From: Oceanobacillus sp. HTM 045
Lineage (GTDB): Bacteria; Pseudomonadota; Alphaproteobacteria; Rhodobacterales; Rhodobacteraceae
DNA: 64,000 nucleotides
Assembly (NCBI GenBank): GCA_009733745.1
Contig: WNWL01000004.1
Location: 1-64,000, forward strand
Direction of reading: 5' to 3'
This document shows, in pieces, positions 1 to 64,000 of the stretch. The position numbers were made by a program, and so were the translations under genes. Under the pieces are notes generated by a model. It was given only the letters and a program-made list of their open reading frames with translations, was not told the origin of the DNA and did no database searches. Positions within the stretch are counted from its first letter, which is position 1. Each line of letters starts with the position of its first letter.

Positions 1-643
1 CGCCGCCCAACTCGTCATGGGCTTCCAGGTTCACCTTGGCGACGAAGAACTTCATGTCCTGCTTGATGTAGCTGGCCAGCACGTCCGACGCGCCCTCGGG
101 GATGCGGTAGCCGTTCTCGACCAGCCAGGTTTCCAGCCCGTCCGACTCCTTCGCCGACAGGATCAGGATGTCGTACTCGCCGACTGTGTAGCTCGCCTCG
201 ATGGTCACGCCGAGATCCTCCGCGCGGCTCCCCGGCCGCCGCTCGGGGTCGATCCCCGCCGTTCCCGCACCCAGCGCCATCGCGGAAGGCACGGGGACCG
301 GCCGGCACGGGTCGTCGTCGAAATACTCGACCAGCCGCGGCGCGGTGTAGGCGTCGAGATGGTCGACGATGGCGCTCTCGGTGACGTGGATCTGCTCGCG
401 CTTCAGCACGGTCGGCGCGGGGATCACCATGGCGAACTCGCTCGGCTCTCCCTCGAAGTCGTTGACCATGGTGATGACGGTCCGGTCGCCGTCGCGCACC
501 ATCACCACCTTGGAGGCTTCGTTGAAGAGCTTGGCGTCGCCCTTGGCCACGAAGAACCCGCAGAAGGCCAGCGCGGCGGGGGAGGCGGCGAGCAGGCCGA
601 TGGCCGTGGTCGCGGCTAGGACGGAACGGGTCAGGCGGGTCAT
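1..643 (-). CDS. DUF2330-family secreted protein (N-terminal part only; gene runs off the window start)
   Basis: ATG at 643 on the minus strand. Translation reads MTRLTRSVLAATTAIGLLAASPAALAFCGFFVAKGDAKLFNEASKVVMVRDGDRTVITMVNDFEGEP..., i.e. a signal peptide plus the CGFFVAKG motif characteristic of DUF2330. No stop codon falls inside the window, so the gene is absent from the ORF track. Its ATG overlaps the TGA of the upstream gene (ATGA). Confidence 0.6.
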   Translation of the reverse strand, partial: MTRLTRSVLAATTAIGLLAASPAALAFCGFFVAKGDAKLFNEASKVVMVRDGDRTVITMVNDFEGEPSEFAMVIPAPTVLKREQIHVTESAIVDHLDAYTAPRLVEYFDDDPCRPVPVPSAMALGAGTAGIDPERRPGSRAEDLGVTIEASYTVGEYDILILSAKESDGLETWLVENGYRIPEGASDVLASYIKQDMKFFVAKVNLEAHDELGG

Positions 644-1524
644 GCGGAAACTCCCTCGGGGGTGCTGGAAATGGTGGCCGGGATCGGCGCGGGCGCAGGA
701 TTGGGGCCGGCCCCGGGGCCGGGCCTGCGCCACTGTGCCCGCGGGGCCTTGAACAGACGGTTGAACAGCGGCACCAGCGGCGCGACGCAGACCAGGCCGA
801 AGATCGGGCCCGCCGCAACCACCCACTCGAACTGCAGCGCGAATGCCACGACCGCCGCGATCACCAGCCAGATCGCCCGCGCCACCGGGTGCCACGGCGC
901 GGTCATCGGGTCGGAGATCATGAAGAAGGCGAAGATCACCAGCGCGCCGTTCTGCATCTGGTGCAGCGGGATCGCCATCGGGTCGCCCATATAGAGCGCC
1001 CGCCCGAAGGACAGCGCCGCCCAGGCGGCGAGGAAGATCAGCGGCACCTCCCAGCGCTTCGCGTGGCCGGTGACGAACATGCCGAGGCCCATCGCCACAA
1101 CCGCGATCCACGCGGTCGTGCCCCACTGCCCGGGGCTCACCCAGGCGCCGTCGAACAGCAGCACGGTGACGACGATCGCGAAGGCGCCGGGGTTGAAGAA
1201 ATGCCGCCCGTCGAACCGGATCAGCGCCTTCGAGGCCACCGCGATCACGCCCGCCAGCGCCGCCAGCGCCGGCCCGTCGGTGCGCAGCAGCAGCGTCAGC
1301 GCCAGCGCCGAGATCACCGGGCTGCGCCAGTCGAACTTCTGGCGCAGGATGCGCGAGAACAGGAACTGCGTCGCCACCGCCGCCGCCACCGCGGCCAGCG
1401 GGCGCCACCACTGCATCTCGAACGAGAACCAGACCACCCCGCAGGCAATCAGCACGCCCTGGCTGAACATCTGCCCGTGACGGGGGTCGGCGAAGACGGG
1501 GGAAGCTCTGAGTCTCGAAAGCAT
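640..1524 (-). CDS. RnfD/NqrB-like (NQR2_RnfD_RnfE family) polytopic membrane protein, about 294 aa
   Basis: ORF 640..1524. Hydrophobic multi-TM protein with FFNPGAFAIVV and ISDPMTAPW segments resembling the RnfD/NqrB NPA-type motifs. The RBS reads AAGGGA about 9 nt upstream of the ATG. Stop is 4-nt coupled to the DUF2330 gene. Confidence 0.55.
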   Translation of the reverse strand: MLSRLRASPVFADPRHGQMFSQGVLIACGVVWFSFEMQWWRPLAAVAAAVATQFLFSRILRQKFDWRSPVISALALTLLLRTDGPALAALAGVIAVASKALIRFDGRHFFNPGAFAIVVTVLLFDGAWVSPGQWGTTAWIAVVAMGLGMFVTGHAKRWEVPLIFLAAWAALSFGRALYMGDPMAIPLHQMQNGALVIFAFFMISDPMTAPWHPVARAIWLVIAAVVAFALQFEWVVAAGPIFGLVCVAPLVPLFNRLFKAPRAQWRRPGPGAGPNPAPAPIPATISSTPEGVSA

Positions 1525-1778
1525 GGGTTCAAATCCCTTTTACATCTCCCGCGATCATACCCCGGATTGTGGTCTGCCGTTGCGGGAAACGGGGCCTTTT
1601 GCCGCACGAATCCGGATGCACCGGCCATTCTTGACAGAAACCGGACGCAGGCTGTGGGGAAGGTCACAGGGGAGGCGGGGAGGGCGTGACGGGCGCTTAA
1701 TGCGGGGTCTCAGGAAGGGGCAAGGGGGAGGCGGGCGCGCAGCGCCAGCAACTTGTCACCGATGCAGCAGAGCGCGAA

Positions 1779-1930
1779 GGGACACGACCGGCCCTGGACG
1801 GGCGTGGTGCTCCTGCGGGTCTGCTTGATTTATGCCCGCAAGCCCTCCCGCCCTCAGATCCCGTTGCAGCGTTGCAAAACGCCCGGCCCCGGGGAGGGCC
1901 AGTCGTGGCCCGCGCTGGCCGCGCGTGCTG
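1779..1930 (+). repeat. Copy 1 of a roughly 150 bp structured intergenic repeat (RIME/REP-like)
   Basis: Core is GGGACACGNCCGGCCCTGGACGGGCGTGGTGCT...TGATTTATNCCCGCA...TTGCAGCGTTGCAAAACGCCCGGCCCCGGGGAGGGCC...CGTGGCCCGCGCT.GCCGCGCGTGC. Hairpins: CGCCCGG/CCGGGCG and GCGCG/CGCGC. Lies between the TerB stop and the RnfD-like gene start. Confidence 0.8.
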
Positions 1931-1971
1931 CGGCTGACCGGGGTGCCCTGAACGGCCCCCCGCCGGAAAAA

Positions 1972-2385
1972 TCACATCCGCTGGTGACGCGCCCGCGCCC
2001 CGCGCTCGATGGCGGCGGCGGCGAGGCGGCCGACGCGGAGGTCGTGGCGCAGCATCTCGAGGAAGCGCAGCTCCGTCATCGCCACCGACCCGTCCGCCGC
2101 GGCGACGTCGCAGGCCAGCGCGTAGGCCGTCTCGCGCAGGTGGTCGGGCAGGGCGGCGTTGACGAGGCCGATCAGCGCATCGAGCCCGTCCTCCTCGGTG
2201 AAGAGGTCGGCGACCATGGCCGAGACCTGCTGCACCCGGTCGAGGTCGTAGCCCTCGAACACCGGCAGCAGCTCCACGATGGCGGAGATGGACAGCAGTT
2301 CCTGATCGTCCATGTCCTCGTCGGCGGCGGAGGTGGCGATCATCACGGCAACAAGCGCGTCCTGCGCGCTCAGAACGGTGCTCAT
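1972..2385 (-). CDS. TerB-like tellurite-resistance family protein
   Basis: 137 aa acidic protein with layout typical of the TerB domain (PF05099-like). RBS AGGGACAG upstream of the ATG at 2385. Confidence 0.7.
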   Translation of the reverse strand: MSTVLSAQDALVAVMIATSAADEDMDDQELLSISAIVELLPVFEGYDLDRVQQVSAMVADLFTEEDGLDALIGLVNAALPDHLRETAYALACDVAAADGSVAMTELRFLEMLRHDLRVGRLAAAAIERGARARHQRM

Positions 2386-2551
2386 GCTCGACTGTCCCTG
2401 CTCTCTTCGGTTGCGGCGGACATTATGATCTGGGATGCCGGTCTACAAGGGTGGACGGAGGCGGTCGTGCCGCTTCGCGTCCATCCGGCGCCCGGATCGA
2501 GCTCCAAAGACCCGCGCAGGCCGCCCACGCGGCTGCGAAACCCCGAAAACC

Positions 2552-3652
2552 CTAGCCCCCGCTCTCCCCACGCCGCCATGCGGCGGGCGACAGGCCCGTC
2601 GCCTTCTTGAAGGCGCGGCTGAAGGCGGCCTCGGAGGCGTAGCCGACCTCGTAGGCGACCTCGCCGATCCGGGCCCTGCCGTCGGCGAGACGGCGGGCGG
2701 CGAGTTGGATGCGCCACTGCGTCAGGTATTGCATCGGCGCGAGGCCGACATGGTGGGCGAAGCGTTCCGCCAGCACGGTGCGCGAGGCGGCGGTGGCCTC
2801 GGCGAGATCGGCCAGCGACCAGGCCCGCGCGGGCTCCGAGTGGAGCGCCGCCAGCGCCCGCGCCGTCACCGGGTCGGCCAGCCCTGCCAGCCAGCCGCCG
2901 GAGACCCCTTCCAGCGCGATATGCCGGCGGATCGCCTCGACGAACATCAGCTCGGCCAGCCCCAGCCGCACGGAGGCCCCGCCCGCGCCGCCTCCCGCGC
3001 TCGCGCCCCGCGCCTCCGCCAGCGTCAGTTCCACCAGCCTGCCGATCAGGTCGTCGCCGCCCTCGCGGCGGATCACCAGCATCCGCGGGAGGTGCAGGAG
3101 CAGCGGGTTGAACGGCCCCGCGTCGCAGCCGAGAAAGCCGCAGATAACCCGCGTCGGCGGCGCCCCGCCGCCCCCTTCCGGGATCACGAAGGGCAACTGT
3201 CCGGAGGCCAACTCGCGGAAGAAGGCCATCGTGCCATCGTAGTCGAACTCCGGCGGCGTGTCGTGGGCAGTGCCCATCCGGTAGCCGTCGCCCTGCGGGA
3301 AGACGACGATATCCCCCTCGCGGTAGGCAACCGGCTCTCCCCCCGGCACCGAGGCCACGCCAGCCCCCTCGGTGATGACGTGGTAGGACATCATGTGCCG
3401 CGACCCCGGCAGCAGGATGTCGCGGTAATGGTCGGTATGCGGGATGTCGACGCAATAGGGCTGGCTGGCGTCGATCAGGAAGAAGGTCGCCGCGGTCAGG
3501 CGCACGGTGCGGAGCACGTCCGACAGCGGATCGACGGCCAGTTGCGTGCCCGGCGGCGGCGGTTCGCCGGACTCGGGGGGCGCCCCAGACTCCGCCACTG
3601 ACCCGGACCCTCGGGCAGGACTCCCGGACGCTGCGTCATGGCCCTCCGTCAT
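2552..3652 (-). CDS. AraC-family transcriptional regulator with N-terminal cupin/AraC-binding-like domain
   Basis: N-terminal LSDVLRTVRLTAATFFLIDASQPY (AraC_binding_2-like) and C-terminal HTH_AraC (..LADLAEATAASRTVLAERFAHHVGLAPMQYLTQWRIQLAARRL..SEAAFSRAFKKATGLSP). Confidence 0.8.
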   Translation of the reverse strand: MTEGHDAASGSPARGSGSVAESGAPPESGEPPPPGTQLAVDPLSDVLRTVRLTAATFFLIDASQPYCVDIPHTDHYRDILLPGSRHMMSYHVITEGAGVASVPGGEPVAYREGDIVVFPQGDGYRMGTAHDTPPEFDYDGTMAFFRELASGQLPFVIPEGGGGAPPTRVICGFLGCDAGPFNPLLLHLPRMLVIRREGGDDLIGRLVELTLAEARGASAGGGAGGASVRLGLAELMFVEAIRRHIALEGVSGGWLAGLADPVTARALAALHSEPARAWSLADLAEATAASRTVLAERFAHHVGLAPMQYLTQWRIQLAARRLADGRARIGEVAYEVGYASEAAFSRAFKKATGLSPAAWRRGESGG

Positions 3653-3708
3653 GGGCCGAAGATACCCTCCGGGGCATGGATTTTCCAGCGACCAGGGGGA
3701 TTTGAGCC

Positions 3709-3981
3709 ATGTTGAAGGGGCTGTCTGTATCGGTACGGAAGGCGGTATCCGGGGCGGTCTGCGCCGGAGCCCTGCTCGGCGGCTGCACGTCGCAGGAGGA
3801 TGCCGAGGAATGGCTCAATCTGCTCGTCGCGATGGTCAATGGCGGTCTGGTGGATGACTACGACGGCGGCCCGCCGAAGACGATCGAGAACCGCGGCGGC
3901 GGGGATGGTGGCGACACGGGCTCCCCAGCCGGAGCATCGTCCGGCGCTGCCTCCGGCTCGCCGGGCGCAGGCGATACCTGA
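3709..3981 (+). CDS. Small putative lipoprotein with low-complexity Gly/Asp-rich tail
   Basis: [26 protein letters not shown]..., i.e. a signal peptide with lipobox LLGGC. AGGGGGA sits about 13 nt upstream of the ATG. The C-terminal region is low complexity, so confidence is modest. Confidence 0.4.
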
Positions 3982-4126
3982 CAAGGCGGCATTCCGGCCC
4001 CCAAAACCCGCCCGGAAGCCCGGTAAACGGCCCTCCCTCCCTTCCCGCCCTCGCAGTGGCCCGTTGACCGCAACGGGCCACGCGCCTATGACGCGCGCGT
4101 CTCAACACCTCGAAAGGACCGAGAAA

Positions 4127-5725
4127 ATGACCGCGCTCCGCGATGCCGCCATGAACTCCAGGGCCTGGCCCTTCGAGGAGGCGCGCCGGATCGCGAAACG
4201 CTATGAGAAAAAGCCGCCCGAGAAGGGCTACGTCCTGTTCGAGACCGGCTACGGCCCCTCCGGCCTGCCGCATATCGGCACCTTCGGCGAGGTCAGCCGC
4301 ACCACGATGGTGCGCCGGGCGTTCGAGACGATCTCGGACATCCCGACCAGGCTCCTCTGCTTCTCGGACGACATGGACGGGCTGCGCAAGGTGCCCGGCA
4401 ACGTGCCCAACCGCGAGCTGCTGGCGGAGGACCTGAACCTGCCGCTCACGAAGGTGCGCGACCCGTTCGGCACGCACGAGAGCTTCGGCGCGCACAACAA
4501 CGCGCGGCTCTGCACCTTCCTCGACCAGTTCGGCTTCGAGTACGAGTTCGCCTCCGCGACCGACTACTACCGCTCGGGCCGGTTCGACGAGATGCTGACC
4601 CGGGTGCTGGAGCGGTTCGACAAGGTGATGGAGATCATGCTCCCCACCCTCGGCGCCGTGAACGAGGAGCGGAAGGAGACCTACTCCCCCTTCCTCCCCG
4701 TCTCACCCAAGACCGGCCACGTCCTCCAGGTGCCGACGCTGGAGCGCAACCCCGCGAAGGGCACCATCGTCTACGAGGAGCCGGACGGCGAGCGGGTCGA
4801 GATCCCCGTCACCGGCGGCAACTGCAAGCTGCAGTGGAAGCCCGACTGGGCGATGCGCTGGGCCGCGCTCGGCGTCGACTACGAGATGCACGGCAAGGAC
4901 CTGATCCCCTCGGCCGATCTCGGCTCGAAGATTTGCCGCGCGCTGGGCGAGCCCGCGCCGGAGCTTTACCAGTACGAGCTGTTCCTCGACGACGAGGGCA
5001 AGAAGATCTCCAAGTCCAAGGGCAACGGCATCTCGATGGAGGACTGGCTCGCCTACGCCTCCGACGAGAGCCTGCAGCTTTACATGTACCAGAAGCCGAA
5101 AACGGCGAAGCGGCTCTATTTCGATGTCATCCCGAAGGCGGTGGACGAGTACCACCAGCACCTGCGCGCCTTCGAGGGGCAGGCGCTGGAGCAGCGGCTG
5201 CAGAACCCGGCCTGGCACATCCATAACGGCGAGCCGCCGACCTCCGACATGGTGGTCAGCTTCGCGATGCTGCTGAACCTCGCCTCGGTCGCCTCGACCG
5301 ACGACAAGCCGACGCTCTGGGGCTTCATCGCCAAGTACGCCCCCGAGGCGTCGCCGGAGAAGAATCCGGGCCTCGACGCCGCGGTGGGCTACGCGATCCG
5401 CTACTACGAGAACTTCGTGAAGCCGGCGAAGAAGTTCCGCGAGGCCTCGGAGGTTGAGCGGCAGGCGATCGCCGACCTCCGTGCGGCGCTGGCCGGGCAT
5501 GAGGGCAGCCACGACCCGGACGAGCTGCAGGACATCGTCTACGAGATCGGCAAGCAGCACTACACCAAGGAGACGCTGCGCGACTGGTTCAAGGCGCTCT
5601 ACCAGGTGCTGCTCGGCGCCGACCAGGGCCCCCGCTTCGGCGGCTTCGTCGCCCTCTACGGTGTCGAGGAGACCATCGCCCTGATCGACAGGGCGCTGGC
5701 CGGCGAGCTGGTCGACGCCGCCTGA
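4127..5725 (+). CDS. lysK: Lysine--tRNA ligase, class I (archaeal-type LysRS)
   Basis: Product starts [29 protein letters not shown]... and contains the HIGH-like PHIGT and KISKS motifs of class I LysRS. AAAGGA RBS 10 nt upstream of the ATG at 4127. The track ORF 3800..5725 is a 5' over-extension. Confidence 0.9.
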
Positions 5726-5766
5726 GCGGGCTGGCGGGTCACGGGATTCCGCTCCGGGGATTCCGC

Positions 5767-6024
5767 TCAGAGAATGATGTCGTCGAAGGGAGGCAGGTCC
5801 GACGGGTCGGCCTCCCCGACATCCGGCGGCATCTCCAGCTCCTCCGGGTCCAGCTCGCCGAAACCGGGCGCGGGCGGGCTCAGGTCGAGCGTCAAGCCCG
5901 GCGAGTAGTGGAACTCCGGCTCCGGCTCCTCCGGCAGCACGAACTCGAACGGGCTTTCGTTCAGGCCCCAGGTCGGCTTGATCCGCACCGTGAGGCCGGT
6001 CTCGATCGGGAACTCCTCTTCCAT
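5767..6024 (-). CDS. Small acidic hypothetical protein (85 aa, MEEEFPIETGL...PPFDDIIL)
   Basis: Internal ATG at 6024 preceded by AGGAAAGGA RBS. The longer track ORF start at 6090 has no RBS. The protein is Pro/Glu-rich. Confidence 0.5.
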   Translation of the reverse strand: MEEEFPIETGLTVRIKPTWGLNESPFEFVLPEEPEPEFHYSPGLTLDLSPPAPGFGELDPEELEMPPDVGEADPSDLPPFDDIIL

Positions 6025-6140
6025 CGGGTGATCCTTTCCTGTTTCGCGTCTGGCCCTCCCGGTACGCGGCGGGGCCCGCGCAGGTTTCATCCGTCCCGGC
6101 TTCTGTGGACGCAGGGCGGGCGGAGGCGTATCCTCAACGG

Positions 6141-6566
6141 ATGTTTCGCCCCGCCCTTATCGCCGCGGCCTGTGCCCTCTCCGCCTGTTCGGGACCGTCC
6201 GACCGGGCGAGGGACTATGCCGCGGCGCTCGATGTCGCTGCACTCGGCACGCCGGCGCCGGTGTCTGGCGGCTGCGGCGAGATGCAGGGGCGGATGGGCG
6301 TCTACGGAGCTTCCGCGGCGCAACTCCTGCTCGCCGCCGCGGCGGAGCGGGTCGAGACAATCCGCGGCGCGGACGGGGCCGATATCGGCGCCGACGAGAT
6401 GCGCGACATCTCGCTCGCCATGATCGCCGACATGGCCGGCCTCACCGCCGACCTGATCGGCGCCTGCGCGGCCCCCGGCCACCGGCCGCTCGCCGCCCCG
6501 GCGGCGGGCCCGGCGCATGCCGACGGCACGCGCACCACAACCCTCTCCCGCCTGAAGGAGAACTGA
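6141..6566 (+). CDS. Putative lipoprotein
   Basis: MFRPALIAAACALSACSGPS.. with lipobox LSAC. GGAGG lies 13 nt upstream of the ATG at 6141. Confidence 0.5.
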   Translation: MFRPALIAAACALSACSGPSDRARDYAAALDVAALGTPAPVSGGCGEMQGRMGVYGASAAQLLLAAAAERVETIRGADGADIGADEMRDISLAMIADMAGLTADLIGACAAPGHRPLAAPAAGPAHADGTRTTTLSRLKEN

Positions 6567-6571
6567 GCCTC

Positions 6572-6922
6572 ATGCTCGACGTCCTGTTCTGGATCGCGCT
6601 GGTCGTGGCGCTGATCTCCGCCGTGCTGGGCAAGACCCTGCTCAACCTGATGGCCGAATACGTCAAGGCCCAGTACCCGGAGAGCTTCACCGGCCTCGCC
6701 GAGAAGGACCGCTCGCTGGTCAAGGGTTTCTCCAAGCCCGAGACCAAGGTTCGCCGCGTGCTCGCCTCGCGCCTGCTCTGGGGCTCGCTCCCGCCGCCGC
6801 TCGACAGCGACGAGCAGATCGAGCGGATGCGCGGCCACTGGCGGATCCTGTTCCTCGGCACGGTCGTTGGCTGCATCTGCGTGATCGCCATCATCTTCGC
6901 CCGCGTGCCCGCCGCGGGGTGA
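6572..6922 (+). CDS. Small membrane protein (2 predicted TM helices)
   Basis: AAGGAGA RBS directly upstream. Hydrophobic N- and C-terminal helices (MLDVLFWIALVVALISAVLG.. and ..LGTVVGCICVIAIIFARV). Confidence 0.5.
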   Translation: MLDVLFWIALVVALISAVLGKTLLNLMAEYVKAQYPESFTGLAEKDRSLVKGFSKPETKVRRVLASRLLWGSLPPPLDSDEQIERMRGHWRILFLGTVVGCICVIAIIFARVPAAG

Positions 6923-6937
6923 GTTGGCCCGCCCCGG

Positions 6938-7087
6938 CACGCGCGGCTAGCGCGGGCCACGTCCGGCCCTTGCCCCGGCCGGGCGTTTCAGGACGTTGCA
7001 AGGGAATCTGAATGCAGGAGGGGTCGCTGCCATAAACCAAGCAAATCCCGAGGTGCACCACGCCCGTCCAGGGCCGGACGTGTCCCT
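6938..7087 (-). repeat. Copy 2 of the structured intergenic repeat, in inverted orientation
   Basis: Reverse complement reads GGGACACGTCCGGCCCTGGACGGGCGTGGTGCACCTCGGGATTTGCTTGGTTTATGGCAGCG...TTGCAACGTCCTGAAACGCCCGGCCGGGGCAAGGGCCGGACGTGGCCCGCGCTAGCCGCGCGTGC. Lies between convergent genes 6572..6922(+) and chaC-like(-). Confidence 0.8.
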
Positions 7088-7284
7088 ACGCGTCGACCTC
7101 GAAAGTCAGCCGGGAAAGTACGTCGGGGAAATCCGGCCGAAACCCCCATTTCACGGCTGGCGGTGACTTCCGGCGCTCTCGGCAGCAACGGTGACATCGG
7201 CGCCGGAAAGTGAAACAGCACCCGCTGAATGACATTTCGGGCGCGGGGACATGACATTCTCGGAGCCCGTGCCAACCCGGCCAA

Positions 7285-7974
7285 TCAACCCAGCAGTTCG
7301 CGCGCGACGAGCCGTTGCAGGCGGTCCAGCATCGGGTCGTCGATCCCGACCTCCCGACAATGCAGCCATGTCTCCAGCAGGTACTCCGCGCTCGGCCCCG
7401 TGGCGCCGCACGCCCGCGCGATGTTGCGCGCCAGCGTCTCGTCGTCGAGATGCCCAGCGTAGCGCGGCGCCTGCCGATTTGCCACGAAAGTCAATGCGTT
7501 AAGCGGCCCTTGGTCGGTATCGCAGGTGACGAAACGCGGCGCGTAGGCAAGCCCGCGCATCTCGCGCCACCAGACAGGGGTCAGCCGCTCCGCCAGCCCG
7601 TCGCCGCCCGCGAGGCGGAAGCATACCCCGGTGCAGTCCCCGCCTGCGTCCAGCGCCAGCATCATGCCGGGATTTTCGCGGCTGCCGCGGTAGCGCCACT
7701 GCCATAGGCAGAACCGGCGGTGCCAGCCCTCCAGCCGGGCCAGCCGGCGCTCGGCGTAGTCCATCTCCGGGCGCCACATCAGCGAACCGTAGCCGAACAC
7801 CCAGAGGTCGCCCCCGCCATGAAGTTTTTCATGCGTTTCAAGGGTTTCGGTCATCGCCGCGGCGACGACATTCTCGTCCGCCGACGGCTGTGCGCTCTCG
7901 TCGTCCACCACCGGGGCCGGGTGGCGCGCGCGGATCAGGTCATGGGTTAGGGTGACATTTTCAGGCAAGTCCAT
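7285..7974 (-). CDS. ChaC-like gamma-glutamylcyclotransferase family protein
   Basis: Contains LWVFGYGSLMWRPEMDY, the GGCT/ChaC signature. The real start could be the internal M (MTETLETHEKLHGGGDLWVFGYG..). Confidence 0.75.
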   Translation of the reverse strand: MDLPENVTLTHDLIRARHPAPVVDDESAQPSADENVVAAAMTETLETHEKLHGGGDLWVFGYGSLMWRPEMDYAERRLARLEGWHRRFCLWQWRYRGSRENPGMMLALDAGGDCTGVCFRLAGGDGLAERLTPVWWREMRGLAYAPRFVTCDTDQGPLNALTFVANRQAPRYAGHLDDETLARNIARACGATGPSAEYLLETWLHCREVGIDDPMLDRLQRLVARELLG

Positions 7975-8013
7975 GGCGCGACGCTCCGATACGGGGGCGG
8001 CAGGGTCAAGAGG

Positions 8014-8469
8014 TCAGAGCAGGAACGGGTAGCCGCCCTCATGGCGCAGCAGCGCGATCTTGGTCTCGATCCCACCCTGCCCCGAATAGCCGCCCAGCCC
8101 CTCCGCCGAGAGCACCCGGTGGCAGGGGATCAGGATCGGGATCGGGTTCGACGCGCAGGCCTGTCCGACCGGCTGGCCAAAAGTGCCCAGCTCGTTCGCG
8201 ATCTCGCCGTAAGTCCTTGTCCTGCCGTAGGGAATCGCCAGCATCGCGTCGGAGACCTGCTTGTTCAGACCCTCCACGCCGGGCGCCAGCGGCAGGTCGA
8301 AGTCCCGCAGTTCGCCCGCCGCGTAGGCCGCGATCTGGCGCGCCGCCTCCTGCAGCAGCGGGGTCGGCTCCCGCTCCTCCCGCCCGGTCCAGCGGACCCT
8401 GACGATCGCGCCATCCCGCTCGGTGACGACGATTCGCCCGAACTCGGTCTCGACGGCGATGGACGGCAT
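8014..8469 (-). CDS. ogt: Methylated-DNA--protein-cysteine S-methyltransferase
   Basis: Active-site PCHRV motif and helix-turn-wing region (..IPILIPCHRVLSAEGLGGYSGQGGIETKIALLRHEG). Start MPSIAV.. has GGGAGAG RBS 6 nt upstream. The track ORF 8014..8559 is over-extended. Confidence 0.85.
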   Translation of the reverse strand: MPSIAVETEFGRIVVTERDGAIVRVRWTGREEREPTPLLQEAARQIAAYAAGELRDFDLPLAPGVEGLNKQVSDAMLAIPYGRTRTYGEIANELGTFGQPVGQACASNPIPILIPCHRVLSAEGLGGYSGQGGIETKIALLRHEGGYPFLL

Positions 8470-8585
8470 GGCGATCTCTCCCGGCATGGGAACAAGATAT
8501 GCACGCGGGAGCGGACATGAACCACCCGGAACGTGACCTGCTGCCGCGTGGCGGCTCAATCTCGTTCAGGAACGGGTGAAGAAGA

Positions 8586-8660
8586 TGGTGGGCGCGGCTG
8601 GGATTGAACCAGCGACCCCTACGATGTCAACGTAGTGCTCTCCCACTGAGCTACGCGCCC
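8586..8660 (-). tRNA. tRNA-Val (anticodon GAC)
   Basis: Reverse complement folds as a canonical 75 nt cloverleaf: GGGCGCGTAGCTCAGTGGGAGAGCACTACGTTGACATCGTAGGGGTCGCTGGTTCAATCCCAGCCGCGCCCACCA. Anticodon stem CTACG/CGTAG, loop TTGACAT, CCA encoded. Confidence 0.9.
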
Positions 8661-8786
8661 TCACATCGGGGTGGCAGAGGCTATAGTGCCGTGCAGCGCG
8701 TCTTGCAAGCCCGAGTTCTCACCAATCGCAAGGGGTGACGCGAGGGGAAGCTTTCCTTGGCCGCGCACCCCGTTAGATTGGAGCGT

Positions 8787-9650
8787 ATGAGCAACCTGCC
8801 GCCCTTCGTGCTGACGGAACCGGACACCCTGACGACAGGGGCGGTCTTCTCGTCCCCCCATAGTGGCCGCGCCTATCCGCGCGAGCTGGTGTCGCGGTCG
8901 CGGCTCGAGGCGCGCGCGCTCAGGGCGTCGGAGGATGCTCATGTCGACAAGCTCTTCGCAGGCGCCCCGGAGTTCGGCGCGCCGCTGATCGCCGCGACCT
9001 TCCCCCGCGCCTGGCTCGACCTGAACAGGGGGCCGGACGAGCTGGACCCCGCGCTGATCGAGGGCGCGCGGAACCAGGGCCTGAACCCGCGCGTCGCCGC
9101 CGGGCTGGGCGTGGTGCCGCGGGTCGTGGCCGAGGGCGCGGCGATCTACAGTGGCAAGATCACCTTCCGCGAGGCGGAGGCGCGGATCCGCACCTGCCAT
9201 TCTCCATATCACGAGAAGCTCGAATGGCTGATGCGCCGCGCCCGCGACGCCTTCGGCGCGGCGGTGCTGTTCGACTGCCACTCGATGCCGGCGGATGCGC
9301 TCCGCGCCGCGCCGCGCGTGCGGGGGCGGAGGCCGGAGATCGTGCTCGGCGACAGGTTCGGCGCGGCGGCGGGAAGGGGGGTGATGGCGCTGACCCAGAA
9401 CGCCTTCGAGCGGGCCGGGTTCATCGTCGCCCGCAACGCTCCCTTCGCCGGCGGCTACATCACCCAGCGCTACGGCCGGCCGGGGCGTTCGTGCCACGCG
9501 GTGCAGATCGAGATCGACCGCGACCTGTACCTCGACATGAAGACCCTGGAGCCCGGCCCGGGCTTCGAGGACGTCCACCGGGCGCTGCGCAGGGTCATCT
9601 CGGAACTGGTGGAGATCCACCCGAGCAACCTGTCCTACGCCGCCGAGTAG
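8787..9650 (+). CDS. N-formylglutamate amidohydrolase family protein
   Basis: MSNLPPFVLTEPD...SSPHSGRAYP...FDCHSMP..., the FGase (HutG-like) family signature. GGAG 4 nt upstream of the ATG at 8787. Confidence 0.8.
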   Translation: MSNLPPFVLTEPDTLTTGAVFSSPHSGRAYPRELVSRSRLEARALRASEDAHVDKLFAGAPEFGAPLIAATFPRAWLDLNRGPDELDPALIEGARNQGLNPRVAAGLGVVPRVVAEGAAIYSGKITFREAEARIRTCHSPYHEKLEWLMRRARDAFGAAVLFDCHSMPADALRAAPRVRGRRPEIVLGDRFGAAAGRGVMALTQNAFERAGFIVARNAPFAGGYITQRYGRPGRSCHAVQIEIDRDLYLDMKTLEPGPGFEDVHRALRRVISELVEIHPSNLSYAAE

Positions 9651-9750
9651 TTCGCGCGGCCGATCCGCGGCCTGCTTCGTTTTCCGGTTCTCCCGCTTTC
9701 GATCGAAGGTCCGCTCAGGGCGGAGCCCGGCCGGTCCAACCGGTGCGGGC

Positions 9751-9778
9751 AAAAAAAAGGGGCCGCACAAGGCGGCCC
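9751..9778 (-). terminator. Intrinsic terminator (minus strand): GGGCCGCC-TTGT-GCGGCCCC followed by T8
   Basis: Plus strand reads aaaaaaaaggggccgcacaaggcggccc. On the minus strand this is a perfect GC hairpin followed by eight U. It lies about 240 nt downstream of the dinB stop. Confidence 0.5.
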
Positions 9779-9893
9779 AAGTCTAAGGGAGGAAACGCCC
9801 AGGAAGGGCGGCAACGCCGAAGCGCTGCTGGATTGAGATTATGTGTGCGCCGCAACAAAGGCAATGGTGCAAAGCGAAAAAATCTTCCATTCC

Positions 9894-9916
9894 GGGGGTG
9901 GGTGCCCCTGTTTTTT
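9894..9916 (+). terminator. Possible weak intrinsic terminator (plus strand)
   Basis: GGGGG-TGGGTG-CCCC followed by TGTTTTTT. The stem is short (4-5 bp). Confidence 0.3.
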
Positions 9917-10017
9917 CGCTTAAATATTATGACGTTGCCGCAAAATTGTGCATCCGCGCTGCCGAACCGTGGGTGCCCTAACGTCAAGTTTGCGCTCGCG
10001 TCAATACGGGATGACGC

Positions 10018-11277
10018 TCACTTCAACGCACGTCCGCGGATGATGGCGGTTTCGCCGAAACGGTGGCGGATCGAGTCGGTGGCCGACTCGGCTCGGGCGC
10101 GGGTGGCGGCGTTTCGATCGAAGAGATTCCCCTCGGGCGCGGACGCTGCCGCCGGTTCCAGGGCGGAGATGCCGATGCCGATCAGGCGGAAGGGGCCTTC
10201 GCCGAGGACGGCGTCGAGGAGGGGCTCGGCGGCACCGTAGAGGGTGTCGGCCAGGTTCACCGCCGAATCGAGGCCGGTCTGGCGGGTGACGGTGCGGAAC
10301 TTCGCGGTCTTGAGCTTCAGCGTCACGGTCCGGCCGGCGATCTCCCTGGCCTTGGCGCGGTCGGAAACCTTGACTGCCAGCCGCCAGAGGTGGCCGGCGA
10401 GGCGGTCGCGCTCCGAAGTGTCCTCATCGAAGGTCGTCTCGGCGGAGACCGACTTCATCGGCGAATCGGGCGAGACCCGGCGCGTGTCGCGGCCGTGCGA
10501 CAACTCCGACAGCCGCATTCCCATCGCGCCGTAGCGGGCGACGAGGGCGGCGGGGTCGGCGCGGCGGAGGTCGGCGAGGGTGTGGTACCCGTCCCGCTCC
10601 AGCTTCGCGGACATCGCCCTGCCGACGCCCCAGATGGTCGAGACGGGGCGGGGGGCGAGGAAATCCAGCGTCTCGGCCCGGCCGATCACGGAGAAGCCGC
10701 GCGGCTTGTCGAGGTCGGAGGCGATCTTCGCGAGATACTTGCAGTGGCTGAGCCCGACCGAGGCGGTGACGCCGATCTCCCGCCCGATCCGCCGCACCAG
10801 GCCGGCCATCGCGGCGGCGGGGGACATGCCGAGCAGGCGCTCGGTGCCGGTCAGGTCCAGGAATGCCTCGTCGAGCGAGAGGGGCTCCACCAGCGGGGTC
10901 AGCTCGCGCATCATCTCGCGGATCCGGGCCGAGACCTCGGCGTAGACCGCCATCCGCGGCTTCACCACCACGGCGTCGGGGCAGAGCTTCAGCGCCTTGA
11001 ACATCGGCATCGCCGAGCGGACCCCGTTGATCCGGGCGATGTAGCAGCAGGTCGACACCACCCCGCGCCGCCCGCCGCCGACGATCACCGGACGGTCCCG
11101 CAGCGCGGGGTCGTCGCGCTTCTCCACGCTGGCATAGAAGGCGTCGCAATCCATGTGGGCGATGGCGAGCGATCCCAGCTCGGCATGGACGAGCACGCGC
11201 GGCGACCCGCAATCCGGGCACCGCCCGGACCGTGCATCCTCCGACCAGTGCAGACAGTCGCGGCAGAGCTGGGCCAT
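10018..11277 (-). CDS. dinB: DNA polymerase IV with N-terminal zinc-ribbon
   Basis: MAQLCRDCLHWSEDARSGRCPDCGSPR (zinc ribbon) followed by the IMS/DinB fold (DCDAFYASVE..., SLDEAFLD). The track ORF start at 11346 is an over-extension. Confidence 0.9.
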   Translation of the reverse strand: MAQLCRDCLHWSEDARSGRCPDCGSPRVLVHAELGSLAIAHMDCDAFYASVEKRDDPALRDRPVIVGGGRRGVVSTCCYIARINGVRSAMPMFKALKLCPDAVVVKPRMAVYAEVSARIREMMRELTPLVEPLSLDEAFLDLTGTERLLGMSPAAAMAGLVRRIGREIGVTASVGLSHCKYLAKIASDLDKPRGFSVIGRAETLDFLAPRPVSTIWGVGRAMSAKLERDGYHTLADLRRADPAALVARYGAMGMRLSELSHGRDTRRVSPDSPMKSVSAETTFDEDTSERDRLAGHLWRLAVKVSDRAKAREIAGRTVTLKLKTAKFRTVTRQTGLDSAVNLADTLYGAAEPLLDAVLGEGPFRLIGIGISALEPAAASAPEGNLFDRNAATRARAESATDSIRHRFGETAIIRGRALK

Positions 11278-11804
11278 GCCCGGAATATCGCGCCGGGCGG
11301 GGCTGCGGGCAATGGGTGGATTATGGGGGTGAAAACGCGGTTGCAAGGTTGCAACCTCTGCAAGTTACTGAAAATACTGATAAAAAGTGTTAACGGGGGC
11401 CGGATGGCATGATCCGGCGCGCTAATGCTCGCTTGAGAACCCTGAATTAACTCGGGCCGCTGGTAAGCGTACACTTTCTTCGTGGAGGGTCAGCCCGCAG
11501 GTGGACTTTCGCGGCTTTAAGCAGCGGTTCAACATCGTACTCCATTCGGCGCAGCACTCGCCGGTCTATCGGGTATGGAAGGGCTATTGGCGCGCCCTGC
11601 GGCCTGAGAACAAACACGGTCTGTTCTCCAGCTTGTGGTAGATCGCTGGACGCGGTATACAAAAAGTTGAGCCGGGCTGCTTGTGGCCCGGCTCTAGTGC
11701 AGCCGCTGCAATGAGCGACCCTATCCAAGGCCATGTGTCCCATAAAGAGGACTCGCCGTCAACGTCTCATGGCAGCCCGACAGCGCCTAAGGAGGGCGTG
11801 CCGA

Positions 11805-12554
11805 ATGCAATATGAGATGAAACTGATCCAGCACGACGTGCAGGGAGGCGTGGTCCAGCAGCGGGCTACAGACGGCTACATCAACGCCACGGCGATGTGC
11901 CGGGCCGCCGGGAAGATGTGGGGCCATTACCGCGAGAACGCGGCAACGAGGGCCTTCTTGGCGGCCTTGGCGACCGATATCGGAAATCCGATATCGGAGC
12001 TTGTGCAGTCTGTAAAAGGAGGCGACCCAAGGCTTCAGGGGACTTGGGTTCATCCTCAGGTCGCAGTGAACCTAGCGCAGTGGTTGTCGCCAGAGTTTGC
12101 CGTCAAGGTGACCAAGTGGGTTCACGATTGGCTTAGTGGTCGCGGTGCAGAGGCAAGTTACAGTTACCACCTGCGGCGCTACACAGCTAATGTTTCCAAT
12201 ATTCCTTACGGTCATTTTTCGATCCTACAAGAGATGATGATCGGCCTGATAGGGCCGATGGAGTCACGAGGATATTTACTCCCAGAGAATATGCTGCCAG
12301 ACATCTCGCAGGGTCGGATGTTCTGTAGGTTTTTGCGGGAAGAGCATGGCCTCGATACTGATCGTCTGCCGAAGTACCGGCATGAGTTCGAGGATGGTCG
12401 CGTCGTATCAGCAAACGCCTACCCTAACGCGCTACTCCCTGCGTTCCGGCAGCACTTTTTCGAGGTTTGGATTCCGGAGCGAGCCGAAGTCTACTTCAAG
12501 AAGCGTGATGCCAAGGCTCTAGAGTATTTGCCTTATCTGCTTCCCGCTGCATAA
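11805..12554 (+). CDS. KilA-N domain protein (249 aa) with uncharacterised C-terminal domain
   Basis: N-terminus LIQHDVQGGVVQQRATDGYINATAMCRAAGKMWGHYRENAATRAFLAALATDIGNPISELVQSVKGGDPRLQGTWVHPQVAVNLAQWLSPEFAVKVTKWV matches the KilA-N/APSES-type DNA-binding fold. Strong RBS AAGGAGGG 7 nt upstream of the ATG. The gene and its 500 bp upstream region are visibly lower in GC than their surroundings. Confidence 0.75.
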   Translation: MQYEMKLIQHDVQGGVVQQRATDGYINATAMCRAAGKMWGHYRENAATRAFLAALATDIGNPISELVQSVKGGDPRLQGTWVHPQVAVNLAQWLSPEFAVKVTKWVHDWLSGRGAEASYSYHLRRYTANVSNIPYGHFSILQEMMIGLIGPMESRGYLLPENMLPDISQGRMFCRFLREEHGLDTDRLPKYRHEFEDGRVVSANAYPNALLPAFRQHFFEVWIPERAEVYFKKRDAKALEYLPYLLPAA

Positions 12555-12589
12555 GGTGCCTGAGGCTCCGGCTGAGTGCGGGAGCCTCG

Positions 12590-12702
12590 CATTTCTTTCC
12601 CAACCCCTAGCTCCCGCACTCCGATCCACTTGCAGCATTGCAGAACGCCCGGCCCGGGGGAGGGCCGGGCGTGGCCCGGGCTGGTCGCCCGGGCTGCGGA
12701 TG
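12590..12702 (+). repeat. Copy 3 of the structured intergenic repeat (5' portion diverged)
   Basis: ..CTTGCAGCATTGCAGAACGCCCGGCCCGGGGGAGGGCCGGGCGTGGCCCGGGCTGGTCGCCCGGGC.. Lies between convergent KilA-N(+) and ParB-like(-) genes. Confidence 0.7.
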
Positions 12703-12753
12703 GTCGGGGCGAGCATTCCGCAGGCCGCGCCTTCTGGAGGGCGGTCCAGAAGC

Positions 12754-13683
12754 TCAATCCACTGGCGCGAAGAGCCTGTCGACCGCTTCGAAGACGTGGT
12801 CCATCAGGTCGCTGTGCGCGTCCCTGCCGGTGAAGTGCAGGCACCAGCCGTCGCGGGTGCGTTCGCGCCGGACGGTCAGGGTGTGGCGGACCTTCGCGAC
12901 GCGCCGGGGGCGGGGCGTCGGCTCGCCCCAGCGCGGCTCCCTTATGGTCTCTCCCTTCGGCAGGTCTTCCGCTTCGCGGAGGATCGGCTGGATCAGTGCC
13001 ATCTGGTGATCGTGGTCCTGTATCGACGACTCCTCCAGCGCGGCGCGGAAGACATGGGTGAAACCCTTGCGGCAGGCGTCGGCGACGCGGAGCGCCATCT
13101 GCTGGGACATCTTCTCCGGCGTGGTGAGCCAGCCGTCGAGGTCTTCCGCGAGCCGGGCGAGCTGGCGGATCCGGCGGCGCTTGTACTTGTCCGCCGCCGG
13201 AAACAGCTTCTCCACCGCCTCCTCGATGTTGGCGAATACCTCGTGGCGGACGGCCTGCATGGCGGCGTGGCCCTTTTCCCAGGGGGAGAGTTCGGCGCGG
13301 ATCTCGTTTTCCTCGATCATCGCGGCCAGCGCCTCGGCGGTGCTGGCGGGTGTGCGCACGAGGGCGGGGATGGTGGCGTAGCGGTCCTGCCCGGTCTGCG
13401 CGTGGAGGTCGCGGACGACGCAGAAGCGGCGGTAGCCGGAGATCAGGCCGTATTGCACCGGGGGCCGCGGCTCCGCGAGGCGGTAGAGTTCCACCGGCAT
13501 CCGCACGCCGCTGGCGGCGATGGAGGCCTGCAGCTCGTCCATCTGCTCCTGCACGAGGCCGGTGCGGTCGCGGTCGAGCGCGCCGGGGTCGATCTCCGCG
13601 AGGGGGACGTGGAGGAGGGTCGCGGTATCGTCCGGCGTTCCGGTGGGGGTTTCGGTGGGCGTTTCGGTGAGGGTGTGCGTCAT
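12754..13683 (-). CDS. ParB/Sulfiredoxin-fold (ParB N-terminal nuclease-like domain) protein, 309 aa
   Basis: Start MTHTLTETPTETPTGTPDD.. (ATG at 13683). The ParB N-domain region is LLHVPLAEIDPGALDRDRTGLVQEQMDELQASIAASGVRMPVELYRL...YGLISGYRRFCVVRDL. The C-terminal roughly 150 aa are unassigned. The track ORF start 13890 is an Arg-rich over-extension. Confidence 0.7.
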   Translation of the reverse strand: MTHTLTETPTETPTGTPDDTATLLHVPLAEIDPGALDRDRTGLVQEQMDELQASIAASGVRMPVELYRLAEPRPPVQYGLISGYRRFCVVRDLHAQTGQDRYATIPALVRTPASTAEALAAMIEENEIRAELSPWEKGHAAMQAVRHEVFANIEEAVEKLFPAADKYKRRRIRQLARLAEDLDGWLTTPEKMSQQMALRVADACRKGFTHVFRAALEESSIQDHDHQMALIQPILREAEDLPKGETIREPRWGEPTPRPRRVAKVRHTLTVRRERTRDGWCLHFTGRDAHSDLMDHVFEAVDRLFAPVD

Positions 13684-13925
13684 GGCGGGTCTCCTGCGCT
13701 GGGTGCCGGGGGGGCGGCTGGGGGCGGTCGGGGGCAGGGGAGAGAATCGCCCGGTCCCGCGGGCGTTGCGCCTTCGGGCGAGGAGCGCGCGGTTGAGAAC
13801 GCGAGACTTGCATTCTCCACCACCACTCCTTGCAGGGCGTTGACTGTCCAAAGTATGCAGGCGGCGGGGGCATCTTCCCATCGCAGCCATCCGGCGGTCG
13901 CGCGGTCACACAATCAGGTGGTCAC

Positions 13926-15467
13926 ATGGACACCGAAGCAGGAGCCGAACCCGATACCGGACCCGATTCCGGCGTCGACACCGGCCCCGATTCCGGAATT
14001 GCGCCGTTGCGCTGTCTGAGCCGCCTTTGCGTGACCGGCGTCGGGGCCATCGCGCTCGCGGTGCTGGTCGGCGGCTGGGTGTTCGGGGTGGAGGTGCTGA
14101 TCCGGCTGCATCCCGGCCTCGCGGCGATGGCGCCGAGCACGGCGGTGTGCTTCGTCCTCTCGGCGATTGCGCTGCCGCTGGTGGCGCGGAAGCGGGACGG
14201 ACCGTCGCGGCCGGCGGCGCTGGCGATCGCGGGCACGGTCGGGGTGGCGGCGCTGGCCAACCTGGTGATCGTCTATACCGGCGTCGCGACGGGGCTGGAC
14301 GCGCAGATCATGCCGGGTGTCGAGACCTTCGAGGGCGTGGCGATGGCCCCGGCGACGGCGCTCTGCTTCATCCTCGCGGCGGTCGCGCTGGCGACGCTGG
14401 CGCTGGTGCGGCGGGTGCGGGCGCGGCACGTGGCGGTGCCGACGGTGGGTCTGCTCGCGGCGCTGACGGTGCTGATGGGCTACGCCTTCGACACGCGCTC
14501 GCTCTACGAGATCTTCCTGTTCTCGGCGATGGCGCTGCACACGGCGGTGGCCTTCGTGCTGCTGTTCGTGGCGATCCTGCTGGTGCACCCGGAGATCGGC
14601 TGGGTCGGCGTGCTGGCCGGGCGCGGGGCGGGGAGCGCGATGGCGCGCTACATGCTGCCGATCGTGCTGTTCGGGCCGTTCCTGCTCTGCCTCGCGACGC
14701 TGACGGCGGTCGAGGCGCAGTGGTTCGACGCCAATTTCCGCCTCAGCGTGCTGGCCACGGCGATGATGGCGATGCTGGGTTGCGCGGTGCTCTGGGGCGC
14801 GATGCGGGAGAACCGCTCGGAGCAGCGGATCACCGAGGCGCTGGAGCTGACCCGGCGCTCGCTGGAGGAGAAGCGGTTCCTGCTGCACGAGGTCCATCAC
14901 CGGGTGAAGAACAACCTCCAGCAGATCACCTCGATGATCGCGATGGAACGGACCCGGACGAGCGACCCCGCGGCGGTCGCCGCCTTCGGCTCGATGCTGG
15001 GCCGGGTGCGGGCGCTGAGCGACGTGCACGAGCTGTTCATCTCGTCCGGCCAGTCGGCGACGGTGGAGATGGGGCTGTTCCTGGAGCGGCTCTGCGGCAG
15101 CATGTCGGAGAGCATGGACCTGGAGCACCGCGGGATCGCGCTCCGGACGGAGGCAGTACCGGTGCAGGTCGGGCTCGACCGGGCGATCCTGATCGGGCTG
15201 GTGGTGAACGAGCTGACCACCAACGCGCTGAAGCACGCCTTCCCGGACGGGACCGGCGGCACGGTGCTGATCCGGCTGGAGCAGGGGCACGGCGGGGGCT
15301 GCCTGCTGGAGGTGCGCGACGACGGCAGGGGCGCGCCGGGGGACTGGCTCGACTCGCCCACCACCACCGGCGCGTTGATCGTGCGCAGCCTGGTCGCGCA
15401 GCTCAGGGGGCGGATCGAGACCGAGGCGGACGGGGGAACGTCGGTGCGGGTCAGCCTGCCGGCGTAG
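13926..15467 (+). CDS. Membrane sensor histidine kinase, HisKA_2/HWE-type
   Basis: Six or more TM helices at the N-terminus. H-box LLHEVHHRVKNNLQ (HisKA_2). HATPase_c present (..LVVNELTTNALKHAF...TVLIRL...GRGAP..). No adjacent response regulator. Confidence 0.8.
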   Translation: MDTEAGAEPDTGPDSGVDTGPDSGIAPLRCLSRLCVTGVGAIALAVLVGGWVFGVEVLIRLHPGLAAMAPSTAVCFVLSAIALPLVARKRDGPSRPAALAIAGTVGVAALANLVIVYTGVATGLDAQIMPGVETFEGVAMAPATALCFILAAVALATLALVRRVRARHVAVPTVGLLAALTVLMGYAFDTRSLYEIFLFSAMALHTAVAFVLLFVAILLVHPEIGWVGVLAGRGAGSAMARYMLPIVLFGPFLLCLATLTAVEAQWFDANFRLSVLATAMMAMLGCAVLWGAMRENRSEQRITEALELTRRSLEEKRFLLHEVHHRVKNNLQQITSMIAMERTRTSDPAAVAAFGSMLGRVRALSDVHELFISSGQSATVEMGLFLERLCGSMSESMDLEHRGIALRTEAVPVQVGLDRAILIGLVVNELTTNALKHAFPDGTGGTVLIRLEQGHGGGCLLEVRDDGRGAPGDWLDSPTTTGALIVRSLVAQLRGRIETEADGGTSVRVSLPA

Positions 15468-15624
15468 CGCCCCGGCGGGCGGCGTGGTTCACGCGGAGCG
15501 CCGCCGATTAAGGAAACGTTTACGGGTCAACGCGATGCTTGGACCTGGTTGTTCCAGCGTCCTGTTCCGCGATTTGCGTAAGTGGTGTCCTGACCCCGAA
15601 CGGATCTGCCGGAGTACGCTTCCA

Positions 15625-15903
15625 ATGACTGAAGCCCTGAGATTGATCGACTTCGCCGAAGACGGTCCTTGCGACGACGACCTGCCGGCCATGCAAGAGA
15701 CCCCGGACTACACCCCCAGCCGCGCCGAGCGCGAACTGGTGCAGGCCTATATCGCGCTGATCAACATCGGCGCGGCGTCGCATGGCTTCCTGCACGACAA
15801 CGCCGAGACGCTGGACAGCCATACCCGCGCCTTCCTCGCGCATCTGCGCGACGTGGCCGGTGCGGCCGCCGACCGGGCGGGAGACAGCCTGCGGGAGATC
15901 TGA
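15625..15903 (+). CDS. Hypothetical protein (92 aa)
   Basis: MTEALRLIDFAEDGPCDDDLPAMQETPDYTPSRAERELVQAYIALINIGAASHGFLHDNAETLDSHTRAFLAHLRDV.. GGAG lies 10 nt upstream. Located directly downstream of the kinase. No recognisable family. Confidence 0.35.
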   Translation: MTEALRLIDFAEDGPCDDDLPAMQETPDYTPSRAERELVQAYIALINIGAASHGFLHDNAETLDSHTRAFLAHLRDVAGAAADRAGDSLREI

Positions 15904-15909
15904 GCCGAT

Positions 15910-16611
15910 TCAGGCGGCTTGCAGAGGACCGATCTCCGACAGGATTTCGCGGGCGGCCGTGACCGGGTCGCCCGCAGCCCAGATCGGGCGGCCGACGACG
16001 ATGTGATCGGCCCCCGAGGACAGCGCCATCGAAGGCGTCGCCACCCTCTTCTGATCGCTGGCCGAGCCACCTTCCGGGCGCACGCCCGGGGTGACGATGA
16101 GCTTTCCGCGCGCCTCGGGCAGGGCGCGGATCTCCTCGGCCTCGTGCGGGCTGGCGATCACCCCGTCCGCCCCGGCGGCGAAGGCGCGGCGGGCGCGTTC
16201 CAGCGTGATCTCGTGGATGTCGCCGTCGCGGATCATCATCTCGTCGAGGTCGGTGCGGTCGGCCGAGGTGAGGACGGTGACCGCGAGGATCTTCGTCGCG
16301 CGGTCGCCCCGGCCCTTCACCGCGGCGCGGACCACCGACGGGTCGCCGTGGACGGTGAGGAAATCGACGCCGATCCCGGCATATCCGGCCACCGCCTTCC
16401 CGACAGTCGCGGGAATGTCGAACACCTTCATGTCGAGGAACACCCGGTCGCCGCGCGCCTTGAGGCGCTGCGCGAGGCCGAGCGCGCCCTTCGCCATCAG
16501 CCCGAGGCCGATCTTGTAGAAGGAAACCGTGCCGCGGAGCCGGTCGGCCAGCGCCTCGGCCTCCTCCAGCGTGTCATGGTCGAGGGCGAGGATCAGGCGG
16601 TCGTCGGTCAT
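15910..16611 (-). CDS. pyrF: Orotidine 5'-phosphate decarboxylase
   Basis: LILALDHDTLEEAEALADRL...FYKIGLGL...DMKVFDIPATV..., the classic PyrF motifs. Confidence 0.9.
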   Translation of the reverse strand: MTDDRLILALDHDTLEEAEALADRLRGTVSFYKIGLGLMAKGALGLAQRLKARGDRVFLDMKVFDIPATVGKAVAGYAGIGVDFLTVHGDPSVVRAAVKGRGDRATKILAVTVLTSADRTDLDEMMIRDGDIHEITLERARRAFAAGADGVIASPHEAEEIRALPEARGKLIVTPGVRPEGGSASDQKRVATPSMALSSGADHIVVGRPIWAAGDPVTAAREILSEIGPLQAA

Positions 16612-16688
16612 GGCTTACCTCCACGTCAATTTGCGAGGTGCTACAGCCGAAAGTGGTTCCGGGTCAATCCCGGCCGCCGAATCGGGCC

Positions 16689-17138
16689 TCAGTAATACTC
16701 TGCCAGCCCGGTCAGGTAGCGCAGGTGCTCGATGCGCTTCCCGAGCAGGCAATGGGCGTGGATGGTGGCGTAGCCGGAACCGTCGCGGACAGCGAAGTTC
16801 TCGTCCTCGCATTCCAGTTCGCCGAGGCGGAGCCGGGTGCGGTAGCTCTCGTTCATCACCGCGGCGTGCTCGTCGCGGTAGCGGGGCAGGTCGTCCTCCA
16901 GCGCGTTCTGCCAGCGGACGAAGGTTTCCTCCAGGTCCGCCTCGATCTGCGCGATGCCGCCCTCGAAACAGGCGCGCATCTCGTCCTCGTACTGGGTGGT
17001 GTTCTGGCAGTGCTCGGTCCATTTTGCGAAGGCATGGTCCAGCGCCCACTTGTCGGGGCCGGCATCCTGCGCACGCGCCGGGGCCGCGGCGAGGGTGAGG
17101 GCCGCGAGGGCGAGGGCGGCAAGTTTGATGCGGATCAT
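16689..17138 (-). CDS. Periplasmic protein with signal peptide, DUF1311/LprI-like (tentative)
   Basis: MIRIKLAALALAALTLAAAPARAQDAG (signal peptide). Paired Cys pattern and Y/E-rich helical region resemble DUF1311. Confidence 0.55.
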   Translation of the reverse strand: MIRIKLAALALAALTLAAAPARAQDAGPDKWALDHAFAKWTEHCQNTTQYEDEMRACFEGGIAQIEADLEETFVRWQNALEDDLPRYRDEHAAVMNESYRTRLRLGELECEDENFAVRDGSGYATIHAHCLLGKRIEHLRYLTGLAEYY

Positions 17139-17227
17139 GGAATCCTCCCGGAAAGACCTGCTGAAATCGTCCGCACGTTAGGGCAGTGCGCCCGCCCGCG
17201 CCAACCCGCGATGCGCGCCGCCCGCGG

Positions 17228-17255
17228 TTGCGGGCGGCAATCGAGAACCACATAT
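17228..17255 (+). promoter_or_regulatory. Candidate RpoH (sigma-32)-type promoter for clpB: TTG-N17-CCACATAT
   Basis: gTTGcgggcggcaatcgagaaCCACATATggg lies about 100 nt upstream of the clpB ATG. It resembles the alphaproteobacterial CTTG-N17-CYTATNT heat-shock consensus. Confidence 0.25.
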
Positions 17256-17353
17256 GGGTTCCGTGGGTCGTGCCGCTCGCGGGCGGCCCCGACACGAGGC
17301 TTGGTTCTGCGTGCCTGAGGGGCGCAGGGCGGGAGTGCTTGAAAGGAAGAGGC

Positions 17354-19957
<2,604 letters not shown>

Positions 19958-19963
19958 TCCGGG

Positions 19964-19988
19964 GGCGGGCGCCCGTGCGGCGCCCGCC
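19964..19988 (+). terminator. GC-rich hairpin downstream of clpB (10 bp stem GGCGGGCGCC/GGCGCCCGCC), no U-tract
   Basis: gggcgggcgcc-cgtgc-ggcgcccgcc lies 7 nt after the clpB stop. Confidence 0.4.
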
Positions 19989-20103
19989 TACCCTTCACCA
20001 CGATTCCCTCAATCGCGTTTCCTGAATTGTCCTGTCCTGAATTGTCCTGCGCCCGCGCCGCCCATAGCTCGAGGCAAGCTGCGGCGGACGAGGAGGACAT
20101 CCC

Positions 20104-20640
20104 GTGCAGATCCATGACATCGCGGCTCCGGGCTTCAGCCAGATGCTGACCGCCCTGTCGGGCCAGCTGGCGAAGGGCGAGGCCTTCGCGACGGCGCAGG
20201 GCTACGACCCGGCGCAGCTTCTCGCGGCGCGTCTGGCGCCGGACATGTTCCCCCTGTCGTCGCAGGTGAAGTTCGCCTGCCTGCAGGCGACGGAACTGGT
20301 CTGCCGCCTCACCGGCCAGCCGGTGCCGGCCCTTGCGGACGTGACCGGCTTCGCCGAGGCGCGAGCGCTGATCGCCGCGACGGTGGCGCGACTGGACGGG
20401 GCGGATGCCGACGCGCTGGCGGCGGGGGCGGACCGGCCGGTGGAACTGGCCCTGCCCAACGGGATCGTGTTCGACCTCTCCGGGCGCGACTATGTGCGGG
20501 ACTGGGCGATCCCGCAGTTCCATTTCCATCTCTGCATGGCCTACGCGGTGCTGCGCCAGAGCGGGGTGGCGATCGGCAAGGCCGATTTCGTGCCGCACAT
20601 GCTGGCCCATGCCCGACCCGGCACGCTGCCGCAGGGGTGA
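20104..20640 (+). CDS. DUF1993-family protein
   Basis: GTG start with GAGGAGGA RBS 6 nt upstream. 178 aa with helical repeats typical of DUF1993. Confidence 0.6.
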   Translation: MQIHDIAAPGFSQMLTALSGQLAKGEAFATAQGYDPAQLLAARLAPDMFPLSSQVKFACLQATELVCRLTGQPVPALADVTGFAEARALIAATVARLDGADADALAAGADRPVELALPNGIVFDLSGRDYVRDWAIPQFHFHLCMAYAVLRQSGVAIGKADFVPHMLAHARPGTLPQG

Positions 20641-20874
20641 CGGCCGGGCATTCCGAGGCCGCCGGCAGGATAACGGCGACTGAACTCCGGTCACGTCCCC
20701 GTGATTGAAAATCGCGGCGAGGCTGCCAGTGCCGTGCCGCTAGTATTGCGCGCCGGACAGTCAATGCCGGTGCAAGTGAAATCCGCCCACGGCGGGCTGT
20801 TTACCTGATCCCTTTCCGAACCAGTTCCGGCTCAGGTCGGCGTGGGCCGACGGTTCGACAGAAGGGAGACGAAC

Positions 20875-21387
20875 ATGTTCAGACGCACATTCATCGCAGC
20901 TCTCGCGCTTGGTTCGGTGGGGCTGGTCGCGGCCTGCGAGGTTTCCGCCGAGACGGCGGTGACGCCCGCGGCGCCGACGATGGATATCGTCGATACCGCC
21001 GCGAGCGCGGGCCAGTTTAACACGCTGGTCGCCGCGGTGCAGGCGGCGGGGCTGGTCGACACGCTAAAGGGCGACGGGCCGTTCACCGTCTTCGCGCCCA
21101 CCGACGCGGCCTTCGCGGCGCTGCCCGAGGGCACGGTCGACAGCCTGCTCCTGCCGGAGAACCGCGACACGCTGGTGGCGGTGCTGACCTATCACGTCGT
21201 GCCGGGCAAGGTGATGGCGGGCGATCTCGCCGGCAAGAAGCTGGCGGTCGCGACGGTTCAGGGCAGCACGGTCGACATCGACGCGACCGGCGGCGTGATG
21301 GTCGACGGCGCGAACGTCACCACCGCGGACATCGAGGCGACGAACGGCGTGATCCACGTCATCGACGCGGTGATCCTGCCGGAGTAA
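20875..21387 (+). CDS. Fasciclin (FAS1) domain lipoprotein
   Basis: [21 protein letters not shown] (lipobox). FAS1 motifs [14 protein letters not shown] and [24 protein letters not shown]. Confidence 0.85.
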
Positions 21388-21448
21388 CCGGCTGACGGAA
21401 CGGACCGCCTGCGCCCCCCGCCATTGCGCGCGGGAGGCGCGGGCGGGC

Positions 21449-22216
21449 TCAGGCGAGCATGCTGCCCACCGGGATGCCGTAGGCGCCGCAATCGGCCCAG
21501 GCATTGCCCTTCACCGTGCGCCACATCATGCCGACATGGTCCACGTCGGCGTAGAAGGCGAGGTAGAGGTCGATGCAGGCGACCACCCCGTCATTGCCGT
21601 AGCCGAGTTGCTTGCGGCGGTAGTCCTGCAGGTCGGCCACCGCCGCGGCGAGGTAGATGCGGGCGTTGTCCTCGTCGATGGGCGGGGTGCCGTCGAGCAT
21701 CTGCATGGCGAGGCGGCCGTGGAGCCGGTCGATCACCCGGTCGGGTCCGATGTTGATCCGCTGCGGCATCAGCCGCGTGTTGCCGCAGAACTGCTTCAAC
21801 CCCTCGAAAAGCGACAGCAATACCTCGTCATTGGCGTGCTGCACCGCCTGCGCGACGATGCCGGAGAAGGTCGGCGTGACCCCGAGATTGCAGTAATGCG
21901 CCGCGTCCATCCGCCGGAAGGCCGTGGCGGGGAGGTCGATCACGTTGGCGTCCTTGTTGAGGAAGCCCTCGTAGGAGATGTCGGTCGAGCGGACGCCGGA
22001 ATCGACCTGGTGGGTCGCGATCGAGCTGACGCCGCCATTGGTGTTGAGCCCGGCATTGTAGGGCGCGGCGTTCAGCCGGTCGGTGATCATCTTGTAGAGG
22101 TAGAGATAGACGAAGAAGTGCCGGAACCGCTCGGCCGCGTGGCCCGGTATGGCGGTGCGCAGCGTGCCCGCGAGGGTGACGGAGGACGGCGTCGGGTCGG
22201 AATGAATGCGCGGCAT
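21449..22216 (-). CDS. Hypothetical protein (255 aa), no recognised family
   Basis: Non-Arg-biased composition (..ISYEGFLNKDANVIDLPATAFRRMDAAHYCNLGVTPTFSGIVAQAVQHANDEVLLSLFEGLKQFCGN..). GGGGAAAA upstream of the ATG. Confidence 0.5.
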   Translation of the reverse strand: MPRIHSDPTPSSVTLAGTLRTAIPGHAAERFRHFFVYLYLYKMITDRLNAAPYNAGLNTNGGVSSIATHQVDSGVRSTDISYEGFLNKDANVIDLPATAFRRMDAAHYCNLGVTPTFSGIVAQAVQHANDEVLLSLFEGLKQFCGNTRLMPQRINIGPDRVIDRLHGRLAMQMLDGTPPIDEDNARIYLAAAVADLQDYRRKQLGYGNDGVVACIDLYLAFYADVDHVGMMWRTVKGNAWADCGAYGIPVGSMLA

Positions 22217-22336
22217 GGGTTTTCCCCGGAAAAGTTGCGACTCGTAACGAATTTCCCGAAATGATAGCGGCCCGATCCTTGGTTGTCTCGGGGCGCGGGA
22301 ATTATCGCGACGGTTGTTGGCCGGGGTTCCGGGGCG

Positions 22337-23332
22337 TCAGGCCAGCGCCGGTTCCTCGTGGGTGATGCAGTGGATGCCGCCGCCGCCGATGGCGATGTCG
22401 GGGACCATCACCTGCACCACCTCGCGGCCGGGGAAGGTGTCCTCCAGCAGGTCGCGGGTGCGGGCGTCGGCCTCGATGCCGTAGGCGGGGGCGATCACCG
22501 CGCCGTTGCAGATGTAGAAGTTGACATAGGCCGTGCAGAACCGCTCGCCGGAGGGGTCCGCCGCGGAGGCGGGTTCGATCGGGATCAGTTCGATGGGGCG
22601 GCCCTTCGCGTCGGTCTGCCCTTCGAGGGCGGCGCGGTTGGCGTGGAGCGCGTCGGCCCAGGGGATCGGGTCGCGCCCGGGCGTCTCGATCATCACCCGT
22701 CCCGGCCCGGCGAAGACGGCGATGCCGTCGACATGACCGTCAGTTTCCTCCTCGTCCCAGTCGCCGGGGAGCCAGATGACCTTCTCGACGCCGAGCAGCC
22801 GGGTCAGTTCCGCGTCGATCTCGTCGCGCGACCAGCCGGGGTTGCGGTTGGGGTTCATCAGGCAGCTTTCGGTGACCAGCAGCGTGCCCTCGCCATCGGT
22901 GGAGAGGCCGCCGCCCTCGAAGGTCAGGTCGCTGCTGGCGGTCTGGAGCCCGAGATGCGCGGCGATGCGGCGGCCCATCTCGGCGTCGTCCGCATGGGGT
23001 TCGTACTTGCCGCCCCAGGCGTTGAAGGTGAAGCAGGACGCCTTTAGCGCGCCGTCCTCGATCACGAAGCTGGGCGCGGTGTCGCGGGTCCAGCTGTCGT
23101 CGATCGGCATCTCGACGACCTCGATATCGCTGCCGAGCCGGTCGCGGGCCGCTCCCGCCGCGAAGGGCGGGGCGAGCATCGTCACCGGCTCGAACCGGGC
23201 GATGGCATGGGCGACCTCCACGAAGGCCGCCTGCGCGGCGGGGAGGCCGCGGAACCAGATCTCCTCCCGGCATGGCCACGCCATCCAGGTGCGGGCGTGG
23301 GGCTCCCACTCCGCCGGAAGGCGTCGGCTCAT
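22337..23332 (-). CDS. Agmatine deiminase / Porphyromonas-type peptidylarginine deiminase family enzyme (331 aa)
   Basis: MSRRLPAEWEPHARTWMAWP...DDSWTRDTAPSFV...GGGIHCITHEEP, the guanidino-group modifying enzyme fold with C-terminal catalytic Cys. The track ORF 22337..25165 is a huge Arg-rich over-extension. Confidence 0.85.
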   Translation of the reverse strand: MSRRLPAEWEPHARTWMAWPCREEIWFRGLPAAQAAFVEVAHAIARFEPVTMLAPPFAAGAARDRLGSDIEVVEMPIDDSWTRDTAPSFVIEDGALKASCFTFNAWGGKYEPHADDAEMGRRIAAHLGLQTASSDLTFEGGGLSTDGEGTLLVTESCLMNPNRNPGWSRDEIDAELTRLLGVEKVIWLPGDWDEEETDGHVDGIAVFAGPGRVMIETPGRDPIPWADALHANRAALEGQTDAKGRPIELIPIEPASAADPSGERFCTAYVNFYICNGAVIAPAYGIEADARTRDLLEDTFPGREVVQVMVPDIAIGGGGIHCITHEEPALA

Positions 23333-23523
23333 ACGGGTTTGACGGCGACCAGCACCACGCCGAGCTTCTGCTCCAGCGCCTCCACGCGGGAGAGCGCCTC
23401 GCCGTCGAGCTCCGCCGGCGGGGTGGGGACCTCGCGCATGGCGACCAGCGGCGTGTCGATCTCGGATTCGAGCTGGCGGATGGCGTCGAGTGCGGTGTCG
23501 TCGAGTTTCGGGCAGAGATACAT
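23329..23523 (-). CDS. Small acidic hypothetical protein (64 aa)
   Basis: MYLCPKLDDTALDAIRQLESEIDTPLVAMREVPTPPAELDGEALSRVEALEQKLGVVLVAVKPV. Strong RBS GAGGAGGA 6 nt upstream of the ATG at 23523. Its TGA overlaps the ATG of the deiminase gene (ATGA). Confidence 0.5.
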   Translation of the reverse strand: MYLCPKLDDTALDAIRQLESEIDTPLVAMREVPTPPAELDGEALSRVEALEQKLGVVLVAVKPV

Positions 23524-23592
23524 CGGCGGTCCTCCTCGGATGGGCGGGTGTGGTGAGCGGGAGTATAGCGCGGTTGGAGCGAAAGTCGCCGG

Positions 23593-24675
<1,083 letters not shown>

Positions 24676-24786
24676 GGGCCGAGTATGGCACCGTCGGCCG
24701 CCCGCTGTCATGCGGGAAACCCTGAGCAGGCCCGTGCGCAGAACCGGGAATCGCTGTAGTCTCGGCGGCAGAAGCCGGGGGAGCAG

Positions 24787-26145
24787 ATGACCGGAATCCG
24801 GCCAGCCGCCGTGGTGGGCACCTTCTATCCGAACGATGCCGAAAGGCTCGCGGAGACCGTGGACGCGCTGATCGAAAAGGCGCGCCCGCTCGGCCTGCCC
24901 GCGCCCAAGGCGCTGATCCTGCCCCATGCGGGCTATCGCTATTCCGGCGCGGTCGCGGCCGCCGGGGTGGCCGCGCTGCCACCGGATGCGCCGGTGCGCC
25001 GGGTGGTGGTGGCGGGGCCGTCGCATCACTTCGCCTTCCGCGGCGTGGCGGTGCCCGCGGCGGATGCCTTCCGCACGCCGCTTGGCGAGATGCCGGTGGA
25101 CCGCGGCGCGGTGGACCGGCTGGCGCGCGAGGCGGACGTGGTGGTGGACGACGCCCCGCACGCACCGGAGCACGCCATCGAGGTGGAACTGCCCTTCCTC
25201 CAGCGCCAGCTCGGGCCGGTCGAGATCGTGCCGATGGTGGTCGGGGCCATCGAGCCCGCGCGGATGGCGGACCTGCTGGCGACGGTCTGGGGCGGGGAGG
25301 AGACGCTGATCGTCATCTCCACCGACCTCTCGCATTTCCTCGACGCCGCGGCGGCGGAGGCGCGGGACGGCGCGACCGCGCGCGCGATCGAGCGGGCCGG
25401 GACCGGCATGGGCCCGGAGGATGCCTGCGGCGCGCGGGCGCTGGCCGGCTTCCTTCACGCCGCCAACGCGCGCGGGATGCGGATCACCCGCCTCGGCCTG
25501 ACCCATTCCGGCAAGGTGGCGGGCGACATGAGCCGGGTGGTCGGCTACGGCGCGTGGATGGCGCAGGAGCAGGACGCGGCCCGCCTGCCGGATGCCGACC
25601 GCGAAGCGGCGCTGCGCCTCTCGCGCCTCGTGCTCAGGAGCCGGGCGCGCAAGGGCAAGGCGCCGGAGGTCGCGACGGGGAGCTTCGCGCTGCCGCTGCA
25701 GGGCATGGGCGCGAGCTTCGTGACGCTGACGCGGGGCGGCAACCTGCGCGGCTGCATCGGCACGCTGGAGGCGGCGCGCCCGCTGGCAGAGGACATCGCG
25801 CAGAACACGGTCCGCTCGGGCTTCGGCGACCCGCGGTTCAAGCCGCTGACCGAGGACGAGATCGACGGGCTGGAGATGGAGATCGCGATTCTCGGCGCCC
25901 CCGCCGAGATGGCCTTCGGCAGCGAGGCGGAACTGCTCGCGATGCTGCGGCCCGGCGAGGACGGGCTGATCCTGGAGGACGGCGGCGCGCGCGGCACCTT
26001 CCTGCCCAAGGTGTGGGACGCGCTGACGACGCCGGAGCAGTTCCTCTCGCAACTCAAGGTCAAGGCGGGGTTGGCGCGCGACCACTGGAGCGGCACGGTC
26101 CGGGTGTGGCGCTACACGACCGAGAGTTTCTCCGGCCCGGCCTGA
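24787..26145 (+). CDS. Fused Memo-like (AmmeMemoRadiSam protein B) / AMMECR1 (protein A) protein, 452 aa
   Basis: N-terminal half ALILPHAGYRYSG...GPSHHF...VISTDLSHF is the MEMO1 family. C-terminal half GASFVTLTRGGNLRGCIGTLEA..GTFLPKVW is the AMMECR1 signature. GGGGGAG RBS. Divergently transcribed from the rSAM gene, 110 bp apart. Confidence 0.85.
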   Translation: MTGIRPAAVVGTFYPNDAERLAETVDALIEKARPLGLPAPKALILPHAGYRYSGAVAAAGVAALPPDAPVRRVVVAGPSHHFAFRGVAVPAADAFRTPLGEMPVDRGAVDRLAREADVVVDDAPHAPEHAIEVELPFLQRQLGPVEIVPMVVGAIEPARMADLLATVWGGEETLIVISTDLSHFLDAAAAEARDGATARAIERAGTGMGPEDACGARALAGFLHAANARGMRITRLGLTHSGKVAGDMSRVVGYGAWMAQEQDAARLPDADREAALRLSRLVLRSRARKGKAPEVATGSFALPLQGMGASFVTLTRGGNLRGCIGTLEAARPLAEDIAQNTVRSGFGDPRFKPLTEDEIDGLEMEIAILGAPAEMAFGSEAELLAMLRPGEDGLILEDGGARGTFLPKVWDALTTPEQFLSQLKVKAGLARDHWSGTVRVWRYTTESFSGPA

Positions 26146-26210
26146 GCCCGTTTACCTTCGCGCAATCGCTGGCTCTTACGGTGGCGCCGCGTCCGACGCG
26201 AGAGGTGCAG

Positions 26211-27257
26211 ATGTCCGAGCCAGCCCCGTCCGTACCGCCACAGCCCGAGATGGCCGAGGCCGAGGTCTATGCCGCGCAGGCGCTCGACCTGGCGGTGCGC
26301 TACCGGACGCCGCCGATCCCGCGCAATTTCGAGGTCTGGTACACCTACGCCACGCGGCAGAACTCCGCCCTCAACACTTCGCTGGAGCGGGTGATGGAGG
26401 ACGGAACGCCGATCGAATCGTGGTGGATCGAGCAGGTCTACAACGACTTCCTCTCGCCCAAGGGCCTGAACGACGGCGTCGCCAAGATCAGCCGGCGGAT
26501 GGATACGGAACTCGGCGGTATCCTCACCCACCTGCAGAACGGCATGAAGGGCAACAGCAAGGCGGTCGCGGCGATCCGGCAGGTGCAGTCCCGCGTCGGG
26601 CAGGCGACCGACAAGCAGGTGATCGCGGAGCTTGGCTCGCTCCTCAACGAGATCGGCAGCCAGCAGCTCAAGGAGGCGCGGCGGCTGGGGCAGAGCCTCA
26701 ACGAGGCGCGCAACGAGCTGGCCGACATGCAGGCCGAGCTGGAGGAGTTGCGCAGCCAGGCCTTCATCGACCATCTCACCCAGCTCCCCAACCGCCGCCG
26801 GCTGGAGGCGGAGCTCGCCAAGGCGCTGGAGCGGGTGCAGACGGCGGGCGAGCAGTCCTGCTTCGCGCTGGCCGACATCGACAAGTTCAAGGGCATCAAC
26901 GACACCTGGGGCCATGCGGTCGGCGACATGATCCTGATGAAGTTCGCCCAGATCCTGAGGGACGGGGTGAAGGGCAAGGACGTGCCCGCGCGGTTCGGCG
27001 GCGAGGAATTCGCCCTGCTGATGCCCGACACCTCGCTCAACGACGGCCGCGCGGTGGTCGAGCAGGTGCGCAAGACCTTCGGCGCACGCTGGTTCGTGGT
27101 GCAGCAGACCGGGCAGGAGGTCGGCCACGTCACCATTTCCTTCGGCGTCACCCGGATCAGGCCGGACGACACGATGGAGACGCTGCTCAAGCGGGCGGAC
27201 GAGTACCTCTACGCCGCGAAGGAGAACGGGCGCGACCAGGTCTGGAGTTCGGAGTGA
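26211..27257 (+). CDS. Diguanylate cyclase (GGDEF domain, GGEEF active site) with N-terminal coiled-coil region
   Basis: ..LTQLPNRRRLEAEL..ADIDKFKGINDTWGHAVGD..RFGGEEFALL.. GAGAGG RBS. The track ORF 25554 is an over-extension. Confidence 0.85.
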   Translation: MSEPAPSVPPQPEMAEAEVYAAQALDLAVRYRTPPIPRNFEVWYTYATRQNSALNTSLERVMEDGTPIESWWIEQVYNDFLSPKGLNDGVAKISRRMDTELGGILTHLQNGMKGNSKAVAAIRQVQSRVGQATDKQVIAELGSLLNEIGSQQLKEARRLGQSLNEARNELADMQAELEELRSQAFIDHLTQLPNRRRLEAELAKALERVQTAGEQSCFALADIDKFKGINDTWGHAVGDMILMKFAQILRDGVKGKDVPARFGGEEFALLMPDTSLNDGRAVVEQVRKTFGARWFVVQQTGQEVGHVTISFGVTRIRPDDTMETLLKRADEYLYAAKENGRDQVWSSE

Positions 27258-27331
27258 CGCTCTGAGGGGCGGGTGCCGCCCCCGGCGCGGGCCGGGGGCG
27301 GCGTCTCTTGCGGCCTGTCACGCCCGCCGCG

Positions 27332-28474
27332 TCAGTCGCGCAGCCGGGCGATGTCGCCGAGCAGGCCCTGGGTCCCGTTGTGGACCGTGAGCCGCTCGAC
27401 CTTGCCGGCGATGGCCTCCAGAGCCTCCAGCTCCTTCAGCCTCAGCATCACCGGGTTCTCGGCCATCACCTTCGCCGTGTTCAGGAGCGAACGGGTTGCG
27501 TTCGTCTCCTCGCGGCGGCGGATGACGTTGGCCTCGGCCTGCTTCTCCGCCGCGACGACCTGGTTCAGGATCTCGCGCATCTCGCCCGGCAGGATCACGT
27601 CCTTGAGCGCGATCTCGCCGACCTCGATGCCGATCCCGGCCATCTCGGCACGGACCTTCTCGGCCGCCTCCGTATCGACAGTGACCTTCTCCTCGAGGAG
27701 CGCGTCGAGCGTCCGCTGGCCGACCGTCTTGCGGAAGGCGAGCTGGAGCGCGCGGTGCAGCGCCTCGTCGAAGTCCTTCACCGCCGACGCGGCGGTCACG
27801 GGGTCGGTCACGCGGAACGCTGCGGCGATGTTGACCCGGATCGTCACGCGATCCTTCGTCAGCACCTCCTGGCCCGTCACGTCATGCACCCGCCAGCGGG
27901 TGTCCACGACGCGCACGGTGACCGGCCGCCCGAGGTTCCAGAACAGGTGGACCCCCGGCGCGAGCACGCCCATCTCGACGCCCCCGACGGTCAGCAGGCC
28001 GACCTGGCCCGGATCGACGGTGGCCTTCGAGACCAGCGACGCCCACGCGCCCCGCTCGATCGCGGTGCGGAGCTCCTCCGGCACCGCGAGCCGCACGTCC
28101 ATCGGGAAGCGCCGGATCTCCCACGGACCGGCATCGGTCCAGTAGACCCCGCGCTCCTTCGGCCCGCGGGCGAGCGCGTGGAGCGCGCCGTCGCGGAACA
28201 GCGCGGCGACCTCGCCCTCGCCCGCCTCGAGCACGGTGAAGTGCCCGGCGGCGAGGTCCGGCCGCTCGCGCAGGATCGCGCGCAGGTAGGGCGTGGTGAC
28301 GCCCGGGCTCACGAGATCGTGCCGTTCGACCTTCAGGTTCCGGCCGCGCGCGGGCAGGCGGTGCCAGCCCGGGCCGAGGATCGCGTGGATCCGGCCCTTG
28401 CACAGCACGATCGCGCGCTCGTTGGTGTCGACGAGGACCCGCGTGGTCCGCGTCAGGAGATCGAACAGCATCAT
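27332..28474 (-). CDS. SPFH/Band-7 domain protein (380 aa)
   Basis: Start MMLFDLLTRTTRVLVDTNERAIVL. SPFH core plus C-terminal coiled coil (..AAEKQAEANVIRRREETNATRSLLNTAKVMAENPVMLRLKELEALE..). The track ORF start 28858 is an over-extension. Confidence 0.8.
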   Translation of the reverse strand: MMLFDLLTRTTRVLVDTNERAIVLCKGRIHAILGPGWHRLPARGRNLKVERHDLVSPGVTTPYLRAILRERPDLAAGHFTVLEAGEGEVAALFRDGALHALARGPKERGVYWTDAGPWEIRRFPMDVRLAVPEELRTAIERGAWASLVSKATVDPGQVGLLTVGGVEMGVLAPGVHLFWNLGRPVTVRVVDTRWRVHDVTGQEVLTKDRVTIRVNIAAAFRVTDPVTAASAVKDFDEALHRALQLAFRKTVGQRTLDALLEEKVTVDTEAAEKVRAEMAGIGIEVGEIALKDVILPGEMREILNQVVAAEKQAEANVIRRREETNATRSLLNTAKVMAENPVMLRLKELEALEAIAGKVERLTVHNGTQGLLGDIARLRD

Positions 28475-28802
28475 GACCTTCACACTCCGGAGCCTTTCCC
28501 TCCGGCCTCTCATTTTGCCTGCCCGGTCCATCCGGGAAGGCGGACAGGAAGCTCCAGGGCCGGCGACCCGGGCCGGCGGCGGGCCTTGGCGAGCGGGCGT
28601 CGGGGAGCCCGGGCGGGACGCAAACGTCCGGCCCGGGCCCGCCTCCGCCATCATCCGCGGCGCGGGCCGCCGGCGCGGGGCATCGCCGGTTCCCGGCGCG
28701 TTGCCCGAGGGCGCCGCGCCGGTCGCCGGCTCCGCAGCCGGCCCTGAAACCCCAGTTCTGTGACCACCTTGTAAGGGTGGGACCGCATGGAAAGCGGCGG
28801 CT

Positions 28803-28873
28803 TGGAAGGGAGGATTCGAACCTCCGACGAACGGTATCGCGACCGGCGCTCTGACCAACTGAGCTACATCCAG
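28803..28873 (-). pseudogene. tRNA-like sequence 1 (probable tRNA remnant or chimera)
   Basis: Reverse complement reads ..CTGGATGTAGCTCAGTTGGTCAGAGCGCCGGTCGCGATACCGTTCGTCGGAGGTTCGAATCCTCCCTTCCAAG. D-arm and T-arm are canonical (GGAGG-TTCGAAT-CCTCC, Arg/Pro-like). The acceptor stem cannot pair and the anticodon arm is only 4 bp with a 6-nt loop. Confidence 0.35.
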
Positions 28874-28948
28874 TGGTGAAGATGACAGGAGTCGAACCTG
28901 CGGCCTCCGGGCGGCCTGCCCGGCGCTCTTCCTCTGAGCTACATCCCC
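28874..28948 (-). tRNA. tRNA-like sequence 2, Ala(GGC)-like with aberrant anticodon loop (possible pseudogene)
   Basis: Reverse complement reads GGGGATGTAGCTCAGAGGAAGAGCGCCGGGCAGGCCGCCCGGAGGCCGCAGGTTCGACTCCTGTCATCTTCACCA. It is 75 nt, all four arms pair, and G3:U70 (the Ala identity pair) is present with CCA encoded. The anticodon loop CAGGCCG has A33 instead of U33 and C37, which is non-canonical. It directly abuts tRNA-like 1 with no spacer. Confidence 0.45.
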
Positions 28949-29220
28949 GACCCCGCCCTGCCGACCGGCCAGCGCACACGGGAGCCGCAGGGCGGTCCCG
29001 CGCCGGGGGAGATTCGGGAACTCCGCCCGCCGTGGCTCGGAAGACGTCCGAGCGGGGAGGCGCCGTATTGGTCGAATCGGGGGCGCGGTGCAACAGCTTG
29101 TCGCAGGTGTTGCGCTCCGGGATCATGTATGTGGCAAAAAGAACACATTCCGGTCGGCGGCGGACGGGCTATCGTGTGGCCAGCCGGGATCACGCCGGCA
29201 CTGACATGGGAGTTTTTCAG

Positions 29221-29646
29221 ATGCGCAAGTTCTTCACCGGCCTCGCCGCCGCCGCCCTCCTCGCCGCCCCGGCCTTCGCCGGCGAGACCCCGGCGCCGGA
29301 GGGGGCGAAGGTCTATTTCATCGCGCCGGCCGACGGGGCGACGGTTTCCGGCTCGGTCACGGTGCAGTTCGGCCTCGCCGGCATGGGCGTGGCCCCTGCC
29401 GGGACCGAGCGGGAGAATACCGGGCACCACCACATCTTCGTCGACCGCGCGCCGTTCGGCGAGGCCGATGCGGCGGACCCGATCCCCGCCGATGACAACC
29501 ACATCCATTTCGGCGGCGGGCAGACCGAGGTGACGCTCGACCTCGCGCCGGGCGAGCACACGCTTCAGCTCGTGCTGGGCGACATGAACCACATCCCGCA
29601 CGACCCGCCGGTGGTGTCGGAAGTGATCACCATCACGGTCGAGTAA
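29221..29646 (+). CDS. DUF4399-family periplasmic protein
   Basis: MRKFFTGLAAAALLAAPAFAGETPAPEGAKVYFIAPADGATVSGSVTVQFGLAGMGVAPAGTERENTGHHHIFVD.., a signal peptide plus conserved DUF4399 blocks. GGGAG RBS. Confidence 0.7.
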   Translation: MRKFFTGLAAAALLAAPAFAGETPAPEGAKVYFIAPADGATVSGSVTVQFGLAGMGVAPAGTERENTGHHHIFVDRAPFGEADAADPIPADDNHIHFGGGQTEVTLDLAPGEHTLQLVLGDMNHIPHDPPVVSEVITITVE

Positions 29647-29650
29647 CCGC

Positions 29651-30940
29651 TCAGAGACGGTCGCGGAGGCTGTACCAGAGCATCGCGAGGGTCTGGAGGG
29701 GTGTGCGGAACCAGCGCCCGCCGGGGAAGGCGGGCGTCGGCAGCTTCTGCATCAGGTCCCACCGGGCCAGCGTGCCGCGCACGGCCTCCGCGGCGATCTT
29801 CCCGCCCATCGTGCCCATGTGGATGCCCGAGCCGGACCAGCCGGAGATCGAGAGGGTACGCGGGCCGAGCCGCTGGAAGGCGGGCATCCGCGTCGCGGTG
29901 ATCGCCAGCGTGCCGCCCCAGGCATGGGTCACGGGAACCTTCGCCAGTTTGGGAAAGACCGTCGCGATCTGGCGGCGGACGGTGGCCTCGATGCTGGCGG
30001 GGAACCGCATCCCGTAGCTCTCGCCGCCGCCCCAGAGGATCCGGTCGTCGGGCGTCGGCCGCCAGTAGTTCAGCACGTATTTCGTGTCGCAGACGGCGAC
30101 GGGCTGCCGGATGAATTCGCCGAGCCGGTCGCCCAGTGGTTCGGTGGCGACGATGAAGTTGTTGAGCGGCAGGGTGCGGCGGGCGGCGCGGGGCACGAGG
30201 CCGTCGATATAGCCGTTCATGGCGGCGATCACCCAGTCCGCCTCCACCGTGCCTGTTGCGGTTTCGACACGGCCGTCGGCGATGGAAGTGGCGGGGCTGC
30301 GCTCGTGGATGCGCGCGCCCGCCGCCGCCGCGGCCCGACCGAGGCCGAGGGCGAGCCGCAGCGGGTGGAGGTGGCCTGCCTCCCGGTCGATGAAGCCGCC
30401 GTGGTAGCGCTCGGTCGGGATGATCTCGCGCAGCTCCTCGCGGCTCAGCGGCGTGAGGCCGGGGTGGCCATAGACCTCGCGCAAATGGTCGAGGTGGGCG
30501 GAGAGTTCGCCCGCGTGGGCGGGCTTCCACGCGGCCTCGACATAGCCGGGGGTCCAGTCGCAGTCGATGGCGTGGCGGTCGATCAGGTCGCGGACGAGGC
30601 GGTTGGCCTCCGCCGCGATGTCCCAGACCTTGCGGGCGTCGTCCTTTCCGACGGTGCGCTCGTACTTGCCGATATCGGCGCGCGGGCCGTAGCCGAGCTG
30701 GCCGCCGTTGCGGCCCGAGGCGCCCCAGCCGATGCGGTTGGCCTCCAGCAGCACCACGTCGAGCCCCGCCTCGGCAAGGTGCAGCGCCGCCGAGAGCCCG
30801 GCATAGCCGCCGCCGACGATGCAGACATCGGCTTTGGTCGAGCCGTCGAGGGCCGGGTGGTCGGGCAACGCGCCGGCCGTTTCGGCGTACCAGCTCCGCG
30901 GGTGCTGTCCGGGCGTGTCGTTGGCGGTGAGGAAGCCCAT
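29651..30940 (-). CDS. FAD-dependent oxidoreductase, gamma-glutamylputrescine oxidase (PuuB/OrdL)-like
   Basis: DVCIVGGGYAGLSAALHLAEAG (the dinucleotide-binding motif of DAO-family enzymes). 7-nt gap after the aminotransferase stop suggests an operon. Confidence 0.85.
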   Translation of the reverse strand: MGFLTANDTPGQHPRSWYAETAGALPDHPALDGSTKADVCIVGGGYAGLSAALHLAEAGLDVVLLEANRIGWGASGRNGGQLGYGPRADIGKYERTVGKDDARKVWDIAAEANRLVRDLIDRHAIDCDWTPGYVEAAWKPAHAGELSAHLDHLREVYGHPGLTPLSREELREIIPTERYHGGFIDREAGHLHPLRLALGLGRAAAAAGARIHERSPATSIADGRVETATGTVEADWVIAAMNGYIDGLVPRAARRTLPLNNFIVATEPLGDRLGEFIRQPVAVCDTKYVLNYWRPTPDDRILWGGGESYGMRFPASIEATVRRQIATVFPKLAKVPVTHAWGGTLAITATRMPAFQRLGPRTLSISGWSGSGIHMGTMGGKIAAEAVRGTLARWDLMQKLPTPAFPGGRWFRTPLQTLAMLWYSLRDRL

Positions 30941-30947
30941 CGGAGCC

Positions 30948-32336
30948 TCAGAGGGCGCCCTCGCGGGTCAGTTCGTCCGCCAGCCTGTCGAGCGCGGCGC
31001 GGGCGGTATCGACCAGGAAGTCGATCTCCTCGCCGCTGATCGTCAGCGGCGGCGAGATGATCATGGTGTCGCCCACCGCGCGCATGATCGCGCCGCCCTC
31101 GATAGAGAGGTCGCGGAGCCGCGAGCCGACCGTGCCGGGCTTCTCGAACCGCTCCAGCGTCTCCTTGTTGCGGACGATCTCCAGCGCGCCGACGAGGCCC
31201 TTGATCCGCGCCTCGCCGACCAGCGGGTGGTCGCCGAGCGAGAGCCACTTCTTCTCCAGCGCCGGGGCGGCCACGTCGCGGGCGCGCTCGACCAGCTTCT
31301 CCTCCTGCATGATCGCCAGCACTTCGAGACCGGCGGCGCAGGCGGCGGGGTGGCCGGAATAGGTATAGCCGTGGACGAACTCGCCGCCCTTCTCCATCAC
31401 CGGACCGGCGACCCTGTCGGAGATCAACACGCCGCCCATCGGGACGTAGCCCGAGGTCATGCCCTTGGCGATCGGCATCAGGTCGGGGGTGATGCCGAAG
31501 GTCTCCGAGCCCCACCAGTTGCCGGTGCGCCCGAAGCCGCAGATCACCTCGTCGGCCACCAGCAGGATCTCGCGCTCGCGGCAGATGCGGCTGATCTCGG
31601 GCCAGTAGCTCTCGGGCGGGATTATCACGCCGCCGGCGCCCTGGATCGGCTCGGCGATGAAGGCACAGACATTTTCCTCGCCGACCATGTCGATGGCGGC
31701 TTCCAGTTCGGCGGCGCGTTCGCGGCCGAAGGTCTCGGGATCGGTGTAGCGGCCCTCGCCGAACCAGTAGGGCTGGTTGATGTGGGTGACGCCCTCGATC
31801 GGCAGGCCCGACTGGGCGTGCATCGCGCGCATGCCGCCGAGCGAGACGGCGGCGACGGTGGAGCCGTGGTAGCCGTTCTTGCGGCCGATGAAGACCTTCT
31901 TGTTCGGCTTGCCCATGCAATCCCAGTAGACCCGGGCGAGGCGGAAGACGGTGTCGTTCGATTCCGAGCCGGAATTGGTGAAGAACACCCGGTTCATGTG
32001 CGCCGGCGCGACCGCGGTCAGCGCCTCGGCGAACTCCGCCGCGGCGGGGTGGGTGGTCTGGAAGAAGGTGTTGTAATAGGCGAGCTGGCGCATCTGGCGG
32101 GCGACCGCGTCCACCACCCGGTCGCGCCCGTGGCCGATGTTCACGCACCAGAGGCCGGCCATGCTGTCGAGGATGCGGTGGCCCTCGCTGTCGGTCAGCC
32201 ACGAGCCCTCGGCCCCGGTGATCACCCGCGCGCCCTTGGCGTTCAGCGCCTTCGTGTCGGTGAAGGGGTGCCAGTGGTGAGCGGCGTCCATCGCCTGGTA
32301 CTCGGCGGTCGGGCGCAGGTTCGGGGCGATGTTCAT
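30948..32336 (-). CDS. Class-III (omega) aminotransferase, SpuC/putrescine-pyruvate transaminase-like
   Basis: Start MNIAPNL.. Fold-type I aminotransferase class III motifs (..FIAEPIQGAGGVIIPP.., LLVADEVICGFGRTG, PLVGEARIKGLV). Confidence 0.85.
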   Translation of the reverse strand: MNIAPNLRPTAEYQAMDAAHHWHPFTDTKALNAKGARVITGAEGSWLTDSEGHRILDSMAGLWCVNIGHGRDRVVDAVARQMRQLAYYNTFFQTTHPAAAEFAEALTAVAPAHMNRVFFTNSGSESNDTVFRLARVYWDCMGKPNKKVFIGRKNGYHGSTVAAVSLGGMRAMHAQSGLPIEGVTHINQPYWFGEGRYTDPETFGRERAAELEAAIDMVGEENVCAFIAEPIQGAGGVIIPPESYWPEISRICREREILLVADEVICGFGRTGNWWGSETFGITPDLMPIAKGMTSGYVPMGGVLISDRVAGPVMEKGGEFVHGYTYSGHPAACAAGLEVLAIMQEEKLVERARDVAAPALEKKWLSLGDHPLVGEARIKGLVGALEIVRNKETLERFEKPGTVGSRLRDLSIEGGAIMRAVGDTMIISPPLTISGEEIDFLVDTARAALDRLADELTREGAL

Positions 32337-32479
32337 GGGTGGCCTCTCGATGGTGGAAGGCCCAGACATGCCGTTGCGGGGCGCTCGCGGTCAAGCGCGC
32401 TGACGCAATCCGGCTTTGCGGGGCTTGCCTTCGGCGCGGCAATCGTGGACGGATCGCTGGTCCGAAACAGGGGCTTTCC

Positions 32480-33445
32480 ATGTCCGAACGAGAACCGACC
32501 GAAACCAACGACCATGCCTTCGTTGCCGAGGGCACCGATGCGGTGACGCACCTGGAGTACATGTACGCCGGGGCGCTGAGCTTTTGCCGGCGGAAATTCT
32601 CCCGCGATCTCAACGGGGTAGACCTCGCGGTGATGGGTATCCCGTTCGACACGGCGACGACGGGACGGTCCGGTTGCCGGCAGGGGCCGCGGGCCGTTCG
32701 GGCGGCATCCAGCAACCTGGGGTGGAGCCGGGCGTGGCCTTCGCCGTTCGACCCGTTCGAGCGCATGTCGGTGATCGACTGGGGCGACCTGTGGTGGGAT
32801 CACGGCTACCCCGCGGACGTGCCCGGTGACATCGAGAAGGGAATTGGTCACGTCATTTCCTCGGGCGCCGGTGTCCTCCTGCTGGGCGGAGATCACTTCA
32901 TCTCCTACCCCTCGCTGAAGGCCCACGCGGCGCAGCACGGCGCGCCGCTGTCGCTGATCCAGTTCGACGCCCATACCGACACCTGGGGCTCGGACCAGGA
33001 GGACCGGATCGACCACGGCACCATGTTCCGCCGCGCGGTCGAGGACGGCATCCTCGACCCCGCAACCTCGGTCCAGGTCGGCATCCGCACCACCAACGAC
33101 GAGCCGATGGGCTTCAACATCCTCGACGCGGAATGGGTGCACGAGAACGGCATCAAGGCGACCGCGGCGCGGATCAGGGAGATCGTCGGCGACAGGAAGA
33201 CCTACGTCACCTTCGACATCGACGGGCTCGACCCCGCCTTCGCGCCAGGCACCGGCACGCCGGTCTGCGGCGGGCTGGAGACGCGGCAGGCGACCGGAAT
33301 CATCCGCGCGCTGCAGGGCATCAACGTGGTGGGGATGGACGTGGTGGAGGTCGCGCCGGCCTACGACCACGCCGAGATCACCGCGCTGGCCGGCGCGACC
33401 GTGGCGCTGGAGCTGACCTGCCTCTACGCGGCGAGGCCGGCATGA
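32480..33445 (+). CDS. Agmatinase/arginase-family ureohydrolase (agmatinase or guanidino-acid hydrolase)
   Basis: Start MSEREPTETNDHAF.. Mn-binding motifs GGDHFISYP, QFDAHTD, DIDGLDP, SGGL-type. The track ORF 32339 is over-extended. Confidence 0.85.
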   Translation: MSEREPTETNDHAFVAEGTDAVTHLEYMYAGALSFCRRKFSRDLNGVDLAVMGIPFDTATTGRSGCRQGPRAVRAASSNLGWSRAWPSPFDPFERMSVIDWGDLWWDHGYPADVPGDIEKGIGHVISSGAGVLLLGGDHFISYPSLKAHAAQHGAPLSLIQFDAHTDTWGSDQEDRIDHGTMFRRAVEDGILDPATSVQVGIRTTNDEPMGFNILDAEWVHENGIKATAARIREIVGDRKTYVTFDIDGLDPAFAPGTGTPVCGGLETRQATGIIRALQGINVVGMDVVEVAPAYDHAEITALAGATVALELTCLYAARPA

Positions 33446-34800
33446 GCCCGGCCGGCGTCATCGAGGCGTTCCGCGCCGCCAACCCGGACGTGGACATGGC
33501 CGAGGTCTTCGTCACCGACCTCAACGGCGTGCCGCGCGGTAAGCTGGTGCCGATGTCGGGGCTGGACAAGCTGGCCAAGGGCGGCATGAAGATGCCGCTC
33601 TCCTCGGTCGGGCTCGACATCTTCGGCTGCGACGTGGGCCGCTCGCGCATCGCCATCGAGATCGGCGACCCCGACACGGTGCTGGTGCCGGTGACCGAGA
33701 GCCTCGCGCTGATGGACTGGACCGAACCGCCGGCCGCGCAGGTGCAGGCGATGATGTCGTCGCTGAACGGCGACGGGCTCGCCGCCATCGACCCGCGCGC
33801 CGCGCTCTCGCGCGTGGTGGCGCGGGCGCGCGGCATGGGGCTCACGGCGGTGATGGCGTTGGAGCTGGAATTCTACCTGATCGACGCCGAGCGCGACGGC
33901 GAGAACCGCCCGCAGCCGCCGATTTCGCCGGTCACCCATGCGCGGCTGCATCGCAACCAGATCTACGACATGAACGTCCTGCGGGCCTTCGAGCCCGTGC
34001 TGGCGGACATCTCGGAGGCCTGTCACGTTCTGGGCGCCCCCGCCGACACCGCGATCTGCGAGTTCGGGCCGGGGCAGTTCGAGATCAACCTCACCCATGT
34101 GAACGACCCGCTGCGCGCGGCCGACCACATGGTGTCGATGAAGCGCGCGATCCGCGGCGTGGCGCGGGCCAACGGCTACGACGTGACCTTCATGTCGAAG
34201 CCCTACGGCGATTCCGCCGGATCGGGGATGCATATCCACCTGAGCCTGGAGGACGGGTCCGGCAACATCTTCGCCGAGCCGGAGGATGGCGGGCCGAACG
34301 CGCGGATGCGCCATGCGCTGGCCGGGATGGTCGCGCACATGGCGGATTCGATGCTGGTCTTCGCGCCGCACTACAATTCCTACCGCCGCTTCGTGCCCGG
34401 CTCCTACGCGCCGATGATCGCCGCCTGGGGCCGCGACAACCGCGGCACGGCGCTGCGCACGCCCGAGGTAGCGGGACCCGGCTCGCGCATCGAGCACCGC
34501 GTCGCCGGGTCGGACGCGAACCCCTATCTGGTTGCGGCGGCGGTGCTTTCCGCCGCGCTGGACGGGCTGGAAGCGGGCGAGGAGCCGCCCGCGCCGGTGG
34601 TCGGCGAGCCGAAGGGCGGCGAGGCGCTGCCGCTGACATGGATGGCGGCGATCGAGGCGTTCGGCGCGTCGGACTTCGCGCGGCGGGCCTTCGGGGCGGA
34701 GCTCAACCGCATCTTCGCCGACCTGAAGCGGCAGGAGCTGGAGACGCTGCTCGCCCGCGTGACGGACGCGGAATACGACGCCTACCTGCGCACGGTCTAG
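33442..34800 (+). CDS. Glutamine synthetase-family protein (gamma-glutamylpolyamine synthetase-like, GlnA3/PuuA type)
   Basis: Start MSPAGVIEAF.. overlaps the agmatinase stop (ATGA). GS catalytic domain (..FMSKPYGDSAGSGMHIHLSL.., NRGTALRTPE..). Confidence 0.9.
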   Translation: MSPAGVIEAFRAANPDVDMAEVFVTDLNGVPRGKLVPMSGLDKLAKGGMKMPLSSVGLDIFGCDVGRSRIAIEIGDPDTVLVPVTESLALMDWTEPPAAQVQAMMSSLNGDGLAAIDPRAALSRVVARARGMGLTAVMALELEFYLIDAERDGENRPQPPISPVTHARLHRNQIYDMNVLRAFEPVLADISEACHVLGAPADTAICEFGPGQFEINLTHVNDPLRAADHMVSMKRAIRGVARANGYDVTFMSKPYGDSAGSGMHIHLSLEDGSGNIFAEPEDGGPNARMRHALAGMVAHMADSMLVFAPHYNSYRRFVPGSYAPMIAAWGRDNRGTALRTPEVAGPGSRIEHRVAGSDANPYLVAAAVLSAALDGLEAGEEPPAPVVGEPKGGEALPLTWMAAIEAFGASDFARRAFGAELNRIFADLKRQELETLLARVTDAEYDAYLRTV

Positions 34801-34845
34801 GGTGCCGCCTATGGCCGGGCCACCAGATGTGGTAGGCTCCGCGCC

Positions 34846-35145
34846 ATGCGGACGCTGATCCTCGCAACCCTCGCGCTGTTCGCGGCCTGCTCCGGCGGGC
34901 CGGAGCCGCTGGTGATCGTGCCGGCGGGCGGGCCGCGCGGGCCGGAGCCGTCCAACATCGATATGATCCCGATGTCGGAACTGGAGCGCCAGCTCGACGC
35001 GCGGATGGTCGACAAGGTGTTCCCGCTCACGCGCGAGAGCACCGAGATCCTGCTCTGCGACCGCAGCAGGGTGGTCGTCGACGCGCCCCCGGTGGAGGTG
35101 CAGGCGGCGATGCTGAGCCGCGCCTACCGCCCGGGATGCAGATAA
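34846..35145 (+). CDS. Small putative lipoprotein (99 aa)
   Basis: MRTLILATLALFAACSGGPEP, a signal peptide with lipobox LFAAC. Confidence 0.45.
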   Translation: MRTLILATLALFAACSGGPEPLVIVPAGGPRGPEPSNIDMIPMSELERQLDARMVDKVFPLTRESTEILLCDRSRVVVDAPPVEVQAAMLSRAYRPGCR

Positions 35146-35269
35146 AATCGCCGTTGGGGACAGACGACGGAAGCCGAATCGTGCATCGTTACAGAAGCAG
35201 CGTTCTTCAAGAAGGGGGCGTGACCGGCGGCATGGGGTGCGCCGGGAATTGAAGGAAGGAGTACCAGGT

Positions 35270-35572
35270 ATGAAATCCATTCTGACGGCCGCGACGGTCG
35301 CGACAGGACTTTTCCTTGCAGCCGTGCCGACCGCCGGCATGGCGCAGAACATGGAGAATGCGCCGATCATGAGCTGGGGCCAGTTCTCTGACCAGCTCGA
35401 CGCCCGCAATATCGGGAGCTTCACCGGCGTTTCCAACGGCTTCGTCGCCTTCACCCTGTGCGACGGGCGCTGGTTCCGGGTCCGCGGCACGGTGGCGAAC
35501 GTGCAGAACGCGCTGCGTCAGCGCGGCTATGCGCGCGCCGAATGCGTCGGCGGCGGCACCACGGATCGCTGA
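35270..35572 (+). CDS. Small secreted protein, paralog 1 (100 aa)
   Basis: MKSILTAATVATGLFLAAVPTAGMAQNMENAPIMSWGQFSDQLDARNIGSFTGVSNGFVAFTLCDGRWFRVRGTVANVQNALRQRGYARAEC.. RBS AGGAAGGA. Confidence 0.55.
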   Translation: MKSILTAATVATGLFLAAVPTAGMAQNMENAPIMSWGQFSDQLDARNIGSFTGVSNGFVAFTLCDGRWFRVRGTVANVQNALRQRGYARAECVGGGTTDR

Positions 35573-35607
35573 GGACGGACATGCGCGGGCCGGGAGGAAA
35601 CGTGGGA

Positions 35608-35919
35608 ATGCGTGGCGTGATCGCGAAGCTTGCAGCGTTGCAAGTTGCTGTTTTTCTTGCGTTTTCCAGCCCGATCCTGTCGGGCCCGGCCTACGCGCAG
35701 GACCTTGAGAACGCCCCGGTGATCAGCTGGGGCCAGTTTCTCGGGCAGCTCGACAGCCGGCAGCTCAAGAACTTCACCGGGGTGAGCGGCGGCTATGTCG
35801 CCTTCAACCTGTGCAACGGGCGCTGGTTCCGGGTCCGCGCCTCGGTCGCGGACGTGGTCAACGCGCTGGATTCGCGCAGTTATCGCTCGGCCTGCCCGGG
35901 CGGCGTGGGGAACCGCTAG
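35608..35919 (+). CDS. Small secreted protein, paralog 2 (103 aa)
   Basis: MRGVIAKLAALQVAVFLAFSSPILSGPAYAQDLENAPVISWGQFLGQLDSRQLKNFTGVSGGYVAFNLCNGRWFRVRASVADVVNALDSRSYRSAC.. About 55% identical to paralog 1 over the mature region, with conserved Cys pair. RBS GGGAGGA. Confidence 0.55.
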   Translation: MRGVIAKLAALQVAVFLAFSSPILSGPAYAQDLENAPVISWGQFLGQLDSRQLKNFTGVSGGYVAFNLCNGRWFRVRASVADVVNALDSRSYRSACPGGVGNR

Positions 35920-36177
35920 CCGCGCGTCCCCTCCCCGGGATTTCCCTATGAGGCACGGAATGTCACCGCGCGGCGCCCGCCCGGCACCGCGTGAAAGGTG
36001 ACATCCGTCGGGGATGGGCCAGGTGAAACCCGGATTGTCATCTTTCCGATTCTGGACGCGGACTTCACCGCCAGGGGTGAACCGGGGGTGGATGGGGTAC
36101 CTGGATACCCCATCGCCTGGAGGCGGCGGGAGGGCCCTTGCCGGCCCTCCGGAGCGCGGCGCGGCTCAGGGAACGAC

Positions 36178-36780
36178 TCAGGCCGCGGGCGGCACCGTCG
36201 CGGTCATCGAGGGGCGCTGCGAGAAAGTCTCGTACCACGCGGCGAGGCCCGGGTGGCCGTCGCGCCAGCCGAGGTCGGGGAAGCGCAAGTCGAGATAGCC
36301 GAGCATGCAGCCGAGCGCGACATGGCCGATGGTCAGGTCGGCGCCGAGCAGGGCGGCGTGGCGGGCCTCGGCGGCGTCGAGCGCGCGGGTGACCTTGGCC
36401 ATCTGGCCGGCGACCCAGGCGTCGCTGCGCTGGCCTTCCTCGCGCAGGCGCTTCTCGTAGACGCAGAGGATGGCGGCGTCGAGAACGCCGTCGCACATCG
36501 CCTCGAAGGTTCGCAGCGCCGTCGCCCGGTCGGCAGGGTAGAGCCCGTGCGGCTCGCCGAGGAAGGCGCAGATCACCCGGCTGTCATAGACCGCCTCGCC
36601 GGCATCGGTGATCAGGCAGGGGATCTTGCCGAGCGGGTTCTCGGCGGCGAGGCCGGCATCGGTGGAGACGGGCGTGGTGGAGACGGAGACGATCTCCACG
36701 TCGCCGGCCTGGCCGGTCTCGTGCAGCACCACCATGACCTTGCGGACATAGGGCGAGGTCGGGGCGTGATAGAGCTTCAT
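36178..36780 (-). CDS. Glutathione S-transferase
   Basis: MKLYHAPTSPYVRKVMVVLHETG.., a GST N-terminal thioredoxin-like fold plus C-terminal helical domain. Confidence 0.9.
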   Translation of the reverse strand: MKLYHAPTSPYVRKVMVVLHETGQAGDVEIVSVSTTPVSTDAGLAAENPLGKIPCLITDAGEAVYDSRVICAFLGEPHGLYPADRATALRTFEAMCDGVLDAAILCVYEKRLREEGQRSDAWVAGQMAKVTRALDAAEARHAALLGADLTIGHVALGCMLGYLDLRFPDLGWRDGHPGLAAWYETFSQRPSMTATVPPAA

Positions 36781-36876
36781 TCCGGTGAATCCTTCGGAGT
36801 TTGGATGCGGCGGGTTACAAACTCTTAACCCCGGTTGCCGCAGGCTGAAAGTCCGGTCACATCAGGAGAGTTCGGC

Positions 36877-37746
36877 GTGTTCAGTCGGTTTCGGCAAGCC
36901 GCGGCGGCGGCGGCGAACGTGGTTCCCGAGGCGCACGAGCCGGAGGCGCGCGCGCCCGGCTCGGAGCAGGGCTCCACGCAGGCCGCGTCGAAGGCGCCGA
37001 AGCGCGGCGTGTTCCAGCCGCGCGGCGGTTATCCGGGCGCGGGGGCTGGCGCGGGCGCCGGTGCGGGCGTGGTTCCGGGCGCGGGGATGCGCCCGCCGGC
37101 GCAGCGCCATGCCGGCCCGGACGGGGAGTTTTTGCGCGGGCGCAACCGGTTCGGCTCCTACGCGGTGCCGCCGGCGCTGGCCAACCGGCTTTCGGCGCGG
37201 CAGGTGCTGCGCGGCGGGCTTTGGGAAGGCGAGACGGTGGATTTCCTCCGCCGCTCGGCGCGGCGCGGCGACATCGTGCTCGGCGGCGCGTCCTTCGGGC
37301 CGATGATCCCGGCAGTCTCGCGCGCGCTGGCGGAAGGGTGCCAGCTCTGGGCCTTCGAGCCGGACCCGGATGTCTTCCCCGCGGCGGAGGAGACGGCGCG
37401 GCTCAACGGGCTCGACCTGATCGAACTGCACGACGTGGCGCTGAGCGACACGGATTCGCTCGACTACCTCGCGATGGGCACCGGCGCGCGGGCGCGCGAG
37501 ATGCTGGTCTCGGCGGTGCGGCTCGACGCGGTGATCGGGCCGCAGCGCCCGGTGGCGGCGATGTATCTCGGCTTCTGCCGCGGGCTGCAGGCGGCGCTGA
37601 CCGGGGCGCAGCGGCTGATCGCCAGCCGCAGGCCGGTGCTGATCCTCGACGAGCCGGTGGAGGCGCGCTGGATCTGCGAACGGATCTGCGGCGGTTACGA
37701 GCCGGTCGGGCGGCTGGGGCGAAGCTCGGTGTACCGCTGCCCGTGA
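36877..37746 (+). CDS. FkbM-family SAM-dependent methyltransferase-like protein with Gly/Ala-rich N-terminal region
   Basis: GTG start with AGGAGAG RBS. GDIVLGGASFGPMIPAVSRALAEGCQLWAFEPDPDVFPAAEETARLNGLDLIELHDVALSD resembles the FkbM motif. Confidence 0.5.
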   Translation: MFSRFRQAAAAAANVVPEAHEPEARAPGSEQGSTQAASKAPKRGVFQPRGGYPGAGAGAGAGAGVVPGAGMRPPAQRHAGPDGEFLRGRNRFGSYAVPPALANRLSARQVLRGGLWEGETVDFLRRSARRGDIVLGGASFGPMIPAVSRALAEGCQLWAFEPDPDVFPAAEETARLNGLDLIELHDVALSDTDSLDYLAMGTGARAREMLVSAVRLDAVIGPQRPVAAMYLGFCRGLQAALTGAQRLIASRRPVLILDEPVEARWICERICGGYEPVGRLGRSSVYRCP

Positions 37747-37854
37747 GGGGGCGCCGCCCGGCTTGAGGCCGGGCGGGACGGTTGGCCGGTGACATGCGCT
37801 GACCGGCGCGGCCGGGTTACCTGCCGGGTGACCTGGCGGGTCGCCACCGGCCCC

Positions 37855-39150
37855 TCACCGCTTCATCTCCGCTTCCTCCTCGATCCCGTCGTCCGGGGTG
37901 TCGGCTGGCGGCTTCGCCTCGGCGGTGCCGTTGCCGGGAATGATGCGCAGGAACCTCGCCAGCGTCGCGGCGGTGCGGGGCAGGTAGCGGTAGGGCGCGA
38001 CCGGCCCGGCGGCGGGGCGGCGGGTCATGCGCCAGAGGCTGAAGGCAATCAGCACCGCGTGCGCCACCGAAATGAAGTGGAACATCGCGTCCGGCCCGAG
38101 CCGTTCGACCAGCGCGGCGGTGACAAGCGGGCTGGCGATGGCGCCGACGCTGAAGAAGAACAGCAGCGAAGCGTTGAGATCGACCACGAACTCGGGCGGC
38201 GATCGGTCGTTCGCATAGGCCGCGGCCACCGAGTAGATGGTGAAGGTGGTGGTGCCGAACAGGAACGAGCCGACCAGGTAGCCGGTCACCTGCCCCGGCG
38301 CGAGCAGGAAGGCGATGCCCGAGCAGGTGATGATGGCGGCGACCGAGATCCAGACGAGGAGCCAGCGCCGGTCCATCCGGTCGGCGATCATGCCGATGGG
38401 CACCTGCGCCGCCGCGCCGCCCGCGACCGAGAGCGCGAGGAAGAGCGCGATGTCGCCGCGGTCGAGGCCGCTCTGCTCGGCCACCACAGGGCCGACCATG
38501 CGGAAGGAGGGGCCGGTGAGCCCGCCGACGACGATGCCCATCACCGCGGTCGGCGCGATGGCCATGGTGCGGAGCGGGCGCAGCGCCGCGGCGTCGGTGG
38601 TCGGCGGCGGCGCGCGCCGGGTCAGCGCCAGCGGCAGCAGGCTGAGGCAGCAGATCGCCGCGACGAGGTTGTAGGAGACGTATTCCGCCGGCGGCAGCAC
38701 CGCGATCAGCCCCTGTGCGCCGAGCGAGCCGGTGAGGTCGACCACGCGGTAGATGCCGAAGACCCGGCCGCGGTTGGTGCGGGTGATCTTGGCCTGCAGC
38801 CAGCTTTCGACCGAGGTATAGGACACCGAGATGCAGAGCCCGGTGAGCCCGCGCAGGATCGCCCAGGCGGTGGGGCTCTCCAGCACCGGGTGCATCAGCG
38901 CGCCGATGGCACCGAAGGCGGCCCCGGCGGCGAAGGCGCGGGAGTGGCCCACCGCCGAAATCAGCCGCGGCGCGATGATGCAGCCGATGAAGAAGCCCGC
39001 GAAATGGGCCGAGCCGAGCCAGCCGATCTCGACCGTGGTGAAGCCGAGCGCCTGGCCCGACAGCGCGTCGAGCGGACCGAGCGAGCCGGAACCGAGCTGG
39101 ACCAGGAGGACGGAGACGAAGAGGGCGGTGAAGGAGATGAGGAGGCGCAT
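37855..39150 (-). CDS. MFS transporter
   Basis: 431 aa with 12 predicted TM helices and MFS-like loop motifs. Confidence 0.85.
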   Translation of the reverse strand: MRLLISFTALFVSVLLVQLGSGSLGPLDALSGQALGFTTVEIGWLGSAHFAGFFIGCIIAPRLISAVGHSRAFAAGAAFGAIGALMHPVLESPTAWAILRGLTGLCISVSYTSVESWLQAKITRTNRGRVFGIYRVVDLTGSLGAQGLIAVLPPAEYVSYNLVAAICCLSLLPLALTRRAPPPTTDAAALRPLRTMAIAPTAVMGIVVGGLTGPSFRMVGPVVAEQSGLDRGDIALFLALSVAGGAAAQVPIGMIADRMDRRWLLVWISVAAIITCSGIAFLLAPGQVTGYLVGSFLFGTTTFTIYSVAAAYANDRSPPEFVVDLNASLLFFFSVGAIASPLVTAALVERLGPDAMFHFISVAHAVLIAFSLWRMTRRPAAGPVAPYRYLPRTAATLARFLRIIPGNGTAEAKPPADTPDDGIEEEAEMKR

Positions 39151-39345
39151 GAAACCTATCCGGGGTCCGGCCCAGCTTCGGCCGGGGGCGCGGACGGTTC
39201 AAGCCCGCAAGCGCCCTGTCGTGTCGCATAGCAGCCATGCGCGGGCACTCGTTGAGGTGTGGGTGCGGCGGCGTGTCAGGGACTGCCGGTTGACCGTTTC
39301 GCGGCGCCGGTCTACGGCATTGCGCGGACTTTGCGGAAGGTCGGG

Positions 39346-41190
39346 ATGACGGTGACCAGCGGGGACGAGGCCGAAGGGCGGGGCCCGGAGGCCGGGGAAG
39401 CGGCGGAAGCGAAGCAGCGGCCGTTGCGGATCGAGCGGGCGAAATCGAAGAAGATCTCGCCGCTGGCCGCGCTCTGGCCGTTCCTGAAGCCCTATCGCGG
39501 GATCATGCTCGGCACCGCCGTGGCGCTGGTCGCGGCCTCGGCCTTCACGCTGGCGGTGCCGGTGGCGCTGCGCCGGGTGATCGACGGGTTCGACGCGCAG
39601 CATGTCGGGCTGATCGACCGCTACTTCCTGGCGCTGTTCGGCGTGGCGGCGATGCTGGCCTTCTTCACGGCGCTGAGGTTCTACCTCGTCAGCCGGCTGG
39701 GCGAGCGGGTGATCGCCGACCTGCGCCGCCGGGTATTCGACCACGTCGTCGCGATGAGCCCGGCCTTCTACGAGCGGCTCCAGACCACCGAGGTGCTGAC
39801 GCGGCTGACCACGGACACGACGGCGATCCAGTCGGTGGTCGGCTCGACGGTCTCGATCGCGCTGCGCAACATCCTGCTCTTCTTCGGCGGCATGGTGATG
39901 CTGCTCGCGACCTCGGCCAAGCTGACCGGCGCGCTCCTGCTGATCGTGCCGCTGGTCGTGGTGCCGATCCTTTTCCTCGGGCGGCGGGTGCGGCGGCTGT
40001 CGCGGCTGAACCAGGACCTGATCGCCGAGGCGGCGGTGAGCGCGGGCGAGACGCTGCAGGCGGTGCAGACGGTTCAGGCGATGACCAGCGAGCCGGCGGC
40101 GCGGCGGCGGTTCTCGTCGCGGGTGGAGGATGCCTATGCCGCCGCGAAGGCGCGGATCACCGCGCGGGCGGCGCTGACGGCGATCGTGATCTTCCTCGCC
40201 TTCGCGGGCGTGGTCGGCGTGATGTGGATCGGCGCGCGCGACGTGCTGGAGGGCTCGATGAGCCCCGGCGAGATGGCGCAGTTCATCCTGCTGGCGGTAT
40301 TCGTGGCCGGGTCGGTCGGCGCGCTTTCCGAGGTCTGGGGCGAGTTGCAGCGCGCTGCGGGCGCGACGGAGCGGCTGGGCGAGCTGATGGCGGCGGTGAA
40401 CCCGATCGTGGAGCCGGACGCGCCGGTGCCGGCCCCGGCGCCGACCGGCGCGCTGGCCTTCGAGGCGGTCTCCTTCACCTACCCGACGCGCGACGACAGC
40501 CGGGTGCTGCACGACGTGAGCTTCAAGGTCGAGCCGGGCGAGACGGTGGCGCTGGTCGGGCCTTCGGGCGCGGGCAAGACGACGGTGTTCCAGCTGTTGC
40601 AGCGGTTCTACGACCCGGATGCGGGGCGGGTGGTGGTGGACGGCACGGACATTCGCCAGCTCGCGCTGCGCGACCTGCGCGGGCGGCTGTCGCTGGTGCC
40701 GCAGGAGCCGGTGATCTTTGCCGACACGGTCGCGGCCAACATCCGCTTCGGGCGGACCGAGGCGAGCATGGCGGAGGTCGAGGAGGCGGCGCGGGCGGCG
40801 GCGATCCACGACTTCGTCACCACGCTGCCGCATGGCTATGAGAGCTATGTCGGCGAGCGGGGCGTGCTGCTGTCGGGCGGGCAGAAGCAGCGCATCGCGA
40901 TCGCCCGCGCGATCCTGCGGGACGCGCCGATCCTGCTGCTGGACGAGGCCACTTCCAGCCTCGACGCGGAGAGCGAGCGGGCGGTGCAGCTTGCCGTCGA
41001 ACGGCTCTCGGCGGGGCGCACCACGCTGGTGATCGCGCACCGGCTGGCCACGGTGAAGCGGGCCGACCGGATCATCGTGATGGAGGGCGGGCGCGTGGTC
41101 GCCACCGGCACGCATGACCATCTCGTCGCCGAGGACGGGCTCTATGCCCGGCTCGCAAGGCTCCAGTTCACGGACGGGGCGGCCGCCTGA
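39346..41190 (+). CDS. ABC transporter, fused permease/ATP-binding (MsbA-like exporter)
   Basis: Start MTVTSGDE.. A 6-TM domain followed by an NBD (GPSGAGKTT Walker A, LSGGQKQRIAIARA signature, LLLDEATS Walker B). Confidence 0.9.
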   Translation: MTVTSGDEAEGRGPEAGEAAEAKQRPLRIERAKSKKISPLAALWPFLKPYRGIMLGTAVALVAASAFTLAVPVALRRVIDGFDAQHVGLIDRYFLALFGVAAMLAFFTALRFYLVSRLGERVIADLRRRVFDHVVAMSPAFYERLQTTEVLTRLTTDTTAIQSVVGSTVSIALRNILLFFGGMVMLLATSAKLTGALLLIVPLVVVPILFLGRRVRRLSRLNQDLIAEAAVSAGETLQAVQTVQAMTSEPAARRRFSSRVEDAYAAAKARITARAALTAIVIFLAFAGVVGVMWIGARDVLEGSMSPGEMAQFILLAVFVAGSVGALSEVWGELQRAAGATERLGELMAAVNPIVEPDAPVPAPAPTGALAFEAVSFTYPTRDDSRVLHDVSFKVEPGETVALVGPSGAGKTTVFQLLQRFYDPDAGRVVVDGTDIRQLALRDLRGRLSLVPQEPVIFADTVAANIRFGRTEASMAEVEEAARAAAIHDFVTTLPHGYESYVGERGVLLSGGQKQRIAIARAILRDAPILLLDEATSSLDAESERAVQLAVERLSAGRTTLVIAHRLATVKRADRIIVMEGGRVVATGTHDHLVAEDGLYARLARLQFTDGAAA

Positions 41191-41192
41191 CC

Positions 41193-42275
41193 ATGGACAT
41201 CCTCGTGGCAGGGGCAGGACCGACCGGGCTGACGGCCGCGGTCGAGCTTGCCCGGCGCGGGGTGATCCCGGAGGTGGTGGACCGGCGAGACGCGGCCTCC
41301 ACCCTCTCGCGCGCGGTCGGCATCACGCCGCCGTCGCTGGTGCGGCTGGAGGCGAGCGGGGTGACGCCGCGGCTGATCGAGGCCGGCGTCCGCGTCCGCG
41401 AGGCGGTGTTCTACCGGCATGGCGAACGCGTGCTGACCCTGCGGCTCGGCGGGGTGCGGCACCGCTACGACTTCATCCTCGCGCTGCCGCAGGACCGGAC
41501 CGAGACGATCCTGCGGGAGCGGTTCGAGGAACTGGGCGGCGCGGTCTCCTACGGGCGCGAGGTGGCGGCGGTGGACCGGACCGGCGCGGTGCGCTTCGCC
41601 GATGGCGACGAGCGGAGCTATGACGACGTGATTGGCGCGGACGGGGTGCGCAGCACCGTGCGCGAGTCGCTGGGCCTCGACTACGACGGATACGACCTGC
41701 TGGAGGAATGGGGCGTGGCCGACGTGGACGCCCGAGGTTGGCCCCATGCCACGCAGTTCTGCGGCGCGATCCTGCCCGGCGGTGGCATGGCCGTGGTGGT
41801 GCCGATCGGGCCGGACCGCTACCGGGTGGTCGCCAACCGGCCGGACGCGCTGGCGCATGTGCCGGTGCCGATGGCGGTGGAGAACGTGCGCCGGTCCTCC
41901 ACCTTCCGGATCTCGATCCGGCAGGTGCCGCGCTATAGCGTCGGGCGGGTGCACCTCGCGGGGGACGCGGCGCATTGCCATTCGCCGGTGGGCGGGCGGG
42001 GGATGAACCTCGGCATGGCCGACGCCTGCGACCTCACGCGGCGGCTCGTCGAGGGCGGGCTGGAGGGCTATTCCGAGGCCCGCCACAGGGCCGGGCGGGG
42101 CACGATCCGCCTCAGCGAGAACACGCGCCGCACCCTTGCCGCGCCCGGCGGGCCGCGGGCCTGGGCGCGGGACGCGGCGCTCTGGCTGCTCGACCGGGCC
42201 CGGTTCCTGCATCCGCTGGCTGCGCGCCGGGTGCTGGACCTCGCCGACGCGCGTGGAGATGCGGGGCAGGGGTAG
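41193..42275 (+). CDS. FAD-dependent monooxygenase (UbiH/Coq6-like)
   Basis: MDILVAGAGPTGLTAAVELARRG (GXGXXG) ...GDAAHCHSPVGGRGMNLGMAD (the flavin monooxygenase fingerprint). Confidence 0.85.
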   Translation: MDILVAGAGPTGLTAAVELARRGVIPEVVDRRDAASTLSRAVGITPPSLVRLEASGVTPRLIEAGVRVREAVFYRHGERVLTLRLGGVRHRYDFILALPQDRTETILRERFEELGGAVSYGREVAAVDRTGAVRFADGDERSYDDVIGADGVRSTVRESLGLDYDGYDLLEEWGVADVDARGWPHATQFCGAILPGGGMAVVVPIGPDRYRVVANRPDALAHVPVPMAVENVRRSSTFRISIRQVPRYSVGRVHLAGDAAHCHSPVGGRGMNLGMADACDLTRRLVEGGLEGYSEARHRAGRGTIRLSENTRRTLAAPGGPRAWARDAALWLLDRARFLHPLAARRVLDLADARGDAGQG

Positions 42276-42523
42276 GGCCGCGGCAGGAACCCCGCCCGGA
42301 ATGACCGCGCTTCGCCATTCCGAAAGTTTTCTGCGGAAATCTGCCCCGAAGCCGTCGGAATCGCCGGTTGGCCCCAAAAAAAACAGGCCCGAATTGGCCA
42401 TGACGTTGCGTCGGAGGCGGTTTTCGGCCCCGGTCAGCGCTTGCGCGGCGCGTTTGCCCGTGTCCTATATCCTATATGTGAGAAGGCGCACCCAGATGCG
42501 CCCCGACACCGGGAGGGTGGTAC

Positions 42524-44410
42524 ATGACCCAGCTAGCCATGCGCTCGGCTGACGATATCCGGCAGGTGGAGGAGGTTCCGGTCTCCGAGAGGTGGACCGC
42601 GAAGACCGCCTACCAGTTGCTTTGCCAGACGGCGTCGGACCTTCCGCAGCGCCCGGCGGTGAGTTTCCAGATCAAGTCGGGCCCGAAGGACAAGGCGGAG
42701 ACGCTGACCTGGTCCACCTTCTGCGGGCGGGTGACGCAGGCGGCGAACCTGTTCCGCTCGCTCGGCGTGGGCGAGAACGACGTGGTCGCCTACCTGCTGC
42801 CCAACACCAACGAGACCGCGGTTGCGCTGCTGGGCGGCGCGACGGCGGGGATCGTGAACCCGGTCAACCCGCTGCTGGACGCCGCGCAGATCGGCGCGAT
42901 CCTGCGCGAGACCGGCGCGAAGGTGCTGGTGACGCTGGCGCCCTTCCCTAAGACCGACATCGCCGAGAAGGCGGCGAAGGCCTGCGAGATCGCCCGCAAT
43001 GTCGAGGTGATCCTGGAGGTCGACCTGAAGCGCTACCTCTCGCCGCCGCTGTCGTGGATCGTGCCGCTGATCCGGCCCTCGCGCACCAGCGGGCACGGGG
43101 CGAAGGTGCTGAACTTCAACACCGAGATGGCGAAGCAGCGGGCCGACGCGCTGGCCTTCGACGAGCCGGACGACCCGGACCGGGTCTGCGCCTATTTCCA
43201 CACCGGCGGCACCACCGGCAGCCCCAAGGTGGCGCAGCACACCGCGCGGGGGATGCTCTACAACGGCTGGCTCGGCAAGGCGCTGATCTTCTCGAGGGAC
43301 GACGTGCTGATCTGCCCGCTGCCGCTGTTCCACGTCTTCGCGGCCTACCCGATCCTGATGTGCTGCGTCGCGTCGGGCGCGCACATGGTGATGCCGACGC
43401 CCGCGGGCTATCGCGGCGACGGGGTGTTCGACAATTTCTGGAAGCTGATCGAGCGCTGGGGCGTGACCTTCCTGATCACCGTGCCGACCGCGGCGGCGGC
43501 GCTGATGCAGCGCCCGGTGAACGCGGATGTCTCGACGCTGCGCTACGCGATCTGCGGCTCGGCGCCGCTGCCGCGCGAGACCTTCCAGAAGTTCGAGCGC
43601 GACACCGGCGTGACGATCCTTGAGGGGTACGGGATGACCGAGGCGACCTGCCTCGTCTCCTGCAACCCGCCGCAGGGCGAGCGCAAACTCGGCTCGGTCG
43701 GGCTGCCGCTGCCCTATACCGAGATCAGGCTGCTGCATTGCGACGGCGAGGGCAACGTGATGAGCGAGGCCGGGCCGGAGGAGGTCGGCGAGATCTGCAT
43801 CCGCAGCCCCGGCGTCTTCCCCGGCTATTGCGAGGAGGCGCGCAACAAGGGCCTGTTCACGCCGGACGGGTTCCTGCGCTCGGGCGATCTCGGGCGGCTG
43901 GACGCGGACGGCTATCTCTGGATCACCGGCCGGGCGAAGGACCTGATCATCCGCGGCGGGCACAATATCGACCCGGCGGTGATCGAGGAGGCGCTGGCGG
44001 CGCATCCGGACGTGGCCTTCGTCGGCGCGATCGGCCAACCCGACAACCACTCGGGCGAGGTGCCCTGCGCCTATGTCGAGCTGGTCGGCGGCGCGACGGT
44101 GACCGGGCCGGAGCTGATGAGCTTCGCCGCCGAGAAGGTCTCGGAGCGGGCGGCGCACCCGAAATATGTCGAGGTGCTGGACGAGTTGCCCAAGACCGCT
44201 GTGGGCAAGGTGTTCAAGCCCGACCTGCGCAAGATGGCGATCACCCGGATCTACACCTCGGCGCTGGCCGAGGAGGGCATCGAGGCGGAGGTCTCGGTGG
44301 TCGAGGACAAGCGCCTCGGCCTCGTCGCGGAGGTGAAGAGCGACGCCGAGGACGCCGCGATCGACGACGTGCTGGCCGAGTTTGCCCGGCCCTGGCGGCG
44401 GCCGGGCTGA
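42524..44410 (+). CDS. Acyl-CoA synthetase (AMP-binding enzyme)
   Basis: AMP-binding motifs YFHTGGTTGSPKV, GYGMTEA, SGDLGRLDADGYLWITGRAKD. Confidence 0.9.
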   Translation: MTQLAMRSADDIRQVEEVPVSERWTAKTAYQLLCQTASDLPQRPAVSFQIKSGPKDKAETLTWSTFCGRVTQAANLFRSLGVGENDVVAYLLPNTNETAVALLGGATAGIVNPVNPLLDAAQIGAILRETGAKVLVTLAPFPKTDIAEKAAKACEIARNVEVILEVDLKRYLSPPLSWIVPLIRPSRTSGHGAKVLNFNTEMAKQRADALAFDEPDDPDRVCAYFHTGGTTGSPKVAQHTARGMLYNGWLGKALIFSRDDVLICPLPLFHVFAAYPILMCCVASGAHMVMPTPAGYRGDGVFDNFWKLIERWGVTFLITVPTAAAALMQRPVNADVSTLRYAICGSAPLPRETFQKFERDTGVTILEGYGMTEATCLVSCNPPQGERKLGSVGLPLPYTEIRLLHCDGEGNVMSEAGPEEVGEICIRSPGVFPGYCEEARNKGLFTPDGFLRSGDLGRLDADGYLWITGRAKDLIIRGGHNIDPAVIEEALAAHPDVAFVGAIGQPDNHSGEVPCAYVELVGGATVTGPELMSFAAEKVSERAAHPKYVEVLDELPKTAVGKVFKPDLRKMAITRIYTSALAEEGIEAEVSVVEDKRLGLVAEVKSDAEDAAIDDVLAEFARPWRRPG

Positions 44411-44589
44411 GGCGCGTTCCCGCGCGGTGGAAGGCGCGCACGCCTGCGTTGGGGCAGGCGGCGCGCATTCCTTCGGAGGTTGCGCCGATTTGTGAAAGTT
44501 GGGCGACAGTGCGGGGGAATCGGTTGCTTTAACTTTGTCTCAAGTCTTTCATGGAGATGGTGGGTACGGCGGATGGTCCGGGGGCAAAG

Positions 44590-44940
44590 ATGTCGGAATT
44601 CGTGCAGCCTGAGATTGCGGCAGCCCTTGAGGTCGCGCGGCGGAACGCCAAGCGCGAGGGTTCGCGCCACACCATCGTCGCCGGGGAACGCCAGCACCGC
44701 GTGATCGAGCTCACGAAGGACGGGTTCGTGATCGAGGCCGACGGCCGCCCGCCGCTGCGCGGCTATGTCGATCTCTGCCTCGGCGAGGACCGGATCTCGC
44801 GCCGCCTCGTCGTCTGCGCCTGGGCGGAGGACGGGTTGGTCGGCTACGAGTTCAAGCGCTCCTCCCCCGACAAGGAAAAGACCCCGGCGGACTATGTCGA
44901 GGCGGGCCACGCCGGCCTGCTGGCGGCGCCGCGGCCCTGA
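44590..44940 (+). CDS. Hypothetical protein (116 aa)
   Basis: MSEFVQPEIAAALEVARRNAKREGSRHTIVAGERQHRVIELTKDGFVIEADGRPPLRGYVDLCLGEDRISRRLVVCAWAEDGLVGYEFKR.. GGGGG lies 5 nt upstream. Lower-GC leader upstream. Confidence 0.4.
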   Translation: MSEFVQPEIAAALEVARRNAKREGSRHTIVAGERQHRVIELTKDGFVIEADGRPPLRGYVDLCLGEDRISRRLVVCAWAEDGLVGYEFKRSSPDKEKTPADYVEAGHAGLLAAPRP

Positions 44941-45042
44941 TTTCTTCCTGATTGCCGGTCAGTGCGCCGCGTCTGTGGGTGGGCCTGTGGCGGTGCAGCA
45001 CCCGCGGCGCGCGGCAGGCGTCTGCGCATGTGCTGAGCGCGG

Positions 45043-45196
45043 AGGGACACGTCCGGCCCTGGTCGGGCGTGGTGCTAGCTAGGGTCTGCATGATTTATCC
45101 CCGCACCCCCTCCCGACCTACGAGCCATTTGCAGCGTCAGAGAACGCCCGGCCCCGGGGAGGGCCGGGCGTGGCCCGGGCTAGTCGCCCGGGCCGT
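45043..45196 (+). repeat. Copy 4 of the structured intergenic repeat
   Basis: GGGACACGTCCGGCCCTGGTCGGGCGTGGTGCTAGCTAGGGTCTGCATGATTTATCCCCGCACCCCCTCCCGACC...TTGCAGCGTCAGAGAACGCCCGGCCCCGGGGAGGGCCGGGCGTGGCCCGGGCTAGTCGCCCGGGC. Lies between the convergent hypothetical(+) and cobA(-) genes. Confidence 0.8.
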
Positions 45197-45279
45197 GGCT
45201 GGTGCTGTGCGAGAACGAGAATCTGACGATCTTGGGAAGGGAAGGGCTGTCGTGCCCTTCGGGACCGCAAGGCCCCGAT

Positions 45280-46164
45280 TCAGCCCTCGGCGGCGTCGTC
45301 CTGCGCTCGGGTGCCGAGGGGGTCCAGGCTGCGGGGCGGTTCGCCCGCCATCTGGCCGGCCCAGTCTAGCGCCTGGCGGAGCAGCACGTTGCGGCCGACG
45401 ACGATCAGCGCGGGGGGCTGCATCCCCGCCGCCTCGGCATCCGCCGCGGCGGTGGCGAGGCTCGTTTCCAGCACCCGCTGGGTCGGCAGCGAGGCGTCGG
45501 TGACGATGGCGACCGGCTCCGAGCCCGCGCGCCCCGCTGCGATCATCGCGGCGGCGATCTCGCCGAGATGCTTCATGCCCATGTAGATCACCACCACGGG
45601 CGAGGCCTTCGCGACCGCCTCCCAGTCCACCGTGACCGGCGCGAGGCCGCGCTTGTCGTGGCCGGTGACGAAGGTGACCGACTGGTTCACGTCGCGGTGG
45701 GTGACGGGGATGCCCGCATGGGCGAGCCCGCCGACGCCGGAGGAGATGCCGGGCACGACGCGGAACGGGATGCCGGCCTCGACCAGCCCCAGCGCCTCCT
45801 CGCCGCCGCGGCCGAACACGAACGGATCGCCGCCCTTGAGCCGCAGCACGCGGTTGCCGGCGCGGGCCAGTTCGACCAGGTGCAGGGTGATGTCGCGCTG
45901 CTTCGGCGAGGCCTTGCCGCCGCGCTTGCCGGAATGGATCAGCCGCGCGCCGGGCCGCGCCCACGACAGGATCCGCGGATCGACCAGCGCGTCGTGCACC
46001 ACCACGTCGGCCTCGCGCAGGCCGTGCAGCGCGTTGAGTGTCAGCAGTCCCGGGTCGCCCGGACCGGCGCCCGTCAGCCAGACCCAGCCCGGCCGGAACT
46101 CGGGCCAGTCATGGCCCTCGGCGGCGGGGAGGCGCGGGGCGATATCGGGGAACTTCGCGGTCAT
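45280..46164 (-). CDS. cobA: Uroporphyrinogen-III C-methyltransferase
   Basis: GWVWLTGAGPGDPGLLTLNALHGLREADVVVHDALV...GGDPFVFGRGGEE, the SUMT/CobA signature. Confidence 0.9.
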   Translation of the reverse strand: MTAKFPDIAPRLPAAEGHDWPEFRPGWVWLTGAGPGDPGLLTLNALHGLREADVVVHDALVDPRILSWARPGARLIHSGKRGGKASPKQRDITLHLVELARAGNRVLRLKGGDPFVFGRGGEEALGLVEAGIPFRVVPGISSGVGGLAHAGIPVTHRDVNQSVTFVTGHDKRGLAPVTVDWEAVAKASPVVVIYMGMKHLGEIAAAMIAAGRAGSEPVAIVTDASLPTQRVLETSLATAAADAEAAGMQPPALIVVGRNVLLRQALDWAGQMAGEPPRSLDPLGTRAQDDAAEG

Positions 46165-46289
46165 CTTTCCCAGATAGGGTGGGTGCCGGAAAAAGTAAAT
46201 CGCGGAATGTGTTTTATCTGGAATACCGGTTACCTGGTGTAGAAAAGTTGAACTTGATCCGTTCGCGGCGAGAACCGAAAACCGGCGCC

Positions 46290-47030
46290 ATGCTGCTGAA
46301 ACCCATGGTGCTGATCCTCGCCGGTCATGCCGACGACACCGAGGAGATCGCGGCGCGGCTCGCCGCGACCAAGCGGGTTCGGGTGATGATCTCCGAGCCC
46401 GGCAAGCCGCGCGGCATTCCCGCCGACGTGACCCGCGGCCCCTTCGCCAGCACCAAGGCGATGGCGGAGATGCTGGAATGGGACCAGATCCGCGCGGTGG
46501 TCGATGTCAGCGATCCCTACGATCCCGACCTGCCGGCGATGGCGGCGGATGCCTGCCAGACCAAGGGCGTGCCGCGGCTGCGCTACATGCGGCCCGGCTG
46601 GGACGCGGTGGACGCTGCGGGATGCACCCGCGCGCCGGACCTGACGGAGGCGGCTCGGCGGCTGCCGCTGACCGGTCGGGCCTTTCTCGCGATCCGCCCG
46701 GTCGACGCGGAGGCGTTCGAGGTGCGCCGCGACGTCTGGTACTGCCTGCGCATCCACCGGCCGATGGGCGGGCGGTTCCCGCTCCGTCGCGGCGACTACG
46801 CGCTGGGCGCGCCGCCGTTCCGCAAGGCGCATGAGCGGCAGGTGCTGGTCGACTACCGGATCGGCGCGGTGGTGGCGCAGGACACCGGCCTCGGCGAGGG
46901 CGTGCCGCTGCTCGACGCGGCGCGGGAACTGGAGATCCCGGTGACGCTGGTCGACCGCCCCCAACAGCCGCGCGGCAAGGTGGTGGACATGCCGCAGGAC
47001 GTTGTGGACTGGGTGCTGCAGCGGGTTTGA
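46290..47030 (+). CDS. cobK: Precorrin-6A reductase
   Basis: Start MLLKPMVLILAGHADDTEEIAARL.. This is the CobK/CbiJ family. Divergent from cobA across a 125 bp AT-richer spacer. Confidence 0.8.
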   Translation: MLLKPMVLILAGHADDTEEIAARLAATKRVRVMISEPGKPRGIPADVTRGPFASTKAMAEMLEWDQIRAVVDVSDPYDPDLPAMAADACQTKGVPRLRYMRPGWDAVDAAGCTRAPDLTEAARRLPLTGRAFLAIRPVDAEAFEVRRDVWYCLRIHRPMGGRFPLRRGDYALGAPPFRKAHERQVLVDYRIGAVVAQDTGLGEGVPLLDAARELEIPVTLVDRPQQPRGKVVDMPQDVVDWVLQRV

Positions 47031-47049
47031 GGGGAGTGCGGAGGGCCGC

Positions 47050-47192
47050 GACCGGCCCTGGACGGGCGTGGTGCTCCCAACGGGCTGCGTGATTTATCCC
47101 AGCACCCACTCCGACCCAACGATCCCCTTGCAGCGTCGCAATACGCCCGGCCCCGGGGAGGGCCGGACGTGGCCCGCGCTAGCCGCGCGTGC
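47050..47192 (+). repeat. Copy 5 of the structured intergenic repeat
   Basis: GACCGGCCCTGGACGGGCGTGGTGCTCCCAACGGGCTGCGTGATTTATCCCAGCACCCACTCCGACC...TTGCAGCGTCGCAATACGCCCGGCCCCGGGGAGGGCCGGACGTGGCCCGCGCTAGCCGCGCGTGC. Lies between convergent cobK(+) and soxG(-). Confidence 0.8.
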
Positions 47193-47247
47193 TAGATATG
47201 AAACGAATCTCAGCAGAGATTTGCTTGGCTCTCTGGCAGTCAGCCTC

Positions 47248-47829
47248 TCACAACTCGCAGGCGAGGCCGAACTGTTCGGCGTGGTGGGTGAGCAGTTCCC
47301 ACATGTCCTGCGCGAAGGAGCGCATCACCCAGACCTCGTAGAAGGCCTCCGTGCGCAGCACGCGGGTGATCATGTGGTGCGCCTGGGTGGAGGCGAAGCT
47401 CATCGGAGGGAAGCTGCGCTCGCGCAGGTCGATCGGGCAGAGCCGGGCGATCAGGTCGGCGGCCTTCGGGCCGGTGACGCGCACGGCGCTGTCGTTGTGG
47501 GAGAGGTCGAGCGTCGCGCCCTCCTCCGGGTCGAGCGCGAGGGGGCATTCGGCCCCGTCCGGCCCCATGACCCAGTATTTCAGCGGCTCGACATGGGCGA
47601 CGAGGCGGTCGCCCGCCGCGGCCATCCGGCCCGGGGCGGGCAGGGCCTCGGCGCCGAGCGCGGCGGCGAGCTTTGCCGCGACGGCGTCGAACGTGCCGGC
47701 CCAGGGCGCGACCTGCCAAAGGCTGCCGCGGGGTGGCAGGGAGAGGGTGACGCCGGGGCCGCCGGCGCTCTCCGGGCCGTGGCGGCCCGCCCTGGCGATG
47801 CCCGCAAGGGGCTGCGTACGCTCAACCAT
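47248..47829 (-). CDS. soxG: Sarcosine oxidase subunit gamma
   Basis: SoxG family. 8-nt overlap with the soxA stop. Confidence 0.8.
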   Translation of the reverse strand: MVERTQPLAGIARAGRHGPESAGGPGVTLSLPPRGSLWQVAPWAGTFDAVAAKLAAALGAEALPAPGRMAAAGDRLVAHVEPLKYWVMGPDGAECPLALDPEEGATLDLSHNDSAVRVTGPKAADLIARLCPIDLRERSFPPMSFASTQAHHMITRVLRTEAFYEVWVMRSFAQDMWELLTHHAEQFGLACEL

Positions 47830-50800
47830 GCATCCGCCCTCCGTCCGGGTCGAAGAAATGCGGCGAGACGACCTTCACCTCGACCGACTTGCCGTCCACC
47901 GGGCTCTCGGCGAGGATAGTCTTGCCATCCCACTGGGTGAGGCCGCCGCGGACGAAGCCGAGGCCGATGCGCTCGCCCATCACCGGGCTGTCGGCGATCG
48001 AGGAGACCCAGCCGAGCCCGTCGCCAACCACCTCGCCCTGCGCGCAGAGGATCGAGCCGGCCTTCATCTGCTCGCCTTCCGTCACCGGGCGCAGGCCGAC
48101 CAGCGTGGGCCGGTCGCGCCGGGTCAGGTGCTCGCGCTCCTTCAGGACGGAGCCGATATAGGACTTCTTCTTCGATTCCATGCCGCCCAGCGCGCAGTCG
48201 GTGGCGGTGGTCCGCCCGTCCAGCTCGCGGGCGGTGACGTGGCCCTTCTCGACGCGCAGGATGTCGAGCGCCTCGAGACCGTAGGGCACGCCGCCCGCGG
48301 CCTGCACCTTGCGGAGCAGCGTCTCCCACATCGCCGGGCAGTAGTCGGCGGGGCAGAACACCTCCCACGCGCGCTCGCCGGAGAAGGAAAGCCGGGCCAC
48401 GCGGGCCGGCACGGTGCCGCCGCCGGCAACCTTCAGCATGCCCTCGCGGACGCCCATGAAGGGGAAGGCCTGGTCGGCGAAGTCGATGCCCTCGAACGCG
48501 TCCATCAGCACGTCGCGCGCTTTCGGACCCGCGACCGCCACGCCGCCCCAGTGGTCGGAGACCGACGAGATGTGGACGCGCAGGTCGGGCCACCAGGTCT
48601 GCAGCAGGTTGGCGAGGTGCAGCATGACCGGCCCCGCGTTGGCGGTGGTGGTGGTCATGAAGAACTCGGTCTCCGACAGGCGCCAGGTGGTGCCGTCGTC
48701 GAACACCACGCCGTCGACCCGGAGCATCAGGCCGTAGCGGGCCTTGCCGACGGGCAGCTTGGCGAAGGCGTTGGAGTAGACCCGGTTGAGGAACTCCGCC
48801 GCGTCCGGCCCCTGCACCTGGATCTTGCCGAGCGTGGAGACATCGACCATGCCGACCGTGTCGCGCACGATCCGTGCCTCGCGCATCGAGGCGGTCGTGA
48901 GGTTCTCGCCGGTCTTCGGGTAGTACCAGGACCGCTTCCACGCGCCCGCGTCGACGAACTTGCCGCCGAGCTTCTCGTGGGCGGCGTGCATCGGCGTGCG
49001 CCGGGTCGGGCGCCAGTGGGTGCCGCGCTCGGTGCCCGCGACCGCGCCCATCGAGATCGGCGTGTAGGGCGGGCGGAAGGTTGTGGTGCCGGTCTCCGGG
49101 ATGGTCTTGCCGGTGGCCTCGGCCATCAGCGCCATGCCGATGACGTTGCCGATCTTGCCCTGGTCGGTGGACATGCCGAGCGTGGTGTAGCGCTTCAGGT
49201 GCTCGACCGAGACATAGCCCTCACGCTCGGCGAGGCGCACGTCGTCGGCGGTGACGTCGTTCTGCGGGTCGACGAAGGACTTGAGCTTGGGCGCCTTGAC
49301 CCGGACCTCGTAGATCGGCTGCGTCTCGCCCGCGGGGCAGGCGGCGGGGGCCTTGCGCGACTTCGCGCCGCCCTTGCCGAGTGCCCTGAGCGCGGCCTCG
49401 GCCACGGCGCGGCCGGAGAGGGCGGCGCCCTCGGTATCGGGCACGCCCGCGGCGCTGCCCGCGACGTGGATCGGCTCGCGGCCCGCGTCGCCGGGCAGGA
49501 AGGCGAGGTGCCGGTCGCTCCAGACCGGCCTGACGCCGCGGTGCGAGAGCAGGTGCACGGCCGGGTTCCAGCCGCCGGAGACGGCGATGGTGTCGCAGCC
49601 GATCTCGCGCTCGGAACGGGCCTTGCCGCCGCCGAGATGGCGGCCGATCATCAGCCCGGTGACGCCGCGGCGGCCGTGCGCCTCGACCGGGACGTAGCCC
49701 TTGAGCAGGCGCACGCCGGCCTCGTCGGCCATTGCCGCGAGGTGGTCGGGGACGACCTCGCGCGGGTCGAGCAGGGTCACTTCGAGCCCCTTCTCGGCCA
49801 CGGAGGCGGCGTCGTCGTAGGCCTCGTCGTTGCAGGCGGCGTAGACGATCCGCCGCCCGGCGGCGACGCCGAACCGCTCGGCATAGGTGCGCACCGCGTG
49901 GCCAAGCATCACGCCGGGGCGGTCGTTGTCGCCGAAGGCGATCGGGCGCTCCAGCGCGCCGGTGGCCATGATCACGCGCCGGGCGCGGAGGATGCGCATC
50001 CGCTCGCGCGGGATGGCGTGGTGCGGGTCGACCATGTGGTCGGTGACGCGCTCGAGGCAGCCGACGACGCCGTGGTCGTAGAGGCCGAAGGCCGTGGTGC
50101 GGTTCCAGACCCGCCCGCCCTTGGAGGACAGCCCGGCGAGACGCCCGGCCTGCCAGTCCTCGACCGTGTCGCCCTCGACCGTGTCGGCGACGTTGGACAG
50201 GAGCGAGCCGCCGAGGGCGAAATCCTGCTCGATCAGGACCACGTCGAGCCCGGCCTGCGCCGCGGTCTCGGCGGCGGCGAGCCCGGCGGGGCCGGAGCCG
50301 ATCACCGCCACGTCGCAATGGTCGTTGACGATCTCGTAGTGGTCCGGGTCGGGCTCCTTCGAGGCGGAGCCCATGCCGGCGGCGCGGCGGATGATCTTCT
50401 CGAAGAACATCCACTCCCAGGTCTGCCGTCCGAGCACGCCCATGAAGGTCTTGTAATAGAAGCCCGCACCGAAGAACCGGCCCATCAGCGAGTTCACCGC
50501 GCCGACGTCGATGCGGACATTGGGCCAAGCGTTCTGGCCGAACGCCTCCAGCCCCTGGATCAGCTCGACCTGGGTGGCCTTGGCGTTGGGGATGCGCCGC
50601 GCGCCGCGCCAGAGATGCACCAGCGCGCCGGATTCCTCCACGCCCGCCGACATCACGCCGCGGGGGCGGTGGTACTTGAACGAGCGGCCGAGGATGCGCT
50701 CGCCGTTGGCCAGCAGCGCCGAGGCGAGCGTGTCGCCCTGGTAGCCGTAGTGCTGGCTGCCGTCCCACTCGAAGGCGAGGCGCTTGGCGCGGTCGATCCG

Positions 50801-50830
50801 GCCGCCGCGGGAAAGGCGGAACCCGCTCAT
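47822..50830 (-). CDS. soxA: Sarcosine oxidase subunit alpha
   Basis: 1002 aa. N-terminal 2Fe-2S/NAD(FAD) fold and C-terminal T-protein (GcvT)-like domain (..MGERIGLGFVRGG..). Confidence 0.95.
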   Translation of the reverse strand: MSGFRLSRGGRIDRAKRLAFEWDGSQHYGYQGDTLASALLANGERILGRSFKYHRPRGVMSAGVEESGALVHLWRGARRIPNAKATQVELIQGLEAFGQNAWPNVRIDVGAVNSLMGRFFGAGFYYKTFMGVLGRQTWEWMFFEKIIRRAAGMGSASKEPDPDHYEIVNDHCDVAVIGSGPAGLAAAETAAQAGLDVVLIEQDFALGGSLLSNVADTVEGDTVEDWQAGRLAGLSSKGGRVWNRTTAFGLYDHGVVGCLERVTDHMVDPHHAIPRERMRILRARRVIMATGALERPIAFGDNDRPGVMLGHAVRTYAERFGVAAGRRIVYAACNDEAYDDAASVAEKGLEVTLLDPREVVPDHLAAMADEAGVRLLKGYVPVEAHGRRGVTGLMIGRHLGGGKARSEREIGCDTIAVSGGWNPAVHLLSHRGVRPVWSDRHLAFLPGDAGREPIHVAGSAAGVPDTEGAALSGRAVAEAALRALGKGGAKSRKAPAACPAGETQPIYEVRVKAPKLKSFVDPQNDVTADDVRLAEREGYVSVEHLKRYTTLGMSTDQGKIGNVIGMALMAEATGKTIPETGTTTFRPPYTPISMGAVAGTERGTHWRPTRRTPMHAAHEKLGGKFVDAGAWKRSWYYPKTGENLTTASMREARIVRDTVGMVDVSTLGKIQVQGPDAAEFLNRVYSNAFAKLPVGKARYGLMLRVDGVVFDDGTTWRLSETEFFMTTTTANAGPVMLHLANLLQTWWPDLRVHISSVSDHWGGVAVAGPKARDVLMDAFEGIDFADQAFPFMGVREGMLKVAGGGTVPARVARLSFSGERAWEVFCPADYCPAMWETLLRKVQAAGGVPYGLEALDILRVEKGHVTARELDGRTTATDCALGGMESKKKSYIGSVLKEREHLTRRDRPTLVGLRPVTEGEQMKAGSILCAQGEVVGDGLGWVSSIADSPVMGERIGLGFVRGGLTQWDGKTILAESPVDGKSVEVKVVSPHFFDPDGGRMHG

Positions 50831-51147
50831 TCGGAGCCTCCCGTCGCTTTCTCAGTCGTCTTGGCCGCCGCTTTCCCGGTCGCCGCGGCCATGCCCGGAT
50901 GGGCCAGCTTCACCTCGGTGATCTCGTGGGTGACCGTGTCGCGGACCACCTCGAGGAACGAGCCGCAGCCGCCGACATGGCGCCAGAACTCGCGATGCGG
51001 CCCGCGCGGGTTCTCGCGCAGGAATACCGCCTCGTACCAGTCCTCCATCGGCGCATCGAGCGCAGGGTACTGCACGGTGGCGTCGCCCTCGTAGGTGAAC
51101 TCGCTGTGGTCGCGGAGCCCGCAGAAGGGGCAGTCGATCCGGATCAT
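50827..51147 (-). CDS. soxD: Sarcosine oxidase subunit delta
   Basis: MIRIDCPFCGLRDHSEFTYEGDA..., the SoxD zinc-finger-like family. 4-nt overlap with soxA. Confidence 0.9.
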   Translation of the reverse strand: MIRIDCPFCGLRDHSEFTYEGDATVQYPALDAPMEDWYEAVFLRENPRGPHREFWRHVGGCGSFLEVVRDTVTHEITEVKLAHPGMAAATGKAAAKTTEKATGGSE

Positions 51148-51160
51148 GTCCTCTCCCCCC

Positions 51161-52426
51161 TCAGTGGTGCTTGGGCACCGGCCCGCCGCCGCCCTCGTCT
51201 ATGTGCCGACCCTTGCGGTAGCGGTCGAGCGACAGGGGCGCGTTGATGTCGTGCGGGTCGTCATGGGCGATGGTGTGGGCGAAGCACCAGCCGGAGCCGG
51301 GGATCGCCTTGAAGCCGCCGTAGCACCAGCCGGCGTTGAGGTAGAGGCCGGGCACGTCGGTCTTGCAGATGAAGGGGGAGCCGTCCATCGACATGTCCAT
51401 GATGCCCGCCCATTGGCGCAGGATCTTCACCCGCCCGACCATCGGCATGATGTTCATGGCGCAGCCCGCCACGTCCGAATAGATCGGCAGGTTCCCCTTC
51501 TGGGCGTAGGAATTGTAGAAGTCGAGGTCGCCGCCGAACACCAGACCGCCCTTGTCGGACTGGCTGATGTAGAAATGCCCGTGGCCGACGCCGTAGACGA
51601 TGACGTGGTCCACCAGCGGCTTCAGCGGCTCGGAGACGAAGGCCTGCAGCTTGTGGGTCTCGATCGGCAGCCGCCCGAGCCCGGCCTTCGGCGCCAGCGT
51701 CGAGGTGGAGCCGGCAACCGCGAGGCCGACCTTCTCGGCCCGGATCTCGCCGCGGTTGGTGTTCACGCCCACGACCCGGCCGTTCTCGTGGATGAAGTCG
51801 GTCACTTCGCACTGCTGGATGATGTCCACCCCCAGCGCGTCCGCCGTGCGGGCGTAGCCCCAGTTGACCGCGTCATGCCGGGCGGTGCCGGCTCGCGGCT
51901 GCACGAAGGCGCCGATGATCGGGTAGCGCGCGTCCTCGCCATAGTTCAGGTAGGGGATGTTCTTGCGCAGCTTGTCGAGCGCCCACCACTCGCCGTCGAT
52001 GCCGGAAAGGCGCATGGTGTTGTAGCGCCGTGCCATCGCGTCGCGCTGGCCGGGCGAGAAGCAGAGGCTCACATGGGCCCGCTGCGAGAACATGACGTTG
52101 TAGTTCAGCTCGTGGCTCAGGTTCTCCCAGAGCTTCAGCGAGTGCTCGTAGAAGGCGCAGTTGCCCGGCATCATGTAGTTGGACCGGACGATGGTGGTGT
52201 TGCGGCCCGAGTTTCCGCCGCCGAGCCAGCCCTTCTCCAGCACCGCGACGCGGGTGATGCCGTGGTTCTTGGCCAGGTAATAGGCGGTCGCGAGGCCGTG
52301 GCCGCCGGCCCCGACGATGATGACCTCGTATTTCGGCTTCGGCTCCGGGTCGCGCCAGGCGCGGTCCCAGTTCTTGTTGCCGGTCAGGCCGTTCCAGAAG
52401 ACGTTGAGCGCGTTGTAGCGGCGCAT
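51161..52426 (-). CDS. soxB: Sarcosine oxidase subunit beta
   Basis: Start MRRYNALNVFWNGL..YEVIIVGAGGHGLATAYYL.. (FAD GXGXXG). The track ORF start 52948 is an over-extension. Confidence 0.9.
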   Translation of the reverse strand: MRRYNALNVFWNGLTGNKNWDRAWRDPEPKPKYEVIIVGAGGHGLATAYYLAKNHGITRVAVLEKGWLGGGNSGRNTTIVRSNYMMPGNCAFYEHSLKLWENLSHELNYNVMFSQRAHVSLCFSPGQRDAMARRYNTMRLSGIDGEWWALDKLRKNIPYLNYGEDARYPIIGAFVQPRAGTARHDAVNWGYARTADALGVDIIQQCEVTDFIHENGRVVGVNTNRGEIRAEKVGLAVAGSTSTLAPKAGLGRLPIETHKLQAFVSEPLKPLVDHVIVYGVGHGHFYISQSDKGGLVFGGDLDFYNSYAQKGNLPIYSDVAGCAMNIMPMVGRVKILRQWAGIMDMSMDGSPFICKTDVPGLYLNAGWCYGGFKAIPGSGWCFAHTIAHDDPHDINAPLSLDRYRKGRHIDEGGGGPVPKHH

Positions 52427-52571
52427 GGTGGATGACACCCCCGGGCTCCGTGCGGACGCCCCAAGGCATACCGCGATTCGAGGCGCGGGCAATGGTTTTC
52501 GGCCCGGCGCGGGTGCATCTGCGGCAATGCGGCCTGTTGCGGCGCGAAACCCTTCCTCAATCGCGCGTATC

Positions 52572-52651
52572 TGGTCCGGATTTGGACCGGACCGGCAGGA
52601 TTCCGGACCGGAGTTGTGCCGATTGGCGCGAATCAGTCCGGTCCGGTCGGC
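52572..52651. promoter_or_regulatory. Cluster of TCCGGACCGG-type inverted/direct repeats in the soxB / Sel1 divergent promoter region
   Basis: GGTCCGGAtttGGACCGGACCGG...TCCGGACCGGA...agTCCGGTCCGGTCgg. GGACCGGACCGG and CCGGTCCGGTC are exact reverse complements about 45 bp apart. Confidence 0.3.
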
Positions 52652-52710
52652 GCTTGAGCGGCGGCGCCGCGCGGCGTTATCGTGGCGGCAACCACAGGGA
52701 GGCTCCACCG

Positions 52711-52728
52711 ATGAGTTGCAGCGCATGA
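52711..52728 (+). other. 5-codon upstream mini-ORF (MSCSA) translationally coupled to the Sel1-repeat gene
   Basis: AGGGAGG sits 8 nt before ATG 52711. The reading frame is ATG AGT TGC AGC GCA TGA. Its TGA overlaps the ATG 52725 of the downstream gene (ATGA). The downstream ATG has no SD of its own. Confidence 0.35.
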
Positions 52729-53708
52729 GACGGGCCACGCTCCGGGACATGCTCCGGGCCACGCTCCGATCGGCGGCCCTGATGGCCGGCATCCTCCCCG
52801 CCGTTTCCGCCCTCGCCGACGACCGGGCCGCCTGCCTGGAGGGCGCGCTGCACCCGGCAGTCGCGAAGGACCTCGGGATGACGGGCAAGTACCACCACGA
52901 GGTGGACCCGGCGATCGAGCCGGTCTGCCTGCGGGCGGTGAACGCCAACCCGGAGGACGACTACGTCCTCTACGCTTACGGGCGGGTGAACTACGTCATG
53001 GGGCGGTATGGCCCGGCGCGGTACTATTACGGCATCGGCGCGCAGCACGGCTTTGCCGCGGCCGCCTTCTCCCTCGGGCTGATGTACGAGTGGGGGCAGG
53101 GCGCGGAGCAGAACCTCGGCGAGGCGGTGCGGCTCTACCGGATCGCCGCGCAGGGCGGGCATGGCACCGCGCAGGCGCTGCTTGGCGACATCTACGCCGA
53201 CGGGCGCGCGGGCGAGACAGACCTGGCCTCGGCGCTGAAGTTCTACCGGATGAGCGCGGAAGGCGGCGATTTCTACGGCCAGTGGCGTTTCGGCCTCGCG
53301 CACTGGATCGGTATGGGCGTGCCGCAGGACGACGCGACCGCGCTCTACTGGTTCGGCCAGTCCGCCGGGCAGGGTTACGCCAACGCGCAGTACGACCTTG
53401 CCACGGCCTACCAGACCGGGCGCGGCGTGGCCGCCGACCCGGCTGCCGCGGCGAGCTGGTTCCACCAGGCGGCGGCGCAGGGCGAGAAACAGGCGCAGTA
53501 CGCGCTCGGGCTCTACTACCTCGCCGGGCGCGGAGTCGGGGCCGATGCGGGGCAGGCGGCGCACTGGATCGGCGCGTCCGCAGAGCAGGGCTTCGCACCC
53601 GCCGTGGCGCTCAAGGAGCGGATGGACGCGGGCGGCGCGCTGCCCTTCGCCGGTTCGACCGAGCTGGAAGCGGCGATCGAAGGGCTGGTCCGGCGGACGT
53701 TCGAGTAG
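52725..53708 (+). CDS. Sel1-repeat (TPR-like) secreted protein
   Basis: Signal peptide MRRATLRDMLRATLRSAALMAGILPAVSALA, then 7 or more Sel1-like repeats (..AQALLGDIYADGRAGETDLASALKFYRMSAEGG.., AQYDLATAYQTGRGVAADPAAAASWFHQAAAQG..). Confidence 0.8.
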   Translation: MRRATLRDMLRATLRSAALMAGILPAVSALADDRAACLEGALHPAVAKDLGMTGKYHHEVDPAIEPVCLRAVNANPEDDYVLYAYGRVNYVMGRYGPARYYYGIGAQHGFAAAAFSLGLMYEWGQGAEQNLGEAVRLYRIAAQGGHGTAQALLGDIYADGRAGETDLASALKFYRMSAEGGDFYGQWRFGLAHWIGMGVPQDDATALYWFGQSAGQGYANAQYDLATAYQTGRGVAADPAAAASWFHQAAAQGEKQAQYALGLYYLAGRGVGADAGQAAHWIGASAEQGFAPAVALKERMDAGGALPFAGSTELEAAIEGLVRRTFE

Positions 53709-53730
53709 CGGTCGCGGGTCTCAGGGGGCG

Positions 53731-54582
53731 TCAGGAGGCCGTCGCCTCCATCGCCTGCCGTCCGTCAGTGCCGCGGACCCAGAGCTTCAGATCTTCGCCC
53801 TCGGGCTTGAGGCAGGCGGTGAAGTCCTCGCCGTCGAACACCGGCGCCGTGGCGCGGAAGGCGAAGCGGGTCACCTCGCGCTCTTCCGCCGCCAGTTCCA
53901 GCAGCAGCGTCGCCAGCAGCGGGCCATGCACCACGAGGCCGGGATAGCCCTCGGTCTCGACCGCGTGGGTGCGGTCGTAGTGGATGCGGTGGCCGTTGAA
54001 GGTGAGAGCGGAATAGCGGAACAGCACCACCGGGTCGCAGTTCCACGTCCGCGACAGGGTCTCGCCGTCGGGCGCCTGCGGCGGCTGGCGCTTCGGCGCG
54101 TCCGGGTCGGGGTCGTCGCGGTAGACGATGTCCTGCTCCTCGACCACGGCGAGGGTGCGGCCCTGGACGATCTCGTGGCGGACGGTGACGAAGACCATCT
54201 CGCCCGCGCGGCCGGTCTTTGGCGTGACGGCGACGATCTCGGAGGTCTTCGACGCCTCCTGCCCGAGGACCAGCGGCACGTGGATCTCCAGCCTGCCCCC
54301 GGCCCACATCCGCCGCGCCTGCCGCACCGGCGGGGTCAGACCCGCGCCCTTGCCCGGGTGCCCGTCGAGGCCGAGCGCGGAGCGGGGCAGGGCTTGCAGG
54401 AAGTGCATCCAGTGCCAGAAGGGCGGCAGCGCGTCGCCCGCGGCAAAGGGCGGGCGGTCCAGTTCCATCGTCGCCACCAGCGCGTTGGCGGAAAAGGGCG
54501 AGAGCGGGTCATGCGCTACCACGCGCCTGCCGACCCAGTCTGCCGGGTCCATCTCTGCCGAATGCGTCTCAGCCGCTGTCAT
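53731..54582 (-). CDS. MaoC-family dehydratase with double hot-dog fold (283 aa)
   Basis: Start MTAAETHSAEMDP.. HTD2-like N-terminal hot-dog plus C-terminal MaoC motif (..GYPGLVVHGPLLATLLLELAAEE..). The track ORF 53731..55752 is over-extended. Confidence 0.75.
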   Translation of the reverse strand: MTAAETHSAEMDPADWVGRRVVAHDPLSPFSANALVATMELDRPPFAAGDALPPFWHWMHFLQALPRSALGLDGHPGKGAGLTPPVRQARRMWAGGRLEIHVPLVLGQEASKTSEIVAVTPKTGRAGEMVFVTVRHEIVQGRTLAVVEEQDIVYRDDPDPDAPKRQPPQAPDGETLSRTWNCDPVVLFRYSALTFNGHRIHYDRTHAVETEGYPGLVVHGPLLATLLLELAAEEREVTRFAFRATAPVFDGEDFTACLKPEGEDLKLWVRGTDGRQAMEATAS

Positions 54583-54705
54583 CTTGGGTGCGCTCCCTGC
54601 TTCGTGCTGCCGGCGCGACGCTAGCAGAGCGCGCGGCGGGCCGCGAGGGGTTGACCCGGCGGCGCTTCTCGTGACTCTCGCGCCGGTGCAGCGATGGAGG
54701 ACAGG

Positions 54706-55926
54706 ATGGCACGACTCTTCGACAACCGGTTCGCAGGCCCGCGCACCCGCGCCATCCACGCGGGCGAGCGCCCCGACCCGGCGACCGGCGCATCGAGCCC
54801 GAACATCGTCATGTCCTCGACCTATGTGACCGACAAGCCGGAGGGGTTCTCGGCCTACGAGATGACCGAGGACAGCCCGTTCGTCTATTCCCGCTGGGCC
54901 AACCCGACCGTGCGCCAGCTGGAGGAGAAGGTCGCGGCGCTGGAAGGCGCGGAGGCGGCGGCGGCCTATGGCTCGGGCATGGGTGCCGCGGCGGCGATCC
55001 TGTTCCGCGAGCTTTCCGCGGGGGATCACCTGATCCTGTCGGATGTGAGCTATGCCGGCATCGCCGAGTTCGCCCGCGACACGCTCCCGCGGATGGGGGT
55101 GGAGGTCAGCGCGGTCAACCTGACCCGGCACGACGACATCGCCGCGGCGATGCGGCCGAACACCCGGCTGATCTTCGCGGACACGCCCTGCAACCCGCTG
55201 ATGCGCCTGACCGATCTCGAGGCCGTGGCGAAGATCGCCCATGACGGCGGCGCGAAGCTGGCGGTCGACAGCACCTTCGCCAGCCCGGTTGCCACCAACC
55301 CGCTGGCGCTGGGCGTCGATTACGTGATGCACTCGCTGACCAAGTATATCGGCGGGCATGGTGACGCGGTGGGTGGCGTCGTCTGTGGCGGGCGCGACCT
55401 GATCCGCGGGCTGGTCTCGGAGGCGACGGTGCATTACGGCGGCGTGCTGTCGCCGTTCAATGCCTGGCTGATCTCGCGCGGCGCGGCGACGCTGCCGATC
55501 CGGATGCGCGCGCACCAGGAGACGGCGATGGCCGTGGCCGAGGCGCTGGAGGCGCATCCGGCGGTCGAGCGGGTGCTCTATCCCGGCCTCGCCTCGCACC
55601 CGCAGGCCGAGCTGGCCCGGCGGCAGATGAAGAACTTCTCGGGCATGATGACCTTTCGCCTCAAGGGCGGGCGCGCGGCGGGCGACACGGCGGCGGAGCG
55701 GATGGCGAAGGGGCTGAGCATCATCCACTACGCCGTCTCGCTCGGGCATCACCGCACGCTGGTCTGCTGGATACCGTCGGACGACATGATCCAGAACTCC
55801 TTCCGCCTCACAGGCCAGAACGCGGCCGACTACCGCGATTGGGCCGGCGACGGGGTGTTCCGCCTCTCCATCGGGCTGGAGGACGCGGACGACCTGATCC
55901 GCGATCTCGAGAGCGTGCTCGGATGA
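54706..55926 (+). CDS. Cys/Met-metabolism PLP-dependent enzyme (methionine gamma-lyase / cystathionine gamma-synthase family)
   Basis: ..SRWANPTVRQLEEKVAALEGAEAAAAYGSGMGA.. and SLTKYIGGHGDAVGG (PLP-Lys motif). GGAGGA RBS 5 nt upstream of the ATG at 54706. Confidence 0.9.
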   Translation: MARLFDNRFAGPRTRAIHAGERPDPATGASSPNIVMSSTYVTDKPEGFSAYEMTEDSPFVYSRWANPTVRQLEEKVAALEGAEAAAAYGSGMGAAAAILFRELSAGDHLILSDVSYAGIAEFARDTLPRMGVEVSAVNLTRHDDIAAAMRPNTRLIFADTPCNPLMRLTDLEAVAKIAHDGGAKLAVDSTFASPVATNPLALGVDYVMHSLTKYIGGHGDAVGGVVCGGRDLIRGLVSEATVHYGGVLSPFNAWLISRGAATLPIRMRAHQETAMAVAEALEAHPAVERVLYPGLASHPQAELARRQMKNFSGMMTFRLKGGRAAGDTAAERMAKGLSIIHYAVSLGHHRTLVCWIPSDDMIQNSFRLTGQNAADYRDWAGDGVFRLSIGLEDADDLIRDLESVLG

Positions 55927-56444
55927 ACCGGCGCGACCTGTTCGGCGGCTGGTACATGGGCTGGATCGCCCGGAGCCCGTATCTCGGGGCGCTCCTCGTC
56001 TATGCCGTGCTCGCAGTGCCGGTTTATTTCTTCGGCCGCGAGGTTCTGCCGCTGAAGGACAAGGATTTTGGCGAGTGGACCGCGCTGGTCCGCTTCACCT
56101 TTACCCTCGCGGCGGTGCTCTGGGTCGCCTTTACCATGAACCTGCTGGCCAAGCGGCTGCGTGATTCCGGGCTGCCGGGCTGGGCGCTGACCGGGCTGAT
56201 CTTCTTCGCGGCTTTTGCGGTGATGCGGTTCGGCTTCTGGGAGCAGCCCGCCTTTCTCGACGCGCAGGATCCCATCGAGGGCCTGCGCGCCTTCTCGCTG
56301 ACCGAGGCGATGTTCCCGGTGAAGTGGGAGGGGGTGATGTGGGCCGGGGTCGTCCACGCCGGCGCGCTGGCCGTCGCCGCGGTCTTTCCTACCGACTTCT
56401 TCCCCTGGGTGGTCGACCGCGACCGCTGGGCCGTGTTCGACTGA
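55923..56444 (+). CDS. DUF805-family inner-membrane protein
   Basis: Start MNRRDLFGGWYMGW.. overlaps the upstream TGA (ATGA). DUF805 signature ..NLLAKRLRDSGLPGW.. with 4 TM helices. Confidence 0.75.
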   Translation: MNRRDLFGGWYMGWIARSPYLGALLVYAVLAVPVYFFGREVLPLKDKDFGEWTALVRFTFTLAAVLWVAFTMNLLAKRLRDSGLPGWALTGLIFFAAFAVMRFGFWEQPAFLDAQDPIEGLRAFSLTEAMFPVKWEGVMWAGVVHAGALAVAAVFPTDFFPWVVDRDRWAVFD

Positions 56445-56450
56445 CCGCCG

Positions 56451-56855
56451 ATGCGCTGGTCCGATCCCTTCACCGGCTGGTTCGACGGCGGGATCGGGCG
56501 GTGGGCCTATGTGGGCTGGGTGCTGGTCTTCATCACGCTGAACCTTGCCACCGTCTTCGTGGCGGCCCTCGTCCAGCGCCAGACCGGATCGAGCATGCGG
56601 TCGGACGTGGTGATCGTCGCGCTTCTGCTGGTCCCGTTCTGGCTGAACCTCGACGCGAAGCGCTGGCGCGATGCGGGGCTGAACGGCTGGGGTATGGCGA
56701 TCCTCTTCATGATCGTCCAGAAAGGCGTTTCGTACCTCAGCGATAGCTTCTACGCCGGGGTCTTCATGTACGTCGCCGCCGCCTGCTTCCGTCCGGACCA
56801 GTTCGGCCACCGCGTGGAGCGGGAGCCGGTGGCGGACCCGGAGGTGTTCGACTGA
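56451..56855 (+). CDS. DUF805-family inner-membrane protein (tandem paralog)
   Basis: MRWSDPFTGWFDGGIGRWAYVGW...NLDAKRWRDAGLNGW.., the same family and motif as the upstream gene. Confidence 0.75.
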   Translation: MRWSDPFTGWFDGGIGRWAYVGWVLVFITLNLATVFVAALVQRQTGSSMRSDVVIVALLLVPFWLNLDAKRWRDAGLNGWGMAILFMIVQKGVSYLSDSFYAGVFMYVAAACFRPDQFGHRVEREPVADPEVFD

Positions 56856-57782
56856 ATGCCCATTATCTCCCCCCTGATCGCCGGCCTGGAATGGCTGGGG
56901 CGCTGGGCCCGCTGGGTGCTGCCGGCGGGCTGCGTGGCGGCGCTGGTGCTTCCGGGGCTGGCGGCGTTCCTGCGCCCGGCCTTCCCGTTCTTCGTGGTCG
57001 TCGTCTACATGCTGGCCGTGGCGCGGATCGACCTTTCCGCGGTGATGCGCGGGCTCGCCGGCGGCCGCCGGGCGTTCTGGCTGGTGGCGGGCACCGGGGT
57101 CGTCACCGTCGGTGGTGCGCTGGCGGGATGGGCGGCAATGCGCCTTCTCGGCCTGGGCGAGGAATACGAATTCGCGACCACGCTCGGGCTGCTGGCCCCG
57201 CCGATCGCGTCCTCCGCCGCGTTCTGCTTCCTGCTCGGGCTCAATGCCGCGCTGGCGCTGGAGATCACCGTCTGCGCCTCGCTGCTCTTTCCCTTCGTCG
57301 CGCCGCCGGTGGCGGCGCTGCTGGTCGGGGCGGAACTGCCCGTCACCCCGTTCCAGCTCGCGCTGCGGACCGCGGGGATCATCGCCGCGGGCGGGGTGCT
57401 CGGGATCGTCCTGCGCCGCTGGATGAGCCCCGCCCGCGTCGCCGCGCGCAAGGCCGCGTTCGATGGCGCGGGGGCGGTGGCCATGGTGCTGTTCGTCATC
57501 CCGCTGTTCGACGGAGTGGGCGAGATGGTGGCCGCGCGCCCGGTGCTCGCCGCGGGGTTTCTCGCCCTTTCTTGCCTCCTCGTGCTCGGACCGCAGATGG
57601 TTGTGCTGCGCGGCGGGGCGGAGGCGGGGGCCGTGGCGATGACGGCGGGAGTGCGTTCCGTCGGGATCGTCGTCGCGGCGATGCCGGGGGACGCGGTCTT
57701 CACCCTGTTCGCGGCGCTCTACCAGTTCCCGATGTACCTGCTGCCGCTGATCGTCGGAAGGCTCCGCCGGTCGCGCTTCTGA
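56856..57782 (+). CDS. Polytopic membrane transporter-like protein (BASS/AEC-superfamily-like, tentative)
   Basis: 308 aa with 8-9 predicted TM helices. ATG immediately follows the upstream TGA. Confidence 0.55.
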   Translation: MPIISPLIAGLEWLGRWARWVLPAGCVAALVLPGLAAFLRPAFPFFVVVVYMLAVARIDLSAVMRGLAGGRRAFWLVAGTGVVTVGGALAGWAAMRLLGLGEEYEFATTLGLLAPPIASSAAFCFLLGLNAALALEITVCASLLFPFVAPPVAALLVGAELPVTPFQLALRTAGIIAAGGVLGIVLRRWMSPARVAARKAAFDGAGAVAMVLFVIPLFDGVGEMVAARPVLAAGFLALSCLLVLGPQMVVLRGGAEAGAVAMTAGVRSVGIVVAAMPGDAVFTLFAALYQFPMYLLPLIVGRLRRSRF

Positions 57783-57907
57783 GCCCGCTGCAGCGCATAC
57801 CGCCATGCATGAAAAAATGCCTGCGCTGCCGCGGAAAATCGAGCAGATTCCGCGGGACAAGCGGTGCTGTTCGGTTAGGGTAGCACAGTCAGAAACAGGG
57901 GAATCCC

Positions 57908-60772
57908 ATGCCGCCGCTGGACGAGCCCGCGCTCGATCTCTCGCCCAAGGTCTCGGACGAGGTCCGCAAGACGACCTGCTACATGTGCGCCTGCCGTTGC
58001 GGCATCGACGTGCACCTGCGGGAGGGGGCGGACGGCTCGGTGAAGGTGCGCTATATCGAGGGCAACCGCGACCACCCGACCAACCGGGGCGTGCTCTGCG
58101 CGAAGGGCTCGGCCGGGATCATGCAGCACTACTCCCCGGCGCGGCTTCGGAAGCCGCTGCTCCGCACTGGCCCGCGCGGCTCCGGCGAGTTCCGCGAGAT
58201 CGAGTGGGAGGAGGCGCTGGAGAAGGCCGTGGAATGGCTGAAGCCGATCCGCGAGTCCGACCCCAAGCGGCTGGCCTTCTTCACCGGGCGCGACCAGTCG
58301 CAGTCGCTGACCTCGTGGTGGGCGCAGCAATACGGCACGCCGAACTATGCCGCGCATGGCGGGTTCTGCTCGGTCAACATGGCCGCGGCGGGCATCTACA
58401 CGATGGGCGGCGCGTTCTGGGAGTTCGGCTCGCCCGACTGGGAGCGCGCCCGCTATTTCATGATCTTCGGCGTGGCGGAGGACCACGACAGCAACCCGAT
58501 CAAGCTCGGCATCTCGCGGCTGAAGGCGCGCGGGGCCAAGGTGGTCGGCGTGAACCCGGTGCGCACCGGATACAACGCCGTCGCCGATGAGTGGGTCGGG
58601 ATCACGCCGGGGACGGACGGGCTGTTCATCCTCGCGCTGGTGCACGAGCTGCTGCGCACCGGCCATGTCGATATCGACTACCTGACCCGCTACACCAACG
58701 CGCCCTGGCTGGTGAACCGCAGCCCCGGCGAGAGGTTCGGCCTCTTCGCCCGCGACGAGAAGGGACGCCCGCTGGTCTGGGACACGGCCACGGGCCAGCC
58801 CGCCCGCTGGGACGCGCCGGGCGTGGTGCCCGCGCTCAAGGGCGACTTCGCCGGGCCGGACGGGGGGCGGGTAACGCCCGTGCTCGAACTCATGGCGCGG
58901 AAGTACCTGGAGCCCGAATACGCCCCCGAGACGGTGGCGGAGGCCTGCGGGATCGACGCCGCCACCATCCGCCGCATCGCTGCCGAGCTGGTCGAGGCCG
59001 CCTTCGAGCAGGAGGTGGTGATCGAACGGCCCTGGACCGACTGGAAGGGCGAGCGTCACGAGCGGATGATCGGCCGCCCGGTCGCCTTCCACGCCATGCG
59101 CGGCATCTCGGCCCATTCCAACGGGTTCCAGACCTGCCGGGCGCTGCACATCCTCCAGATCCTGCTCGGCAGCGTCGAGACGCCGGGGGGCATGCGCTTC
59201 AAGCCACCCTATCCGAAGCCGGTGGAGATCCACCCCACGCCGCACAGCCGCACCCAACCGGGCGGGCCGCTCAACGGGCCGCATCTCGGCTTCCCGCGCG
59301 GGCCGGAGGATCTCTGCTACGAGGAGGACGACTGCTCGCCCGGCGGCTGCTGCGCGCGGATAGACAAGGCGTTCACCTGGGAGAACCCGCTCTCGGCCCA
59401 CGGGCTGATGCACATGGTGATCTCCAACGCCGCCGCGGGCGACCCGTACGAGATCGACACGCTGTTCCTCTACATGGCCAACATGGCTTGGAACTCGTCC
59501 ATGAACACGCGCGGCGTGATGGACATGCTGACGGCCAAGGGGGAGGACGGGGAATACCGGATCCCGCACATCATCTACTCCGACGCCTATTCCTCCGAGA
59601 TGGTCGCCTATGCCGACCTCGTGCTGCCCGACACCACCTACCTGGAACGGCACGACTGCATCTCGCTGCTCGACCGCCCGATCTCCGAGCCGGATGCCGC
59701 GGCGGATGCGATCCGCTGGCCGGTGGTGAAGCCCGAGACGCAGGGCGAGGGGCGCGACGTGCGCGGGTTCCAGACGGTGCTGATCGACATCGGCGCGCGG
59801 CTCGGCCTGCCCGGCTTCGTCGATGACGAGGGCAAGGCGAAATACGCCGATTATGCCGACTACATCGTCAACCACGAGCGCCGGCCCGGGGTCGGCCCGC
59901 TGTTCGGCTGGCGCGGCGAGGGCGAGACGACCGGGCGGGGCAGGCCGAACCGCGACCAGCTTGCGCGCTACGTCGCCAATGGTGGCTTCCACACCGCCCA
60001 TGTCCCGGAGGAGGCGGCCCATTTCAAGCCGTGGAACGCCGCCTACCAGGACTGGGCGGTCGAGATGGGCTTCTTCGACAAGCCCTCACCCTATGCCTTC
60101 CAGCTCTATCTTGAGCCGCTCCGCAAGTTCCAGCTCGCGGCGGAGGGGCACGGGCCCCGCCAGCCGCCCGACCACCTGCGCGAGCGGATGCAGCTCACCT
60201 TCGACCCGCTGCCGGTCTGGTACCCGCCTTTCGCCGATGCGGACGAGGCCGAGTACCCGCTCCACGCCATCACCCAGCGTCCGGCGGCGATGTACCATGC
60301 CTGGGGCTCGCAGAACGCGTGGCTGCGCCAGATCCACGGCGAGAATCCGCTCTATGTGCCCGCGCAGGTCTGCAACGATGCGGGGCTTGAGGACGGCGAC
60401 TGGGCATGGGTGATCTCGCCCCACGGCCGGATCAAGGTGCCGGTGCGCCGGATGCAGGCGGTGAACCCGAAGACGCTCTGGACCTGGAACGCCATCGGCA
60501 AGCGCGGCGGCGCATGGGCGCTGGGCGAGGGCGCGCCGGAGACGACGCGCGGGTTCCTCCTGAACCACCTGATCCACGAGTTGCTGCCGCCCAAGGGCGA
60601 CGGCCTGCGCTGGGCGAACTCCGACCCGATCACCGGTCAGGCCGCGTGGTATGACCTCCGCGTCCGGATCGAGAAGGCCGAGCCCGGCGAGGTCTCGGAG
60701 CCGCACATGGAGGATCAGGAGTCACCCGTGGGGCAGGGGCCGGACAAACTGGCCTACGGGGAGGAGTGGTAG
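57908..60772 (+). CDS. Molybdopterin (Mo-bisPGD) oxidoreductase catalytic subunit, DMSO-reductase family, no Tat signal
   Basis: N-terminal FS0 cluster motif TCYMCACRCG...VLCAKG. MopB domains throughout, 954 aa. The N-terminus MPPLDEPALDLSPK.. lacks an RRxFLK motif. RBS CAGGGGA. Confidence 0.9.
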   Translation: MPPLDEPALDLSPKVSDEVRKTTCYMCACRCGIDVHLREGADGSVKVRYIEGNRDHPTNRGVLCAKGSAGIMQHYSPARLRKPLLRTGPRGSGEFREIEWEEALEKAVEWLKPIRESDPKRLAFFTGRDQSQSLTSWWAQQYGTPNYAAHGGFCSVNMAAAGIYTMGGAFWEFGSPDWERARYFMIFGVAEDHDSNPIKLGISRLKARGAKVVGVNPVRTGYNAVADEWVGITPGTDGLFILALVHELLRTGHVDIDYLTRYTNAPWLVNRSPGERFGLFARDEKGRPLVWDTATGQPARWDAPGVVPALKGDFAGPDGGRVTPVLELMARKYLEPEYAPETVAEACGIDAATIRRIAAELVEAAFEQEVVIERPWTDWKGERHERMIGRPVAFHAMRGISAHSNGFQTCRALHILQILLGSVETPGGMRFKPPYPKPVEIHPTPHSRTQPGGPLNGPHLGFPRGPEDLCYEEDDCSPGGCCARIDKAFTWENPLSAHGLMHMVISNAAAGDPYEIDTLFLYMANMAWNSSMNTRGVMDMLTAKGEDGEYRIPHIIYSDAYSSEMVAYADLVLPDTTYLERHDCISLLDRPISEPDAAADAIRWPVVKPETQGEGRDVRGFQTVLIDIGARLGLPGFVDDEGKAKYADYADYIVNHERRPGVGPLFGWRGEGETTGRGRPNRDQLARYVANGGFHTAHVPEEAAHFKPWNAAYQDWAVEMGFFDKPSPYAFQLYLEPLRKFQLAAEGHGPRQPPDHLRERMQLTFDPLPVWYPPFADADEAEYPLHAITQRPAAMYHAWGSQNAWLRQIHGENPLYVPAQVCNDAGLEDGDWAWVISPHGRIKVPVRRMQAVNPKTLWTWNAIGKRGGAWALGEGAPETTRGFLLNHLIHELLPPKGDGLRWANSDPITGQAAWYDLRVRIEKAEPGEVSEPHMEDQESPVGQGPDKLAYGEEW

Positions 60773-61597
60773 GTGCGGACCCACACCGTCACCGGCCATG
60801 GCGGCGTCCGCCTGCACGTCCGCGACACCGGGCCGGAGGATGCGACGGCGATCATGCTGATCCACGGCTGGTCGCAGCACCACCTTTGCTGGTCGAAACA
60901 GATGAAGGGGCCGCTGGCGGAGCGGTTCCGCCTGGTCGCCCCGGACTTGCGGGGGCATGGCGCGAGCGACAAGCCCGAGCCTCCCGTCGGCTATGAGACC
61001 TCCGAACCGTGGGCCGGCGACGTTGCAGCCATCATCGGAACCCTTGGCCTCCGGAAGCCAATCCTCGTCGGCTGGTCGATGGGCGGCTGGGTGATCGGCG
61101 ACTATCTCCGCCATCACGGCGGCGGGGCACTCGGCGGGGTCGCCTTCGTCGGCAGCCGCCTGATCCCGGTGCCGGGCGTGAAGCTCCGCCCCGAGGCGGC
61201 GGCGGAGGGGATGTATTCGGAGGACCAACCGACCGCGCTGGCCGCCTGCATCGACTTCGTGAAGGCCTGCTTTGCCGCCCCGCTCTCCAAGCGCGACCTC
61301 GCGCTGATGGTGGGTTTCAACATGCTGGTGGACCCGAGGGTCCGCCACGCCTGCCGCACGCGGGGCGAGGACTATTCGGCCGAACTGGCCGGGATCACCG
61401 TTCCCGTCATGCTGATCCAGGGTGCGGCCGAGCGGGTCTGCCTCACACCCTTCTTCGAGGCGCTGACCATCGCCCTGCCGGAGGCCGAGGCGCATGTCTA
61501 TCCCGGCTGCGGCCACGGGCCGTTCTGGGAGAACCCCGAGCGCTTCAACGCCGACCTTGCCGCCTTTGCCGAAAGAGCCTTCCGGACCGCAACATGA
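60773..61597 (+). CDS. Alpha/beta-hydrolase fold protein
   Basis: GTG start right after the alpha-subunit TAG, with GGAGGA RBS. ..IMLIHGWSQHH...VGWSMGGWV.. (nucleophile elbow GWSMG) ...GCGHGPFWENPE. Confidence 0.8.
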   Translation: MRTHTVTGHGGVRLHVRDTGPEDATAIMLIHGWSQHHLCWSKQMKGPLAERFRLVAPDLRGHGASDKPEPPVGYETSEPWAGDVAAIIGTLGLRKPILVGWSMGGWVIGDYLRHHGGGALGGVAFVGSRLIPVPGVKLRPEAAAEGMYSEDQPTALAACIDFVKACFAAPLSKRDLALMVGFNMLVDPRVRHACRTRGEDYSAELAGITVPVMLIQGAAERVCLTPFFEALTIALPEAEAHVYPGCGHGPFWENPERFNADLAAFAERAFRTAT

Positions 61598-62334
61598 CCT
61601 CCTTGCCCAAGACCACCGAGAAGAAGCTCGGCCTCGTGATCGACCTCGACATCTGCGTCGGCTGCCATGCCTGCGCGGTCGCCTGCAAGGAATGGAACAC
61701 CGGCGCCTACGGCGCGCCGCTCTCCGACCAGGACGCCTACGGCGCGGAGCCTGAAGGGACGTGGCTCAACCGCATCCATTCCTACGAGGTCACCCCGCGG
61801 GAGGGCGCGGCGCAGATCGTGCATTTTCCGAAGTCCTGTCTCCACTGCGAGGACGCGCCCTGCGTGACCGTCTGCCCCACGGGGGCCAGCTACAAGCGGC
61901 AGGCCGACGGGATCGTGCTGGTGAACGAGGATGCCTGCATGGGCTGCGGCCTCTGCGCCTGGGCCTGCCCCTACGGCGCGCGCGAGATGGACGCGGCTGC
62001 CGGGGTGATGAAGAAATGCACCCTCTGCGTCGACCGGATCTACAACGAGAACCTCGCGGAGGAGGACCGGGTGCCCGCCTGCGTGCGTACCTGCCCCGCG
62101 AACGCCCGCCATTTCGGCGACTTCGCCGACCCCGACAGCGAGGTGAGCCGCATGTCCGCCGCCCGCGGCGGCATGGCGTTGATGCCGGAGCAGGAGACGA
62201 AGCCGGTCAACCGCTACCTGCCCCCGCGCCCGAAGGATGGAGCAGGTGCGCCGGTGCGTCTCGCCGAACTGGCGGAGCCGGAGGCGAAGGGTTTCCTCGG
62301 CTGGCTCGACAAGGCGCTGGCGAGGCTCGGCTGA
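61594..62334 (+). CDS. 4Fe-4S ferredoxin-type iron-sulfur subunit (DmsB-like)
   Basis: Four Cys clusters (CVGCHACAVAC, CLHCEDAPC, CMGCGLCAWAC, CTLCVDR..CVRTC). The ATG overlaps the hydrolase TGA (ATGA). Confidence 0.9.
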   Translation: MTSLPKTTEKKLGLVIDLDICVGCHACAVACKEWNTGAYGAPLSDQDAYGAEPEGTWLNRIHSYEVTPREGAAQIVHFPKSCLHCEDAPCVTVCPTGASYKRQADGIVLVNEDACMGCGLCAWACPYGAREMDAAAGVMKKCTLCVDRIYNENLAEEDRVPACVRTCPANARHFGDFADPDSEVSRMSAARGGMALMPEQETKPVNRYLPPRPKDGAGAPVRLAELAEPEAKGFLGWLDKALARLG

Positions 62335-63245
62335 TGCACCCGGCTCCTTCAATCATCGTATTTACCGTGCTCTCGGGGCTCGGCCTCGGGCTGGTCTTCT
62401 GGCTCGGGCTGGACCTCGGCCCGGACTGGGGTGCATGGCGCTGGGTCGCCTGTGCGCTGGCGCTGGTGCTGGCGGGCGGGGGCGGGGTCGCCTCCGTCGG
62501 GCACCTGCAGAACCCGAAGAACGCCTGGCGGGCGTTCAGCCAGTGGCGTTCCTCCTGGCTATCGCGCGAGGGGTGCCTGATGGTCGCCGCTCTCGGCCTC
62601 TTTGCGCTTTACGCCGCGCTCTGGTGCCTCGCGGACCTGCGCCTCTGGGGCCTTGGCCTGCTGGCCGCGGGATTCGCGCTGGCGACCGTCTACGCCACGG
62701 CGATGATCTACGCGCAACTCAAGACGGTGCCGCGCTGGCACCTGACGCCGACGCCCTGCCTGTTCCTCGCCTCGGCGCTGGTCGGCGGCCTGCTGGCATT
62801 CGGCGCGGCGCGCGGGGTGACGGGAGCGGGCTTCCCGACCGGCGCGGCCTTCCTCGCGCTGCTGGTTGCGGCGGGCATCGCCGTCTGGTGGCAGACCGCC
62901 GCCGCCGGGGCGCGTCGCATCGCCGCCGGTTCCTCGATGGAGACGGCCACCGGCCTCGGTTCCATCGGCCGCGTGCGCCCCTTCGAGCCGCCGCATACCG
63001 GGCCGAACTACCTGCTGCGAGAGATGGCGCATGTCGTCGCTCGCCGCCGCGCGTACCAGATCCGTCTGATCGGCGCGGTCCTCGGCTTCGCGGTGCCGCT
63101 CCTCTTTACCCTGCTGGCGTGGGTCGCGGGCGACTGGGCACTGGTCCCGGCCTTCCTCAGCCATGTCCTCGGGATGCTCGCACTGCGCTGGCTGTTCTTC
63201 GCCGAGGCCGAGCATGTGCAGGCGCTTTACTACGGGGCGCGATAG
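62334..63245 (+). CDS. DmsC-like membrane anchor subunit
   Basis: 303 aa, about 8 TM helices. The ATG overlaps the FeS-subunit TGA by 1 nt. Confidence 0.75.
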   Translation: MHPAPSIIVFTVLSGLGLGLVFWLGLDLGPDWGAWRWVACALALVLAGGGGVASVGHLQNPKNAWRAFSQWRSSWLSREGCLMVAALGLFALYAALWCLADLRLWGLGLLAAGFALATVYATAMIYAQLKTVPRWHLTPTPCLFLASALVGGLLAFGAARGVTGAGFPTGAAFLALLVAAGIAVWWQTAAAGARRIAAGSSMETATGLGSIGRVRPFEPPHTGPNYLLREMAHVVARRRAYQIRLIGAVLGFAVPLLFTLLAWVAGDWALVPAFLSHVLGMLALRWLFFAEAEHVQALYYGAR

Positions 63246-63303
63246 CGGCAGGGCAGGAACCCTGGGAAGGGCGGGCTGTCCGGCCGCAGGTCTGGCCCGG
63301 CCG

Positions 63304-64000
63304 TCATTCCGCCGCAGGGGTCTCGGTCTCCGTTCCCGTCTCGTCCTTCGGGCGCGGGACCGTTTCCTCGCCTTCGGTGGCGAGGGCGAGGTGGATGCGG
63401 AAGAAGCTGGTGTTGTCGTCGGCGAACTCCAGCGTCAGATCCCCGCCCATCTTGCGCATGATCGCGCGGCTGATCGGCAGGCCGAGGCCGGAGCCGGTGC
63501 CGTGCGCGGCGCGGGAGCCGCGGGTGAACTTCTCGAAGATCGAGACCGCTTCCTCGCGGCCGACGCCGCCGCCATTGTCCACCACGTTGATCACCAGCAT
63601 CCCCTTGCGGATGACGGAGGTGACCTCGACCGTGGGCTCGGCTGCGGCATTGTACTTCACCGCGTTGGAGACCAGGTTGATCAGGACCTGCCTGAGCCGG
63701 TCCTCGTTGGCGCGGACGCGCACGCCTTCCGGCCCCGGATTGTGTCGCAGTGCGACACCGGAGGTCCGGGCGATGGGCGAGACGGTGTCGATCGCGGCGC
63801 GAATGGAATCTTCCGGGTCCACCGGGCCGAGCGGCAGGCGGATCGCGCCGGACTCGAGTCCCGAGATGTCGAGGATCTCGTCGAGCAGCCGGGTCAGCCG
63901 CAGGCTTTCCTCCTGGATGATGCGGATGAAGCGGTTCCGGTCCTCCGGGCCGATCTGGTCGTCGGCTAGCAGCAGTTCGGAGAAGGACCGGATCGAGGTC
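63304..64000 (-). CDS. Sensor histidine kinase, C-terminal HATPase_c part (gene continues beyond the window end)
   Basis: ..RQVLINLVSNAVKYN...VVDNGGGV...GTGSGLGLPISRAIMRKMGGDL.. (N, G1, G2 boxes). The stop is at 63304. The HisKA portion lies past position 64000. Confidence 0.75.
   Translation of the reverse strand, partial: TSIRSFSELLLADDQIGPEDRNRFIRIIQEESLRLTRLLDEILDISGLESGAIRLPLGPVDPEDSIRAAIDTVSPIARTSGVALRHNPGPEGVRVRANEDRLRQVLINLVSNAVKYNAAAEPTVEVTSVIRKGMLVINVVDNGGGVGREEAVSIFEKFTRGSRAAHGTGSGLGLPISRAIMRKMGGDLTLEFADDNTSFFRIHLALATEGEETVPRPKDETGTETETPAAE

What the first reader, a model, noticed from the sequence alone, without database searches (positions are those of the whole stretch)
1779..47192. 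Five copies of a roughly 150-bp structured intergenic repeat, each sitting in a gap between convergent genes
Copies are at 1779-1930(+), 6938-7087(-), 12590-12702(+), 45043-45196(+) and 47050-47192(+). They share a conserved order of modules. First comes a 5' hairpin CG(T/A)CC-GGCCCT-GG(A/T)CG followed by GGGCGTGGTGC. Then an AT-rich TGATTTATCCC segment and a C-rich CCCTCCCG / CACTCCG tract, followed by TTGCAGCGT(T/C)GCAA. A perfect GC hairpin CGCCCGG-CCCCGGGGAGGG-CCGGGCG follows. A terminal hairpin GCGCG-CTAGC-CGCGC closes four of the five copies (copy 3 diverges at this end). Four copies lie strictly between convergently transcribed genes and the fifth (1779-1930) lies antisense within a divergent spacer, irrespective of their own orientation. 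That fits a role as bidirectional terminator or insulator elements, or as a mobile RIME/REP-like family. They generate the recurring pseudo-peptide TPGPGEG in four spurious track ORFs. The C-rich single-stranded tract (CCUCCC) also resembles the anti-SD-like loops of some alphaproteobacterial sRNAs, so these could be transcribed.
Basis: seen in the sequence. Interest (0 to 1): 0.65.

Follow-up and report, generated by a model that had tools for sequence, protein, structure and literature searches.

The report
Dispersed palindromic intergenic repeat family
The five repeats are real copies of a hairpin-forming, REP/MITE-like repeat found in several Rhodobacterales genera; I found no description of it, it comes and goes between strains, and it mostly sits just past gene ends, so it is an ordinary kind of genomic passenger rather than a new biological system.

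Summary
Five copies, and no others, are in the window (nhmmer E 1e-34 to 1e-52). Each copy is therefore one long hairpin (17-bp closing helix P1) with a variable ~100-nt apical region, followed by a small 3' hairpin (H3).

Homologues occur in Oceanicella and Paroceanicella as long forms. Leisingera, Phaeobacter and Pontibrevibacter plasmids carry ~90-nt short forms; a weak Jannaschia match was also seen. Compensatory changes occur in P1 and H3. A covariance model built only from short forms recovers three window copies.

Within Leisingera caerulea the element is present or absent at otherwise collinear sites, once in frame inside xdhC. The inserted segment has no terminal inverted repeats at its ends and no clear target duplication.

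Copies avoid divergent (promoter) gaps and occur in both orientations. In this genome they lack U-tracts. Rfam, phage collections and literature searches gave nothing. No transposase or RAYT gene is nearby.

Best reading: a REP/REPIN/BIME-like non-autonomous mobile palindromic element, with 3'-end RNA effects only inferred. It is a new member of a known kind and of moderate interest.

The parts
1762..1945 (+). Copy w1, full long form. Leader about 1770-1778, P1 left arm 1779-1795, apical module 1796-1894, P1 right arm 1895-1911, H3 hairpin 1908-1928.
   Evidence: nhmmer E 1.5e-52; sequence; alignments A1/A2. It lies between two minus-strand genes (1972-2385 TerB-like, 640-1524 RnfD-like), antisense to both. 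The CM from short forms did not reach it at E<=1; it has one C.A mismatch in P1.
6920..7104 (-). Copy w2, full long form on the minus strand. P1 left arm 7086-7070, P1 right arm 6970-6954, H3 6957-6937.
   Evidence: nhmmer E 1.8e-49; CM R1 41.7 bits, E 2.3e-6; sequence. Convergent gap between 6572-6922(+) (GC3 0.96) and ChaC-like 7285-7974(-).
12564..12711 (+). Copy w3, 5'-truncated. The left arm is missing; clear homology runs from about 12590-12611 onward. P1 right arm 12661-12677, H3 12674-12694.
   Evidence: nhmmer E 2.8e-34, matching profile positions 31-186 only; sequence. It abuts the stop of the KilA-N gene 11733-12554(+), which lies in a 53-60% GC patch. Convergent with 12754-13890(-).
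45027..45208 (+). Copy w4, full long form. P1 left arm 45044-45060, P1 right arm 45160-45176, H3 45173-45193 (CGGGC/GCCCG variant).
   Evidence: nhmmer E 9.8e-52; CM R1 45.3 bits, E 4.1e-7; sequence. Convergent gap between 44551-44940(+) and the tetrapyrrole methylase gene 45280-46164(-).
47026..47209 (+). Copy w5, full long form with no conserved tail. P1 left arm 47043-47059, P1 right arm 47159-47175, H3 47172-47192.
   Evidence: nhmmer E 3.1e-51; CM R1 49.5 bits, E 5.4e-8; sequence. It starts at the stop codon of cobK-like 46038-47030(+) and converges with the GCV_T-domain gene 47248-47829(-), which lies next to sarcosine-oxidase subunit genes.

Best explanation
The five copies belong to a dispersed family of non-autonomous palindromic repeats of the REP/REPIN/BIME-MITE kind, found in several Rhodobacterales genera.

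Anatomy (shown). A short purine-rich leader is followed by two inverted arms, each itself an imperfect palindrome. The arms pair into a 17-bp closing helix (P1). P1 encloses an apical region of variable length: about 30 nt in 'short' forms and about 100 nt in this genome's 'long' forms. A 7-8-bp hairpin (H3) follows and shares its GCCC foot with P1.

Dynamics (shown in relatives, inferred for this genome). The unit is gained or lost as a block of about 115-135 nt. That block has no inverted repeats at its extreme ends and no clear target-site duplication.

Mechanism (inferred). This argues for mobilisation in trans by an enzyme that acts on folded single-stranded hairpin DNA, in the style of HUH/Y1 enzymes, or for recombinational gain and loss. 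It argues against a DDE cut-and-paste transposase.

Location (shown). Copies persist just beyond gene 3' ends and inside operons, and never in divergent promoter gaps.

Effect on the host (inferred by analogy with REP, ERIC and Correia elements). When read through, the copy folds into a very stable stem-loop. That stem-loop would block 3' exonucleases, offer an RNase III substrate and hinder read-through into the converging gene.
For: Family and boundaries:
- Exactly five copies, E 1e-34 to 1e-52.
- Arms 88-96% identical, against 67% for the centre and background level for the tail.

Arms are inverted copies of one palindromic unit:
- On 11 long-form sequences from 4 genera, the long-range helix P1 is 91.5% paired, with 5 pairs changed on both sides, and 0-2 of 500 shuffles reach it.
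- Slid controls drop to 28-53% paired.
- The local hairpins score lower, at 80-83%.
- H3 is 93% paired, with CGCGC/GCGCG swapped for CGGGC/GCCCG.

Short forms from Leisingera, Phaeobacter and Pontibrevibacter:
- They form a 27-bp hairpin plus H3, 7 pairs changed on both sides.
- CM R1, built only from these, finds w5, w4 and w2 (E 5e-8 to 2e-6) and the Oceanicella and Paroceanicella copies end to end.

Distribution is patchy:
- Three copies lie in 20 kb of Oceanicella, and copies occur on Paroceanicella plasmids.
- None were found in Limibaculum, Thermohalobaculum or three MAG cob loci.
- Copies are not at orthologous positions around the cob genes.

Gain or loss within L. caerulea:
- bhcD-bhcC: 132-nt indel between about 97%-identical alleles.
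- xdhC: 114-nt in-frame indel.
- A TRAP-transporter gap is filled in L. aquaemixtae and empty in L. caerulea and NJS201.

Context:
- In the window, by my own rough gene count, 4 of about 13 convergent gaps, 1 of about 27 tandem gaps and 0 of about 13 divergent gaps are occupied.
- Across all loci, none lies in a divergent gap, and both orientations occur in tandem gaps.
Against: - No mobilising gene was identified. No transposase or Y1 domain appears in any window gene scanned.
- E. coli RayT finds nothing in the window, in the fetched loci or on any Rhodobacterales plasmid. RAYTs are reported as rare in Alphaproteobacteria (PMC5581495).
- Genome-wide copy number in the source genome could not be measured.
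- Window copies are 19-27% diverged from each other, so there has been no recent burst.
- The arms are unusually conserved across genera (short forms 85-93% identical between Leisingera, Phaeobacter and Pontibrevibacter). This could instead reflect a host function, or plasmid exchange.
- The indel junctions are not clean enough to define the ends or the target.
- No transcript data exist for any RNA-level effect.
Confidence: 0.6

Rival explanations
1. Host-selected cis-acting RNA element. Each copy is kept because, in the 3' UTR or between cistrons, its hairpins stop read-through between convergent genes (a terminator or roadblock without a U-tract) and/or stabilise the upstream mRNA. Dispersal would then be secondary.
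For: - Four of five window copies and 8 of 10 long-form copies overall lie in convergent gaps; none anywhere lies in a divergent gap.
- Some low-GC relatives have H3 followed by a T-run: Leisingera GGGCGGTTTTTT, Phaeobacter TATTTCTT.
- Arms and H3 are conserved with compensatory changes, while the centre decays.
- G.U outnumbers A.C mismatches 10 to 4 on the element's own strand.
Against: - No window copy has a U-tract on either strand, while the genome does use canonical terminators.
- In tandem gaps the element is more often antisense than sense to the flanking genes (about 6-7 against 3; versus 28, 61, 62). A strand-specific RNA role is therefore unlikely.
- It is dispensable within a species.
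- It tolerates sitting inside a coding region.
- The 10:4 wobble bias is not significant.
Confidence: 0.2
2. Classical MITE: a deletion derivative of a DDE-transposase insertion sequence, moved by cut-and-paste through its terminal inverted repeats.
For: - The 17-nt arms look like terminal inverted repeats, and the size (90-185 bp) is in the MITE range.
- Filled and empty sites exist.
Against: - The conserved unit is asymmetric. H3 lies outside the right arm and a leader lies outside the left arm.
- The 132-nt block gained at bhcD-bhcC extends 32 nt and 20 nt beyond the hairpins. Its ends are not inverted repeats and there is no target duplication.
- No plasmid hit lies next to or under a transposase gene.
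- No transposase gene is in the window.
Confidence: 0.08
3. A family of independently transcribed small RNAs. P1 would present the apical region, with its C-rich tract, as a seed that pairs with ribosome-binding sites.
For: - Window copies carry CCCUCCC-like tracts in the apical region.
- In Leisingera L003 the element is antisense to both neighbours and ends in hairpin plus U6, like a stand-alone transcript.
Against: - No promoter-like site lies at or upstream of any window copy.
- The apical region is the least conserved part, at 67% within the genome and 41% between genera.
- The C-rich tract is absent from Oceanicella/Paroceanicella long forms and is base-paired in short forms.
- Rfam gives no match even at E<=1-10.
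- One copy lies inside a CDS.
Confidence: 0.07
4. DNA-level binding sites for a nucleoid or topology protein, as BIMEs bind gyrase, IHF and Pol I. The sites would be scattered to organise the chromosome at gene ends.
For: - Orientation independence.
- A conserved AT-rich GATTTATC motif in a 70% GC background, shared by the window, Oceanicella and Paroceanicella long forms.
Against: - The AT-rich motif is absent from short forms and from the L. thetidis long form. By eye it does not fit the IHF consensus.
- Copies are dispensable between strains.
- Nothing here tests protein binding.
Confidence: 0.05

Closest known systems
REP / REPIN (REP doublets forming hairpins) and E. coli BIMEs
   Same: - The unit is an imperfect palindrome preceded by a short conserved motif.
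- Two units in inverted orientation form one long hairpin with a spacer.
- Locations are extragenic, at gene 3' ends and inside operons, in both orientations.
- There are no terminal repeats at the ends of the moved block and no target duplication.
- Arm sequences co-vary as a set.
   Different: - No RAYT gene was found, and RAYTs are rare in Alphaproteobacteria (PMC5581495).
- An extra conserved hairpin (H3) lies outside the doublet.
- The spacer varies from 2 to about 75 nt and differs between lineages.
- The arms are conserved across genera, whereas REPs are usually species-specific (my own knowledge).
- Genome-wide copy number is unknown.
Correia elements (Neisseria) and ERIC/IRU (enterobacteria)
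   Same: - They are 100-200-bp hairpin-forming repeats.
- Short and long variants differ by an internal insertion.
- They are co-transcribed with neighbouring genes.
- Their long stems are RNase III or RNase E substrates (PMC10969869).
- Occasional intragenic copies occur.
   Different: - Correia has true terminal inverted repeats, a TA target duplication, and promoters and an IHF site.
- None of these is seen here.
[quoted passage not shown]
   Same: A dispersed repeat that carries a terminator-like hairpin. The Leisingera and Phaeobacter short forms end in H3 plus a T-run.
   Different: The window's copies have no U-tract. The two families share no sequence and belong to different phyla. The name and description of SPRITE are taken from PMC10969869.
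Rickettsia palindromic elements (RPE)
   Same: An alphaproteobacterial palindromic repeat that can sit in frame inside protein-coding genes. Here that is the 38-codon insert in Leisingera xdhC.
   Different: No in-frame copy is in the window, where all five are intergenic. No sequence comparison with RPEs was made. RPEs are AT-rich elements of reduced genomes (my own knowledge).
PATEs: IS200/IS605-derived palindrome-associated elements
   Same: - Subterminal hairpins lie 20-30 nt inside the real ends.
- There are no terminal inverted repeats and no target duplication.
- A TTAC abuts the left junction at two Leisingera sites. This is a lead only.
   Different: - No TnpA or TnpB gene was found nearby.
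- The two hairpins here are inverted relative to each other and pair with one another.
- The TTAC is not present at the filled xdhC junction.

Membership tests
REPIN / REP | The repeat unit is an imperfect palindrome of about 20-40 nt with a short conserved flanking motif. | tested here: met
   Left unit GGG(A/C)-CACGTCCGGC-CCTG-GACGGGCGTG. The right unit is its reverse complement with a longer tip. The local hairpins are 80-83% paired.
REPIN / REP | Two units in inverted orientation form one long hairpin. | tested here: met
   P1 has 17 bp, is 91.5% paired, has 5 pairs with compensatory changes, and beats the slid and shuffled controls. The short forms form a 27-bp hairpin.
REPIN / REP | Tens to hundreds of copies per genome, over-represented in extragenic space. 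| not testable with these tools
   There are five copies in 64 kb, all extragenic. The source genome is not retrievable and both genome-contig scans returned nothing. Leisingera plasmids carry only 1-3 copies per 100-250 kb.
REPIN / REP | A single-copy RAYT (Y1 transposase) gene in the same genome, itself flanked by the repeats. | tested here: inconclusive
   There is no RayT-like gene in the window or in any fetched locus, and none on any Rhodobacterales plasmid. No Y1 or transposase domain was found in about 50 window ORFs. The chromosomes of the relevant genomes could not be searched.
MITE (DDE-transposon derived) | Inverted repeats at the very ends of the mobile unit. | tested here: not met
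   The block gained at bhcD-bhcC starts 32 nt before the left arm and ends 20 nt after H3. Its ends are not complementary. H3 and the leader lie outside the arms in every copy.
MITE (DDE-transposon derived) | A target-site duplication of fixed length flanks the insertions. | tested here: not met
   No direct repeat is seen at the bhc, xdhC or TRAP junctions. The junctions are, however, blurred by nearby substitutions.
Intrinsic (Rho-independent) terminator | A GC-rich hairpin immediately followed by a U-tract. | tested here: not met
   The terminator scan finds none at any of the five copies on either strand. It does find canonical ones elsewhere, for example mmgR at 9778-9760 and 11694-11669. 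The feature is met only in some Leisingera and Phaeobacter short forms.
Any Rfam RNA family | A match to a curated covariance model. | tested here: not met
   No match at gathering score in the window. None at E<=10 over 44900-47400. None at E<=1 over six related loci.
Integron attC site | R''/R' core sites (RYYYAAC / GTTRRRY), the same orientation in an array, and a position next to intI. | tested here: not met
   By inspection the arms are GGGCNGCG.../...CGCNGCCC, with no GTTRRRY. Copies are scattered, in both orientations, among housekeeping genes. No integrase gene was found.

The most novel reading that the evidence does not exclude
The family may be a hairpin-DNA element mobilised, or maintained, by a partner that is neither a RAYT nor an IS200/IS605 TnpA. 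Candidates are an unrecognised HUH-type or recombinase-type protein, or a conserved host protein of Rhodobacterales. This would explain why the arm sequence is held at 85-93% identity across several genera. It would also explain why the apex of the hairpin accepts unrelated 70-100-nt inserts as 'cargo' and why the element can live in frame inside a gene. On this reading it would be a new mobilisation system for extragenic palindromes in a class where RAYTs are rare.
Probability: 0.2. Interest if true: 0.65.

Novelty: new member of a known kind. Interest (0 to 1): 0.4.

Why it matters
Extragenic palindromic repeats are well studied in Gammaproteobacteria but hardly at all in marine Rhodobacterales.

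A family that spans several genera gives a practical handle for three things:
- Annotation: it creates spurious ORFs carrying the TPGPGEG peptide, and some Phaeobacter records annotate a 'hypothetical protein' over it.
- Strain typing.
- The question of what mobilises such repeats where RAYTs are rare.

Three features of the family add interest. It is polymorphic within species. It carries a swappable apical module. It can sit in frame inside a gene.

For this window itself the finding is mainly housekeeping. It explains five odd intergenic stretches and four phantom ORFs. It does not point to a new regulatory system.

Tried and rejected
- Genome-wide census.
- Metagenome scan. The one scan returned a single contig whose match is a chance coding hit, the TPGPGEG motif in an alcohol-dehydrogenase-like gene.
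- Source genome. An identical CobM protein exists in the protein collection on a 657-kb NCBI contig. Neither it nor a window protein could be looked up.
- Rfam, at both gathering and permissive thresholds: nothing.
- Phage records and viral contigs: nothing.
- Literature searches for the sequence, for REPs or MITEs in Rhodobacterales or Roseobacter, and for intergenic repeats in Phaeobacter: nothing describing this family.
- RAYT search with E. coli RayT. The sequence was recalled from memory, then validated as NF047646 at 179 bits and as 100% identical to annotated rayT. It gave no Rhodobacterales or window hit. Pfam did not recognise RayT at E<=0.01, so the Pfam scans of window genes are a weak test for RAYTs.
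- Wobble-asymmetry test for RNA-level versus DNA-level selection: 10 G.U against 4 A.C, too few to decide.
- Folding z-scores are modest, from -1.9 to -3.2. Random 70% GC sequence also folds strongly, so energy alone is uninformative.
- IHF-site and promoter readings of the AT-rich GATTTATC motif were rejected by inspection and by the promoter scan.
- attC, oriT and ribozyme readings were considered and dropped for lack of any defining feature.

Full report
OBSERVATION

Reading the five stated intervals shows the same module order in each, and MAFFT aligns them at 76% mean column identity (A1). A profile built from that alignment finds exactly these five places in the 64-kb window. They are 1762-1945(+), 6920-7104(-), 12564-12711(+, matching only profile positions 31-186), 45027-45208(+) and 47026-47209(+). 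E-values run from 1.5e-52 to 2.8e-34, and the next hit has E 0.5. The repeat finder independently ranks the family as the window's largest repeat.

Full copies are 73-81% identical to each other. The divergence is uneven. The arms and hairpins are 85-96% identical, the central part 67%, and the 17 nt after the last hairpin 36%, which is roughly what unrelated sequence gives at this G+C content (my estimate). So the unit runs from about 9 nt before the first GGG to the end of the last hairpin.

The weak self-antisense hits led to the key point. The 5' arm GGGACACGTCCGGCCCT is the reverse complement of the 3' arm AGGGCCGGACGTGGCCC. Each arm is also an imperfect palindrome. RNAfold picks one fold or the other depending on the copy.

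The small terminal hairpin (H3) shares its GCCC foot with P1. H3 comes in two compensatory versions. CGCGC/GCGCG is in copies 1, 2 and 5; CGGGC/GCCCG is in copies 3 and 4.

CONTEXT IN THE WINDOW

The window has 69.8% G+C. Genes called by third-position G+C and Pfam are ordinary chromosomal housekeeping genes: class I lysyl-tRNA synthetase, ClpB, cobalamin synthesis, sarcosine oxidase, and others. No transposase was found.

Copies 2 to 5 lie in convergent gaps. For copy 2 this holds once the small gene 6572-6922(+) is recognised (GC3 0.96). It lies between two minus-strand genes and is antisense to both.

By my rough count the window has about 13 convergent, 13 divergent and 27 tandem gaps. Four of five copies in convergent gaps has a binomial probability of about 0.015 by my own calculation, and none is in a divergent gap.

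No copy carries a hairpin-plus-U-tract on either strand. The same scan does find canonical terminators elsewhere in the window.

Copy 3 lacks its left arm. It abuts the stop codon of a KilA-N gene that sits in a 53-60% G+C patch. The likely cause is that incoming foreign DNA cut the copy.

RELATIVES

The source genome could not be reached. CobM places the organism among Paracoccaceae-like Rhodobacterales, with nothing closer than 73% identity.

BLAST against plasmids found a full-length homologue on Paroceanicella profunda pD4M1A, again in a convergent gap, and another on pD4M1D. Using the Paroceanicella copy as query found about 60 plasmids of Leisingera, Phaeobacter, Jannaschia, Pontibrevibacter and Tritonibacter. 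In Leisingera, Phaeobacter and Pontibrevibacter the element is a short form of about 90 nt. The two arms are separated by only about 30 nt, followed by H3 and, in some copies, a T-run. The Jannaschia match is a longer, more diverged copy that model R1 detects only weakly, and the Tritonibacter hit was not inspected.

The cob locus of Oceanicella sp. SM1341 holds three long-form copies in 20 kb, one of them decayed, at positions not orthologous to those in the window. The cob loci of Limibaculum, Thermohalobaculum and three MAGs hold none.

A covariance model built only from seven short forms (A4, R1) recovers window copies 5, 4 and 2 end to end, with E 5e-8 to 2e-6. It also recovers the Oceanicella and Paroceanicella copies. 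Long and short forms are therefore one family, and the long forms carry an insert at the hairpin apex. A Leisingera thetidis copy carries a different apical insert.

STRUCTURE

On 11 long-form sequences P1 is 91.5% paired, with 5 of 17 pairs changed on both sides. At most 2 of 500 shuffles reach this, and slid registers give 28-53%. The local hairpins are 83% and 80% paired, and H3 is 93% paired.

On the short forms, P1 plus an inner helix make a 27-bp hairpin with a 6-nt bulge. It is 90% paired overall, with 7 pairs changed on both sides.

The arms are inverted copies of one palindromic unit, so columns co-vary four ways. This pattern is expected both for an RNA helix and for two DNA sites read by one protein. 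Covariation therefore cannot tell RNA from DNA. G.U against A.C mismatches (10 against 4) lean weakly toward the element's own strand.

No Rfam family matches.

MOBILITY

Megablast of three Leisingera sites together with their flanks shows filled and empty alleles.
- bhcD-bhcC has a 132-nt indel between L. caerulea strains that are otherwise about 97% identical.
- xdhC has a 114-nt indel within L. caerulea. It is in frame: 335 against 297 residues, with an open reading frame straight through the antisense element.
- A TRAP-transporter gap is filled in L. aquaemixtae and empty in L. caerulea and strain NJS201.

The 132-nt block starts 32 nt before the left arm and ends 20 nt after H3. Its ends are not inverted repeats and no target duplication is visible. 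A TTAC abuts the left junction at two sites, but not consistently.

In tandem gaps the element is found in both orientations, more often antisense.

INTERPRETATION

Anatomy, distribution and dynamics fit the REP/REPIN/BIME class best. That class is a non-autonomous palindromic repeat, tolerated at gene ends, probably handled as folded single-stranded DNA.

The defining partner of REPINs, a RAYT, was not found in the window, in the fetched loci or on any Rhodobacterales plasmid. RAYTs are reported as rare in Alphaproteobacteria (PMC5581495). Membership in that family is therefore open, and I claim only 'works like'.

A DDE-type MITE is disfavoured by the asymmetric ends and the lack of a target duplication. 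A canonical terminator is excluded for this genome. A U-tract-less roadblock or an mRNA-stabilising role stays possible by analogy with REP, ERIC and Correia elements (PMC10969869), but it is inferred, not shown. The sRNA idea has nothing in its favour beyond a C-rich tract that is not conserved.

NOVELTY

The literature searches that were run, Rfam, the phage records and one viral-contig pattern scan gave no description of this family. It looks like an undescribed member of a well-known kind. The points of some interest are:
- the cross-genus conservation of the arms;
- the swappable apical module;
- the in-frame xdhC copy;
- the absence, so far, of a recognisable mobiliser.

Noticed in passing
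window 9745-9816 (-): A clear mmgR/suhB small RNA (Rfam RF00519, 61.7 bits) with a canonical U-tract terminator. It lies in the convergent gap between the formylglutamate amidohydrolase gene and the DinB-like polymerase gene.
   Followed up: partly
window 11400-12600: A low-G+C patch (53-60% against 69.8% for the window) carries a KilA-N domain gene (11733-12554, +). It converges on a ParB_N-domain gene (12754-13890, -). It looks like foreign DNA, and it ends exactly where repeat copy 3 is truncated.
   Followed up: partly
window 35342-35530 and 35695-35883: A 189-nt direct repeat, 76% identical, with starts 353 nt apart. It overlaps small ORFs that have no Pfam match (35237-35572, 35458-35919).
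   Followed up: no
L020 367-462 / L014 1166-1261 (Leisingera plasmids), compared with L019: The short form of the repeat sits antisense and in frame inside xdhC. This gives a 335-residue allele with a 38-residue net insert, against a 297-residue allele in other L. caerulea strains. It resembles the in-frame Rickettsia palindromic elements.
   Followed up: partly
L007 12480-12580 and 3740-3800; L002 3140-3200: Oceanicella and Paroceanicella intergenic regions hold a second, unrelated repeat (...CTTCGCCACG...AAGCTGCGGGGGC...GCCCCC...), next to or near copies of the element. It was not seen in the window.
   Followed up: no
L017 1102-1260 (Leisingera thetidis plasmid pBMJM1_3): A long form whose roughly 70-nt apical insert is unrelated to the window's insert. 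The hairpin apex therefore seems to be a recurrent insertion point.
   Followed up: no
window 8589-8660 (-), 28801-28873 (-), 28877-28948 (-): Three tRNA genes, two of them adjacent. Long spurious ORFs overlap the pair, for example 27882-29126 and 28873-29646.
   Followed up: no
Phaeobacter inhibens ~70-kb plasmids (e.g. NZ_CP010711.1 35766-35849): Several public records annotate a 'hypothetical protein' over the repeat in the rfb locus. This is probably a spurious ORF created by the element.
   Followed up: no

What the first reader, a model, noticed from the sequence alone, without database searches (positions are those of the whole stretch)
11290..13690. Lower-GC single-gene islet encoding a KilA-N-domain protein (BstA-like architecture) beside a ParB/Srx-fold gene
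From just upstream of dinB to repeat copy 3 (about 11.29-12.59 kb) the sequence drops visibly below the 68-70% GC background, with runs such as ctgaaaatactgataaaaagtgttaac. That stretch carries exactly one gene, for a 249-aa protein whose N-terminal 100 residues are a KilA-N/APSES-type DNA-binding domain and whose C-terminal half (YGHFSILQEMMIGLIGPMESRGYLLPENMLPDISQGRMFCRFLREEHGLDTDRLPKYRHEFEDGR...) matches nothing I recognise. A KilA-N N-terminus plus an unknown C-terminal effector region in a solitary, horizontally-acquired-looking gene is the architecture reported for the BstA abortive-infection protein. The 500-bp leader is packed with perfect inverted repeats: GGTTGCAACC, GCCGGAT-ggcatg-ATCCGGC, GAGAACA-N9-TGTTCTC and GAGCCGGGC-tgcttgtg-GCCCGGCTC. 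The convergent neighbour encodes a ParB N-terminal (nuclease-like) domain protein with an unassigned C-terminal domain and a TETPTETPTGTP repeat, followed by an orphan HWE sensor kinase. This is the best candidate in the window for a phage-defence or mobile-element-derived module.
Basis: partly seen in the sequence, partly recalled or inferred. Interest (0 to 1): 0.7.

Follow-up and report, generated by a model that had tools for sequence, protein, structure and literature searches.

The report
Stranded BstA abortive-infection gene islet
A 1.2-kb foreign, lower-GC insert next to dinB carries one intact gene of the known BstA phage-defence family, apparently left behind by a decayed IS1595-type transposon, so it is a new member of a known kind rather than a new system.

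Summary
About 11,350-12,555 has 52-61% GC against ~70% around it, and GC3 is 0.63 against 0.88-0.97 in neighbouring genes. It holds one gene, 11805-12554 (+), 249 aa.

The protein belongs to the BstA family. It has a canonical KilA-N domain plus the BstA_C domain (PF26567), and it matches the PHROG that contains BstA-BTP1 over its full length.

None of 80 Rhodobacterales dinB loci has this gene. The nearest relatives have pyrF directly beside dinB.

No phage, integrase or transposase gene lies within the window's 11.8 kb upstream or ~21 kb downstream of the gene.

The three closest homologs with readable context (77-79% identity) are passengers in 3.5-3.9 kb IS1595-family transposons. These have 24-bp terminal inverted repeats, and two of them have exact 8-bp target duplications. 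A distant homolog sits in a second, two-gene IS1595 element.

The window's leader keeps only the last ~20 codons of such a transposase, so the copy is immobilised.

I found no aba-like element. The ParB-like and HWE-kinase neighbours have host composition and are not linked to BstA, although the slot beside that ParB-like gene holds other Abi genes in some relatives.

Defence activity is inferred, not shown.

The parts
11350..12555 (.). Lower-GC horizontally acquired islet. The left edge is approximate. The right junction lies somewhere in 12555-12610.
   Evidence: GC 0.52-0.61 against ~0.70. GC3 0.63 against 0.88-0.97. The segment is absent from 80 related dinB loci. DNA similarity to homolog loci ends at 12544-12545, with weak similarity for 20-30 nt past the stop codon.
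11805..12554 (+). bstA-family gene, 249 aa: KilA-N domain (residues 13-111) plus BstA_C domain (about 117-243).
   Evidence: Pfam KilA-N 1.3e-23. PHROG 6287 'BstA abortive infection system' 9.7e-62 over residues 1-243. PADLOC BstA 7e-17 on residues 117-236. PF26567 BstA_C is precomputed on the identical protein P0001. BLASTP to BstA-BTP1 gives 29% identity over 127 aa, E 5e-9. hhalign gives 97.5% probability. All 52 invariant columns of an 84-sequence alignment that includes this protein are therefore kept in it. AF2 pLDDT is 86.
11789..11795 (+). Shine-Dalgarno sequence AAGGAGG, 9 nt before the ATG.
   Evidence: Read from the sequence. An equivalent AAGG/GGAG motif is present upstream of homologs.
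11531..11605 (+). Relic of the last ~20 codons of an IS1595-family transposase (..NIVLHSAQHSPVYRVWKGYWR..).
   Evidence: tblastn of the transposases that sit upstream of the closest bstA homologs gives 11/20 identities to their C-terminus (IVVSNAMGAPVSRTWKGYWQ). E is 6e-6 to 7e-5 against the leader and 0.03 against the whole 64 kb, where it is the top hit. It is on the same strand as bstA and about 200 nt before its ATG, against 233-251 nt in intact elements.
11669..11694 (.). GC-rich hairpin GAGCCGGGC-N8-GCCCGGCTC. It is terminator-like when read on the minus strand.
   Evidence: It is the positional counterpart of GC-rich hairpins 100-150 nt upstream of the start codon in most homologs, and is nearly identical to the one in L105.
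11606..11628 (.). Perfect inverted repeat GAGAACA-N9-TGTTCTC, just after the transposase relic.
   Evidence: Function unknown.
11399..11418 (.). Perfect inverted repeat GCCGGAT-N6-ATCCGGC.
   Evidence: Function unknown.
11339..11356 (.). Inverted repeat GGTTGCAA-GG-TTGCAACC at the boundary between the dinB upstream region and the islet.
   Evidence: It could belong to dinB regulation. No alphaproteobacterial LexA box was found above chance.
10018..11283 (-). dinB (context, left flank).
   Evidence: Pfam IMS, IMS_C and IMS_HHH. 60-71% identity to 80 Rhodobacterales orthologs, which align from residue 1-6 of this start.
12597..12715 (+). Copy of a host dispersed structured repeat filling the bstA/ParB-like intergenic space (context, right flank).
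   Evidence: Five copies in the window. The consensus fold has compensatory changes.
12754..13683 (-). Orphan ParB-like gene, 309 aa from MTHTL (context, not part of the BstA unit).
   Evidence: ParB_N 2.2e-6. Homologs at 45-60% identity occur in marine Rhodobacterales, including Thermohalobaculum. GC3 is 0.91. The order pyrF, ParB-like, slot, dinB is seen piecewise in L055, L058, L185, L192 and L237.

Best explanation
A ~1.2-kb piece of foreign DNA sits in a variable slot between dinB and an orphan parB-like gene. The host chromosome is a Thermohalobaculum-like member of the Rhodobacterales.

The insert carries one intact gene of the BstA family of single-protein abortive-infection systems, with an N-terminal KilA-N DNA-binding domain and a C-terminal BstA_C domain.

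It most likely arrived as the passenger gene of an IS1595-family transposon, like those carrying its closest relatives. It then lost the transposase (of which only the last ~20 codons remain) and both terminal repeats, so it is now fixed in place.

The mode of action is inferred by analogy with BstA from Salmonella prophage BTP1. The protein would be made constitutively. On infection it would gather on replicating phage DNA through the KilA-N domain and block phage DNA replication. The infected cell dies without releasing progeny.

The gene is not on a prophage that must itself replicate, so it needs no aba self-immunity element. None is detectable.

Shown here: family membership, foreign origin, absence from related loci, the transposon-borne state of the nearest homologs, and the transposase relic. 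Inferred: expression, defence activity and mechanism.
For: Family membership:
- Pfam KilA-N 1.3e-23.
- PHROG 6287 at 9.7e-62, full length; the same family scores BstA-BTP1 at 2.1e-150.
- PADLOC BstA 7e-17.
- PF26567 BstA_C on the identical protein and on every listed homolog.
- hhalign 97.5%, E 7.8e-12 against BstA-BTP1.
- Shared motifs PxGxFS..EM, PDISxG, H...D and YP.

Fold:
- The full-length model has pLDDT 86, and its N-terminal domain hits Mbp1/APSES.

Foreign origin:
- GC and GC3.
- 0 of 80 related dinB loci carry the gene.
- 54 of 80 keep pyrF within 8 kb upstream of dinB, and six of them, including the closest relative (L003), have it 30-130 bp away. The gap in the window is 4.6 kb.

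Vehicle:
- L083, L087 and L088 (77-79% aa identity) hold bstA inside units bounded by CGGCCTTATGTA(T/G)CAAACGCACCA inverted repeats. Exact 8-bp duplications are AGTTTGTC in L083 and GATATTTG in L088.
- L131 has perfect 43-bp repeats enclosing only an IS1595-type transposase plus bstA.
- The transposase relic lies in the window's leader.

Phage-borne family:
- 348 IMG/VR contigs encode relatives.
- Other homologs lie at prophage ends.

No prophage here:
-.

Mechanism:
- As reported for BstA-BTP1, BstA-Ec and BstA-Kp in PMC8585504.
Against: - No member of this canonical-KilA-N clade has been tested, as far as I could find. It shares only about 29% identity with BstA-BTP1, and only over the C-terminal domain.
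- No sigma-70-like promoter was detected in the leader. The native upstream context (transposase or prophage repressor) is gone, so expression is unproven.
- The PADLOC BstA profile aligns only over its C-terminal 43%.
- The transposase relic is only ~20 residues. No terminal repeat is left.
Confidence: 0.7

Rival explanations
1. The gene is a KilA-N-type transcription regulator or antirepressor left over from a decayed mobile element. It has no defence role.
For: The KilA-N half also matches PHROG 129 'transcriptional regulator' at 2.8e-23. Phage records annotate homologs as DNA-binding protein or transcriptional regulator. No experiment exists for this clade.
Against: The match to the BstA PHROG is full length and about 38 orders of magnitude better. 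The BstA_C half is conserved to the residue with BstA-BTP1. Three diverse BstA proteins all gave defence in PMC8585504.
Confidence: 0.12
2. The copy is an unexpressed or inactive relic. It is intact by chance because the transfer was recent, but silent after losing its promoter context.
For: The transposase and terminal repeats are lost. No promoter-like site was found. The tail has a 9-nt in-frame deletion relative to the closest homologs. The unameliorated GC3 implies recent arrival.
Against: The 249-codon frame is intact with a strong ribosome-binding site. The 52 columns that are invariant across the 84-sequence alignment include this protein, so it keeps them all. The conserved part of the leader is retained: the hairpin and a GTCAAC box. 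The simple promoter scan does not cover alphaproteobacterial promoters well.
Confidence: 0.13
3. BstA and the convergent ParB-like protein form a two-gene defence module.
For: The genes are adjacent. Relatives of the ParB-like gene often lie next to defence genes: AIPR/AbiU in L055, AriAB in L092 and an Abi_C protein in L091.
Against: The compositions differ (GC3 0.63 against 0.91). No ParB-like gene was seen beside bstA in the eight homolog loci whose gene tables were read, and none of the 84 ParB-like loci holds BstA. The ParB-like gene has no PADLOC hit. It keeps its place between pyrF and dinB in relatives that carry other cargo.
Confidence: 0.05

Closest known systems
BstA of Salmonella prophage BTP1 (st313-td), with BstA-Ec and BstA-Kp (Owen et al. 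2021, PMC8585504)
   Same: A single gene with two domains: KilA-N(-like) at the N-terminus and BstA_C at the C-terminus. It falls in the same PHROG (6287) and carries the same Pfam BstA_C domain. Conserved C-domain motifs are shared. The family was already reported in alpha-, beta- and gammaproteobacteria, including a Paracoccus homolog, with 21% of members outside prophages.
   Different: Only about 29% identity, limited to the C-domain. The N-domain is a canonical Pfam KilA-N, not one detectable only by HHpred. The protein is shorter (249 against 307 aa). It is not downstream of a prophage repressor and not in a prophage. No aba-like element is detectable. This clade is untested.
IS1595-family insertion sequences carrying passenger genes (transporter IS)
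   Same: The nearest homologs lie with an IS1595-type DDE transposase (Zn_ribbon_IS1595 plus DDE_Tnp_IS1595) inside terminal inverted repeats. Two of the three have 8-bp target duplications, which from my own knowledge is the duplication size usual for this family. The window keeps the transposase's C-terminal codons at the expected distance from bstA.
   Different: In the window there is no transposase gene, no terminal repeat and no recognisable duplication, so it is not an IS copy now. I found no paper linking IS1595 with BstA or KilA-N.
KilA-N / Bro-N phage antirepressor-type proteins and APSES factors (Mbp1)
   Same: The N-terminal fold and Pfam family are shared. The model superposes on Mbp1, PCG2 and Bqt4.
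   Different: Those proteins lack BstA_C. Roseobacter plasmids carry Bro-N plus BstA_C fusions. This suggests BstA_C is the constant module and the DNA-binding head is exchangeable.
Defence-gene hotspots and islands (for example the cI-N slot of lambdoid phages holding rexAB or bstA)
   Same: A fixed chromosomal slot, here beside the orphan parB-like gene and upstream of dinB, holds different accessory genes in different genomes. Other Abi families (AIPR/AbiU, AriAB, Abi_C) are among them.
   Different: The slot is chromosomal, not in a prophage. The evidence comes from a handful of contigs. A bulk scan of 62 neighbours showed few defence hits.

Membership tests
BstA abortive-infection family | N-terminal KilA-N or KilA-N-like DNA-binding domain | tested here: met
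   Pfam PF04383 at 1.3e-23 on residues 13-111. The AF2 model hits Mbp1/APSES domains. A profile of the family hits Mbp1 in the PDB sequences.
BstA abortive-infection family | C-terminal BstA_C domain homologous to residues ~156-307 of BstA-BTP1 | tested here: met
   PF26567 BstA_C is precomputed on the identical protein. PADLOC BstA 7e-17. BLASTP E 5e-9 at 29% identity. hhalign 97.5% probability. The local Pfam copy did not list PF26567, so this rests on the precomputed annotation plus three independent comparisons.
BstA abortive-infection family | Full-length match to a family profile that contains the characterised protein | tested here: met
   PHROG 6287: window protein 9.7e-62 over 1-243; BstA-BTP1 2.1e-150; E. 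coli phage homolog 2.7e-89.
BstA abortive-infection family | Location in a prophage, typically just downstream of the repressor gene (typical, not obligatory: 21% of the published set are prophage-independent) | tested here: not met
   No phage, integrase or transposase Pfam family among 24 ORFs in 1-33.5 kb. No tblastn hit to 27 phage hallmark proteins. The flanks are dinB, pyrF and clpB.
BstA abortive-infection family | Cognate aba DNA element overlapping the start of the gene, with terminal direct repeats | tested here: inconclusive
   The script recovers the BTP1 CCCGCCA repeats. In the window it finds only GGCGTG at -10 and +42, and there is no repeat conserved among homologs. Such 6-mers occur in 52-79% of control regions. 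aba elements are cognate and sequence-diverse, so absence cannot be proven from sequence.
BstA abortive-infection family | Abortive infection with a block of phage DNA replication | not testable with these tools
   Needs phage challenge, survival assays and a phage DNA time course, as in PMC8585504.
IS1595-family transposon (as a current mobile element) | Intact DDE transposase with an N-terminal zinc ribbon | tested here: not met
   Only ~20 C-terminal codons are recognisable at 11531-11593.
IS1595-family transposon (as a current mobile element) | Terminal inverted repeats and an 8-bp target duplication | tested here: not met
   The 28-nt repeat probe taken from L083 has no match in the window at up to 8 substitutions. 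The intact relatives do have the repeats, and two of three have duplications.
ParB/RepB partition proteins (the neighbour at 12754-13683) | ParB N-terminal domain | tested here: met
   PF02195 at 28 bits, cut-off 26.3. TIGR00180 and PRTRC ParB match below their cut-offs.
ParB/RepB partition proteins (the neighbour at 12754-13683) | Adjacent ParA/RepA ATPase partner | tested here: not met
   Its neighbours are the HWE kinase and bstA. Only the distant homologs at 33-39% identity follow a ParA-like ATPase.

The most novel reading that the evidence does not exclude
BstA may be a recurrent passenger of IS1595-family transposons. That would be a route, independent of prophages, by which a single-gene abortive-infection system hops between chromosomes and plasmids. 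The slot between the orphan parB-like gene and dinB may be a Rhodobacterales hotspot where such single-gene Abi systems (BstA, AIPR/AbiU, AriAB, Abi_C) are exchanged. On a non-replicating chromosomal site BstA would work without any aba self-immunity element. That would make this clade a clean system for separating BstA's sensing from its self-immunity.
Probability: 0.35. Interest if true: 0.55.

Novelty: new member of a known kind. Interest (0 to 1): 0.4.

Why it matters
The finding extends BstA, so far studied only in enterobacterial prophages, to a marine, high-GC alphaproteobacterium. It points to a canonical-KilA-N clade that is widespread: 1613 database proteins and 348 viral contigs match.

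The transposon-borne copies (terminal repeats, with exact target duplications in two of them) show a vehicle for this defence gene that the original description did not report.

The stranded copy gives a natural example of BstA outside any replicating element. That is the situation in which the aba self-immunity logic should be dispensable.

It is also a worked example of a defence gene landing in a small chromosomal variable slot. None of this changes what BstA is thought to be.

Tried and rejected
1. aba-like element. Direct repeats straddling the start codon are at chance level and are not conserved among homologs.
2. Terminal repeats of the IS1595 element. None in the window.
3. Alphaproteobacterial LexA box GTTC-N7-GTTC upstream of dinB. 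There is one 1-mismatch site at 11437-11451, but 42 such sites in the window against 36 expected.
4. Left boundary by alignment with relatives' dinB upstream regions. There is no nucleotide conservation to use.
5. Source contig of the identical protein P0001. It is not on record for context look-up. The genome collection holds no close relative; the best dinB match is 71%. Presence or absence within the species could therefore not be tested.
6. Leader DNA against plasmids: no match. The L083 transposon against plasmids: only partial transposase hits.
7. Rfam on the window and on the islet: nothing relevant.
8. Minus-strand 98-aa ORF 11447-11743 and orf15484: no Pfam family. I treat the first as spurious.
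10. ParB-like flank as a general defence hotspot. A bulk PADLOC scan of 62 downstream neighbours gave only a few hits. One reason is that many of the hits at 33-39% identity appear to be RepA/RepB-type plasmid partition pairs.
11. A conserved small hairpin and a GTCAAG(G) box in the leaders of homologs were noted but not taken as far as a covariance test.
Full report
**What is there**

The sliding GC profile drops from about 0.70 to 0.52-0.61 between 11,200 and 12,549 and then recovers. The only credible gene in the dip is 11805-12554 on the plus strand, 249 aa. AAGGAGG lies nine bases before its ATG. Homologs start at the same MQY.MKLI residues, so the longer 273-aa reading frame is not the gene. 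Its third-position GC is 0.63. For dinB, the ParB-like gene, the HWE kinase, pyrF and clpB it is 0.88-0.97.

They are far more than shuffles give: a nested count of 7 against 0.47 +/- 0.87, and only 2.5% of equal-sized tiles of the window reach 7.

**What the protein is**

- Residues 13-111 are a canonical KilA-N domain (Pfam 1.3e-23).
- The whole protein matches PHROG 6287, 'BstA abortive infection system, replication inhibitor', at 9.7e-62 over residues 1-243.
- The characterised BstA of Salmonella phage BTP1 (L001:28112-29035, minus strand) scores 2.1e-150 on the same family. An E. coli phage homolog that is 50% identical to the window protein scores 2.7e-89.
- The PADLOC BstA model matches the C-terminal half at 7e-17.
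- The protein database carries an identical protein (P0001). It and all listed homologs are annotated with PF04383 plus PF26567, which the context tool names BstA_C.
- Directly against BstA-BTP1, only the C-domain aligns: 29% over 127 residues, E 5e-9. Profile against sequence gives 97.5% probability.
- The shared motifs include PxGxFS..EM, PDISxG, H...D and YP.

The protein is a BstA-family member from a clade with a textbook KilA-N head.

Roseobacter plasmids carry Bro-N plus BstA_C proteins. This fits an exchangeable DNA-binding head on a constant effector.

**Is it foreign, and where did it land**

A scan of one genome per species found 80 Rhodobacterales dinB loci at 60-71% identity. The best matches are unnamed MAGs and Thermohalobaculum, family Paracoccaceae.

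- None encodes a BstA relative.
- 54 of the 80 keep pyrF within 8 kb upstream of dinB. Six of them, including the closest relative (L003), also L005, L045, L054, L056 and L082, have it only 30-130 bp away.
- In the window the same interval is 4.6 kb. It holds an unassigned ORF, the HWE kinase, the ParB-like gene, a host repeat and the bstA islet.

The ParB-like gene and the kinase have host composition. The order pyrF, ParB-like, roughly 2-kb slot, dinB recurs piecewise in other contigs (L055, L058, L185, L192, L237). The ParB-like gene therefore looks like an older part of the backbone rather than part of the islet, and bstA occupies the slot next to it.

Within the window's 11.8 kb to the left and about 21 kb to the right of bstA, all confident Pfam hits are housekeeping families. 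A panel of 27 phage hallmark proteins finds nothing. By the criterion of Owen et al. this is a 'putatively prophage-independent' BstA, a class that made up 21% of their set.

**How it got there**

The three closest homologs with readable context are Roseobacter sp. CCS2 (L083) and two metagenome contigs (L087, L088), at 77-79% identity.

- All three lie immediately downstream of an IS1595-family transposase, within a conserved block.
- The blocks share only 72-78% nucleotide identity. They are nevertheless bounded by near-identical 24-bp inverted repeats, CGGCCTTATGTA(T/G)CAAACGCACCA.
- Exact 8-bp duplications flank L083 (AGTTTGTC) and L088 (GATATTTG).
- A distant homolog (L131, 52% identity) lies in a second element. 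Perfect 43-bp inverted repeats there enclose just a divergent IS1595-type transposase and bstA, with A-rich flanks.

BstA is therefore a passenger of IS1595-family transposons in at least two lineages.

In the window, the best match of those transposases anywhere in the 64 kb lies in the bstA leader at 11531-11593. It is on the same strand and aligns to the last 20 residues (PVYRVWKGYW against PVSRTWKGYW). It ends about 200 nt before the bstA start, against 233-251 nt in the intact elements. Nothing else of the transposase and no terminal repeat survives.

The simplest reading is that the gene came in on such a transposon, or by recombination with one. The copy is now a stranded fragment.

Other homologs sit at prophage ends beside lysis and tail genes. 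348 IMG/VR contigs encode relatives. Prophages remain the main home of the family.

**The leader**

The GC-rich hairpin at 11669-11694 is terminator-like on the minus strand. It corresponds in position to GC-rich hairpins 100-150 nt upstream of the start in most homologs, and it is almost identical to the one in L105. It is part of the imported unit, not a new regulatory invention.

A GTCAAG(G) box 35-60 nt upstream of the start is the most enriched hexamer in homolog leaders (13 of 57 non-redundant loci, against 2 in controls). The window has GTCAAC at that place.

I looked for an aba-like element as defined for BTP1: 63 bp spanning the start codon with terminal CCCGCC repeats. The script recovers the BTP1 repeats. 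In the window it finds only a 6-mer, with no conservation among homologs. Such 6-mers occur in 52-79% of control regions. No sigma-70-like promoter was detected, which says little for an alphaproteobacterium.

**How it most likely works**

By homology, the protein should behave like BstA-BTP1, BstA-Ec and BstA-Kp. It would be made constitutively, would relocate to replicating phage DNA, would block phage DNA replication, and would cause the loss of the infected cell without progeny (PMC8585504). This is inference. The clade is untested, the similarity to the tested proteins is confined to the C-domain, and expression here is unproven.

A chromosomal, non-replicating copy has no need for self-immunity. 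That is consistent with the lack of an aba-like element.

The rival readings are a plain KilA-N regulator, a silent relic, and a ParB-like/BstA pair. The full-length BstA match argues against the first. The intact and fully conserved frame argues against the second. The complete lack of co-occurrence argues against the third.

**Verdict**

This is a real, horizontally acquired, single-gene BstA islet: a new member of a known defence family in an unusual, non-prophage setting. Two things deserve follow-up. One is the IS1595 passenger relationship. The other is the hint that the slot beside the orphan ParB-like gene collects Abi genes: AIPR/AbiU in L055, AriAB in L092 and an Abi_C protein in L091. 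The second point rests on few contigs, and a bulk scan did not show strong enrichment.

Noticed in passing
L083:7789-11260, L088:32-3642, L087:230-4086, L131:4900-6826: bstA homologs are passenger genes inside IS1595-family transposons. One type is 3.5-3.9 kb, with 24-bp terminal inverted repeats and exact 8-bp target duplications in two of three copies. The other is a 1.9-kb two-gene element with perfect 43-bp repeats. A full-text search for papers holding IS1595 together with KilA-N or passenger-gene terms found none.
   Followed up: partly
window 12555-12753 slot; L055:6050-7756, L092:7925-9475, L091:5951-6853, L178:2595-3380, L221:899-2119: The gene next to close homologs of the orphan ParB-like protein is often a defence or mobile gene. 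Examples are AIPR/AbiU (between ParB-like and dinB), fused AriAB of PARIS (PADLOC 9e-152), an Abi_C protein, DUF3800 and a DDE transposase. This may be a small chromosomal defence slot, but a bulk scan of 62 neighbours gave few hits.
   Followed up: partly
window 1767-1943, 6920-7092 (minus), 12597-12715, 45032-45208, 47031-47207: A dispersed repeat of about 170 nt has five copies in 64 kb. The predicted fold has a long-range stem and a terminal hairpin with a CG-to-GC compensatory change. There is no Rfam match. Copies 1 and 2 are inverted around a 5-kb segment, and copies 4 and 5 are direct around a 2-kb segment.
   Followed up: partly
window 9745-9816 (minus): An mmgR/suhB-type alphaproteobacterial small RNA (Rfam RF00519, 61.7 bits) lies between the N-formylglutamate amidohydrolase gene and dinB.
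   Followed up: no
window 11700-11712 and homolog leaders about 105-120 nt upstream of the start; GTCAAG(G) box about 35-60 nt upstream: Leaders of bstA homologs share three features: a GC-rich terminator-like hairpin, a small 4-6-bp hairpin whose stem sequence differs between loci, and a GTCAAG(G) box, tandem at 10-bp spacing in L083, L087, L088 and L093. These may be a conserved operator or regulatory element. No covariance test was done.
   Followed up: partly
plasmid hits H43-H51 (Sulfitobacter, Phaeobacter, Pseudosulfitobacter): Roseobacter plasmids encode proteins annotated as Bro-N domain-containing that match the BstA_C half at 31% identity. This looks like a head-swapped BstA architecture.
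   Followed up: no
L006:7771-7850 (Thermohalobaculum MAG, upstream of dinB): Translation shows ..EIEVDESYFGGK.., a motif typical of IS1595-type transposases, just upstream of dinB in a relative. The closer IS1595 queries did not hit it by tblastn.
   Followed up: no
window 28799-28873: ARAGORN calls an odd tRNA with a four-base anticodon (gcga) directly next to tRNA-Ala. Rfam scores it as a tRNA at 46 bits.
   Followed up: no
window 15484-15903 (+): A 139-aa ORF lies between the HWE kinase and pyrF. Its GC3 is intermediate (0.76), it has no Pfam family, and it has no counterpart in the 80 related loci. It may be another accessory gene or may not be a gene.
   Followed up: partly

Follow-up and report, generated by a model that had tools for sequence, protein, structure and literature searches.

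A probable SoeABC-type sulfite:quinone oxidoreductase cluster with an alpha/beta-hydrolase gene between soeA and soeB

The window (the whole 64,000-nucleotide stretch of DNA that was analysed) holds at positions 57908-63245 four translationally coupled genes, in the order soeA-hydrolase-soeB-soeC (Table 1). The ATG of soeA at 57908 has AGGGGA ahead of it. The hydrolase gene starts with a GTG placed directly after the TAG of soeA, with GGAGGAG upstream, and this start is consistent with the N-termini of its homologues. The hydrolase stop and the soeB start overlap as ATGA, and the soeB stop and the soeC start as TGATG; the GTG start and the ATGA overlap had been described in an earlier sequence-only reading and both were confirmed. 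The genes were taken to be real because GC3 is 0.88-0.93 in soeA and the hydrolase gene, and because hundreds of homologues were found.

Table 1. Positions of the genes and signals at the soe locus of the window.
Feature	Position	Strand	Description	Basis
Upstream membrane protein gene	56856-57782	+	308 aa	weak Pfam SBF match
In-frame stop TAG (57881-57883) and ribosome-binding site AGGGGA	57881-57907	+		sequence reading
soeA	57908-60772	+	Mo-bisPGD catalytic subunit, 954 aa	ORF, Pfam, orthology
Embedded alpha/beta-hydrolase gene	60773-61597	+	274 aa	Pfam Abhydrolase_6/1
soeB	61594-62334	+	four-[4Fe-4S] ferredoxin subunit, 246 aa	Pfam Fer4_11
soeC	62334-63245	+	NrfD/DmsC-type anchor, haem-free, 303 aa	Pfam DmsC

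SoeA carries the Pfam domains Molybdop_Fe4S4, Molybdopterin and Molydop_binding, the FS0 [4Fe-4S] motif (C24-x2-C27-x3-C31-x32-C64) and a putative Mo ligand, Cys154, aligned with the LCTAP cysteine of T. thermophilus PsrA (2vpw). No upstream start bearing an RR motif was found for soeA; an in-frame TAG lies 9 codons upstream, and therefore neither a longer N-terminus nor an RR motif is possible. In profile alignments, residues 17-20 of SoeA match positions 42-59 of the Tat-exported PhsA, DmsA, FdnG and NapA, and the signal-bearing segment is therefore absent. The Cys motif, the upstream TAG and the missing Tat signal bear out the earlier description of a 954-aa alpha subunit with FS0 and no twin-arginine motif, facing the cytoplasm.

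All named reductase families of NCBIfam scored far below cut-off with SoeA, and tight clustering with DmsA/TorA was not found. The best curated match was PhsA (188 bits, cut-off 694; E 2.5e-55). TtrA gave 92 bits (cut-off 1750), ArrA 81 bits (cut-off 1600) and DmsA 52 bits (cut-off 1600); DmsA and the DMSO/selenate families together spanned 52-105 bits, with cut-offs of 778-1600. The best solved relative was T. thermophilus PsrA (E 2.8e-37), with a strong match over the N-terminal ~250 residues only.

SoeB has 16 Cys in four ferredoxin motifs and no Tat motif. In NCBIfam it matches the DmsB model best (133.7 bits, under the cut-off of 214.1), the DmsB/NrfC/DsrO-like matches are all below cut-off, and the protein is 70-86% identical to the product of the gene that follows soeA, or the hydrolase gene, in related loci. 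SoeC matches Pfam DmsC (44.8 bits) and shows eight hydrophobic (transmembrane) segments in its hydropathy profile. A four-cluster FeS subunit and an 8-TM DmsC-type anchor, as read earlier, are thus present. With Lys and Arg counts of 17 on the cytoplasmic and 2 on the periplasmic side, SoeC is predicted to have both termini inside (N-in/C-in) and a cytoplasmic position for its conserved HLQNPKNAW..SWLSRE loop; an inverted orientation is that expected of SoeC (PMC8076601). The architecture had been called periplasmic-type and at odds with a cytoplasmic alpha subunit. Since the charge bias would place the docking loops of the anchor in the cytoplasm, the topological paradox disappears, and SoeABC is defined by just this combination of an alpha subunit in the cytoplasm, an FeS subunit with four clusters and an anchor of the NrfD/DmsC type (PMC8076601, PMC6335251, PMC4334477); it is described as a cytoplasm-oriented Mo/FeS/NrfD-like complex with SoeC inverted (PMC8076601; PMC6335251).

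Alternatively, the genes could encode an enzyme of the Psr/Phs/Ttr type that faces the cytoplasm and reduces polysulfide, thiosulfate or tetrathionate. PhsA and PsrA are the closest curated family and solved structure for the alpha subunit, and T. thermophilus PsrABC (PDB 2vpz) and Salmonella PhsABC have a like subunit composition in a three-subunit layout, an 8-TM anchor and, in the alignment, the Mo-ligand Cys. The PhsA and TtrA scores nevertheless lie far under their cut-offs, the good PsrA alignment ends with the N-terminal part, and the alpha subunit is ~190 residues longer. Moreover, the Psr/Phs/Ttr enzymes are Tat-exported, periplasmic and reductive, whereas here there is no signal and the anchor, with its opposite charge bias, is predicted to be inverted; the gene context of the relatives is also sulfite-generating. 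Such a reductase is therefore highly improbable. E. coli DmsABC resembles the cluster in the Pfam DmsC match of the anchor and the below-cut-off DmsB match of the beta subunit, and differs in the alpha subunit, as scored above, and in the absence here of a Tat signal and the cytoplasmic orientation.

Among the best 120 SoeA matches, the named ones bear generic names of the molybdopterin oxidoreductase family, apart from two called 'formate dehydrogenase' and the names given by JGI; P0082 (74% identical) has the JGI name 'sulfite dehydrogenase (quinone) subunit SoeA'. Orthologues of SoeA (68-76% identity) were found in 80 genome loci, in nearly all of which they are followed by orthologues of SoeB (70-81%) and of the anchor (41-71%). 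In Ruegeria atlantica a MocR-type regulator gene, xsc (908 bits, cut-off 676) and pta (366 bits, cut-off 311) lie upstream of the soe genes, and this tauR-xsc-pta-soeABC order agrees with that documented for R. pomeroyi (tauR SPO3562, pta SPO3560, soeA SPO3559, soeB, soeC; PMC4334477). The alpha subunit of the window is 68-69% identical to those of Ruegeria clusters with this order. An NCBIfam search with the three subunits returned no SoeA, SoeB or SoeC model among its matches. No sulfite-producing gene was recognised within ~25 kb of the cluster in the window, and no xsc, pta, dsr or hdr gene adjoins it.

From annotation, synteny with the R. pomeroyi-type cluster and architecture, the four genes probably encode (at roughly 80%) a SoeABC-type sulfite:quinone oxidoreductase and one accessory enzyme. 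Sulfite is the likely substrate, as orthology and the xsc, pta, tauE, tauR and tauA-like neighbours in relatives suggest, and the earlier statement that the substrate is unknown was too strong; sulfite and the quinone acceptor are both inferred from the family. SoeABC is a known system, and an inward-facing enzyme would explain the missing export signal. It has reportedly been studied in Allochromatium vinosum (Alvin_2489-2491) by Dahl et al. in 2013 and in Aquifex aeolicus by Boughanemi et al. in 2020, and the Ruegeria pomeroyi complex (SPO3557-3559) is said to have been the subject of a 2012 poster by Lehmann et al. The window's cluster shares with these systems the A-B-C gene order, a Mo-bisPGD subunit with FS0, a four-[4Fe-4S] subunit, a haem-free NrfD/PsrC/DmsC-like anchor, predicted here to be inverted, and peripheral subunits that lack a Tat signal and would lie on the cytoplasmic side. 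It differs in the hydrolase gene, translationally coupled on both sides and missing from the described soe operons, and in having no adjoining xsc, pta, dsr or hdr.

In the proposed working of the complex, SoeA, with its Mo-bisPGD and single FS0 cluster, would oxidise sulfite to sulfate in the cytoplasm, and the electrons would reach a quinone site in SoeC by way of the four [4Fe-4S] clusters of SoeB. The eight helices of SoeC would be inserted opposite to those of DmsC/PsrC, with SoeAB docked on the cytoplasmic face; no twin-arginine signal would be present because no subunit needs Tat export. The sulfite would come from sulfur or organosulfonate catabolism, and in relatives the soe genes adjoin xsc, pta, tauE and taurine-transport genes.

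In the embedded hydrolase, Ser102 (in GWSMGG), His248 and Glu220 make up a probable catalytic triad, and HGW is the oxyanion motif. Across 38 homologues the Ser and the His never vary and the Glu is conserved in at least 90%; the triad is kept down to 37% identity. The AlphaFold model (pLDDT 95.1) is closest in fold to the B. cenocepacia aryl esterase 4x00 (TM 0.94), RoCE (7yii) and RhEst1 (4rnc), to which the protein is 33-35% identical, and next to P. fluorescens PFE (1va4) and haloperoxidases, with CPO-L (1a88) also compared. The GxSxG nucleophile elbow, HG oxyanion motif, catalytic His and helical cap are shared with these enzymes, and a Glu in place of Asp as the catalytic acid is shared with AidH, of which E219G mutant structures were among the matches. 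The protein appears closest to a subfamily of small aryl/carboxyl-esterases and perhydrolases and would be a soluble cytoplasmic serine hydrolase; from the conserved triad, the confident model and its esterase/perhydrolase neighbours, it looks catalytically competent. We know of no link between the compared enzymes and molybdoenzymes or sulfur metabolism, and of physiological substrates for only a few of them.

Hydrolase homologues of at least 50% identity with downstream DNA lie directly upstream of soeB in 12 of 12 cases, the window included (14 clusters were found in all), and ~40 more distant homologues (identity not above 44%), most of them from soil metagenomes, had no soe genes nearby. 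The gene stands between soeA and soeB in L010, L018 and L023; in L003 it comes next after soeA, and the contig stops there. The seven database homologues that were looked up (50-65% identity; L081, L082, L083, L084, L165, L167 and L168) are all immediately upstream of soeB, as are two from a metagenome scan (L085 and L123). The 11 homologues at or above 50% identity group in one clade (76% bootstrap), and the soe-linked clade has conserved residues of its own, W33 (beside the oxyanion hole), A64, Y148 and L185. A 4-nt overlap of the hydrolase stop with the soeB start recurs in 7 of the 12 clusters, and in L084 and L085 the hydrolase remains with soeBC where soeA is not adjacent. Hydrolase-bearing contexts include xsc-soeA-hyd (L083), tauR-xsc-pta-soeA-hyd (L165), pta-tauE-soeA-hyd (L167) and a nearby tauA-like ABC transporter (L082). 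Isolates that carry the hydrolase variant include Rhodovulum sp. YNF3179 and Nioella ostreopsis Z7-4.

The hydrolase had been noted as foreign to canonical DMSO, TMAO, tetrathionate and polysulfide reductase operons, and it is also missing from most orthologous clusters (~70 of 76). The further proposal that it makes the substrate of the molybdoenzyme is unsupported, because those clusters do without it and because the sulfite-releasing enzymes known to us are not hydrolases of this type. Overall, the sequence observation was confirmed and the interpretation partly supported. A novel Mo-bisPGD oxidoreductase of the cytoplasm, whose organic substrate the hydrolase makes or consumes in an ester, thioester or C-C hydrolytic step, would fit the close coupling of all four genes, the apparently intact catalytic site (conserved triad, model) and the lack of a curated model naming the enzyme of the alpha subunit. 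It is nonetheless quite unlikely: the three subunits have the identities given above to those of hydrolase-free clusters, among them the R. pomeroyi-type soeABC beside xsc and pta; hydrolase-bearing clusters adjoin xsc, pta and tauE, for sulfite release or export; and clusters with and without the hydrolase interleave on the SoeA tree, which makes a change of substrate specificity unlikely.

In other loci the soeA-soeB junction holds unrelated genes: a methyltransferase-like gene of ~230 aa (L044, L074, L075), a LysE-like exporter gene (L060), a 199-aa protein of no assigned family (L053) and a GST-like gene (L003); at least 16 loci have a TM peptide of 45-60 aa there. These occupants are as compatible with a site that readily accepts insertions as with a functional link. 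Together with the absence of the hydrolase from most clusters and its patchy distribution on the SoeA tree, they lend some plausibility to a second, less probable explanation, in which the hydrolase gene would be cargo, neutral or opportunistic, that landed at an insertion-tolerant junction and is carried along by expression of the operon, with no biochemical tie to sulfite oxidation. A pure hitch-hiker, however, should decay or also turn up in other contexts, whereas the strict soe linkage of the close homologues and its absence from the distant ones, the core clade, the conserved triad, the recurrent soeB overlap and the persistence beside soeBC argue otherwise. Since its group occurs only in soe clusters, the hydrolase was regarded as an accessory with a functional link to the soe genes. 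It would be co-translated with soeB and is not thought to supply the substrate of the molybdoenzyme; our best guess is that it may cleave a small acyl ester or thioester side product, such as a CoA thioester of a sulfite adduct or an acetyl ester, arising during the generation of sulfite or of acetyl-phosphate/acetyl-CoA. No paper describing a hydrolase gene between soeA and soeB was found in the literature, and soeA-hyd-soeB-soeC is an undescribed minority operon variant of a known system.

The 308-aa protein encoded ahead of the cluster, possibly an associated transporter of uncertain membership in the soe unit, matches Pfam SBF (bile-acid:Na+ symporter, SBF/BASS) with 25.0 bits (cut-off 24.3). 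In the closest relative (L081) a 64%-identical gene on the same strand ends ~110 nt before soeA, and in L021 and L001 genes with 43-45% identity precede soeA by ~3-5 kb.

The ORF listing, third-position G+C and junction sequences agree on four consecutive forward-strand genes, as described in the sequence-only reading; their coordinates are listed in the table together with the other features. The G+C content of the window is ~70%, and GC3 reaches 0.93 in the alpha gene and 0.88 in the hydrolase gene. Pfam matches were Molybdop_Fe4S4, Molybdopterin and Molydop_binding for the alpha subunit, Abhydrolase_6/1 for the hydrolase, Fer4_11 for the beta subunit and DmsC for the anchor. The FS0 motif of the alpha subunit is C24-x2-C27-x3-C31-x32-C64. 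The beta subunit carries 16 Cys in four groups and, besides Fer4_11, gave DmsB/NrfC/DsrO-like matches. A promoter and terminator scan of positions 56800-63600 returned nothing informative.

Features of the soe cluster and its surroundings in the window, and gene order at loci of other genomes or metagenomes (L handles) in which the hydrolase gene (hyd) adjoins soe genes
Location	Feature or gene order	Coordinates	Strand	Remarks
Window	sarcosine oxidase-like operon, heterotetrameric	47248-52399	-	further upstream
Window	methionine-gamma-lyase-like Cys/Met-metabolism PLP enzyme	54694-55926	+	381 bits, under cut-off 549.7; 2 kb upstream of soeA
Window	two adjacent DUF805 membrane proteins	55920-56444, 56451-56855	+	upstream of soeA
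Window	308-aa BASS-like membrane protein	56856-57782	+	just above Pfam SBF/BASS threshold
Window	alpha subunit (soeA)	57908-60772	+	954 aa; ORF listing
Window	alpha/beta hydrolase	60773-61597	+	274 aa; GTG start abuts alpha TAG, GGAGGAG upstream
Window	beta subunit (soeB)	61594-62334	+	246 aa; ATGA overlap with hydrolase stop
Window	anchor (soeC)	62334-63245	+	303 aa; TGATG overlap with beta stop
L081	soeA, two small ORFs, hyd, soeB, soeC
L082	tauA-like ABC transporter and aminotransferase, then soeA-hyd-soeB-soeC
L083	xsc-soeA-hyd-soeB-soeC
L165	tauR-xsc-pta-soeA-hyd-soeB-soeC
L167	pta-tauE-soeA-hyd-soeB-soeC
L168	soeA end, then hyd-soeB-soeC
L084	hyd-soeB-soeC	8001-10613		no soeA within 8 kb; DUF1045 gene on other strand
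L085	hyd-soeB-soeC	226-2560		RibD-C-like gene, not soeA, upstream and overlapping hydrolase start

The alpha protein begins MPPLDEPALDLSPK, with the first FS0 Cys at residue 24, and SoeB begins MTSLPKTTEKKLGLVIDLD, without RR. A TAG codon is present in frame at 57881-57883, nine codons 5' of the alpha ATG, and therefore leaves no room for a longer N-terminus bearing a twin-arginine motif; this possibility was accordingly ruled out, and the absence of an upstream RR start, assumed in the sequence-only reading, is borne out. In profile alignments, residues 17-20 of the alpha subunit are matched with positions 42-59 of PhsA, DmsA, FdnG and NapA, all Tat-exported families, so that the signal segment is missing.

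Eight transmembrane segments were found in the hydropathy profile of the anchor. With both termini inside, 17 Lys and Arg residues lie on the predicted cytoplasmic side (loops TM2-TM3, TM4-TM5 and TM6-TM7 and the C-terminal tail) versus 2 on the periplasmic side, a bias that would place the conserved HLQNPKNAW...SWLSRE loop after TM2 in the cytoplasm. The equivalent region of PsrC/DmsC-type anchors faces the side where the FeS subunit docks, and the orientation predicted from the sequence is inverted relative to PsrC and DmsC. Inversion of SoeC relative to other NrfD-like subunits is expected (PMC8076601). The features of all three subunits fit a complex that is assembled at the cytoplasmic face of the membrane, and the cytoplasmic position proposed earlier for the alpha subunit is supported by both the missing Tat signal and the charge bias of the anchor.

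None of the curated families searched with the alpha subunit claims it. PhsA/PsrA thiosulfate-polysulfide reductases were rejected on score (NF012032, 187.8 bits versus a cut-off of 694, mainly over residues 19-264), and membership of PhsABC/PsrABC is also contradicted by the absent Tat signal and the predicted inversion of the anchor. The DMSO/selenate family (DmsABC/YnfEFGH; TIGR02166, 105.5 bits versus 777.7) and DmsA (PRK14990, 52.3 bits versus 1600) were rejected on score and on the lack of a Tat signal; the scores show no tight clustering with DmsA, which would have counted against the sequence-only reading. Tetrathionate reductase TtrA (92.3 bits, cut-off 1750) and arsenate reductase ArrA (81.2 bits, cut-off 1600) were also rejected, and scores for FdnG, NapA and NarG were far under the curated cut-offs. 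The closest solved structure was Thermus PsrA (E 2.8e-37), with good alignment limited to ~250 N-terminal residues; in the alignment, Cys154 of the alpha subunit falls on the LCTAP Cys of PsrA, the Mo ligand in the PsrABC structure.

Thousands of full-length relatives of the alpha subunit (939-969 aa) were found in a large protein database, those with names coming mostly from Rhodobacterales and other Alphaproteobacteria. One of them, P0082, is 74% identical and carries the JGI, KO-derived name 'sulfite dehydrogenase (quinone) subunit SoeA'. Scanning one genome per species gave 80 loci with an alpha identity of 68-76%, and orthologues of the beta subunit (70-81% identity) and the anchor (41-71%) follow in nearly all of those with enough sequence. 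Ruegeria loci are among them, with an alpha identity of 68-69%. At the Ruegeria atlantica locus (L041), genes for a MocR-type regulator (tauR), for sulfoacetaldehyde acetyltransferase (xsc, scoring 908 bits with a cut-off of 676) and for phosphate acetyltransferase (pta, 366 bits with a cut-off of 311) lie directly upstream of soeA. This is the same arrangement as in the soeABC region of R. pomeroyi, for which the published order is tauR SPO3562, pta SPO3560, soeA SPO3559, soeB SPO3558 and soeC SPO3557 (PMC4334477).

SoeABC is a Mo/FeS/NrfD-like membrane complex with SoeAB on the N-side, and couples the oxidation of cytoplasmic sulfite to the reduction of quinone; it was proposed first in R. 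pomeroyi, with genetic proof from Allochromatium vinosum and a characterisation from Aquifex aeolicus (PMC6335251, PMC8076601). The cluster in the window shows the corresponding set of traits: a Mo-bisPGD alpha subunit of the ~105-110 kDa class with an N-terminal FS0 Cys motif (954 aa), a four-[4Fe-4S] electron-transfer subunit of the ~27 kDa class (246 aa, 16 Cys), a haem-free NrfD/PsrC-like anchor with eight transmembrane segments predicted to be inverted, peripheral subunits that lack a Tat signal and face the cytoplasm, and orthology to the assigned soeABC of R. pomeroyi (SPO3557-3559) through the Ruegeria loci and the synteny at the R. atlantica locus. The Tat-less, DmsABC-like cluster thus probably belongs to the already known SoeABC family, an assignment that will not surprise a specialist. 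The topological paradox perceived in the sequence-only reading, a cytoplasmic alpha subunit within a periplasmic-type architecture, dissolves with this identification, since the combination is a known hallmark of SoeABC; the organism gains a predicted sulfite-detoxifying, quinone-reducing activity.

The Ser102 nucleophile of the hydrolase (GWSMGG), His248 (GHxPFWE) and the HGW oxyanion motif are invariant among 38 homologues, and at least 90% of these have Glu220 as the acid residue, whose place is taken by Asp in L018 and L023, two more distant soe-linked homologues. The protein has no signal peptide and no transmembrane segment. An AlphaFold model built on the homologue alignment (pLDDT 95.1, pTM 0.93) was closest to a Burkholderia 'putative aryl esterase' (4x00; TM 0.94, 33% identity), followed by the Rhodococcus carboxylesterases RoCE (7yii) and RhEst1 (4rnc) at TM 0.88-0.91 and by the Pseudomonas fluorescens aryl esterase/perhydrolase (PFE) and cofactor-free haloperoxidases at TM 0.83-0.86. 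Fold, Ser-His-acid triad, GxSxG elbow, HG motif and closest structures together predict a member of the esterase/perhydrolase subfamily. The solved comparators (aryl- and carboxyl-esterases, perhydrolases) are esterases that act on small substrates; to our knowledge, few have an established natural substrate. Residues kept only in the soe-linked hydrolases include W33, beside the oxyanion hole, A64, Y148 and L185. A chaperone of the TorD/DmsD/NarJ type, which would be all-helical and without a triad, was ruled out by the alpha/beta-hydrolase fold and the intact, conserved triad.

Downstream sequence was available for 76 genome loci, and in about 70 of these the beta gene follows the alpha gene directly or after a short spacer. 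Rhodovulum sp. YNF3179 (L010, 60% identity), a Rhodobacteraceae MAG (L018, 41%) and Nioella ostreopsis Z7-4 (L023, 37%) each have a hydrolase homologue between soeA and soeB; in a Neomegalonema MAG (L003, 70% over the part present) one follows soeA. The protein database held 682 hydrolase homologues at E <= 1e-10, the best 120 of the 682 being 49-67% identical, and all seven of those whose context was examined (50-65% identity) are directly upstream of soeB-soeC. For at least eight of the best 120, the contig is equal in length to that of one of the best SoeA matches. Several of the loci in the table also carry sulfite-related genes next to the cluster. At L084 and L085 the hydrolase stays with soeBC, soeA being either encoded elsewhere or lost. 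A metagenome scan with the hydrolase alignment as query gave a gradient of identities: the two 53%-identical matches that have downstream sequence (L085 and L123) adjoin soe genes, and ~40 matches at 25-44%, for the most part from soil metagenomes, show none in their vicinity. These contexts are a sample and not a census. The gene thus recurs in orthologous clusters; its absence from all of them would have counted against the sequence-only reading. Most of them do lack it, but those that have it form a recurring operon variant, in which the hydrolase gene is most tightly tied to soeB. The 4-nt start/stop overlap of hydrolase and soeB is kept in 7 of 12 clusters, and the soeA-hydrolase junction is more variable.

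In the closest relative (L081, alpha subunit 79% identical), soeA and the hydrolase gene are ~700 nt apart (7279-7984), so the tight junction of the window is not universal; the spacer holds two small called ORFs of 50 aa (-) and 90 aa (+), and the hydrolase-soeB overlap is retained. At L082 (5138-8001), the soeA call is short, with 883 aa, and 211 nt separate it from the hydrolase gene; the tblastn match ends at query residue 881. A frameshift, a truncated C-terminus or an error in the assembly may be the cause.

All 13 soe-linked hydrolases cluster together in a neighbour-joining tree. Bootstrap support for the 11 that are at least 50% identical is 76%, and falls to 31% once L018 and L023 are added. 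A single origin that includes these two (37-41% identical) therefore has low support, and there may have been one recruitment or two. On the neighbour-joining SoeA tree, hydrolase-bearing clusters are scattered among hydrolase-free ones, which indicates repeated loss or transfer of the gene. A literature search for hydrolases or esterases in soe operons matched tetrathionate and thiocyanate hydrolases or unrelated esterases; the soeA-hyd-soeB-soeC variant, which recurs in about a dozen independent clusters, was not found described in the searchable literature.

The main rival to a linked accessory function is that the hydrolase is a passenger gene at a permissive soeA-soeB junction, which we regard as possible but unlikely. 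That junction is a hot spot for unrelated inserts and a recurrent site of small accessory genes, here labelled by reading translations and not by profile searches. The spacer holds a SAM-methyltransferase-like gene (~230 aa) in three loci (L044 9802-10515, L074 9802-10596, L075 9790-10662), a LysE/RhtB-like exporter gene at L060 (9796-10583), a 199-aa protein of unknown type at L053 (9802-10588) and a GST-like gene ahead of the hydrolase at L003 (3084-3720). A conserved single-TM peptide of 45-60 aa also occupies it in at least 16 loci. Against a passenger stand the exclusive soe context of the hydrolase clade, the conserved triad and translational coupling of the gene, and its persistence with soeBC where soeA is elsewhere. 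Were the hydrolase to have no role in sulfite metabolism, the locus would be an ordinary soeABC with a passenger gene.

The loci with the single-TM peptide are all from Rhodobacterales (L012, L017, L022, L024, L027, L029, L043, L053, L056, L058, L059, L060, L069, L070, L072 and L075; for example, L059 9805-10005 and L070 9826-10160), and its consensus is ..TLLxIAxFVxLxxGSF(I/V)WF(I/V)xTWDxxxEEPV.. By regex search, it was absent from the window and from 12 hydrolase-bearing loci. Annotation probably misses this peptide, which could be a fourth, small subunit.

Many sulfur oxidisers, and marine bacteria degrading taurine, DMSP-derived compounds and other organosulfonates, rely on SoeABC as their main cytoplasmic route for converting sulfite to sulfate. 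By analogy with the family, SoeA of the window would oxidise sulfite to sulfate in the cytoplasm, and electrons would pass through SoeB to quinone at SoeC. The sequence-only reading had the hydrolase generating or consuming the substrate of the molybdoenzyme. It probably does not make that substrate, because the enzyme works without it in most lineages and because we know of no serine hydrolase among the known sulfite sources (Xsc, sulfo-lyases, rDsr and sHdr). Our guess is that the hydrolase is a linked accessory that would clear a small acyl ester or thioester side product of sulfite and acetyl-phosphate/acetyl-CoA formation. A stronger proposal, which we consider rather improbable, makes it a dedicated fourth component of soeA-hyd-soeB-soeC that performs an unrecognised step in cytoplasmic sulfite handling, its clade having arisen once and been kept only in soe operons for that role. 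Candidate steps would be the cleavage of acyl adducts derived from sulfite, with release of CoA or another carrier, or a reaction of the perhydrolase type that couples peroxide to sulfite oxidation; the latter may be set beside the induction of the R. pomeroyi soe genes by H2O2 (PMC9769926).

What is new here is modest in scale but well defined, namely a group of hydrolases of esterase type that, as sampled, occur only directly upstream of soeB, in about a dozen alphaproteobacterial and metagenomic clusters. If the hydrolase acts in sulfite chemistry, a pathway commonly shown with three proteins would gain another component, and the 'perhydrolase/aryl esterase' class a physiological function.

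Within ~25 kb of the cluster, the window contains no xsc, pta, tauE, dsr, hdr or other sulfite-producing gene, and shows no evident source of sulfite for the organism. The proximity of the methionine-gamma-lyase-like gene to soeA may not be accidental, since megL and soeCBA of R. pomeroyi are both induced by DMSP plus H2O2 (PMC9769926). The sarcosine oxidase-like operon comprises a DAO-family beta subunit, a small delta-like ORF, a 1002-aa alpha subunit (SO_alpha_A3 and GCV_T) and a gamma-like ORF, and has no evident link to the soe cluster. A histidine-kinase fragment lies downstream of the cluster, and the region also encodes a Sel1 protein, a hot-dog-like protein, an acyl-CoA synthetase, cobalamin genes and an ABC exporter. 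Of the three membrane-protein genes before soeA, only the BASS-like one is conserved in the closest relative (L081), where a 64%-identical counterpart is found upstream of soeA on the same strand.
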